Assembly (NCBI GenBank): GCA_018652625.1
Contig: JABIBT010000008.1
Coordinates: 1 to 35,067, forward strand
DNA: 35,067 nucleotides
Direction of reading: 5' to 3'
From: Candidatus Woesearchaeota archaeon
GTDB lineage: Archaea > Nanobdellota > Nanobdellia > SCGC-AAA011-G17 > PNOQ01
Made by a program: the position numbers and the translations under genes. The notes beneath the pieces were generated by a model that did no database searches, was not told the DNA's origin, and saw only the letters and a program-made list of their open reading frames with translations. Of the stretch, positions 1-35,067 are shown in pieces. Position 1 is the stretch's first letter. The number at the start of each line of letters is the position of its first letter.

Positions 1-2
1 AT

Positions 3-122
3 AGAATGGATTTAGCTCTTACTTTTACTTATCAAAAGGGATCCAGTGGCATCCTGCATAGAAAGAATGGTACATTAGTTACTCAAATTGTGGAGGCTCC
101 TTCTGGGGGCCCTAGCCTATAA
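3..122 (+). CDS. 3' end of a gene entering from the left (partial, function unknown)
   Basis: Open frame from position 3 (RMDLALTFTYQKGSSGILHRKNGTLVTQIVEAPSGGPSL) to TAA at 120-122; not in the ORF track. Confidence 0.55.
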   Translation, partial: RMDLALTFTYQKGSSGILHRKNGTLVTQIVEAPSGGPSL

Positions 123-158
123 AGAAAATCTTTTATAGTTTGTTTTTAATTGAGTTTT

Positions 159-455
159 ATGGATAATAAGGAAATTGCTAGAGAAAGGATAAAGAAATTA
201 TTTTCTGAAGCAGATGAGGTTTTTTCTAAAGATAAAAAATTGGCTAATAGGTATATTAATTTGGCTAGAAAAATAGCTATGAAGTTTAATTTAAGAATGC
301 CTCGTGGATATAAAAGAAAATTCTGTAAACATTGTTATTCTTATTTGAAACCTGGAAAAAATTTAAGAGTTAGAACAAAAGGAAAGAATGTTGTTTATTA
401 CTGCTTGGAATGTAAAAAGTTTATGAAATTTCCTCTTTCAAAGAAGGGAAAGTAG
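159..455 (+). CDS. rnp4: Ribonuclease P protein component 4 (Rpp21)
   Basis: IARERIKKLF...A.RY..LARKIAMK...KRKFCKHC...CLEC zinc-ribbon pattern of Rpp21; ATG at 159 preferred to TTG at 150. Confidence 0.92.
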   Translation: MDNKEIARERIKKLFSEADEVFSKDKKLANRYINLARKIAMKFNLRMPRGYKRKFCKHCYSYLKPGKNLRVRTKGKNVVYYCLECKKFMKFPLSKKGK

Positions 456-834
456 TCCACCATTTATTTTTTATCCAGTCTTTTTCTAATTTTAATAGAA
501 AACCAAAACCCCTATTCTTTAATTCCCTATCTACTATTCCTCCTTGATGAGGGTGTATAAATTGTTTTGGTAATGGAGAATGAAACCCGTGCATATAGTG
601 TATTAATTCATGAGCTATTGTAGTGTCTATTATAAATTCTGGAACCTGCTCATTTCTAAATAAATTGTTTATAACTATTTCTGTAGATCCATCTTTTTGC
701 TTTTTTATATGGCCAAACTTTGTTTTCCAATTTCCTTTAAATTTTATGTTTACACTGTTTAATCTTTTTACTTCTGGCATTAGAACATTCCAAATTTTTT
801 CTAATCTAAGTTGTAGCCATAAATCTGATCTCAT
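421..834 (-). CDS. SprT-like zinc metalloprotease domain protein
   Basis: HELIH (HExxH) motif preceded by FG...I.IN and followed by a PHQGG His motif; overlaps the 3' end of rnp4 by 35 nt. Confidence 0.7.
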   Translation of the reverse strand: MRSDLWLQLRLEKIWNVLMPEVKRLNSVNIKFKGNWKTKFGHIKKQKDGSTEIVINNLFRNEQVPEFIIDTTIAHELIHYMHGFHSPLPKQFIHPHQGGIVDRELKNRGFGFLLKLEKDWIKNKWWTTFPSLKEEIS

Positions 835-887
835 AAAATTATTTTAGTTCTTTGTGTTTTAAAAGATTATTAAAAAGAAAAGTATAT

Positions 888-1085
888 TTAGAACTTTTTA
901 AATTGAGACACTTTTTCTAATAAGTCTATGTGTCCAAGGAATAATGCTCTACAACAATACCTTTCTAACCCCAATTCATCAAAAACTTTTTTAGGATCTT
1001 TTCCCTGTTCTATTTGTTTGTTGTATTCTTCCCATAATTGCCCTATAGGTTTTCCACAACTGAAACATCTTATTGGTATTATCAT
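888..1085 (-). CDS. rpoN: DNA-directed RNA polymerase subunit N (Rpo10)
   Basis: MIIPIRCFSCGK...LGLERYCCR signature; canonical position after rps9. Confidence 0.97.
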   Translation of the reverse strand: MIIPIRCFSCGKPIGQLWEEYNKQIEQGKDPKKVFDELGLERYCCRALFLGHIDLLEKVSQFKKF

Positions 1086-1086
1086 T

Positions 1087-1479
1087 TTATCTGTAGGATT
1101 TTTGTCTTTTTGCTCTAGCTTTAGAATCGTTAGGTTTACACATTTCTTTTCTTCTTGTGTCGGCGACTAATAAATGTCTGTCGTAGTCTAAAAACTTTTT
1201 TTTCAGAGTTTTATTTGTTTCTACTAAACATCTTGCTATTGCCAATCTTGAAGCTTCTGCTTGAGATGACCATCCTCCTCCATGAACGTTTATATTAATA
1301 TTAAATTTTTTAACTTGATCTCCAGCCAATATTAATGGTTCCATTATCTTCATTCTTGCAATTTCCGGAGTATGATTTTCTAATAATATTGAATTTACTC
1401 TAATTATGCCCTTTCCTTCTTTTAATGTAGCTTTAGCTATTGAAGTTTTTCTTTTTCCGTTTTTATGAATAGCTTTCAT
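1087..1479 (-). CDS. rps9: 30S ribosomal protein S9 (uS9)
   Basis: GKRKTSIA, V.GGG...QAEA.RLAIAR, YDR.LLV.D.RR.E, ARAKRQKSYR. Confidence 0.97.
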   Translation of the reverse strand: MKAIHKNGKRKTSIAKATLKEGKGIIRVNSILLENHTPEIARMKIMEPLILAGDQVKKFNININVHGGGWSSQAEASRLAIARCLVETNKTLKKKFLDYDRHLLVADTRRKEMCKPNDSKARAKRQKSYR

Positions 1480-1880
1480 CTTTTCAATTGCTCACATAAG
1501 TCTCCGATTTTAGTATATTTAAAAGTTTTACTTTTTGTTATATTTGCTAAATCTATTTTTTCTTTTGAAAATTTTTCAGGAATTCCTATGTAACACATTA
1601 TGTTCTTAAACGCTTTCTTGCCCTTTTCCTGCTTGTATGGAAGCATACCTCTGATTGCCCTTCTAACAAATCTATCTGGCATTTTTGGTAAGTATGGCCC
1701 CTTTAATGGAGTTCCACGTTTGTCTTGTTCTTTATACTTTTTATAAATAGTAACTTTATCTCCAGTTATTACTGCTTTTTCACAGTTAACTAAATCTATG
1801 GTTTCTCCTTGTAGTACCCTCTTTGCAACAACTGTACAAAATCTTCCTAAAATCGAATCCGTTACATCTACAACTACCAT
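1476..1880 (-). CDS. rpl13: 50S ribosomal protein L13 (uL13)
   Basis: ILGR...VAK..L.G, N.EKAVITG, P..PDRFVRRAIRGMLPYK. Confidence 0.97.
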   Translation of the reverse strand: MVVVDVTDSILGRFCTVVAKRVLQGETIDLVNCEKAVITGDKVTIYKKYKEQDKRGTPLKGPYLPKMPDRFVRRAIRGMLPYKQEKGKKAFKNIMCYIGIPEKFSKEKIDLANITKSKTFKYTKIGDLCEQLKR

Positions 1881-1881
1881 T

Positions 1882-2223
1882 TTAACCTATAATTCTGATA
1901 TTTTTCCCCTTTGGGTCTTTTTTTAATAAATCCTGAATTGAAATTAAATTATTTTTTAACTTTTCTTTTGCTTTTTCTGTTTGCGAAAAAGATGCTACCA
2001 ATATCTTATGATTTAAGTTTCCAGTTCCTAAAATTTTTCCAGGAACCATTACTACTTCATTCTCTTTTGTATGCTTATCTAATTTATCCAAATTAACTTC
2101 TCTAGTTTTCCTTGTTGATTTTTCTAATTCTTTTGCTATTCTTTTCCAAAAATTAGACTTTTCAGTATTAGAATGTTCTTTTAATTTTTCTATGAGGTTT
2201 TGTTTGTGGATATTTGTTTTCAT
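1882..2223 (-). CDS. rpl18e: 50S ribosomal protein L18e (eL18)
   Basis: FWKRIA.EL.K.TR..REVNL.KL, VPGKILGTG, P.G.NIRIIG. Confidence 0.96.
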   Translation of the reverse strand: MKTNIHKQNLIEKLKEHSNTEKSNFWKRIAKELEKSTRKTREVNLDKLDKHTKENEVVMVPGKILGTGNLNHKILVASFSQTEKAKEKLKNNLISIQDLLKKDPKGKNIRIIG

Positions 2224-3029
2224 TTTTTAAGTATTTTTTTGATTGTTTTCTTTTTTGAGCTTCCTAGTTTCTTAGAAAATTCATCAAGCTTGTAATCAAG
2301 TTCATTTATAGCATTTGTTAACATTTCTTTTGGTTCTAATTGACCAAATGGTTCTATTGTGAATATAAATTCTCCTTTTGAATATTCTATTTTTATTAAT
2401 TCTTGAGATATGGAATCAATTGCTTCATATAAATTATTATCTAGAATTGAGTTTTCATCTAGTTTATTTCCTTTTAGTGATTTTTCTGGAAGAATATTTT
2501 TGTATTTTTCTATCAATTTTGAATCATTATTTAATTTGATTTTTGGTTTATGTTTGTAAACAACTAATCCTGGAGAAAATTTCATATGATCTTTTCCTTT
2601 TCCTAATTCAATTGTTGCTACTAACTTTATTTCTTGTTCACCTGTTAATTTTACTATTGGAATATTATCAAATACAGATTTTACTTCTGGATCTTTAGAT
2701 TTTAATTCTGATGTGTATATTGTTTTTGGTCCCTTTACTTCTAAAGACAAAGTAGTCTGACATTTCGCGCACCCCTTTCCTTTACAAGTGCACCTCTCCT
2801 TTAAATTATATGATTTTGAATCTGTTTTTATTGGAACTAACCCTAACCTATGTGAAAGTATTTCATCATACAAGGCAGAATCATTTTTGGATATCTCAAC
2901 TTCAGTTATTGCCATCACCGGAGTTTCTGCTATAATAGATCTTCTTAGTGTGTTTGCTTCTATTTCGTTTATACCAGAAATTTCAAAAATGAATTTTCTA
3001 TCGTCCTGCTTTATTTTTTTTATTTCCAT
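2220..3029 (-). CDS. rpoD: DNA-directed RNA polymerase subunit D (Rpo3)
   Basis: ANTLRRSII.E.P.MAI, NDSALYDEILSHRLGLVP, CTC.GKGC.KC, G.GKDH.KF.P. Confidence 0.96.
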   Translation of the reverse strand: MEIKKIKQDDRKFIFEISGINEIEANTLRRSIIAETPVMAITEVEISKNDSALYDEILSHRLGLVPIKTDSKSYNLKERCTCKGKGCAKCQTTLSLEVKGPKTIYTSELKSKDPEVKSVFDNIPIVKLTGEQEIKLVATIELGKGKDHMKFSPGLVVYKHKPKIKLNNDSKLIEKYKNILPEKSLKGNKLDENSILDNNLYEAIDSISQELIKIEYSKGEFIFTIEPFGQLEPKEMLTNAINELDYKLDEFSKKLGSSKKKTIKKILKK

Positions 3030-3031
3030 GT

Positions 3032-3436
3032 TTATACTCTTCTACCCCTTCTACCGCCCTTTTTTCTGCATCCATCATGTGGCACCGGAGTTATTTCCTC
3101 TATGTTTCCAATTTTGAGACCTGCTCTGGTTAATGTACGTATTGCTGCTTGTGCTCCTGGTCCTGGAGACATTGGCCCATTGTGTCCACCCGGGGCACGA
3201 ACCTTTATATGAACAGCATTTATTCCCTTTTCTATTGCGTTTTCTGCTGCCATTCTTGCTGCAGACATTGCTATAGTTGGGCTAGATTCTAATCTATGTA
3301 CTTTTGTTAACATTCCACCAGAACTTTTTGTTATAGTCTCTGATCCAGTTATATCCGTAATATGAATTATTGTATTATTATAAGATGAGTAAATATGTGC
3401 TACTCCCCACTTTAATTTTTTACCTTTATGCATCAT
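3032..3436 (-). CDS. rps11: 30S ribosomal protein S11 (uS11)
   Basis: [51 protein letters not shown]. Confidence 0.97.
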
Positions 3437-4160
3437 TTTTTGTTTCCTTTGGGAGATCTTTTGTTAGTTCTTTTTTTGATTGTTCTACAACTTCATCTGC
3501 TACCTTTTCAGCTGCTTTTTCTGGCATTTTCTTTTCTAACTCTTCTTTTATTTCTTCCTTAACTTCTTCCTTTACTTTTTCTTTAACTTCTTCTTTCTTC
3601 TTTGGCTTTAAGATTTTTTCTTTTTTCTCTTTTTCCAATTTCTCTTTAACTGTCCTTTCTGGATGGTCTGCTTTTGAAATTGAAGAAAGTGGACTAAATT
3701 TGATTTTTGATTCTTCATTTTTTGAAACTAAGAAAGAAGGAGCAGTGACTTTTTTGCCATCTACCGAGATATGGCCGTGTGTAATAAATTGTCTAGCTTG
3801 ATTTGTTGATCTAGCAAATCCATTTCTGAAAACGATAGTTTGTAATCTCCTTTCTAAGAAGTCTTTTACTTTTAAATCTAGGATATCTTCAATTTTTGAA
3901 TCTTTTGAGATTATATTATATCTGAGTAATTTATTCATTAATTGTTCTCTTTCTTTTGCACTTTGTTCTGAACGTACATTAGCAACAATTTTTTTTACTT
4001 GATTTCTTGCAGATCTTAATTTTGAGGCATATTTCCAAATTTCTTTTTTGTTTTTTAGACCATACTCTCTAAGAATCTCTTTTTCTTCTATTATTCTTTC
4101 TCTCTGCCAGGGATGAAATGGCGTTTGATATTTCTTTCTTATTCTTTTAGTCTGGCCCAT
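3426..4160 (-). CDS. rps4: 30S ribosomal protein S4 (uS4) with a long charged C-terminal extension
   Basis: [26 protein letters not shown]...[15 protein letters not shown]; about 75 extra E/K-rich residues after HPER. Confidence 0.96.
3444..3581 (-). repeat. Copy 1 of a 46-codon peptide module shared with the FtsY N-terminus
   Basis: [46 protein letters not shown] aligns without gaps to 17894-18031, 32/46 identical. Confidence 0.85.
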
Positions 4161-4161
4161 T

Positions 4162-4611
4162 TTATTTCTTCTTTCTCTTTACTCCAAGAGACTTCCCTTT
4201 TCTAAAATTAGATTTTGTTCTTTGCCCTCTTACAGGTAATCCAGATCCGTGTCTAAATCCTCTATACGACTTTATTTTTCTTAATCTTTTTATATCAAAA
4301 TCTTTTCTTAATTTTAAATCGGATACAGTTAAATGTAAATCTTCTCCAGAATCATAATCTTTTTGTCTGTTTAATAACCAAGAAGGAATGTTGTGTTTTT
4401 TTGGTTCTTTTATTATTTCTTCTATTTTTTTTATTTCTTGTTCTTTTAGAGAACCAGTTTTTTTATTTTTATCTAATTTATTAACATAACATATGGCATT
4501 TGCCATGGAAAAATTTACTCCCTTTATTCTTGTTAGGGTATGAGATATAGGTTTATCTCCCGCTAAATCTGTAGAAGCTATTCTTACAATGTATTTTAAT
4601 TTCTCTTCCAT
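4162..4611 (-). CDS. rps13: 30S ribosomal protein S13 (uS13)
   Basis: [43 protein letters not shown]. Confidence 0.97.
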
Positions 4612-4652
4612 TCTCTGTTTTTGATGTTAGTACGCCCTTTTTAAAGCTTTTG

Positions 4653-5216
4653 TTAGATTTGTACAAATAATTTACGTTTATCCTCGTCGTTTAGTTCTGC
4701 AAAAATTCTCCTTACTACTACTTGCATCGGGTCAGGGATTAACTTTACCCTTTCTTTTATATCTTCGAAGCTTTTGAACTCTTTTTCTTCTCTTTTTTCT
4801 AGTATTTCTGTTGTGTGTTTCTTTCCTATTCCCGGTAGTAATTCTAATTGATGCATTCTTGTATTTATTGGACCAGCTTGATTGAAGAAATCTATAAATC
4901 TTTGCTCGTTTTTTGAGATTAATTCTTTTACTACAAAGTCTAATTCCATCCTAGCAGTCTGGGTTAATTTTGAAATTGTGATTTTTCCAATTATATGGTG
5001 TATTTTTTCCCTTTCTTCTCCACCAATATAGGCTTCTTCGTAAGGTTGTAAAAATTTTCCTTTTTTTGGAACTAATTCTAGAAGTGTAAAATGATCACGA
5101 CCTACAGCTTGAGCTATGGGAGACTTTTGATGTAATGGTCTCCTGTCTGATGGATATCCGTTCGGGAGGAAATCCAAAATAATTGCATGGTCTTCCTTTG
5201 TTGCTGGCCTTATCAT
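4653..5216 (-). CDS. DUF655 family putative nucleic-acid-binding protein
   Basis: ILDFLP.G, AQAVG...FTLLEL, FFN.AGPI.TRMHQLELLPGIGKK helix-hairpin-helix; canonical position after rpoF. Confidence 0.9.
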   Translation of the reverse strand: MIRPATKEDHAIILDFLPNGYPSDRRPLHQKSPIAQAVGRDHFTLLELVPKKGKFLQPYEEAYIGGEEREKIHHIIGKITISKLTQTARMELDFVVKELISKNEQRFIDFFNQAGPINTRMHQLELLPGIGKKHTTEILEKREEKEFKSFEDIKERVKLIPDPMQVVVRRIFAELNDEDKRKLFVQI

Positions 5217-5224
5217 TTTTTTTA

Positions 5225-5554
5225 TTAAGCATGTTTTTTCACTATTTTCATTATTTTGTCTAAATCCTCTTGCTTTAGTGTAAGGTTTTCACCTGAGAGG
5301 ATGGTTCTTAAGCTGTCAATGTCTGTTGGTAATATATTGATTATCAGTGTTATGTGTTTTTCTTTTAATCTTGTTATTCCTGCAGATTCTAATTCTTTCT
5401 TTAATTCCTTATATGTTTTTGTTTTTGTAACGTTATTTAGATATTCCTCTACTTTTTTTGCTCTGAAATTTAATTCTTTATCTCGCTTTTTCATTGCATC
5501 TATATTTCCTTTCATTTCAGGAATATTTATTGGGATTTGTTTAATTATTTCCAT
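5225..5554 (-). CDS. rpoF: DNA-directed RNA polymerase subunit F (Rpo4)
   Basis: ELNFRA....EYL, I.NILP.D.D.LR.IL, I..IV; canonical rpl21e-rpoF-DUF655 order. Confidence 0.88.
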   Translation of the reverse strand: MEIIKQIPINIPEMKGNIDAMKKRDKELNFRAKKVEEYLNNVTKTKTYKELKKELESAGITRLKEKHITLIINILPTDIDSLRTILSGENLTLKQEDLDKIMKIVKKHA

Positions 5555-5556
5555 TT

Positions 5557-5844
5557 TTACCTTCTCTTTAAGTGGGATGGGTGAGTTAAAATTGATTTTA
5601 TTTTGTTCCCATCCTTTATTTCTACATAATAATTTGAACCTTGTTTATTTTTGATTATTCCTGCTTTTCCATGAAATCTTGGATTGTATAATCCTTTTTG
5701 AATTGCTGGTTCTGCTACTAAATATACTAAGTCTCCAGTTTCGAAGTTCTGGAAGAACCTTCTAAGGCTAATCTTTCCTTTTGTTCTGACACTTTTTTTT
5801 AATTTGTGCCTTGTTTTCCTTCTTAAACCGCCTATTCGTTTCAT
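5557..5844 (-). CDS. rpl21e: 50S ribosomal protein L21e (eL21)
   Basis: G.RRKTRHKL.K..R.KG, F..GD.V, P...KG...PRFHGK.G, HP.HLK. Confidence 0.96.
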   Translation of the reverse strand: MKRIGGLRRKTRHKLKKSVRTKGKISLRRFFQNFETGDLVYLVAEPAIQKGLYNPRFHGKAGIIKNKQGSNYYVEIKDGNKIKSILTHPSHLKRR

Positions 5845-5895
5845 TTTTGTATACCTTGAAATAATGGGAATTATGTTGCTTTATAAATGTTTTTG

Positions 5896-6165
5896 TTAGT
5901 CTAGAAATTCAGATAATGACCGGTCTAAAGCGAAAAATAAGTTAGGATTTTCTGATTCTGATTTTTTTGTTTCAGAAGTTTCTAATTCTACTTTTATTTT
6001 GTATTTTGAATCCTTTACTAAGGTTACTGTTATTTTTTTGAAATCTTTTTCTTTTTCTGAGATTTTTTTTGTGTAGTTTCCAACTACCTTTTTAATTACT
6101 ATTAATAGCCCTCTATCCACGTCTTCAAAGTTCTCTAAATTTATGTTTCCACCTAATTCTATCAT
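5896..6165 (-). CDS. Small hypothetical protein, possible HPF/RaiA-like fold
   Basis: Pattern suggests beta-alpha-beta-beta-beta-alpha, ending in NLFFALDRSL, which resembles the HPF motif DLY.AID.A; inference only. Confidence 0.5.
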   Translation of the reverse strand: MIELGGNINLENFEDVDRGLLIVIKKVVGNYTKKISEKEKDFKKITVTLVKDSKYKIKVELETSETKKSESENPNLFFALDRSLSEFLD

Positions 6166-6214
6166 ACTACTATCTTTAGGGTATGTTTGATTTAAGCTTT
6201 TCTATTGATTAGAA

Positions 6215-6556
6215 TTAATCATATTGTTCCAAGTCTAAATTCATGTCTCTTTGTATGATTATTGGCGAATCTTGAACTATTCTATATATTTTTGAATCAT
6301 CTGAGGATTCTTCAATTGCCACCTGTCCAGGTAGTTCTTCAATTACTCCTAGTTCTTGTAGAATTTCTAAATCCTCTTGCCTATACTGGTCATTATTAAT
6401 CAAATTTTTTTCCGCAAATGTGTTAAAAGCATTTTCGACATCCCTTAAACTAAACTTAGCTGCATTTAGGTCGCTCATTATACGGTCTAATAATCCAAAT
6501 GCTTTAGTTGTTTCTTTTTCTTGAATTATTTCTATACTGTCAAAAGTTTTTACCAT
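6215..6556 (-). CDS. Hypothetical protein (possible winged-helix)
   Basis: 113-aa ORF with an upstream TATA-like element (TTTATAAA near 6583-6590); DLEILQELGVIEE...KIYRI is loosely wHTH-like. Confidence 0.55.
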   Translation of the reverse strand: MVKTFDSIEIIQEKETTKAFGLLDRIMSDLNAAKFSLRDVENAFNTFAEKNLINNDQYRQEDLEILQELGVIEELPGQVAIEESSDDSKIYRIVQDSPIIIQRDMNLDLEQYD

Positions 6557-6620
6557 TTTTCTAATTTTATCGGTTATTGTTTATTTATAAATCTTTCTAT
6601 TTGTTATTACTATATAATAG

Positions 6621-8300
6621 TTATATTTTCTTTATTACATATGGCCCTTCTTTTTTGTAACCTAATTTATAGTAATATTCTCTTACTCCAACTCCAGAAA
6701 TAACTACTATTTTATCCTTACCTTCTTTTTTTGCAATTTCTTCTGCTGTCTTCATCAATTTTTTCCCGTATCCCTTGTGTTGGACAGTTCCACTTTTTTT
6801 TAATCCTATGGAGGTTCCGTAAACATGTAATTCTCTTATTAATGCAGATTTTTTTGTTATTTCTTTTCTTAACGATTCTGAAGGAAAACGCATCCGTATA
6901 AATCCAACCAATAAATCATTCTTTGTGTCTTCTGCAGAGATAAAAAATTCTGTTCCTTTTGAGGCTTTATACTTTTGAGTTTTTATTTTAACTTTTTTCC
7001 AATCTATCTCTTTACCCATAGGCTCTCTACAACGTATGCAATTACATTTTACATCATATTTTTGGAATAAATATTGTCTGAAGTTTGTCATTTCTACTCC
7101 AGCTACCCATTGTTTTGTTGGAATGTCTCTTTGAATCCTCATAATTCTACAATATTTTGGAACATGTTTTTTGAATTTGACTAATAATTCTGCTGCATCT
7201 TTTATTGATAGTGGTTTAAATTTTCCTTCTTTGTATTCTTTGTATAATATTGTTCCTTTGCTAACCATTGTTGGATATATCTTTAACATGTCTGGTTTGA
7301 AATCTGGATTTTTGAATAGACTTATCATTCCTTCTAAATCTCTTTTTTTTGAGGTTAATGGTAATCCTGGCATGTAATGTATGGCTACTTTGAATCCCAA
7401 ATCTTTTAATATTCTTATGGAATCTTTTGTGTCTTTTACTGTGTGGCCCCTATTTACTTTTTTTATAACATCTTCATATACAGATTGTACTCCCAACTCT
7501 ATTCTAGTTGTTCCAAGTTTCAACATATGATTTCCATGATCTAGTAAGCCCCAATCTGGCTTTGTTTCAATACATAATGCAACACATCTTACTTTTGCTG
7601 TTTCATTTATCTTTTGTTCTTTTGTTAATGTTGTTTTTCCTTTTAACTTTAGAAGTTTTTTTTGTATTCTTAGTGTTCTTTCTTTATCTGAAAAGTTTTC
7701 TGTTGGAAGTTCATACACGTCTTTGAATTTTGTGTAATTTAATTCTCCATTTTTGTTAAAAAATAATCCTGAAAAATCGTTCAATGCTTTGAATGTAAAT
7801 TTTATGAACTCTTCTTGGTATTTTTTTGGAAATGAAGGAAATGTTCCCCCCATAATAATTAGTTCAATTTTTTCAAAATTATGGCCTAGGAGAACATATT
7901 GTTCTAATCTGTTAAATATTTGTAGATAAGGATCAAAATTATTTCTTATAGCTCTCATGGTTGCCGGTTCTCCGCCAGTGTAAGACTGTGGAACATTCCC
8001 GAATGTTGAATTTGGGCCACCTGGGCAATAAATACATTTTCCGTGTGGGCACGAAATGGGTTTTGTCATTATTGCTAATGGTGCCACCCCAGAAATTGTT
8101 CTTACTGGTTTTGTTAAAAGTCTTGGTTTTAGTAACTTTATTTTATTTTGTGGAGCATGGATTAAAATATCTATAAAACTTGGAAGTCTTTTTGGTTTAT
8201 GTTTTTTTGCTAGTGCGTCCCTTAGTTTTATTATATCTTTTTTATCTTTTAGATCTTTATCTAAGATTTCTTTTATTAGTAATTTACAAAATTTTTTCAT
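6621..8300 (-). CDS. elp3: Elp3 tRNA uridine(34) carboxymethyltransferase (radical SAM + GNAT)
   Basis: KPVRTISGVAP, CPHGKCIYCPGG, QSYTG.EPA..RA, R.ELGVQS, RELHVYG, QHKGYG, VISGVGVREYY.KLGY. Confidence 0.96.
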   Translation of the reverse strand: MKKFCKLLIKEILDKDLKDKKDIIKLRDALAKKHKPKRLPSFIDILIHAPQNKIKLLKPRLLTKPVRTISGVAPLAIMTKPISCPHGKCIYCPGGPNSTFGNVPQSYTGGEPATMRAIRNNFDPYLQIFNRLEQYVLLGHNFEKIELIIMGGTFPSFPKKYQEEFIKFTFKALNDFSGLFFNKNGELNYTKFKDVYELPTENFSDKERTLRIQKKLLKLKGKTTLTKEQKINETAKVRCVALCIETKPDWGLLDHGNHMLKLGTTRIELGVQSVYEDVIKKVNRGHTVKDTKDSIRILKDLGFKVAIHYMPGLPLTSKKRDLEGMISLFKNPDFKPDMLKIYPTMVSKGTILYKEYKEGKFKPLSIKDAAELLVKFKKHVPKYCRIMRIQRDIPTKQWVAGVEMTNFRQYLFQKYDVKCNCIRCREPMGKEIDWKKVKIKTQKYKASKGTEFFISAEDTKNDLLVGFIRMRFPSESLRKEITKKSALIRELHVYGTSIGLKKSGTVQHKGYGKKLMKTAEEIAKKEGKDKIVVISGVGVREYYYKLGYKKEGPYVIKKI

Positions 8301-8324
8301 AGGTTTTGTAAAAAAGAAGTGCTT

Positions 8325-8846
8325 TTATTTGTTTCGGAATATTTTAGGTATTTCTTTTTTTCTTTCTTTTCGCCATTCTTCTATTTCTTTAGGCTTTTGC
8401 CAACTTTCATATTTCGATTTTGCTTGCGTGGTTAAATCAGTAATTATTGATTCTGCATTTATTTCATCTATATTTGATGTTATTTCTAATACTCTTTCAT
8501 CCCAAGCTAATCTTTCTTTACCTTTCTTTTCTAAAAGAAAAGGACTTATTAATTCCCCGTTTGATAAATCTACATAAATAGTATAAACTCCTCCCTTTAT
8601 TGAAGAATCTATTGACCAATATCCAGATGAAAATGCTCTATTATAACTATCTGAATATCCTCCCCTTCCCTGTGCTTCAAGTGCTAGATTTGGGACCTTT
8701 AGCCATAATCCTGATTGAGATAAAGAGTATTCGCGAATTGATATTACTAATTGTCTTTCTAGTGAAGAATATTCATCAAGAAGTTTTTCTAGTGCAACCC
8801 TCTTTGAATGTATGTCTGGAGTGAGCATATTTTTGAGAAATGTCAA
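8325..8846 (-). CDS. Hypothetical protein
   Basis: 173-aa ORF with protein-like composition and an upstream TATA-like element (minus CTTATATA near 8852-8859); no family recognised. Confidence 0.6.
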   Translation of the reverse strand: MTFLKNMLTPDIHSKRVALEKLLDEYSSLERQLVISIREYSLSQSGLWLKVPNLALEAQGRGGYSDSYNRAFSSGYWSIDSSIKGGVYTIYVDLSNGELISPFLLEKKGKERLAWDERVLEITSNIDEINAESIITDLTTQAKSKYESWQKPKEIEEWRKERKKEIPKIFRNK

Positions 8847-8903
8847 TTATTTATATAAGTTTTGTAATAGTAATCTTTAAAAATGACCTTTTTTTAAGAA
8901 TTC

Positions 8904-9170
8904 TGTAGGATAGCTGGGTGGTTAGCCCTCACTTGTACCGCAAACGGGCTATATGGCGGAGTGAAGCCTAATTGAGGCTGAGAAGTTAATTATCGGTCTC
9001 AGTTTGGACGTTGATCCTTTGTCTTACAGGGTTAATGTCTTAGAGAACTAAGTCAGGCCAGGAATGGAGCAGCTTTAATCTTTGATATTGGCGCTTGTGA
9101 GTAGCAAAGGGGAGGAAGAACTGGGGTTAAGCTGGTAGTTGATTTCTTTGTCGATTTTAGGTGTCCTGCA
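8904..9170 (+). ncRNA. ffs: Archaeal signal recognition particle RNA (7S RNA)
   Basis: Helix 8 signature GTCAGGCCA-GGAA-TGGAGCAGC (9052-9073); Alu-domain TGTA motif near 8934; terminal helix TGTAGGATA/TGTCCTGCA; long helix 5 pairings; upstream TTTAAA box and downstream T5 run. Confidence 0.93.
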
Positions 9171-9173
9171 TTT

Positions 9174-9707
9174 TTATTGTAATGCTATTTCTATTCCTAC
9201 CTTAAATTTATCTCTTCCGGGTTCGTTATAATCTCGGTTATTAAAATAATTTCTTTTATATTGGAATAATAATGAATATCTATCATTTAATTTTTTTATT
9301 AATTCTGCTCTAAGATAACATCCTGGAATCAATCGTTTCATGTGATTTGTAGTGTCTGCTATTTCTGGATAAAATTCTTCAGTTAGTACTAACTGTTCAC
9401 CGGCTCCGAAACCTAGTCCTAAGGAATAATTTTTAGTTAATTTTCTTTCTAACATTAAATCTATTAGATGTTCTTCGTTTGTTCCTTCTGCTGTAAAAAA
9501 TAAACCAAATTTTCCTTGATAATTTTCATTAAGTTGTTTATTAACGCTAAATCCTAATTCTATATTTGCGTGAACTTTACTGGCCCCCAAACCACAATAA
9601 ATAGAATAATCTCCAGTATCTAAATCTATAGTTCTTGGTACTGCATTTGTATTTGCTGATAAGAAAAGTAATAATGTGGCTGTTTTTATTTTATTTGATA
9701 AATTCAA
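9174..9707 (-). CDS. Secreted protein with an outer-membrane beta-barrel-like pattern
   Basis: N-terminal signal peptide (K-K, hydrophobic core, TNA cleavage), about eight amphipathic strands, and a repeated turn motif KQLNENY/RKLTKNY/KKLNDRY. Confidence 0.6.
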   Translation of the reverse strand: MNLSNKIKTATLLLFLSANTNAVPRTIDLDTGDYSIYCGLGASKVHANIELGFSVNKQLNENYQGKFGLFFTAEGTNEEHLIDLMLERKLTKNYSLGLGFGAGEQLVLTEEFYPEIADTTNHMKRLIPGCYLRAELIKKLNDRYSLLFQYKRNYFNNRDYNEPGRDKFKVGIEIALQ

Positions 9708-9744
9708 TGTTTAAATGAAAGGGGAGATTAATTTAAATAATTTT

Positions 9745-10194
9745 TTAAAATTCTGCTAAAATATCACTTAAACTTTGAGCTAGAATATTATACATTTTTT
9801 GTATTGTTAACTCATATATTGCTTCTTTTAGTGGCCCTGTACAATGTGGGAGAATTTCTGTTGTAAATGTTGATCCTTTTTCTAATTTACAGTCCATAGA
9901 TTTTCCTTCGAAAAGTTTTGCTGTATCTGGATCTGTTTCAATTGGCATATCGACCAAAGTTACTCTTGTTTTACATTGGTTATTTTCTTTTCCTGTTATT
10001 TGATATATAAAAGTTGAACCTTCATCCATTACTGTTAGTTTTGTTTTTTTACAATTTTCTAGATGTCTATTATAACATGATTTATCTTCTTCACAATCAA
10101 ACTCATAGGAATAATATAATATGCCTATTGCAAAAATAAGAATTACTATAATTGGTATTAAAACAATACTCCTCCTCTTTTTCTTCTTCTTCAT
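9745..10194 (-). CDS. Membrane-anchored Cys-rich extracellular hypothetical protein
   Basis: Basic N-terminus, one TM helix, six Cys, including GKSMDC and C.GPLKEA motifs. Confidence 0.75.
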   Translation of the reverse strand: MKKKKKRRSIVLIPIIVILIFAIGILYYSYEFDCEEDKSCYNRHLENCKKTKLTVMDEGSTFIYQITGKENNQCKTRVTLVDMPIETDPDTAKLFEGKSMDCKLEKGSTFTTEILPHCTGPLKEAIYELTIQKMYNILAQSLSDILAEF

Positions 10195-10235
10195 ATAAAA
10201 GAAAAAAAGGAGTTATTGTTTTATTAAGTTTTCGA

Positions 10236-11495
10236 TTATAGGTCTGCCTTTGTTATTATTTTGACTTTCATCGATCTTTGAACTTTTGAAGACATTGCAA
10301 CCAAATTCTTTATTCCTACTCTTTCTGAGAGTTTTACTAAATCTATGTCTATTTCTCCATCAAAGATTACAGTATTTATTCCAGATTTTAAAGATTTGAT
10401 TGTTGTTGCCAATTCAGAAGTTGGAACTTTTCCTAGAATGTTTGTGTCTTCATCTAATATGTAAGCTCCCCTTGTACCAACTAAGTCATCTATCATTTCT
10501 TTGTATAATTTTGTTTCTGTAGGTGTTATTCTTGCTTTTCTTATTGGAGGTCTTGCACTCGTCTCTGTTTTATATTTCGTTGCTGTAGTTGTTCTTGTTG
10601 TTCTTGCTGCTGTCCTCGGTGCAGTAGTTCTTCTTTCTGAAGTTTTAGCTGTTGTAGTAGATCTGGTTATCTCTAATTTTGATTGTTCTGCAGCTACTTT
10701 ATTTCTCAATGCTTTATTTATTTCTTTTTTTGTTAGCTCTTCCACTTCTTTTCCATCTGGTGCTTTTACTATGTAATCTATTTCTGCTACGCTCATTATT
10801 TCTTTTATAATTAAATCTCCGCCTCTGTCTCCATCCACAAAAACCGTTACTTCTTTTCTTTTACTTAAATCGATAATTGTCTGAGGTACAGATGTCCCAT
10901 TTAATGCAATTGGATTTTTTATTCCATTTTTCAGTAAAGTTAGTACGTCTGCCCTTCCTTCAACTACGATTATTTCATCAGATTCTTCTATAATTGGTCC
11001 TGCTGCTAACCTATCTTTTCCATATTCTATAAGTTCCATCATTCTTACTGAATGTGAAACTTCTTCTGTTATTTCTTGAGAATCGGGTAAAACATTGTCC
11101 GTAAATTCTCTCAAAAGTTCTTTTGCCCTGTCTACAACATAAGCTCTTTTAGATGTTCTTACATCTTCTATATTTTTTGATACTACCTTGGCATTACATG
11201 GACCAATTCTTTGTATTGTCTCCAATGCCGCTGCAATAATCGCTGTTTCAGCTTTGTCTAAACTTGACGGAATTATTATCTCTCCGCTAGCTTTTCCACT
11301 TTTTGTTGTTAAATTTACTTCGATTCTACCTATTTTTCCATTTCTTTGAAGTTCTCTTAATTCTAAGTCTTCTCCAAGCAGGCCCTCTGTTTGACCGAAT
11401 ACTGCTCCGATTACGTCAGGTCTGTCTACTGTTCCTTCAATTGTGATATTAGAGTGAACTATATATTTAGCTGCTACTAAGCCAATTTTTCCCAT
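10236..11495 (-). CDS. dnaG: Archaeal DnaG-type primase (TOPRIM; exosome-associated)
   Basis: KY......I.G.VDRPDVIGAVFGQTEGLLG..L.LRELQ..GKIGRI, IIVVEGRADV, F.DGDRGG, APDGKEVEEL; SD GGAGG at 11504-11508 (minus). Confidence 0.96.
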   Translation of the reverse strand: MGKIGLVAAKYIVHSNITIEGTVDRPDVIGAVFGQTEGLLGEDLELRELQRNGKIGRIEVNLTTKSGKASGEIIIPSSLDKAETAIIAAALETIQRIGPCNAKVVSKNIEDVRTSKRAYVVDRAKELLREFTDNVLPDSQEITEEVSHSVRMMELIEYGKDRLAAGPIIEESDEIIVVEGRADVLTLLKNGIKNPIALNGTSVPQTIIDLSKRKEVTVFVDGDRGGDLIIKEIMSVAEIDYIVKAPDGKEVEELTKKEINKALRNKVAAEQSKLEITRSTTTAKTSERRTTAPRTAARTTRTTTATKYKTETSARPPIRKARITPTETKLYKEMIDDLVGTRGAYILDEDTNILGKVPTSELATTIKSLKSGINTVIFDGEIDIDLVKLSERVGIKNLVAMSSKVQRSMKVKIITKADL

Positions 11496-11695
11496 TTTAT
11501 TTTCCTCCTATGCTTTTAAAACCTAAAAAGAACAAGTTCGTCGTTTTATTTAAACGATTCCTTAACAAATAAATGTAATGTTTTAAATGAATATGATTTT
11601 TTGTTCTTTAAAGGTTTGTAGCCCGATATTAACCCCAAAGCTCATAGCTTGATGTTACATCGTTGGCTCCATTTGGTAAATTCTCTTACCGGGCC
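11496..11695 (-). ncRNA. Structured 5' leader or small RNA upstream of dnaG
   Basis: GC-rich island starting about 25 nt after TATA box TTTATAAA (11719-11726). Stem GGCCCGGTA/TATCGGGCT encloses hairpins GATG-TAA-CATC and AGCT-ATG-AGCT; a second long stem is AAACCT..AAAGAACAA/TTGTTCTTT..AGGTTT. Confidence 0.65.
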
Positions 11696-11735
11696 TTGAT
11701 AGAAGGTTTTGATTTTCGTTTATAAAGGTTTGGAT

Positions 11736-12233
11736 TTACTTAAATTTATGTAGATTTAGATATGATTTTGTTCTGTGAAATATATCGTGAGCATCATCAA
11801 TTAGCTCTTTTTCGTATCTTTCTCTTCTTCCAGTTGATATAAATTTATCAAATATTGCTCTTGTGAATTTCATAATTGGGTTGTTTTCCCATTTTTGTTC
11901 ATAATCTGTTTCTATTGATGCTTCATACTTGATAGTCAGGTTTCCGTTTACTGTTTTTCCTTGTTTTGTTTCTATAGTTTTATAATTTTTTAGAGAAATT
12001 GATAAGTTTATGAGATATCTTGAATAATTATCTATATATTTTTGTCCTTCCCACTTTATTTTTACTGATTTTCTCTCTCCTTTTATTATATCTTCATATT
12101 CTCTTTCATAGAAATTGTAATTGTGGAGATCAAACCATGCCTTTAGAGTTCTGTACAACTCTATCATGTTGAACTGGGCCTCTTTTTTTATTACTAATTT
12201 ATCTCCCCTAATTATCCAATCTTGTTCTGGCAT
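11736..12233 (-). CDS. Hypothetical protein, paralogue 3 of a tandem triplet
   Basis: FN..ELY..LKAW....Y.FYE...I.W...K....Y..Y...G.L.I...A...DY..KW, shared with the two neighbours. Confidence 0.85.
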   Translation of the reverse strand: MPEQDWIIRGDKLVIKKEAQFNMIELYRTLKAWFDLHNYNFYEREYEDIIKGERKSVKIKWEGQKYIDNYSRYLINLSISLKNYKTIETKQGKTVNGNLTIKYEASIETDYEQKWENNPIMKFTRAIFDKFISTGRRERYEKELIDDAHDIFHRTKSYLNLHKFK

Positions 12234-12271
12234 ATATAAATTTTAGAAAATGGAATATATAAAGTTTTTCT

Positions 12272-12781
12272 TTAGTATTGGTGCATTGTTAAGAATGATT
12301 TTATTTCATCGTGGAAAGCATACGTTTTTGCATATAATTCTATTTTATAATCGTCTATTCTATCTTTTATTATAAACTTTTCATAGATGGATTGGCCCAA
12401 TCCCTTTCTTTCTCCCCATTTTTTACTTCTGTCTGTTACAATATTTGATTTTATTCTTAGTTCTACTTCTCCACGCTGTATTTTTATTTTTTTCCCTTCT
12501 TTTTCTATTTCTATATCTTTTAAACCCAAAATAAAAAATCCAATTCTGAGATGATATGCGAAATAGTCACTTTTGTTTTTTTGAGCACTCCAACGTATTT
12601 CTATTTGTTGTGATTCTCCTTTCATTCTTTGTGCAAATTTTTCTTCCTGAAAATTATTATCTTGATCTCCATATCCTTGGTAGTCTAACCAAAACTTCAT
12701 GTGTTTATATAGCTCTCCCAGATCAAATATTCCTCTCCACTTCATTTTGATTTCTGGGACCACAGTAATTGTATCTTGCAT
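12272..12781 (-). CDS. Hypothetical protein, paralogue 2 of a tandem triplet
   Basis: GIFDL.ELY..MK.WL...GY...F.E...IEI.W.A.K...DY..Y...GEVE..I.S....D...KW. Confidence 0.85.
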   Translation of the reverse strand: MQDTITVVPEIKMKWRGIFDLGELYKHMKFWLDYQGYGDQDNNFQEEKFAQRMKGESQQIEIRWSAQKNKSDYFAYHLRIGFFILGLKDIEIEKEGKKIKIQRGEVELRIKSNIVTDRSKKWGERKGLGQSIYEKFIIKDRIDDYKIELYAKTYAFHDEIKSFLTMHQY

Positions 12782-12816
12782 ATCTTAAATTTTGTTGATG
12801 AAGTTTATAAGTTTTT

Positions 12817-13299
12817 TTATCTGAAGAATTCTAATACTTCTTTTGCTGTTTTCTGAAGATCTTTTACTTCCTCTAAAAGTTTAAGTTTATTTTTTGTTAT
12901 ATTCTCTTTGATTAGAACATTGGTGTATAGTCTGAATAAAAGATTTTTAATTCTTGATGAGGACCATTGCTCTCTGTAGTCTAGAACTACACTGGCAGTA
13001 AATGTTATTTTTGAGGTTCCTGAAACCAGGTTGTCTGAAGCAGGATGTAGTTCTTTAAATCTAAATTTTATTACCATATCATATTTCATAAAATCTGTTA
13101 TTTCTCTTTCTGCTTTCCATATTAATCCTATCTCATCACCTATATCTATTTTTTTATGTTGGTGATCTGCTTCTAAGAAATCATAGCCGTTTTCATCTAG
13201 CCAAGCATGCATTGTTTGATATAGCTTTTCAAGATTAAAAACACCTTTGTGTCTTATTTGGTATCCTTCGCTTACTTGGGCTTTTATTTTCTTACTCAT
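12817..13299 (-). CDS. Hypothetical protein, paralogue 1 of a tandem triplet
   Basis: GVFNL.KLY..M.AWL..NGY.F.E...I...W.A.R...DF..Y...G...ITF.A....DY..QW. Confidence 0.85.
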   Translation of the reverse strand: MSKKIKAQVSEGYQIRHKGVFNLEKLYQTMHAWLDENGYDFLEADHQHKKIDIGDEIGLIWKAEREITDFMKYDMVIKFRFKELHPASDNLVSGTSKITFTASVVLDYREQWSSSRIKNLLFRLYTNVLIKENITKNKLKLLEEVKDLQKTAKEVLEFFR

Positions 13300-13335
13300 A
13301 GAATAGAGAATAAAAATAATAGTTAATAAATGTTT

Positions 13336-13761
13336 TTATCTTCCTTTTATCCTGAATTTTTCTATAAATATATCATATAAATCTGGTTGAATCTTTAGAA
13401 CGTCCTTGTAGGTTAGTAGTCCAACTAGTTTTTCTCCATCTGTTACAGGAAGTCTTCTTACATTTTCTCTTGACATAAAGTAAATTGCGTCGTATAAATC
13501 TAAAGTTGGAGAAATTTTAAGCATAGTAGTAGACATAATATCTTTTGCTTTAGATTTTTTTATATTTAATTCATTTGTAATTGCTTTATTTACGAAATCT
13601 TTTTCTGTAATTATTCCTAAGAGTTTTCCATTTTCTTCTACAATAAGGCTCCCAACATCTCCTTTAATCATTTTAGCTGCACACTTCAGTAAGTTCTCTT
13701 CTGGGCCTACAACTATTGGAGATTTTGTCATTGCATCCATAACTTTTATGCCAGTTTTCAT
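13336..13761 (-). CDS. CBS domain pair protein
   Basis: V.DAMTK.P, VGSLIV...[23 protein letters not shown]....KLVGLLT.KD. Confidence 0.93.
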
Positions 13762-13827
13762 CTTAATTTTATACTATTTTTTGAATTAATAAGTATATTG
13801 GTGATGAGTTTTTTTAGATTTCTTATT

Positions 13828-13843
13828 CAAAACCTTTATAAAT
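13828..13843 (+). promoter_or_regulatory. BRE/TATA promoter of the thermosome gene (near-leaderless)
   Basis: AAAACC-TTTATAAA about 25 nt before ATG 13867; the same layout recurs at many genes in the window. Confidence 0.65.
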
Positions 13844-13866
13844 GGACTTGGATTTCTCGGATTAGA

Positions 13867-15471
13867 ATGGCAGACGATAAACAACCAGTATACATCTTAT
13901 CTGAAGGAAATCAGAGGACTTATGGGAAAGAAGCTCAGAGAAACAATATTATGGCTGCTAAGTTAGTGGCTGAGACAGTAAGAAGTACCTTGGGCCCTAA
14001 GGGAATGGACAAAATGCTGGTTGATTCTATGGGCGATGTTGTTATTACAAATGATGGTGTTACAATCTTAGAAGAAATGCAAATTGAACATCCTGCAGCT
14101 AAAATGATTGTTGAGATTGCTAAAACTCAAGAAGATGAAGTTGGAGATGGTACAACTAGCGCGGTTGTTTTTGCTGGCGAATTATTAAAAAATGCTGAAA
14201 GTCTATTAGAAAAGAATATTCATCCTACTATTGTTGCTAAAGGTTTTAGATTAGCAGAAAGTAAAGCTCAGGAAATTTTGAATGAAATAGCAGAAGATGT
14301 TTCTTTAGATAATGAGGATATACTTGAAAAAATTGCTATGACTGCTATGACAGGAAAAGGTGCAGAAGCTTCAAAGGAAAAGTTAGCTAAATTAGCTGTT
14401 GGTGCTGTAAAGCAAGTTTTAGATGATAATATAGATTTGAATAATATTAAAGTTGAGAAAAAAGTTGGTGGCGGTGTTGAAAATTCTGAATTAATACAAG
14501 GAATTGTTTTAGATAAAGAGAAATTACATTCAAGTATGCCTTCTAAGATTAATGATGCTAAAATTGCATTGATTAGTGTTCCTTTAGAAATAAAAGATAC
14601 TGAAATTGATGCTAAAATTCAAATTACATCTCCTGAGCAGATGCAAAGCTTTATTGAGCAAGAGGAAAATATGTTGAGAAGTATGGCTCAGAAAGTAATT
14701 GATTCTGGTGCTAATGTTTTAATATCTCAAAAAGGAATTGATGATTTGGCTCAACATTATTTAGCTAAGGCCGGAGTTTATGCTGTTAGAAGAGTTAAGC
14801 AATCAGATATGGAAAAATTGATTAGAGCTACTGGTGGAAAAATTGTTAGTAACTTGAAAGATTTAAGTGAATCTGATTTGGGTAAATCTGGTTTGGTTGA
14901 AGAAGTTAAAATTGGAGATGAAGAATTTACTTATGTTACTAATTGTGAAAATCCAAAAGCTGTTACGTTTTTAGTTCGGGGTGGAACTGAGCATGTTGTT
15001 GATGAAGTTGAAAGAGCAATTCAAGATGCTTTGGGTGATTTAGCAGCAGCTTTGAAAAATGGAAAAGTTGTTGGCGGTGCAGGTGCTCCAGAAATAGAAT
15101 TGAGTAAAAGATTAAGAGAATTTGCAAATACTTTAAGTGGTCGTGAACAATTAGCTGTTTTAGCTTTTGCAGAATCTATGGAAGCGATTCCAATTACTCT
15201 GGCTGAAAATGCAGGTATAGATCCAATTGATATTTTGACAGAGTTAAAAGCTAGACATGATTCTGGAGATAAATGGGCAGGTATTGATGTCTTTTCTGGA
15301 AAGGTTGTTGATTCCTGGAGTGCGGGTGTAATTGAGCCTTTGAAAATTAAGACTCAGGCTATAAAGAGTGCAGCCGAGGTTTCAGAGATGATTTTAAGGA
15401 TAGATGATGTGATTGCTTCTGGAAAAGGAAGTGGTCAAGCTCCGATGCAACCTCCAATGGGTTATGAGTAA
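13867..15471 (+). CDS. ths: Thermosome subunit (group II chaperonin)
   Basis: [38 protein letters not shown]; ATG at 13867 ([11 protein letters not shown]) preferred to GTG at 13798. Confidence 0.97.
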
Positions 15472-15502
15472 GATTTATAAAATTCTATTTTCAATTTAAA
15501 GT

Positions 15503-16135
15503 ATGTTTTTCAAGAAAAAAGAGGATTTTTTGAAATTTTCTACAAAGATCAAGAAATTTTTAGACGTGGGCAATTTTGATTCTGCTATTGCCCGTTATAC
15601 TGAATTTGAGAAAAGGTTTAAGAAATTAGATTCTGAAAAGAAAGAAGAGTATCGGGAAGAGTATGAATCTGTGGTTAAACAATTATTGATTTATATGAAA
15701 ATTCGTGATTTGAATGTAATCATTAATGGGGATGATGTGGTGTTGATTAATAGTTCTTTAAATTATTTGAAAGATATACAGGAGGATACAATTGGAATGC
15801 CTGAAAAATATTCTAATTTCGTTAAAAACAAATATCTTGGATTTTATAATAGGTATAGCTATAAGTTGGCTTTACTAGAATTGAATAAATCTTTAGATAG
15901 AGTTTACAAATTAAAAGACGAACAAAATTATGATATGGCTTTAGAATTCTTTCCAGAAGTTATGAAGAAGTATCGAGAGTTGGAGGAGTATTTGCCCGGA
16001 GAGTCTAAGAAGGTTTTTGGAAAACTTATAGAGTTAAGAGAAGAACTTAAACTTGATTTGATGGAATTTAGGGCACATAGTCCGGTTGCTGAGGTGAATG
16101 TGAAAACTTTGAAACGAAGTTTGAAGAAAAAGTAA
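15503..16135 (+). CDS. Hypothetical alpha-helical protein
   Basis: 210-aa ORF with two similar helical segments (GNFDSAIARYTEFEKRFKKL / QNYDMALEFFPEVMKKYREL). Confidence 0.7.
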   Translation: MFFKKKEDFLKFSTKIKKFLDVGNFDSAIARYTEFEKRFKKLDSEKKEEYREEYESVVKQLLIYMKIRDLNVIINGDDVVLINSSLNYLKDIQEDTIGMPEKYSNFVKNKYLGFYNRYSYKLALLELNKSLDRVYKLKDEQNYDMALEFFPEVMKKYRELEEYLPGESKKVFGKLIELREELKLDLMEFRAHSPVAEVNVKTLKRSLKKK

Positions 16136-16167
16136 GTTATATTAATTAAAGAATACTCTCTCTTTTT

Positions 16168-16590
16168 ATGGATTGGAATTTAGAGGATTATGGATTTGAT
16201 GAAGAAGGACTTAAGGGAAGGATTTTGGGTTCTTTTGAAGATAATGGCATTGCCCCAGTTGAAGATGTTTTAAAGATTAATTATGGGAGAAAAGGAGTTG
16301 TTGAAGTTTCTTATGTTGCAGATTCTGTTGATGTTAAATTTGATATTAATTTTGAATTAGAGGAAGGTTGGAAGTTTGAAGGAAATCAAATTAATTTATG
16401 GCTTTATTGTGGTGGAGAAGAATTGGGGACCAAAGTAGATAGGGCAATGCAAAGTTTGGCTAATAAACTTAAGTTAGGTAGAGTTTTAGTTAGTGGTCTT
16501 GATGATGAAGATGAGAAGTTTTGGCTTGAAAAGAGAAGTTATGAGTCTGCGGGTAGTGGAACCATGGGTATAAAATTAATAGATTTCTAA
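16168..16590 (+). CDS. Hypothetical protein, possible degenerate GNAT fold
   Basis: ELGTKV......LA..L....V.V......KFWLEKRSY resembles GNAT motifs A and B. Confidence 0.55.
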   Translation: MDWNLEDYGFDEEGLKGRILGSFEDNGIAPVEDVLKINYGRKGVVEVSYVADSVDVKFDINFELEEGWKFEGNQINLWLYCGGEELGTKVDRAMQSLANKLKLGRVLVSGLDDEDEKFWLEKRSYESAGSGTMGIKLIDF

Positions 16591-16627
16591 TAGTAAATTA
16601 TATTAATGTTTTAGTGTTCACTTTTTT

Positions 16628-17773
16628 ATGGTTTTTAATGTGGTGTTTAGGGAAACTGGATGTTGTCTTCCTGAGAGGATTGTTTCTAATTCTGATTTTG
16701 AAGACTATGAATTTTATACTTCCGAGGGAAAGCCAGAGATCCAGCCTACTGCTCAAATTATTAGAAAGGCTGAAAGGAGATTTGGGATTAAAGAAAGAAG
16801 GTTGGCTAGAGAGGATCAAGTTGCTTCTGATTTGGGTGCAATAGCTGTGGCAAATTCTGGAGTTGATACTAATTCTTTGGATATGATTATTGGAGCATCA
16901 AACTATGGAGATATGGTGGTTGGAGATGTTGGTTATCCTACTTGTGATTTTGTTCCTAGTTTGGCTTCGAGGGTTGCTAGAAAAACCGGGCTTGTTGGGG
17001 AAGGGAAATACTTTAAGAGTTTTGATTTAATTGATGCCTGTGCAGGAGGTTTAGAATCTATGTTTGTTGCTGAGATGTACATTAGAAATAATATGTTTTC
17101 TGAAATTAATAAAGCTGGCGTTGTAGCCATGGAAACTTTATTTAGAGTTGGAGATACTTCTAGTAAAGATATATTGCTTCTTGGTGAGGGGGGAGCGTTT
17201 GTTGCTCTTGAAGGAGTTGAGAGTGATAGAAAAGAGGGCATTCTTTCTTGTGCTACTCAAACTGTTCGTTATTTTGTTCCTAAACTTGGAATAGATTCGA
17301 AGATGGAGCCCGTTACTGATTGTTCAAAGTACATTACATCTGGAGTGCCAAATAATCCTGCTTTGAGAGATGGACGTCGCTGCTTTAAAATGCTTGGACC
17401 TTTTGTTAAACAGGTTGCTAGTGAATATGTCCCGCTTGTTGCTAGAAGGGCAATGGAAAGGGCCGGAGTTGGTGTTGATGAATTAAAACTACTTATTTTT
17501 CATCAAGCGAATGCAGATATGGTTAATGATATGGCCTTAGGAAGTGGGGTTAGGGCGGATGATCTTGACAGGAAAGTCCCAATAACTAATGATTGGCTTG
17601 CTAATCAATCTCTTGTTTCTACTCCAACTATATTGGATCTTGTTTATAGGGGTAAGTTAACTAGTCCTAAAAGTCATGTTTATAGTATTAATCCTGGAGA
17701 TAAAATATTAATTGCTACTGTTGGTGGGGGCATTAGTGCTAATGCTATGGTGTATCAGGAACCTATGCGTTAG
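16628..17773 (+). CDS. fabH: 3-oxoacyl-ACP synthase III (FabH/KAS III)-like condensing enzyme
   Basis: TG..LPERIVSNSDF, FGI.ERR, catalytic triad FDLIDACAG (Cys), IFHQAN (His), LANQS (Asn), and GDKIL...VGGG. Confidence 0.85.
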   Translation: MVFNVVFRETGCCLPERIVSNSDFEDYEFYTSEGKPEIQPTAQIIRKAERRFGIKERRLAREDQVASDLGAIAVANSGVDTNSLDMIIGASNYGDMVVGDVGYPTCDFVPSLASRVARKTGLVGEGKYFKSFDLIDACAGGLESMFVAEMYIRNNMFSEINKAGVVAMETLFRVGDTSSKDILLLGEGGAFVALEGVESDRKEGILSCATQTVRYFVPKLGIDSKMEPVTDCSKYITSGVPNNPALRDGRRCFKMLGPFVKQVASEYVPLVARRAMERAGVGVDELKLLIFHQANADMVNDMALGSGVRADDLDRKVPITNDWLANQSLVSTPTILDLVYRGKLTSPKSHVYSINPGDKILIATVGGGISANAMVYQEPMR

Positions 17774-17803
17774 TTTTATAAGTTTTAGTTAAAGGTTAGT
17801 TTT

Positions 17804-18916
17804 ATGTTTAAATTTTTAAAAGATAAATTAAAGGATGCTGCTAAGAAGTTTTCTAAAGAGGCAGAGGAAGTTACTGAAGAACCTAAAGTTGAAGAAAAAG
17901 TAAAAGAAGAAGTTAAAGAGGAAATTAAAGAAGAGTTAGAAGAAGTTTTAGATGAGAAGACTTCTGAGAAAGTTGCTGAAGAAGTGGTTAAAGAATCTAA
18001 GGAAGAAATTATTGAAGATATTCCAAAAGAAGAACCTAAAAAGGAAAAGTTAAGTTTTAAAGAAAAATTAAAAAAAGCTGTTTCTAAGAAAATTTCTAGC
18101 AAAAAGTTTGAAGAGTTGTTTGATGAGTTAGAGTTATCATTATTAGAAGCTAATGTTGCTGTTGAAGTTATTGATAGATTAAAAGAAGGTTTGAAGATGG
18201 AAATTGTTGATATTCCTATTAAAGGGAAGGTTGATGAGTTTATTTTAGAGAAGTTAAAAGATAATATTAAAGAGTTGTTTAAGGAAGAGTTAGATTTAGT
18301 TGAAGTTATTAAGAAAAGTGAGAAACCTTATGTTATTGTATTTTTGGGTGTGAATGGTTCTGGAAAAACTACTTCTATAGCTAAAGTTGCTAAATTGTTG
18401 CAGAGTAATGGTTTAACTTGTGTTTTGGCTGCTGCAGATACTTTTAGAGCTGCTGCGATAGATCAGTTACAGTTACATGCTGATAAGTTAGGAGTTAAGA
18501 TGATTAAGCACGATTATGGCTCGGATGCTGCTGCTGTAGGTTTTGATGCTATAAAACATGCTAAGAATAAAGATGTTGATGTGGTTTTAATTGATACTGC
18601 TGGCAGAATGCATTCTAATTCTAATTTAATGGATGAGTTAAAGAAAGTTATCAGGGTTGTTAATCCTAATTTTAAGATATTTGTTGGAGAGTCAATAGTT
18701 GGTAATGATTGTATAGAGCAGAGTAGGAAGTTTAGTAGTTCTGTTGGTGTGGACGGTATAATATTATCTAAGGCTGATGTTGATGAGAAAGGTGGAACTG
18801 CTATTTCGATTTCTTATGTTGTTGATAAACCCATAATTTATTTGGGTACTGGGCAGGGCTATGGGGATATTGAGAAGTTTTCTGTTAGTAAATTGATGGA
18901 TAGTTTGGGGCTTTAA
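17804..18916 (+). CDS. ftsY: Signal recognition particle receptor FtsY
   Basis: MF.FLK amphipathic start, acidic domain, GVNGSGKTTSIAK, AADTFRAAAIDQL, DTAGR, KADVDEKGG, GTGQ.Y.D. Confidence 0.97.
   Translation: MFKFLKDKLKDAAKKFSKEAEEVTEEPKVEEKVKEEVKEEIKEELEEVLDEKTSEKVAEEVVKESKEEIIEDIPKEEPKKEKLSFKEKLKKAVSKKISSKKFEELFDELELSLLEANVAVEVIDRLKEGLKMEIVDIPIKGKVDEFILEKLKDNIKELFKEELDLVEVIKKSEKPYVIVFLGVNGSGKTTSIAKVAKLLQSNGLTCVLAAADTFRAAAIDQLQLHADKLGVKMIKHDYGSDAAAVGFDAIKHAKNKDVDVVLIDTAGRMHSNSNLMDELKKVIRVVNPNFKIFVGESIVGNDCIEQSRKFSSSVGVDGIILSKADVDEKGGTAISISYVVDKPIIYLGTGQGYGDIEKFSVSKLMDSLGL
17894..18031 (+). repeat. Copy 2 of a 46-codon peptide module shared with the uS4 C-terminal tail
   Basis: [46 protein letters not shown] compared with 3444-3581. 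Confidence 0.85.
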
Positions 18917-19260
18917 AATAATTTTTCTAACTCTTTTTTTACTTTCTCAAATGTTTTATCATCAAGAACCCCTATTTTCTTTTTAACTAATGATTTGTTT
19001 AGATTTATAATTTTATCAACTTTAATTCTGCTCGTAGTTGGTAGTTTTCCTTCAATTAAATTTTTACTTTCTATTAATACTGAGCATCTTGCATCTTTTA
19101 AGTTGGAAGTTATCCCACAAACTATGAAATCTTCAGTATTAAAATTATAAGTATCATTGGAAACAATTAAAACGGGTCTTTGTTTGATGGTTGTAAGATC
19201 TGTAAATGGTAAGGGAATTATTAAAATGTCTTTTTGTTTAAATTGTGTCCCAGATGTCAT
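18913..19260 (-). CDS. PemK/MazF family toxin (type II TA endoribonuclease)
   Basis: DI.I.P.PFTDL...KQRPVLIVSND.YN, V.GITS, L...S.IKVDKI..L.KS......G.L. Confidence 0.92.
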   Translation of the reverse strand: MTSGTQFKQKDILIIPLPFTDLTTIKQRPVLIVSNDTYNFNTEDFIVCGITSNLKDARCSVLIESKNLIEGKLPTTSRIKVDKIINLNKSLVKKKIGVLDDKTFEKVKKELEKLF

Positions 19261-19492
19261 CTTCTTTGCTACTCCAGAATTTTTTTAATGAAATTTCACT
19301 TAATTTTAGTAGATCTTTGAAATCATCTTCCATTTTTTTTGATATTTTTTGAGTTTTTTCCAGTAAAATCTTTCCATTTGATTCCATTACTATTAATTCG
19401 TCACCTTGATTTATTCCTGCTATTTCTCTTATGTCTAGAGGGATTGCTATCTGTCCTTTTTCTGAAACTTTTATTGTTTTTATGGAAGTCAT
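19238..19492 (-). CDS. AbrB/MazE family antitoxin
   Basis: KVSEKGQIAIP.DIRE..GI..GDEL......GKILL.K swapped hairpin; acidic C-terminus W...EDDIW; overlaps the toxin start. Confidence 0.92.
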   Translation of the reverse strand: MTSIKTIKVSEKGQIAIPLDIREIAGINQGDELIVMESNGKILLEKTQKISKKMEDDFKDLLKLSEISLKKFWSSKEDDIWDTI

Positions 19493-19499
19493 TTTTAAT

Positions 19500-19517
19500 A
19501 GTAAGAATTTTCTTACT
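19500..19517. promoter_or_regulatory. Palindromic operator of the TA operon
   Basis: AGTAAGAA-TT-TTCTTACT perfect 8-bp inverted repeat between the minus-strand TATA (CTTATAAG near 19516-19523) and the antitoxin ATG. Confidence 0.7.
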
Positions 19518-19648
19518 TATAAGGTTTTTGGTTGTAAGCCCTAAGTTGGGTTATTTGTTTTACTGTAGTCCCTAAGTTTTGAATTCAAAATAACTTTCTT
19601 TTTATCTTTTTAATTACATTTATAAATCATAATTCTCTCTAAAATTCT

Positions 19649-20992
19649 ATGGTTATGGACAAATTAAGTTCAACATTGAAAAACACCTTAAGCAAAATCA
19701 CAGGTGCTACTTTCATAGATGAGAATTTGGTTAATGAAATTGTTAAAGATATTCAAAGAGCTTTACTTACTTCTGATGTTAATGTTAAACTAGTTTTTGA
19801 GCTATCTAAGAATATTAAAGAAAGAGCGTTAAAAGAAAAAGCACCAAAGGGTGTAGGACAAAAAGAATTCTTAGTTAAGATTGTTTATGACGAACTAGTA
19901 AAGTTCCTAGGAAAAGAAAAAAAAGGAATTAAAATTACAAAAAAACAACCGTTCAAAATTATGTTAGTTGGTTTGTTTGGAACTGGAAAAACTACAATAG
20001 CAGCAAAATTAGGAAATTATTATACAAAAAGAGGGCATAAGGTTGCTTTAGTAGGTTTAGATGTTTATAGGCCGGCTGCAATGGATCAATTAGAACAGTT
20101 AGCAAAGTCAATAAACATACCATATTACATAAATAGAGAAGAAAAAAACCCAAAGAAAATTTGGAAATCTTTGAAAGATGAAGTAAAGAAATATGATATT
20201 GTAATTGTAGATACTGCGGGAAGAGATGCATTGTCAGAAGATTTAGTTAAAGAAATTGAAGAATTAAATAAAGAAATCAAACCAGAAGAAAAGTTACTTG
20301 TAATAAATGCAGATATTGGTCAAACTGCAGAATCCCAAGCAAAAAAATTCCATGAGTCTTGTGGTATTACTGGAGTTGCAATTACTAAGATGGATGGAAC
20401 TGCAAAAGCTGGTGGAGCTTTGTCAGCAGCAGCAATTACTGGAGCGCCTGTTAAGTTTTTAGGCGTAGGTGAAAAAGTAGATGATATTGAAGAGTTTAAT
20501 CCTGAAGGTTTTGTTTCTAGATTGTTAGGAATGGGAGACTTGGAAGCTTTATTAGAAAAAGTTAGAGTTGAAATTGATGAAGAAACTGCTGAAGATTTAG
20601 GAAAGAAGTTTTTGAAAGGAGAGTTTAATTTTTTAGATTTATATGAACAAATTCAAGGAATGAAAAAATTAGGTCCCATGAATAAGATTATGGAAATGAT
20701 TCCTGGAATGAGTGGGATGAAGATTCCTAAAGATATGTTGGATGTTCAAGATTCTAAGTTGAAGAAGTGGAAATTTATTATGCAATCAATGACAAAGACA
20801 GAATTAGAAAATCCGGATTTGGTTTTTAATAGGAAAAGAATTGATAGGATTGCAAAGGGTGCGGGTTGTACTGCTACTGAAGTTAGAGAATTGCTTAAAC
20901 AGTATAGACAAAGTAAGAAAATGATGAAGATGATGAAAGGCGATCCTAATAAATTAATGAAGAAGTTTAAAGGTAAGATTCCTGGAATGTGA
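19649..20992 (+). CDS. ffh: Signal recognition particle protein SRP54/Ffh
   Basis: IQRALL.SDVNV, GL.G.GKTT, D.YRPAA..QL, DTAGR, TKMDGTAK.GGALS, RLLGMGD, Met-rich M domain. Confidence 0.97.
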   Translation: MVMDKLSSTLKNTLSKITGATFIDENLVNEIVKDIQRALLTSDVNVKLVFELSKNIKERALKEKAPKGVGQKEFLVKIVYDELVKFLGKEKKGIKITKKQPFKIMLVGLFGTGKTTIAAKLGNYYTKRGHKVALVGLDVYRPAAMDQLEQLAKSINIPYYINREEKNPKKIWKSLKDEVKKYDIVIVDTAGRDALSEDLVKEIEELNKEIKPEEKLLVINADIGQTAESQAKKFHESCGITGVAITKMDGTAKAGGALSAAAITGAPVKFLGVGEKVDDIEEFNPEGFVSRLLGMGDLEALLEKVRVEIDEETAEDLGKKFLKGEFNFLDLYEQIQGMKKLGPMNKIMEMIPGMSGMKIPKDMLDVQDSKLKKWKFIMQSMTKTELENPDLVFNRKRIDRIAKGAGCTATEVRELLKQYRQSKKMMKMMKGDPNKLMKKFKGKIPGM

Positions 20993-21026
20993 GGTTTTAT
21001 ATATTCTTATTTTAAGGTTTAAGTAG

Positions 21027-21644
21027 GTGATAATGATGAAAAAAATAATATTAATGTTTGTAATTTTTTTGATTAGCTTTAGCCCTGCTTTTGCTGTTCC
21101 AAATAATGAATCTGCTACTAATAACGGAAACCAATATGGAACTTTGACAGCAGTTTCTACTGGGGCCTATACTAGTCTAAATGGACAAGAAATGAGTATA
21201 GAACAAATTCAGAATAGAAATAGATTAAGAGTTGGGGAGTACTTTGCCGAATATTCTTTAGAGTTGCAAGAGGAAAGATCTTTGACTGGAGAAAGTAAAT
21301 TAAAAGCAACATTGTCAAATGGGCAAAATGCTGAAATAAAAGTGATGCCCGATGTAGCAGCAGAAAGAGCTTTAGAAAGATTGAAATTAAAAGTTTGTCA
21401 AGAAGAAGAAGGTTGTACTATTGAGTTGAAAGAAGTTGGCCAAGGCGATCAAATCCAACCAGTATATGAAGTTCAAGCAAGAAAAGAAGCAAGAATGTTG
21501 GGAATGTTTAAAACTCAAATGCAAGTTCGAGCTCAAGTTAATGCGGAAACCGGTGAAGTGATTCGAGTTCAGAAACCTTGGTGGGCATTTTTAGCTTCAG
21601 AGAGCGATGAAATTGAAGAAGACGAGTCAGCAACTTTAGAATAA
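21027..21644 (+). CDS. Secreted hypothetical protein with a PepSY-like C-terminal domain
   Basis: Signal peptide ending PAFA; EIKVMP..A.E.A...L...VYEV...VNAETGEVI...KPWWAFLA. Real start is probably the ATG at 21033 or 21036. Confidence 0.75.
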   Translation: MIMMKKIILMFVIFLISFSPAFAVPNNESATNNGNQYGTLTAVSTGAYTSLNGQEMSIEQIQNRNRLRVGEYFAEYSLELQEERSLTGESKLKATLSNGQNAEIKVMPDVAAERALERLKLKVCQEEEGCTIELKEVGQGDQIQPVYEVQARKEARMLGMFKTQMQVRAQVNAETGEVIRVQKPWWAFLASESDEIEEDESATLE

Positions 21645-21706
21645 TTCTTTTTTATTTTTTTTACGTAAAGTATTTATATCCTGTGTAACTTACCTATTTA
21701 ATTAAA

Positions 21707-22006
21707 ATGGAAGGAGCTAGATTTGTTGACCCAGAAATTTGCAGAGATTATCTAATTTATGGCAAGATTAAGACTATTGGTTCCCTTAAATCTACGTTGT
21801 ATGGATATAAAGCTGGATGTTTAGAGGATGCTGAATTTGGGTGGAAAGAAGTATGTAGGCGTGCGGAAGAAAGTTTTTTAGCTAATGCCACTGCAATGGG
21901 GGCCGATATTGCTGCTCATTTTAAGACAGTATGTGTTAAAAATGATCTTGAAGGGTTTATTATGTTAAGAGGCGAAGCTTATAAAACAATAGAGCCCGAA
22001 AATTAA
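21707..22006 (+). CDS. Hypothetical protein, YbjQ/UPF0145-like
   Basis: RRAEE.F...A.AMGAD......LRGEAYK resembles the YbjQ pattern. Confidence 0.5.
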   Translation: MEGARFVDPEICRDYLIYGKIKTIGSLKSTLYGYKAGCLEDAEFGWKEVCRRAEESFLANATAMGADIAAHFKTVCVKNDLEGFIMLRGEAYKTIEPEN

Positions 22007-22086
22007 ACAATCTTTATTTTAATATTTTTAAATAGAAACACTAAAAAGTATTAGTTCTTTCCCATTTTTACTCAAAAACATAAAAA

Positions 22087-22719
22087 ATGAGTGAAATTAT
22101 ATTGCCAACAAGTGAAGAAGTTCAAAAATGGATGATTTTCACATTAAAACATTCTTGTCATGTTGAATATTTCTTGAAAGAGCTAGGTTTAGGCGATAAT
22201 GATCCCGAAAGACCGCATGAGTTGATTGGTCCTGGAAATAAATATGGATGGGACGTAATAAAGGGGTTTGCACTTTTATATAGGAGGCCAAAAGTTGATT
22301 GTAAAACATATATAATTCCTGCTTTAAAATTACATGGGCAACAGCACCACCATAGGATGTGGGAGAATCCTGATCCGAGTGATGAAACAAAACAGAATCC
22401 GGAAGCTTCAGATGAAGATATGTATGTTGGCGCGGTTGATGCTAATTGTTCTTTGTTAGAGAATAGAGAATATCAAGGGGGAAAACATAGTTATGAAGAG
22501 ATAATGGAAGTTGCTAAAAAGAATCCTCCACATAAGGCTCCTTGGATGTTAAAGCTTGTTCCTCAGATGCAGAAGTTAGAGCAACCAAAGCTAGAATTAA
22601 TTACCTCGTTGCATGATTTCCCCAATATTGGATTGCCTGGAGATATTTTTGATCTGATTGGGAGTAGAACAAGAGAAACGATTGAAATGCTTAATTTCGA
22701 GAGAGGATATAGTTTATAA
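22087..22719 (+). CDS. Hypothetical His-rich putative metal-binding protein (HD-like)
   Basis: H..HVEYF, ERPHE, ALKLH..QHHHR.W, D....AVD conserved-looking His/Asp residues. Confidence 0.65.
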   Translation: MSEIILPTSEEVQKWMIFTLKHSCHVEYFLKELGLGDNDPERPHELIGPGNKYGWDVIKGFALLYRRPKVDCKTYIIPALKLHGQQHHHRMWENPDPSDETKQNPEASDEDMYVGAVDANCSLLENREYQGGKHSYEEIMEVAKKNPPHKAPWMLKLVPQMQKLEQPKLELITSLHDFPNIGLPGDIFDLIGSRTRETIEMLNFERGYSL

Positions 22720-22742
22720 ATCTCTAATATTTTGTTTTTTAT

Positions 22743-23354
22743 ATGAAAAAAATACTTTATTCTGGAGCCGAGGCCCATTTATACTTAGAGAAGGATAGAT
22801 TAGTCAAGGAAAGAATTTCTAAAGGATATAGGCATGAATTTATTGATAATGCTAAAAGAAAATATCCAACAAGAAAAGAATTTAAGATTTTATTGAAAGG
22901 AAAGAAAATAGGAATGGATGTTCCTGAAGTTTTTGAAGTTGATGATAAAGAAATGAAAGTAGTTATGGAATTTGTTAAAGGAGATTTACTAAAAGAGACA
23001 TTAGATAATTATTCTAAAAAGAAGAGAGAAGAAGTTTGTAAGAAAATTGGAATTCAAGTTGCTAAGATGCACGATAATCAGATAATCCATGGGGATTTGA
23101 CAACAAGTAATATGATACTAAAAGAAGAAAAAGTTTTTTTTATTGATTTTGGCTTAGGTTTTATTTCTCATAAAATTGAAGATAAGGCCGTTGATTTACA
23201 TTTACTTAGACAGGCTATGGAAAGCAAGCATTTTAAGTATGAAAATAATTTCGAATTGGTTTTAAAAGGTTATAAAAAATCAAGTAATTTTAAGGAAACT
23301 TTAGAGAGATTAGAGAAGGTAGAGCAAAGAGGAAGGTATAAGAGAAAAGCTTAA
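22743..23354 (+). CDS. bud32: KEOPS complex kinase/ATPase Bud32
   Basis: GAEA, K.RISKGYRH..ID, IIHGDLTTSNMI, FIDFGL, EDKAVDL, VE.RGRY. Confidence 0.95.
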   Translation: MKKILYSGAEAHLYLEKDRLVKERISKGYRHEFIDNAKRKYPTRKEFKILLKGKKIGMDVPEVFEVDDKEMKVVMEFVKGDLLKETLDNYSKKKREEVCKKIGIQVAKMHDNQIIHGDLTTSNMILKEEKVFFIDFGLGFISHKIEDKAVDLHLLRQAMESKHFKYENNFELVLKGYKKSSNFKETLERLEKVEQRGRYKRKA

Positions 23355-23381
23355 AAGTTGAATATTTTCCTTAATTCTTAT

Positions 23382-23454
23382 AGCCCTGTAGTGTAGTGGC
23401 CAAGCATCTATGGTTTTGGTCCATAGGACCCAGGTTCGAATCCTGGCGGGGCTA
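23382..23454 (+). tRNA. tRNA-Gln(TTG)
   Basis: Acceptor AGCCCTG/CGGGGCT (A1-U72, typical of archaeal tRNA-Gln); anticodon arm TATGG-TTTTGGT-CCATA; T arm CCAGG-TTCGAAT-CCTGG; no encoded CCA. Confidence 0.96.
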
Positions 23455-23521
23455 TCCCTTATTTTTTATTAGTTTTGTATAAGTTAAAAACCTTTATTAA
23501 TCAAATTTGTCTTTGTTTTAT

Positions 23522-23722
23522 ATGAAAATCAAAGAATACGAGGGGAAAAGATTTGCTGTGACCATAAGAAGGGATACTATGAGAAGAAGATATGTATTGT
23601 CCACCTTTGAATCTGATGGTGGAATGGTAGATCAAAATGAGCCCTTGTATACGGAAGAGTTTGAGAAACATTATGGTTTTTCTCCAGAGTGGCCCCATGA
23701 AACAATTGAGGATAAAATTTGA
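23522..23722 (+). CDS. Small hypothetical protein
   Basis: ATG at 23522 about 25 nt after AAAAAC-CTTTATTAA; MKIKEYEGKRFAVTI...FEKHYGFSPEW. Confidence 0.55.
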   Translation: MKIKEYEGKRFAVTIRRDTMRRRYVLSTFESDGGMVDQNEPLYTEEFEKHYGFSPEWPHETIEDKI

Positions 23723-23776
23723 TATTAATTGGTTTTCATAAAGCTTATATATTTATTATTCTTTAGTTATTTTAAA

Positions 23777-24034
23777 ATGGCAGAAGAAAAACAAATCGGA
23801 AAGGTTTTTAGTTTTTTTAGTAAGATTGGCGTAGCAGCGATTGAGTTAAGCGATGATAATTTGGCTTTGGGGGAAAAAATTCGTATAAAGGGGGCAACAA
23901 CTGATTTTGAACAGGAAGTTGACTCTATGCAGGTAGAAGGGAAAGAAGTTCAGGAAGTTGGTCCCGGAAAATCAGCAGGCATTAAAGTTAAAGATAAGGT
24001 TAGACCGGGAGATTTGGTCTATAAACTTTTATAA
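23777..24034 (+). CDS. Translation elongation factor-like beta-barrel protein (EF-Tu domain II / U32 C-terminal-like)
   Basis: IGKV..FFSKIGVA.I.L....L..GEKIRIKG.TTDFEQ.V.SMQ......G...GIKV...VR.GD.VYK. Confidence 0.88.
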   Translation: MAEEKQIGKVFSFFSKIGVAAIELSDDNLALGEKIRIKGATTDFEQEVDSMQVEGKEVQEVGPGKSAGIKVKDKVRPGDLVYKLL

Positions 24035-24091
24035 TCTTTTTTCTTTCTTTTTTCAAAAGTTTTATAAATAGATAATTTTCTCTCTTTGCTA

Positions 24092-24150
24092 AGGATAAGT
24101 CGGTTTTGGCTTACTTATACCCGGAAGATTAATTCTGGGTTTGTTAAAAA
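24092..24150 (+). promoter_or_regulatory. Structured 5' leader of rps15 (candidate r-protein autoregulatory leader)
   Basis: TATA box TTTATAAA at 24061-24068; hairpins TAAGTC-GGTTTT-GGCTTA and ACCCGGAA-GATTAA-TTCTGGGT before the ATG. Confidence 0.5.
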
Positions 24151-24606
24151 ATGGCACGTATGTACTCAAGAAGGAAAGGAAAAAGCGGAAGTACTAAGCC
24201 CACAGATAAGAAAAAGAAAACGTGGATGAAGTATGATGCTAAAGAAGCAGAGAGTTTAGTTTTAAAATTATCTAAAACTGGACTAACAAAATCTCAAATA
24301 GGTTTGGCTTTAAGAGATTCATATGGTATTCCAGATATTAAGATTATAACTAAAAAGAGCATTAGTAAAATTCTAGAGAAAAATAAACTAGAGGCAGAGT
24401 TGCCAGAAGATTTGAATGCACTAATTAAAAAAGATATTCAGTTAATTAAACATTTTGAGTCAAATAAACAAGATATGCCTGCTAAAAGAGGTATAAGATT
24501 GACAGAGAGTAAAATTAATAGATTAGTTAAGTATTATAAGAAAAAAGGTAGATTACCAAAAGATTGGGTATTTGATAAAGATAAAGCTAGATTGTTAGTA
24601 GGATAA
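24151..24606 (+). CDS. rps15: 30S ribosomal protein S15 (uS15)
   Basis: MARMYSRRKGKSGS.KP, SQIG..LRD.YGIP, LPEDL..LIKK, L.ESKI.RLVKYYK..G.LP.DW. Confidence 0.97.
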   Translation: MARMYSRRKGKSGSTKPTDKKKKTWMKYDAKEAESLVLKLSKTGLTKSQIGLALRDSYGIPDIKIITKKSISKILEKNKLEAELPEDLNALIKKDIQLIKHFESNKQDMPAKRGIRLTESKINRLVKYYKKKGRLPKDWVFDKDKARLLVG

Positions 24607-24607
24607 A

Positions 24608-25225
24608 ATGGCTAAAGATAAAAAAGGAAATAAAAAGGAAAAAAAGAAGAAAATCATTAGAAAGACTAATGTTGCCATTAAAAAGAAAAAGAAAAAATGG
24701 GTAAGTTTAATGGCCCCAAAAGAATTTGGTGGCGGAGAGCTTGGAGAAAGCCTTGTTGTTGATCCTAAAGATTTAGTTGGAAGAAATGTTATTACGAGTT
24801 TATCTAATCTGAATAGAGGTAAGAATTTTGCTATAAAAATTATTTTTAGAGGGAAGGAAATAATTGATGGAAATTGTTTATGTGAGCCCATGGGTTATTA
24901 TGTTTTGAATAGTTTTGCTAGAAGAGTTGTTAAGAAAGGTAAAACTAAAATCTTTAAATCTTTGAAGTTGAAAACTAAGGATAATGTCGATGTTGTCTTG
25001 AAAATTGTTCTAGTTACTAGAAGAAAAATTACTGGTGGAGTTTCTGCAAAGGTTAGAGCAGAGCTTGATAGTTTTTTAAGTGAAACTGTTAAGAAAGCTG
25101 ACTTTATGTTCACATTAGATTCGATTATAAATTATAGTTTCCAGAAAAAGATTAAGGAACAGATGAAGGGTATATATCCTGTTGGTTCTTTGGAAATTGT
25201 TATGTTTAGAAAGGTTTTTAAATAA
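24608..25225 (+). CDS. rps3ae: 30S ribosomal protein S3Ae (eS1)
   Basis: KKKW..L.APKEF....LGE......LVGR, RR.V.KGK.KI, TKD, IYP....EI; follows rps15. Confidence 0.85.
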   Translation: MAKDKKGNKKEKKKKIIRKTNVAIKKKKKKWVSLMAPKEFGGGELGESLVVDPKDLVGRNVITSLSNLNRGKNFAIKIIFRGKEIIDGNCLCEPMGYYVLNSFARRVVKKGKTKIFKSLKLKTKDNVDVVLKIVLVTRRKITGGVSAKVRAELDSFLSETVKKADFMFTLDSIINYSFQKKIKEQMKGIYPVGSLEIVMFRKVFK

Positions 25226-25246
25226 ATTCTTTGTGTTTTAATTTAT

Positions 25247-25318
25247 GCCTCAGTAGCTCAGTGGTAGAGCATTTGGTTTGTAACCAAAAGGTCGTGGGTT
25301 CAAATCCCCCCTGAGGCT
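25247..25318 (+). tRNA. tRNA-Thr(TGT)
   Basis: Acceptor GCCTCAG/CTGAGGC; D arm GCTC/GAGC; anticodon arm TTTGG-TTTGTAA-CCAAA; T arm GTGGG-TTCAAAT-CCCCC (one mismatch). Confidence 0.95.
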
Positions 25319-25375
25319 TTTACAATATATCATCAAGTAAATATAACTTTTTAAGTTAAGTGAGTATTCACTTTT

Positions 25376-26959
25376 ATGGTTACTAAATGGATAGTTTTTT
25401 CTGGTGGAGTTATCTCTGGTTTGGGAAAGGGAATTGCCTCTGCTAGTGTTGGTGCATTGTTATCTAAAAAATATAAGATTATTTCTCTTAAGTGTGATGG
25501 CTATTTGAATGTTGATCCTGGAACTATGAATCCGGTAGAACATGGAGAAGTTTTTGTTCTTGAAGATGGTGGAGAAGTGGATATGGATTTTGGCCATTAT
25601 GAAAGATTTCTCAATATTAATTGTAAATCTGAGTGGAATCTTACTATGGGAAAGGTTTTTGATATTATTAGAAAAAAAGAGAGGAAAGGAGATTATCTTG
25701 GGAAGACTGTTCAATATGTTCCGCATGTTACTAATTTGATAAAAGATTGGTGGCTTAGTGTTGCTGAAAGGGAAAAAGCAGATATTGTTCTTTTGGAAAT
25801 TGGTGGAACTGTTGGAGATATAGAAAATGAACTTTATATTGAAGCAGCTAGACAATTAAAAAATCATGTTGGTGAAGATAACATTATGTATTCCCACCTA
25901 ACGTATGTTCCTCTTCCTTTTGGAGTTAAAGAACAAAAAACTAAACCTACTCAACAAAGTGTAAATCTTTTAAGACAAAGAGGAATAATACCAGATTTGA
26001 TAATTGGAAGATGTTCTAAACCTCTTACTGACCATATAAAAGAGAAAGTTGCTACTTATTGTGATGTAAAAAAAGAAGCGGTAATTTCTGGAGTGGATGT
26101 AGATTGTGTTTATAAAATTCCTTTAGTTTTTGAGAAAGAAGGAATCTTGAAAATAATTAAAGATAAACTTAAGATGAAAGTTAGTTCTGATTTAAGAAAG
26201 TGGAAGACTCTTGTTGAAAATATTGGAAAAGGTAAACTTGTCAGAATAGCTATTTGTGGGAAATATATGAAGTTAGAAGATTCTTATGCAAGTGTTGTTG
26301 AGGCGTTAAAACATTCTGATGCACATCTTGGTTGTAAGGTAGAAATATCTTTTATTGAAACTTCTGGCCTTAAAGATGCTAAAAAAGTTCTTGAAAATAT
26401 TGATGGAGTAATAGTTCCTGGAGGATTTGGAAAAAGAGGTTCTGAGGGAAAAATTAAGATTATTAAATATTGTCGTGAAAATAAAATTCCTTTTTTAGGC
26501 CTTTGCTATGGATTGCAATTAGCTACGGTTGAATTTGCTAGGAATGTTTGCGATTTGAAAAATTCAAATAGTACTGAAATAGATGAAAAAACAGAAAATC
26601 CAGTAATTGATATTTTACCAGAACAAAAAGAGGTTTTAGATAAGGGGGGAACTATGAGGCTTGGTTCTTATCCTGCCATATTAAAAAGAAATACTAAAGT
26701 TTTTAGTTTGTATGGTTCGGAAAAGGTTTCTGAGAGACATAGGCATAGATATGAAGTAAATCCAGAGTATTTGGAAATTTTAGAAAGTAATGGTTTGGTT
26801 TTTTCTGGAATGTCTCCCGATGGAAGGTTAGTTGAGTATATTGAATTAAAAGATCATCCTTTTTTTGTGGGTTGTCAAGGACATCCTGAATTGAAGTCTA
26901 GTTTACTTAGTCCTGCACCACTTTTTTATGGTTTTGTTAAGGCTGCTTTAGGAAGGTAA
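25376..26959 (+). CDS. pyrG: CTP synthase
   Basis: GGVISGLGKGI, KCDGYLNVDPGTMNP.EHGEVFV, KTKPTQ, VPGGFG.RG, GLCYGLQ, ERHRHRYEVN, QGHPE. Confidence 0.97.
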   Translation: MVTKWIVFSGGVISGLGKGIASASVGALLSKKYKIISLKCDGYLNVDPGTMNPVEHGEVFVLEDGGEVDMDFGHYERFLNINCKSEWNLTMGKVFDIIRKKERKGDYLGKTVQYVPHVTNLIKDWWLSVAEREKADIVLLEIGGTVGDIENELYIEAARQLKNHVGEDNIMYSHLTYVPLPFGVKEQKTKPTQQSVNLLRQRGIIPDLIIGRCSKPLTDHIKEKVATYCDVKKEAVISGVDVDCVYKIPLVFEKEGILKIIKDKLKMKVSSDLRKWKTLVENIGKGKLVRIAICGKYMKLEDSYASVVEALKHSDAHLGCKVEISFIETSGLKDAKKVLENIDGVIVPGGFGKRGSEGKIKIIKYCRENKIPFLGLCYGLQLATVEFARNVCDLKNSNSTEIDEKTENPVIDILPEQKEVLDKGGTMRLGSYPAILKRNTKVFSLYGSEKVSERHRHRYEVNPEYLEILESNGLVFSGMSPDGRLVEYIELKDHPFFVGCQGHPELKSSLLSPAPLFYGFVKAALGR

Positions 26960-26990
26960 GTTTTTTAAACTTTTAAATTAAATTTTTATT

Positions 26991-27365
26991 ATGAATTGGA
27001 AAAAAGAAACTGCTAGAGATTTGTTAGCTTTAGGAAGTATTCCTTTTTTTATTTTGGTTATGGCTAGATCTTTGGTTGGAGAGTACTATTTATTTATTTT
27101 TCAAACTTTAATTGCTTTAGTTTTCATTCATTTTATTGGCTGGAAATTAGATTTCAATAGACATTTAGCTAGAATGTTAGTTTTAGTTTTTTTCACTGTT
27201 TTATTTTATAATCAATTTATTTATTCTGTTTTTTCTGTTTTAGTTGGTTTGATTACTCTACTTAGTTTGTTTTATTTGAAAGAACCTGTGAAAAAAATTG
27301 GTTTTGGAATACTATTGGGAGTTTTAGCTAGTTTACTTGGTTATTACTTGGCTCCGTTAATTTAA
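26991..27365 (+). CDS. Small polytopic membrane protein (PAP2-like scaffold)
   Basis: Four to five hydrophobic segments; ARD..ALGS start and H.AR motif; a full phosphatase motif set is not visible. Confidence 0.7.
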   Translation: MNWKKETARDLLALGSIPFFILVMARSLVGEYYLFIFQTLIALVFIHFIGWKLDFNRHLARMLVLVFFTVLFYNQFIYSVFSVLVGLITLLSLFYLKEPVKKIGFGILLGVLASLLGYYLAPLI

Positions 27366-27395
27366 TAAATAAAATATGACCTATTATTCTATTCT

Positions 27396-27469
27396 GAGCC
27401 TGTAGCTTAGCCTGGTGGAGCGTCACGTTGACTTCGTGAAGGTCGCCGGTTCGAATCCGGCCAGGCTCA
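27396..27469 (+). tRNA. tRNA-Val(GAC)
   Basis: Acceptor GAGCCTG/CAGGCTC-A; anticodon arm TCACG-TTGACTT-CGTGA; T arm GCCGG-TTCGAAT-CCGGC. Confidence 0.93.
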
Positions 27470-27512
27470 TTTTAACGAAAAGTTTTATAAAGATAAAAAG
27501 AGGTTTTTAAGT

Positions 27513-29489
27513 ATGCAAAAAAGAGGCCAAGTAACTATTTATATTATTCTGGGAATTGTCATTTTAGTAGTGTTTGGATTAATCTTTTTTTTAAGAAATG
27601 AAATAGTAAAAAATGATTTCCAAAGTCAGTTAGCTAGAGTTAAAGTTCCTGAACAGATTCAACCAATAAAGAACTATGTTGATGAATGTTTGGAAGAAAC
27701 TATTATGTCTGGAGCCAGAAATATTGCATCAAAAGGGGGATATTTAGAAGTTCCTTTTGAAGACGTTCCTAGATCTGTTTTAAATCCTTTTTCTAATTCT
27801 TTAGAACTTGGGAGTTCGGGAGTGGCATATTGGTACTATAAAAGTGCAAACAATTTGGATAAAACCCAGGTTCCAACTATTGAAAGTATGGAAGAAGATT
27901 TAGAGGAGTACATTAATGATAATTTTGATTTCTGTTTGAAAGGTTTGGATAGATATTGGGAAGAAGGTTTTGAGATTTCTTATGAAGAAGATGTAACTAG
28001 TGAAGTTAATATTGAAGATTCGCATATAGAAGTTAAAGTTTTTACCCCAACAGATATTAAAAAAGATGATGTTGGGAAATATTTTGATCAACATTTAGTA
28101 GATGTGAATGTAAATTTAGGAAAATTATACAATTTGGCTGTGGATGTTTTTGAGGAAGAGAATGAGAACAAATTTTTAGAACATAAGACTATAGATATAA
28201 TGGTTGTTTATGATGAGATTCCCTATTCCAATACAGAATTTACTTGTAACAGATTGATATGGCAAAAATCTGAAGTTGCTAAAGATTTCAAAGATATTAT
28301 TAATTTAAATTTGGGGGCTTTGAGATTAGAAGGTTCTGATTATACTAAAACAAAAGAAGATAATGGTTATTTTGAAGTAGATGTACGTGCAGACGAAGAT
28401 ATTTCTACAAATTTTCAATATTTAACAAACTGGCCATTTGAATTGGATGTTTCTCCAAGCAAAGGAGATGTTTTGATGGGTGATGCAATAACTCAGGAAA
28501 ATTCAGATATTTATAAATATTTGAATTTATTTTTCTGTCTTAATAACTACCATTTTGTTTATGATGTTAAGTATCCTGTTTTGATAAGTTTGGAAGATGA
28601 TGAAGGATTTAGTTTCCAATATGCAACAATGGTTGTTGTTGATAATAACTATCCTGGAACTTATCCTGGAGAGATTATGAATTATGAATCCACTGGTGTT
28701 CTTGGAGAAGAGTTTTGTGGTAGCGGAATAAATACGATAAACGTTATGGCTGTAGATTCTGGTGATACTAGATTGTTGGAAGGCGTTGATATTAGTTATA
28801 GTTGTTTTAGTTCAAGCTGTTATGTTGGTAGAACTGGCTCTAGCGGAGAATTATCTAAGAAGTTCCCTGTGTGTGTTAATGGAAGAGTGTACGCAGATAA
28901 AGAAGGATATTATTCGGCTAGTGAAACTCTAAGCACAAATGAGGAATCTCAAATTTCTTTAGTTTTGGAGCCATACTATACTTTGGATTTAGAGATTAAG
29001 GTTGCTGATTTAGATACTGGTTTTATTAGAGAACTTAGTAATGATGAAAGTGTAATATTCCAATTTGAAAATGTTAACAATGGGTATAAAACAATGGTTA
29101 CTAATGAAGCAGATGAAGTTACATTAGTTGCTGGAGAATATGAAATTTTGACTTATTTGTTAAGGGCTGGAGATGCCGTAAAGATTGAGGGAGAAACTCA
29201 CGTTGAGTGCGTGGATGTTCCAAGATCCGGATTGTTAGGAATTATTGGACTTAATAGGGAAGAATGTTTTGAAGTCTCAAGCGAAGATAGTGAAGTAGAC
29301 CAGTTTGTTTCTGGAGGCTCTGCTTTTGAGTTTGGTTTTAGACATAATGATTTAATAAATTCAAATAAACTTACTTTGTATGCTATGCAGGACTTTGTTC
29401 CAACGAAACATAGTGAAATGTTATCAATTTTAAATAATATTCCTGGAAATAACTTAAGAGGAGGATTTGTTTACCCCGAGTTAGAATGA
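27513..29489 (+). CDS. Large acidic surface protein with an archaeal class III (type IV pilin-like) signal peptide
   Basis: MQKRG|QVTIYIILGIVILVVFGLIFF prepilin motif; paired Cys residues; carboxypeptidase-regulatory-like segment (LLEGVDI...GRT.SSG...KEGY). Confidence 0.85.
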   Translation: MQKRGQVTIYIILGIVILVVFGLIFFLRNEIVKNDFQSQLARVKVPEQIQPIKNYVDECLEETIMSGARNIASKGGYLEVPFEDVPRSVLNPFSNSLELGSSGVAYWYYKSANNLDKTQVPTIESMEEDLEEYINDNFDFCLKGLDRYWEEGFEISYEEDVTSEVNIEDSHIEVKVFTPTDIKKDDVGKYFDQHLVDVNVNLGKLYNLAVDVFEEENENKFLEHKTIDIMVVYDEIPYSNTEFTCNRLIWQKSEVAKDFKDIINLNLGALRLEGSDYTKTKEDNGYFEVDVRADEDISTNFQYLTNWPFELDVSPSKGDVLMGDAITQENSDIYKYLNLFFCLNNYHFVYDVKYPVLISLEDDEGFSFQYATMVVVDNNYPGTYPGEIMNYESTGVLGEEFCGSGINTINVMAVDSGDTRLLEGVDISYSCFSSSCYVGRTGSSGELSKKFPVCVNGRVYADKEGYYSASETLSTNEESQISLVLEPYYTLDLEIKVADLDTGFIRELSNDESVIFQFENVNNGYKTMVTNEADEVTLVAGEYEILTYLLRAGDAVKIEGETHVECVDVPRSGLLGIIGLNREECFEVSSEDSEVDQFVSGGSAFEFGFRHNDLINSNKLTLYAMQDFVPTKHSEMLSILNNIPGNNLRGGFVYPELE

Positions 29490-32400
29490 AAGATAAAATA
29501 GTAATGGCAATGTTTTGTATCTTTTTGATAATTTTTAGTAGTGTGAATGTTAGTGCTTTAAGTTTTGGAGGAAATGAGAAAGATGATTTGGGGGAGATAG
29601 TTCTAATCAACGTTGCAAATCCAGAAGATATGAGAATTAGTGCTGATTATGTGAGGAATAAAAAATTTCCATTAATTATACAACTAACCGGAACTACTTT
29701 GGAGAGTTTTTTATGGGGAAGTGATGGTTCTGAAGAGTTAACTACATTATTTGGTGGACTTAACATAGAAAGAATTCATATTGATAGAGATAGACTATCT
29801 AGATATGTTTCTGGAGTAAATGAAGTGGCTCCAGATGGAGGGTATTTTGTCAATCCGGATGGTAGCGTGGATTTAGGATATGTAAAAGTTGATATAAGAA
29901 AAATCCCAAAAGAAGAGGATTTACCCGATAGAATAGATTTAAATTTTACTGCTGAGATTTATTTTGATACCGATTCTAGCTTTAGCGTTTTTGGAAAGCA
30001 GGATTTGTTTTTGGAGTTGGATTCTAATAAAGATGATGGAGAAATTGGAAGTAGTGTTTGGGATGGAAGAGCAAGAATAGTTTTTTTGGAAATTAAAGGA
30101 GATAAAGCAACTTTCCAAGTTTATGATGGTGCCAATAGGAAACTAGGTGGTCCTTTTACTTTAAGACCTGGGCAACAACAAATACTTAGATTGAATGATG
30201 GTCCGGCATTTTTGGATAATCAAGTTAGATTTAAGCTGCAAGGAGTATATGGTTCTGAGAAAAAGGCTGAACTTAATATCTATAGAAATGGAAAATCTAT
30301 AGAAGTTACTTTAGTTGAAGGGATGAACCTTTATAGTGGAAGCGATTGGATTCTTGAAGATATAGAAAGAACCCAAGTGGAGTTAAGAAATTCTAAAACT
30401 AGAGAAAAAGTAATATTAAGTAAAGCAGATTTGGGAACACTAAAAATAGATGTTTGTGATGGTGTTAAACGTTTGGAGGTGGAGGATAATAAGGTATTTT
30501 TAGAAGAGTTTGATTTTGTTAAAGGTGAAGACTTTGAAGAAAAATTGAAGAGTGAGAGTATTAGTTTTTATTGTAGTGCTATTGATGAATATAAGAAAGC
30601 TTTGGAATTTTCTTTGGGCGAAGAATCTGCTGAATTGAAATTTAAGATTGCTGGTTTATATGAGCACCTTGGTGATACGGTTGCTGCTTTGGAAAATTAT
30701 GAAAGTATATCTTCTGGTTCTGAATTGTTTGAAGATGAGAAGATTCAAAACAAAATTAGTTATATTAGTGTTTTAGTTTCTGAAGAGATTACAAATTATA
30801 AAACATTAGATGATGGAGTTAATGTTTATTTGAAAGAAATTTCTTCAGAGGAAAAAGAAGGCACATATTTTGATTATGTTGAGGTGGTTGATGGTGTTCG
30901 ACAAAGTGAAAAAAGAGGTATGTTAAATGGAAAATCGATTATCAAGGGTAGTGGTGGAGATTGGTATGTTGATAGAATAAGGCCAGATGAAATTATTTTA
31001 GTTAAAAAATATGATGACAAAAAGAAAGAAGATTTGAAAGAAAGAGTAGATATTGGAGAAAATATTTTAGAAAAAGACATATTGATTGATATTAAAAATA
31101 TAAAAACTCCGTATAGTGTGGTTGTTAGTGCAATTCCTGGAGATGGTAGAAGTTATGGTGTGAGTCATTTTCAAGTTCATATTCCTGTTGAAAAGAGTGC
31201 TATACAGTGGACTCCTGAGCAAATTGACAATATGATTGAGAAGACACACAAAGCTATTGAAGATCTTGAGAACATTATGGATAAGTTAGGGAGTTTTATT
31301 AAAGGAATGAAAGCTGCTTGTTTTGGAATTTATAGTATCTTATTAATTAAGAATTCTTTCTTTAAAGATAGTGGAGCTAGGAAACAAGTCATTGAAGAAA
31401 GAGCAATATTATGTAAAAAAGAGATAAGTAGTAATGATCCAAGTTTACCATATAATCGGTTTGAAGATTGTATGGAGCATCACGTTGATGCAGATGAAGC
31501 TAAAATAAAAGATTTGACTAATATTAAAAAAGAAACAGATGAATTGTTTACAGGATTTAAGTCTACTGATGTTGAAAAAGTAAATAAAGTTGCTCAAAAG
31601 ATGGGTGTTGATAGTGAAGAATTAAATAACTTAATGAAATATAGTGATCAGACTGGAGTTACTTCGAAGGAAATTCAAAGATTGACTGAATTATCTTTGT
31701 ATGATAATGCTAAGTTTAAGGAAGAATGGGAGGGATATTCTGATAAAATTGATAAAGCGGTTAAACTTGATGAAAGAATAAAGTTTAATGAAGTTTCAGA
31801 GGATGATAAAGAGAGAATTCAAACTCTTGCTGCTCCGATTTTTGACTCAAGTAAACAAACAAAGATTGTTGGAATGGAAGGTCAAAGTACTATTCAAAAA
31901 GTAAATGCAAAATATTCTGATTCCAGTGGAAATGTCTATGAAGCCGGTTCTTTGACTATGGGAAAGGATAAATTTTATACAACTGGGGTGGATGGAAATG
32001 TAGTTGAGTTACAACAACGTATGGATGATTATGATGTGAATGTAGTTGAAATTGATGGTTTTTCTGTGTTTAGGGGAGAAGATGATAAATATTATTTATA
32101 TGATGGAAAAATAAATGAGCCGTATGCAAAAAGTTATTCTTCTTTGGGAGAGGAAAGAAAATTAGAAATAAATAAAGATGGAAAGTTATGGATTTTTCCG
32201 TTTAGATCAAAAACTACAGGTACTATATATGAAAAAATAGATAATGATTATGCAAACTATGTTGTTGTTAATTATGGAAAAACGGGTGGAATCCAATCCT
32301 ATACAATACATAATGTTGGCCCAAATGGAGAAATAGATTTTCCAAATAGTGTAGATGACAGTGTAGTTGCTCATATTTTAAATGTAGGCGATACCCGTAG

Positions 32401-35067
32401 AAATATGGATAGTGGGGGAGATAGGGACAACTCGTTGAAGTTGGCTCTTGAAATAGATTCTAAATATAAAACCTTGTCTGCAAGTAGATTAAATGAAGGT
32501 AAGAATGTTTTATTTGATGGGGTTTCTTATACTGTAAGTAGTGCTGCTTCAAGATCTATTGGAGAAACGACTTCCCAATGTACCAATTATATGAGTAAGG
32601 GGGACTGTGCATTGTTGTATAATTTTTGTGATCCGGTTATGTGCCCTGCTTCAAGATTTGATTTAGGAAATAGGTGGGATATTGATAATGTTGTTCAGAC
32701 TGGAATTATTGGAAGTTTGTTTTTAGGAATGCCTAATTGGATTGTTATTAATCCTGAGAAAGGGGAAAATATCTTCCCACCAATCTGTTTAACTGGAGTA
32801 CATGCTGGTTTGGATAATGTAAGAAGTAAATTTGAAGGCTTTGAAGATTGTTTACAAAAAGCAAAAACAGAAGGAAGAGATGTAGGAATTTGTAATACTA
32901 TTAAAAGTATTTATATGTGTGAAATTTTTTGGAGAGAAGGACTGGCTATTTTTGGAAGTCTTGGTAAATTAGCTGATGTTATTTCTGAAAAGGTATTTGG
33001 AATCTTTGGTGGGGATGGATGGGAATATACTAAGTGGCAAGGTTCTTGGAATGAATTAAAAGATAATGTTAATTTCTTTACTTCAGAATATGCTAGAAGT
33101 GCGTTTGCTTCTTATCATGCTAGAAGTTTAGGAGAATTTGGAGGAGAGATTTGTAGGGCCGCCATTTATGGTAAGGTTCCTGGAACAGGAGATTTTATTG
33201 GAGAGTTGTTGGAACCAGATAGTCCTTACCAGTTTACTGGATGGTTTGATGAGTTAGAGTATTCAGATGTTGATCAAGGAAAATCTATTTATAGGGTTTA
33301 TTATCATATCTATGCTGGAAGAGATGAAGATGTAGAATTTTTAGTTTATTTGAAAGGAGCAGGATTAAGTAATTTATATGTCACAAATCCAGAAAGAGGA
33401 GTTAGAAGAGAAGTTTTACAAGAGGGGGAATATGCCGATAGAAGTTATACAATAACTGGAGATTCTGGTTATAATACAATGTGTATTTTTATTAATGGAA
33501 AAGAGTATTGCGGATTTGGTAAGGTTTCTAGCACTTTTTCTAGTAAATATTTACAAGATATGATGTTAGAAGATGATTTGAATAGAAAGGACATTGATTC
33601 TGCTGAAGAGTGTATGCCAGATAGTTTACATTTAACACCTTATTTGCCTGGAGTTCCTACTCCTCCGGTGCCTGGAGCTGGTGCTATGAGCCAGAGTGGA
33701 GTTATTAGAAAGTGTGCTATGAATGATCCGGATGGGTATGGAAGTAGATGGGTTAAAGTTGGAACTTGTGGTACAGATGAACAAGGCAATTCTTTAGGGA
33801 TGTGTTATTTGGATTATGAGAACAGTGCGGACTTTAATGATTTAAAGAAAAAAGATGAGATTGCTAAAGAATGGATAGAGAAACAAATTAAAGATGGAGT
33901 TACTGATGATTCTCTTAATGAATTTAATACTATTCTGGATAAAGAAGATGAAAAGGTTGACTATCTTATAGAGGAAATTAAGAGCAAATTTAAAGTTGAT
34001 AAAATTAATCGGTTGTTAGTTTATCCAGCTTATTATTTAGATAGTGCAGATAGTATAAAAGACTCTGGAATCTATATACGAAGCCATACTAAAGTCGGGG
34101 ATATTTATGCTGCTTTGGGAAAAGTTTTAGAAATTAAAAAAAGTTTGGTTGATGGTGGTGGAGAAAGTGATGATGAAGAGATGAAAGAAGGAGAGCTTTC
34201 TGAATCTGATTATATTAAGGTTAGGATTAGTAAAGAGGGAATATTTAAATCTGGAACTGGATTTATTTATGAGGGTGGAGAATGGAAGATAAATTATATT
34301 TCTGCTTTGCCTGGCTACTCTTTCTATAGTGATGATATTGAAACTGGATTGAAGGGGATATATCATGAGATTAATAAACTTGAGGAAAATGGGGATGGGG
34401 GGAATCTGATTGTTGAGGATTATAATGGTGAAAGATATGGTTGGTTCCCAACATACTATTTTGATAGTTATGATCATTTCAAGAGGATTTTTACAAATAT
34501 AGAAAAGTTGGATTTTAATGATTATTTAGATATAAATTGTATTTATTTTAATCCTGAAAACAATGATGAATTTAAAGTTAGAGTAATTAGGAATAATGCA
34601 ATGGATGAAAATTTTAAGTTTAAGGAAGGGGCTTGGGAAAGTTCAACATTGCGTGATGATTTTGATGAAGGTTTAGAAGATCTATGGGAATTTATTGAGG
34701 AAAGATACACTCAAGAAAATTCAGATGGGATAAAGGTTACTTATGAAAATGAAGATAAGGAAGTATTGGTCCCATTTTATTTGTTTAAAAGTTTGGATGA
34801 TTTAAGAAAAGGTTTTTGTTATTTTGGTTCTGGAGAAATAGTAGAGATTCCTTTTTTTGAGTTATTGGCTCAAACTGAAGAATTAATTGAAGAAGAAGGA
34901 TTGACTAGTGAAACTCAAAGGTCTTTGGATGCATTATATGGTGCTGCTGAAGATATAATCTGTTCAGATGATGATGTTTTAAATAAGTTGATAGAGTTTA
35001 GTGATTCCCTCCAAGATAATTCTTTTATTGGTCCACTGGAAGTTGAAGAGATTCAAGAAGAGATAGA
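29486..35067 (+). CDS. Giant secreted/surface protein (>1860 aa, 3' partial)
   Basis: ATG overlaps the upstream stop (ATGA); signal peptide MKDKIVMAMFCIFLIIFSSVNVSA. The frame reads as sense wherever translated, through to VEEIQEEI at the window end. It is absent from the ORF track, consistent with having no stop. Contains TPR-like, coiled-coil and Cys-rich segments. Confidence 0.88.
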   Translation, partial: MKDKIVMAMFCIFLIIFSSVNVSALSFGGNEKDDLGEIVLINVANPEDMRISADYVRNKKFPLIIQLTGTTLESFLWGSDGSEELTTLFGGLNIERIHIDRDRLSRYVSGVNEVAPDGGYFVNPDGSVDLGYVKVDIRKIPKEEDLPDRIDLNFTAEIYFDTDSSFSVFGKQDLFLELDSNKDDGEIGSSVWDGRARIVFLEIKGDKATFQVYDGANRKLGGPFTLRPGQQQILRLNDGPAFLDNQVRFKLQGVYGSEKKAELNIYRNGKSIEVTLVEGMNLYSGSDWILEDIERTQVELRNSKTREKVILSKADLGTLKIDVCDGVKRLEVEDNKVFLEEFDFVKGEDFEEKLKSESISFYCSAIDEYKKALEFSLGEESAELKFKIAGLYEHLGDTVAALENYESISSGSELFEDEKIQNKISYISVLVSEEITNYKTLDDGVNVYLKEISSEEKEGTYFDYVEVVDGVRQSEKRGMLNGKSIIKGSGGDWYVDRIRPDEIILVKKYDDKKKEDLKERVDIGENILEKDILIDIKNIKTPYSVVVSAIPGDGRSYGVSHFQVHIPVEKSAIQWTPEQIDNMIEKTHKAIEDLENIMDKLGSFIKGMKAACFGIYSILLIKNSFFKDSGARKQVIEERAILCKKEISSNDPSLPYNRFEDCMEHHVDADEAKIKDLTNIKKETDELFTGFKSTDVEKVNKVAQKMGVDSEELNNLMKYSDQTGVTSKEIQRLTELSLYDNAKFKEEWEGYSDKIDKAVKLDERIKFNEVSEDDKERIQTLAAPIFDSSKQTKIVGMEGQSTIQKVNAKYSDSSGNVYEAGSLTMGKDKFYTTGVDGNVVELQQRMDDYDVNVVEIDGFSVFRGEDDKYYLYDGKINEPYAKSYSSLGEERKLEINKDGKLWIFPFRSKTTGTIYEKIDNDYANYVVVNYGKTGGIQSYTIHNVGPNGEIDFPNSVDDSVVAHILNVGDTRRNMDSGGDRDNSLKLALEIDSKYKTLSASRLNEGKNVLFDGVSYTVSSAASRSIGETTSQCTNYMSKGDCALLYNFCDPVMCPASRFDLGNRWDIDNVVQTGIIGSLFLGMPNWIVINPEKGENIFPPICLTGVHAGLDNVRSKFEGFEDCLQKAKTEGRDVGICNTIKSIYMCEIFWREGLAIFGSLGKLADVISEKVFGIFGGDGWEYTKWQGSWNELKDNVNFFTSEYARSAFASYHARSLGEFGGEICRAAIYGKVPGTGDFIGELLEPDSPYQFTGWFDELEYSDVDQGKSIYRVYYHIYAGRDEDVEFLVYLKGAGLSNLYVTNPERGVRREVLQEGEYADRSYTITGDSGYNTMCIFINGKEYCGFGKVSSTFSSKYLQDMMLEDDLNRKDIDSAEECMPDSLHLTPYLPGVPTPPVPGAGAMSQSGVIRKCAMNDPDGYGSRWVKVGTCGTDEQGNSLGMCYLDYENSADFNDLKKKDEIAKEWIEKQIKDGVTDDSLNEFNTILDKEDEKVDYLIEEIKSKFKVDKINRLLVYPAYYLDSADSIKDSGIYIRSHTKVGDIYAALGKVLEIKKSLVDGGGESDDEEMKEGELSESDYIKVRISKEGIFKSGTGFIYEGGEWKINYISALPGYSFYSDDIETGLKGIYHEINKLEENGDGGNLIVEDYNGERYGWFPTYYFDSYDHFKRIFTNIEKLDFNDYLDINCIYFNPENNDEFKVRVIRNNAMDENFKFKEGAWESSTLRDDFDEGLEDLWEFIEERYTQENSDGIKVTYENEDKEVLVPFYLFKSLDDLRKGFCYFGSGEIVEIPFFELLAQTEELIEEEGLTSETQRSLDALYGAAEDIICSDDDVLNKLIEFSDSLQDNSFIGPLEVEEIQEEI

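Follow-up and report, generated by a model that had tools for sequence, protein, structure and literature searches.

A peptide module shared by ribosomal-protein tails and the SRP receptor FtsY in a small clade of Woesearchaeota

Why should a protein of the small ribosomal subunit and the receptor of the signal recognition particle (SRP) carry the same 46 amino acids? The question arises from a 35,067-nucleotide stretch of a Candidatus Woesearchaeota genome (contig JABIBT010000008.1, assembly GCA_018652625.1; hereafter the window), which contains a match between the C-terminal extension of uS4 and the N-terminal region of FtsY. To our knowledge domain shuffling among ribosomal proteins and FtsY is rare, their genes being among the most conservative known. 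A preliminary description regarded the shared peptide as a portable helical tag that could tether the two proteins or recruit both to a common partner or site. In this work we find that both copies belong to a lineage-restricted module family, that they originated independently and that their sequence is constrained at the protein level.

Results

The features of the window that carry or surround the two copies are listed by position.
3032-3436: uS11 ORF, from ORF coordinates.
3426-4160, minus strand: rpsD, ribosomal protein uS4, 244 aa; ORF with an S4 core and a lineage-specific E/K-rich C-terminal extension.
3426-3436, minus strand: 11 nt in which the stop region of uS4 overlaps the start codon of uS11, from ORF coordinates.
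3429-3650, minus strand: C-terminal extension of uS4 rich in E and K, roughly residues 171-244, from comparison of the tails of 30 uS4 orthologues.
3444-3581, minus strand: first copy of the module (profile match 3e-20), at uS4 residues 194-239, with a helix-loop-helix predicted.
17804-18916, plus strand: ftsY, SRP receptor, 370 aa; ORF with Pfam SRP54_N and SRP54 GTPase domains (8.8e-68).
17804-17863, plus strand: basic amphipathic stretch at the N-terminus of FtsY (residues 1-20), kept across the FtsY N-termini compared.
17894-18031, plus strand: second copy of the module (profile match 8e-18), acidified, at FtsY residues 31-76.
19643-20989: ffh, a separate gene with an SRP_SPB M domain (Pfam).

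The identity of the two host proteins is clear. The uS4 protein has an S4 RNA-binding domain (PF01479, residues 104-150, 6e-16) that scores 58.4 bits against a gathering cut-off of 22.8, its gene lies in the row uS13-uS4-uS11-RpoD/Rpb3, and orthologues are present in 40/41 relatives. FtsY matches PF02881 and PF00448 (228.3 and 23.8 bits for the two families), with SRP54_N at residues 86-136 and the SRP54 GTPase at residues 176-368, and is distinct from Ffh in having no M domain. The proximal part of the uS4 extension is common to the genus and its distal part is hypervariable among relatives; the native 3' end of the gene is retained downstream of the module. In FtsY the module is placed between the N-terminal helix and the N domain. 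Genes for the ribosomal stalk are present elsewhere, as separate genes, in the same genome.

The ungapped match described initially is confirmed, with 32/46 identical residues, of which the first 16 are the same in both copies (codon differences there are 4 synonymous and 0 non-synonymous), and it goes beyond composition: none of 3000 shuffles reached 32 identities (mean 12.6, maximum 18, z 14.7). The BLOSUM score of the pair is 165, against 80 for the best of 3000 composition shuffles, and the last 30 residues alone are identical at 16 positions, with at most 12 in 3000 such shuffles. When 46 segments rich in E and K, drawn from 43 ORFs in this genome, were compared all against all, the uS4/FtsY pair ranked first of 192 cross-protein pairs, at 75 bits; the next-best unrelated ORF in the genome reaches 34 bits, against 68 for this match. 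The pair is also the top inverted repeat of the window (56 nt at 91%). An assembly artefact is excluded for the uS4 tail, as contigs of three other studies run from the core through the tail into the module and show 0-2 differences: X11 (3415 nt, spanning 3300-4300 completely), X13 (3300-4182) and X18 (3300-3657). Both the uS4 tail and the synteny recur in G003, an independent genome.

The module is not restricted to these two proteins. We define a tail module as a profile match with E<=1e-5 over about 46 positions in a terminal E/K-rich extension of a larger protein, and both window copies fall well within this definition. Among 8000 candidates scored from 5.8 billion protein clusters there are 62 carriers: 26 eL31, 16 FtsY, 15 uS3, 3 uS4, 1 uL22 and 1 unassigned protein without a Pfam match. 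The module is thus portable, as the preliminary description had it, with at least five carrier families; in eL31 and uS3 of relatives it also sits in the C-terminal tail. Only 5 proteins among 1.84 billion representatives match the profile with E<=1e-3. Matches occur at 21 places in 13/41 relatives, and in 13 of the 240 genomes and 3 of the 132 genera of the order. Within these three genera, whose monophyly is weakly supported (69/91), 13/14 genomes have at least one copy, on varying carriers. In the window's genus the FtsY module is kept in 5/6 genomes; the FtsY N-regions of the other genera in the family are unrelated to it. eL31 has lost the module in G000, G001, G002 and G003. The eL31 and uS3 tails of G018 (87% complete) are without the module and share a different stretch of about 45 residues, so that at least one lineage can do without the module. 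Searches for a stand-alone module protein of 24-83 aa found none, Pfam has no match on uS4 171-244 or FtsY 1-85 and thus no curated family over the 46 residues, the best PDB sequence match has an E of 0.52, and neither Foldseek at E<=0.001 nor the Atlas returned a match. P0003, the single non-ribosomal carrier, lies on one 1417-nt contig and may be a chimeric assembly.

An alignment of 17 copies from 13 genomes has E10, E13, V27, A28 and E38 invariant and L15, K26 and S35 nearly invariant. The proposal that the module is helical agrees with structure models: AF2 predicts helices at residues 2-16 and 21-41 of the isolated module (pLDDT 81.8). In the full-length eL31 model, however, the tail has a pLDDT of only 40-56, so that a stable fold is not established. 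The FtsY copies have a mean net charge of -16.2 (range -11 to -19), and the ribosomal copies of about -6 to -7.

On the module tree, which is built from only 47 columns and has many forks without resolution, the FtsY copies group together in a single clade (94/95; recovered in 98% of bootstrap trees) with the uS4 copies outside it, and the uS4 and FtsY copies of the window are therefore not direct copies of each other. The tree places one carrier change on FtsY and two on uS4. The eL31 and uS3 copies are intermixed (16-17 changes), and four sets of identical rows span different carriers.

The likeness of the two window copies is held at the protein level, because their shared codons are no more than expected by chance (17/32 identical residues, against 18.6); the only carrier with a codon excess to the window uS4 copy is its G003 orthologue (34/37). 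Between orthologues the module has a pN/pS of 0.22-0.39 (pN 0.09-0.23, pS 0.23-0.65), not near 1, and its synonymous positions are randomised between the two window copies, so the earlier claim of a portable tag under protein-level selection is supported. Purifying selection on the protein keeps the uS4 and FtsY copies alike. In the G000/G002 comparison of FtsY, module pN (0.14) is lower than that of the NG domain (0.22). A point against the reading preferred below is that the module evolves 1.4-4.7 times faster than the ribosomal core (pN 0.089-0.112 versus 0.019-0.074).

On eL31 and uS3 the module is usually followed by a conserved end motif, VPTAxELAKKK, with a pN of 0-0.03 at a pS of 0.43-0.54; in the eL31 alignment a gappy linker, the module and the motif follow one another, the tail being variable around this conserved island. 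In each of G015 and G023 the eL31 and uS3 modules are identical at 44/47 positions (same-codon z 3.7 and 5.0), versus 35-36/47 for orthologous modules between these genomes, and in 5/8 genomes the best match is the partner in the same genome. Judged from these sequences, the eL31 and uS3 tails are homogenised within genomes.

Discussion

On balance we lean towards a lineage-restricted, mobile module of about 46 residues, of which the window copies in uS4 and FtsY are old, separate recruits kept by selection on the protein. Its home is in the E/K-rich extensions, exposed to solvent, at the ends of ribosome-associated proteins in marine Woesearchaeota of three GTDB genera in one family, probably a single clade. 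The eL31 C-terminal tail is the commonest home and probably the original one too; in genus g6 the module is also on uS3. The module entered the N-terminal acidic region of FtsY once, in the window's genus after G005 split off, and uS4 tails at least twice, and it entered uL22 as well; the window uS4 and FtsY copies are therefore two separate old recruits. It may have spread when stretches of purine-rich low-complexity coding DNA underwent illegitimate recombination or gene conversion with each other. As to function, we tentatively suggest, by analogy with the C-terminal peptide that the stalk proteins have in common, that on ribosomal proteins the module could be a helical handle carried at the tip of a flexible charged tether, exposing one common surface to a shared ligand, and that in FtsY its acidified version could be the spacer of the A region, separating the membrane-binding helix from the NG domain.

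A generic charged helical spacer with no specific partner is a serious, if rather unlikely, alternative. It would be an interchangeable E/K-rich segment that lengthens or solubilises ribosomal-protein tails, spreads by recombination of low-complexity DNA, and is retained only because an E/K pattern compatible with a helix, including some small or hydrophobic residues, is needed. In relatives, each of the 29 complete uS4 tails is E/K-rich, with sequences that are unrelated past the first 20 residues or so, and 10 ribosomal proteins of the window genome have E/K-rich segments; other tail segments are shared between proteins (eS24/eS6, eL31/uS3 and the non-module stretch of G018). The low pLDDT in full-length context, the rate relative to the cores and the four losses from eL31 point the same way. 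Such a spacer does not, however, account for position-specific identity that outlasts complete randomisation of synonymous sites, for uncharged residues that are invariant (V27, A28) or nearly so (L15, S35), for linkers that are gappy and variable where the module is not, or for the persistence of at least one copy in 13 of 14 genomes.

Recruitment of the carriers to a common partner or site, the other role proposed initially, is possible. In its specific form, which we think unlikely, the module and the VPTAxELAKKK motif on eL31 and uS3, and the module on FtsY too, would be a shared docking tag for one putative partner or for each other. An exchangeable peptide address would in that case connect the ribosome surface with the targeting machinery; the lineage would move it among carriers, and gene conversion or co-selection would keep it matched within a genome. 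The ribosomal carriers lie in separate places, eL31 and uL22 by the tunnel exit, uS3 and uS4 by the mRNA entry, and in the reading preferred above this counts against one site-specific role.

It is improbable that homotypic pairing of modules tethers the 30S subunit, via uS4, to the SRP receptor. G000 and G003 have the module on both proteins, and outside its own orthologues the uS4 copy is closest in amino acids to the FtsY copies (32/46). Nevertheless, the dedicated uS4-FtsY pairing is not supported, because in close relatives the module is uncorrelated between the two proteins, an outcome named beforehand as its refutation: G001 has it on FtsY only, G004 on FtsY and eL31 and not uS4, G005 on eL31 only, and genera g3 and g6 on eL31 and/or uS3, never on FtsY. 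Like-with-like pairing is also not favoured because the FtsY copies are far more acidic than the ribosomal ones, which are net negative too. Finally, SRP and FtsY dock at the tunnel exit, and uS4 is on the small subunit, away from there.

That two low-complexity sequences rich in E and K resemble each other by chance or convergence is very improbable: the first 16 residues are built on a regular hydrophobic-K-E-E pattern, short runs like it are present in unrelated tails (as in FtsY of G037 and G012) and the DNA repeat is what identical residues with biased codons would give (12/16 same codons versus 9.6 expected), but the shuffles, those of the last 30 residues included, the distance to the closest unrelated ORF and the rarity of profile matches already disfavour it. 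A recent DNA-level event linking rpsD with ftsY in the window genome, whether duplication or gene conversion, or else an assembly chimera, is scarcely credible, for although the pair is the strongest inverted repeat of the window and relatives' assemblies break at the module (ftsY of G003 is spread over two contigs, and in G001 a fragment lies at a contig end), shared codons are not in excess (in the rest of the module 5/16 versus 9.0), the copies differ at 14 amino acids, contigs from three other studies span the junctions and the FtsY clade excludes uS4.

One peptide module on at least four ribosomal proteins and the SRP receptor in one small archaeal clade, with repeated carrier changes, is unusual in such conservative proteins. 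It offers a natural experiment on the role of ribosomal-protein tails in organisms with tiny cells and genomes, and the 46-residue peptide and 11-residue end motif are a concrete handle for partner searches. As a repeat, it breaks metagenome assemblies at ftsY, uS4 and uS3 and can create chimeric gene models.

Among known systems, the stalk proteins uL10/P0 and P1/P2 carry a conserved C-terminal peptide on flexible acidic tails. The module resembles them in that the same conserved peptide ends a long flexible charged tail on different ribosomal proteins, as an island that a variable linker keeps apart from the core. The stalk proteins are paralogues sharing a single ribosomal site, with translational GTPases as ligands of the peptide, whereas the module carriers are unrelated, lie at different sites and include FtsY, and the module is confined to three genera, without a known ligand.

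FtsY A domains are defined by function and not by sequence; they contribute to association with the membrane, the translocon or SRP54, and their sequences are taken to be poorly conserved and particular to each protein. Like them, the FtsY module is strongly acidic and N-terminal to the N domain, residues 31-76 preceding SRP54_N, and follows a basic amphipathic stretch; unlike them, it is recognisable, common to ribosomal proteins and kept across most of the genus. Given known FtsY biology (bioRxiv 10.1101/2022.04.13.488184), residues 1-20 are a putative membrane-targeting helix. Ribosomal proteins can also carry lineage-specific terminal extensions or a flexible coat (bioRxiv 10.64898/2026.06.18.733196; PMC11764897), similar to the module-bearing tails in being long terminal regions, predicted flexible, on surface proteins; in their accessible parts these surveys treat composition and disorder, and that of bioRxiv 10.64898/2026.06.18.733196 is without archaea. 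A discrete module moving among ribosomal proteins and FtsY has no description that we could find in the searchable literature.

With KEKE motifs and ER/K helices the module shares a high E+K content, a predicted helix and alternating charge. A KEKE motif has at least 12 residues, more than 60% K plus E/D and no W, Y, F or P, and the first 16 residues of both copies fit it (12/16 K or E, none of W, Y, F and P). An ER/K single alpha-helix is long, uninterrupted and free of conserved hydrophobic positions; the module, with a predicted break at 17-20 and conserved uncharged residues at L15, V27, A28 and S35, is not of this kind. KEKE motifs and ER/K helices are a compositional class, whereas the module is a specific sequence family.

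The shared peptide of uS4 and FtsY

The C-terminal extension of uS4 (module at 3444-3581, minus strand) and the N-terminal region of FtsY (17894-18031, plus strand) share an E/K-rich module of about 46 residues. SRP RNA and ffh were found in the same window, as the preliminary description had claimed.

Features of the window
3426-4160, minus strand: uS4 ORF, 244 aa; Pfam S4 domain at residues 104-150, then the E/K-rich extension
8904-9170, plus strand: archaeal SRP RNA (Rfam RF01857, 111.9 bits)
17804-18916, plus strand: ftsY ORF, 370 aa; SRP54_N at residues 86-136, GTPase at 176-368
18913-19492, minus strand: PemK/MazF-like toxin (115 aa) and MazE-like antitoxin (84 aa), between ftsY and ffh
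19643-20989, plus strand: Ffh/SRP54 with M domain
23382, 25247 and 27396: three tRNAs

Ungapped alignment of uS4 residues 194-239 with FtsY residues 31-76 reproduced the 32/46 identities first described, with residues 1-16 identical in both copies and their codons differing at four synonymous positions. The likeness had been called more than compositional, and the shuffle check upholds this: in 3000 composition-preserving shuffles identities averaged 12.6 with a maximum of 18, neither 32 identities nor the observed BLOSUM score was ever equalled (0/3000 each), and the last 30 residues alone gave 16 identities against a shuffle maximum of 12 (n = 3000). The reciprocal match scores 68 bits, the next protein 34 (5237 six-frame ORFs of the 658-kb genome), and the pair ranks first among 192 cross-protein pairs of E/K-rich segments. 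The uS4 copy lies upstream of the native 3' end of the gene, which overlaps the start of uS11. Coverage in RNA run X20 is confined to 3998-4134, within the uS4 core. Long F/S/L-rich ORFs run antisense to both tails (3370-3801, plus strand, 143 aa; 17785-18102, minus strand, 105 aa); they are probably a side effect of purine richness in the coding strand rather than genes.

The uS4 tail is not an assembly duplicate, as had been stated, since in three runs other than those flagged as source, contigs join S4 core, tail and module with 0-2 differences, and since G003, a genome of the same genus, has the same uS4 tail (protein 93% identical) and the same synteny with ftsY. The interval 3300-4300 is present in 19 DNA runs from 17 studies, all marine or seawater metagenomes.

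A recent DNA copy between uS4 and ftsY is rejected on codon usage. The NG86 dS of the pair is infinite and is inflated by two-fold codons, so a same-codon test was used instead: the same codon occurs at 17 of the 32 identical positions, where genome codon usage predicts 18.6 (z -0.6), and the likeness is therefore maintained at the protein level. Columns 1-17 give 12/16 versus 9.6 expected, and the 56-nt, 91% repeat found there is thus accounted for by identical residues and codon bias. Orthologous module copies share 34/37 and 37/40 codons. Neither codons nor tree point to a donor of the uS4 copy, the other carriers showing no codon-level excess to it and the module tree being unresolved at that node. 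The two window copies are two old, separate recruits of the module.

A lineage-restricted peptide family

Seventeen copies are alignable over 46-47 columns; all of them have E10, E13, V27, A28 and E38, and L15, K26 and S35 are almost invariant. The profile matches at 21 places in 13/41 related genomes and, across the order, in 13/240 genomes and 3/132 genera, all of one family. Of 1.84 billion representative proteins, only five match at E<=1e-3. One is an eL31, one a fragment of uS3 and one a uL22 that has the module twice in tandem; the others are a protein of 217 aa in which Pfam finds no domain and an unrelated repeat protein. Among longer proteins of 5.8 billion clusters, of which the best 8000 candidates by shared words were scored, 62 match (26 eL31, 16 FtsY, 15 uS3, 3 uS4, 1 uL22 and 1 unassigned). 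Stand-alone small proteins of 24-83 aa were absent from the best 8000 candidates scored, which is weak evidence, and a search of the module alignment against genome contigs gave 600 pattern matches, 0 of them confirmed by tblastn. A PDB sequence search gave no family lead (best E 0.52, an FtsZ stretch), Foldseek against PDB no fold lead (9 matches, all E>6) and the ESM Atlas no usable match. The open-access papers searched yielded nothing on the module or on shared tails in DPANN ribosomal proteins; no description of the module was found among curated families, solved structures and searchable papers.

The uL22 protein (P0004, 402 aa) carries its tandem copies within a 260-residue tail. In the 217-aa protein (P0003), the N-terminal part of a homologue of G000:C36:4556-5446, in the genome of the window, is followed by a cassette that matches the one on uS3 of G023 exactly; its only source is one contig of 1417 nt, possibly a chimeric assembly. 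Assemblies of the relatives break in or beside the module: G003 ftsY is split over the end of C10 and the start of C57, with the module end overlapping, and contig-end fragments occur for G001 ftsY (G001:C15:2-241), in G010 (C4:1-99, C19:1-99) and for G002 uS4 (end of C21).

Distribution among relatives

Orthologues were located in 40/41 related genomes for uS4 and in 41/41 for FtsY. All complete uS4 tails (n=29) are E/K-rich, with unrelated sequences. The uS4 module occurs only in G000, the genome of the window, and G003, and their congeners G001, G004 and G005 lack it; in G002 the contig runs out at residue 162 of uS4, which cuts off the tail. The FtsY module is present in G000-G004 and absent from G005 and from every other genus. 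C-terminal tails of eL31 carry the module in G004, G005, G007, G013, G015 and G023, and those of uS3 in G010, G015, G021 and G023; profile matches in G010 and G024 were confirmed as eL31. The eL31 of G000, G001, G002 and G003 has lost it. At least one copy is retained in 13/14 genomes of the three module-bearing genera, G018 (87% complete) having none.

Module carriers in the genus of the window
G005: eL31
G002: FtsY (uS4 tail cut by contig end)
G004: eL31 and FtsY
G001: FtsY only
G000 and G003: uS4 and FtsY

A dedicated tether between uS4 and FtsY, proposed in the preliminary description, is not borne out, the module being uncorrelated on the two proteins in relatives (G001 and G004 have it on FtsY and not on uS4). 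A complex prediction from the uS4-module and FtsY-module alignments, run without controls (score 0.02, mark 0.32), speaks neither for nor against binding.

Carrier switches and homogenisation

The species tree (uS4 core and FtsY NG, 27 genomes, 445 columns) was built without genomes lacking either locus and without G001, whose FtsY is a fragment. Within the genus it reads (G005,(G002,(G004,(G000,G003)))); the genera g3 and g6 group together, and a branch of weak support (69/91) has the three module-bearing genera (g1, g3 and g6) all on the same side. Many forks are open in the module tree, which has 79 rows and 47 columns; a match had to span at least 39 profile positions to be kept, P0005, the unrelated repeat protein, was dropped, and alignment A4 excludes P0028, a truncated protein. 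FtsY copies form one group (94/95). The uS4 copies need two origins, one being the clade of G000, G003, P0041 and P0062, and the other P0024, which is nested among g6-type eL31 and uS3 copies and retains the genus-typical C-terminus after the module.

This tree mixes eL31 and uS3 copies throughout, and four groups of identical rows include more than one carrier. In G015 and in G023, the eL31 and uS3 copies of one genome agree at 44/47 positions and share more codons than expected (z 3.7 and 5.0), against 35-36/47 for orthologues compared between the two genomes. In 5/8 genomes, G018 included, the eL31 tail matches the uS3 tail of its own genome best. In G018 this likeness lies outside the module family: about 45 residues, with the VPTA motif at their end, are almost identical in eL31 (L181) and uS3 (L184); homogenisation of the two tails is therefore independent of the module. 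P0015 (uS3) and P0019 (eL31) have an identical tail of about 70 residues and are probably from one contig or genome, because 236,654 nt is the longest contig given for each.

The end motif, VPTAxELAKKK, follows the module within about 15 residues in 19/26 eL31 and 15/15 uS3 carriers, and is absent from FtsY (0/16), uS4 (0/3) and uL22 copies. In eL31 the order is conserved core, gappy linker, conserved module, end motif. Besides one probably spurious ORF, the motif occurs in G000 only in eL31 (twice; L163, G000:C9:214-762) and uS3 (once; L164, G000:C17:11863-12729), shuffled ORFs giving 0-3 matches. It was also seen on uS4 tails of genus g5 (G009, G017, G022) and, in four tandem variants, on G021 eL31.

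E/K-rich segments (L153-L165) occur in G000 on ten ribosomal proteins (uL10, uL1, P1, uL11, eS24, eS6, eL31, uS3, eL32 and uS4), on prefoldin and on other proteins. Two unrelated ones, eS24 (L160, G000:C3:16905-17282) and eS6 (L161, G000:C3:26768-27250), have in common a proline-containing C-terminal E/K segment (50% identity over 60 aa, 43 bits).

Constraint, predicted structure and charge

Between orthologues the module has pN 0.09-0.23 and pS 0.23-0.65. Its pN is 1.4-4.7 times that of the ribosomal core in the four closest pairs; in FtsY of G000 and G002 it is lower than that of the NG domain (0.14 versus 0.22). Conservation is much stronger in the end motif than in the module (pN 0-0.03 at pS 0.43-0.54). 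AF2 predicts helices at 2-16 and 21-41 of the isolated module (pLDDT 81.8, pTM 0.55); both recur in the full-length eL31 model, where the end motif is predicted as a further short helix. The module is thus likely to be helical; a stable fold is not implied, because pLDDT drops to only 40-56 in full-length eL31. Mean net charge is -16.2 in FtsY copies (range -19 to -11), versus -5.9 in eL31, -6.8 in uS3 and -6.4 in uS4.

Interpretation and comparison with known systems

These observations show a specific peptide family, confined to one lineage and located in the terminal extensions of ribosome-associated proteins; the family is under protein-level constraint, has undergone several independent carrier switches and has been homogenised between eL31 and uS3. 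The idea of a portable tag under selection is sustained by the several carrier families, the independent switches and a module pN/pS of 0.22-0.39. The module may have spread by recombination in purine-rich low-complexity DNA. On ribosomal carriers it could act as a tethered helical handle for a common ligand, and in FtsY it might be an exapted acidic spacer; this combination is the reading we favour, at less than even odds. Its main rival is a generic charged spacer.

Lineage-specific ribosomal-protein extensions are the known background class for the module; what is unusual here is the modularity, the mobility between unrelated carriers including FtsY, and the within-genome homogenisation. 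The FtsY copy resembles the FtsY A domain in position and charge. In composition the module is of KEKE type; it does not fit an ER/K single helix, and its closest analogue in logic is the C-terminal peptide shared by the ribosomal stalk proteins.
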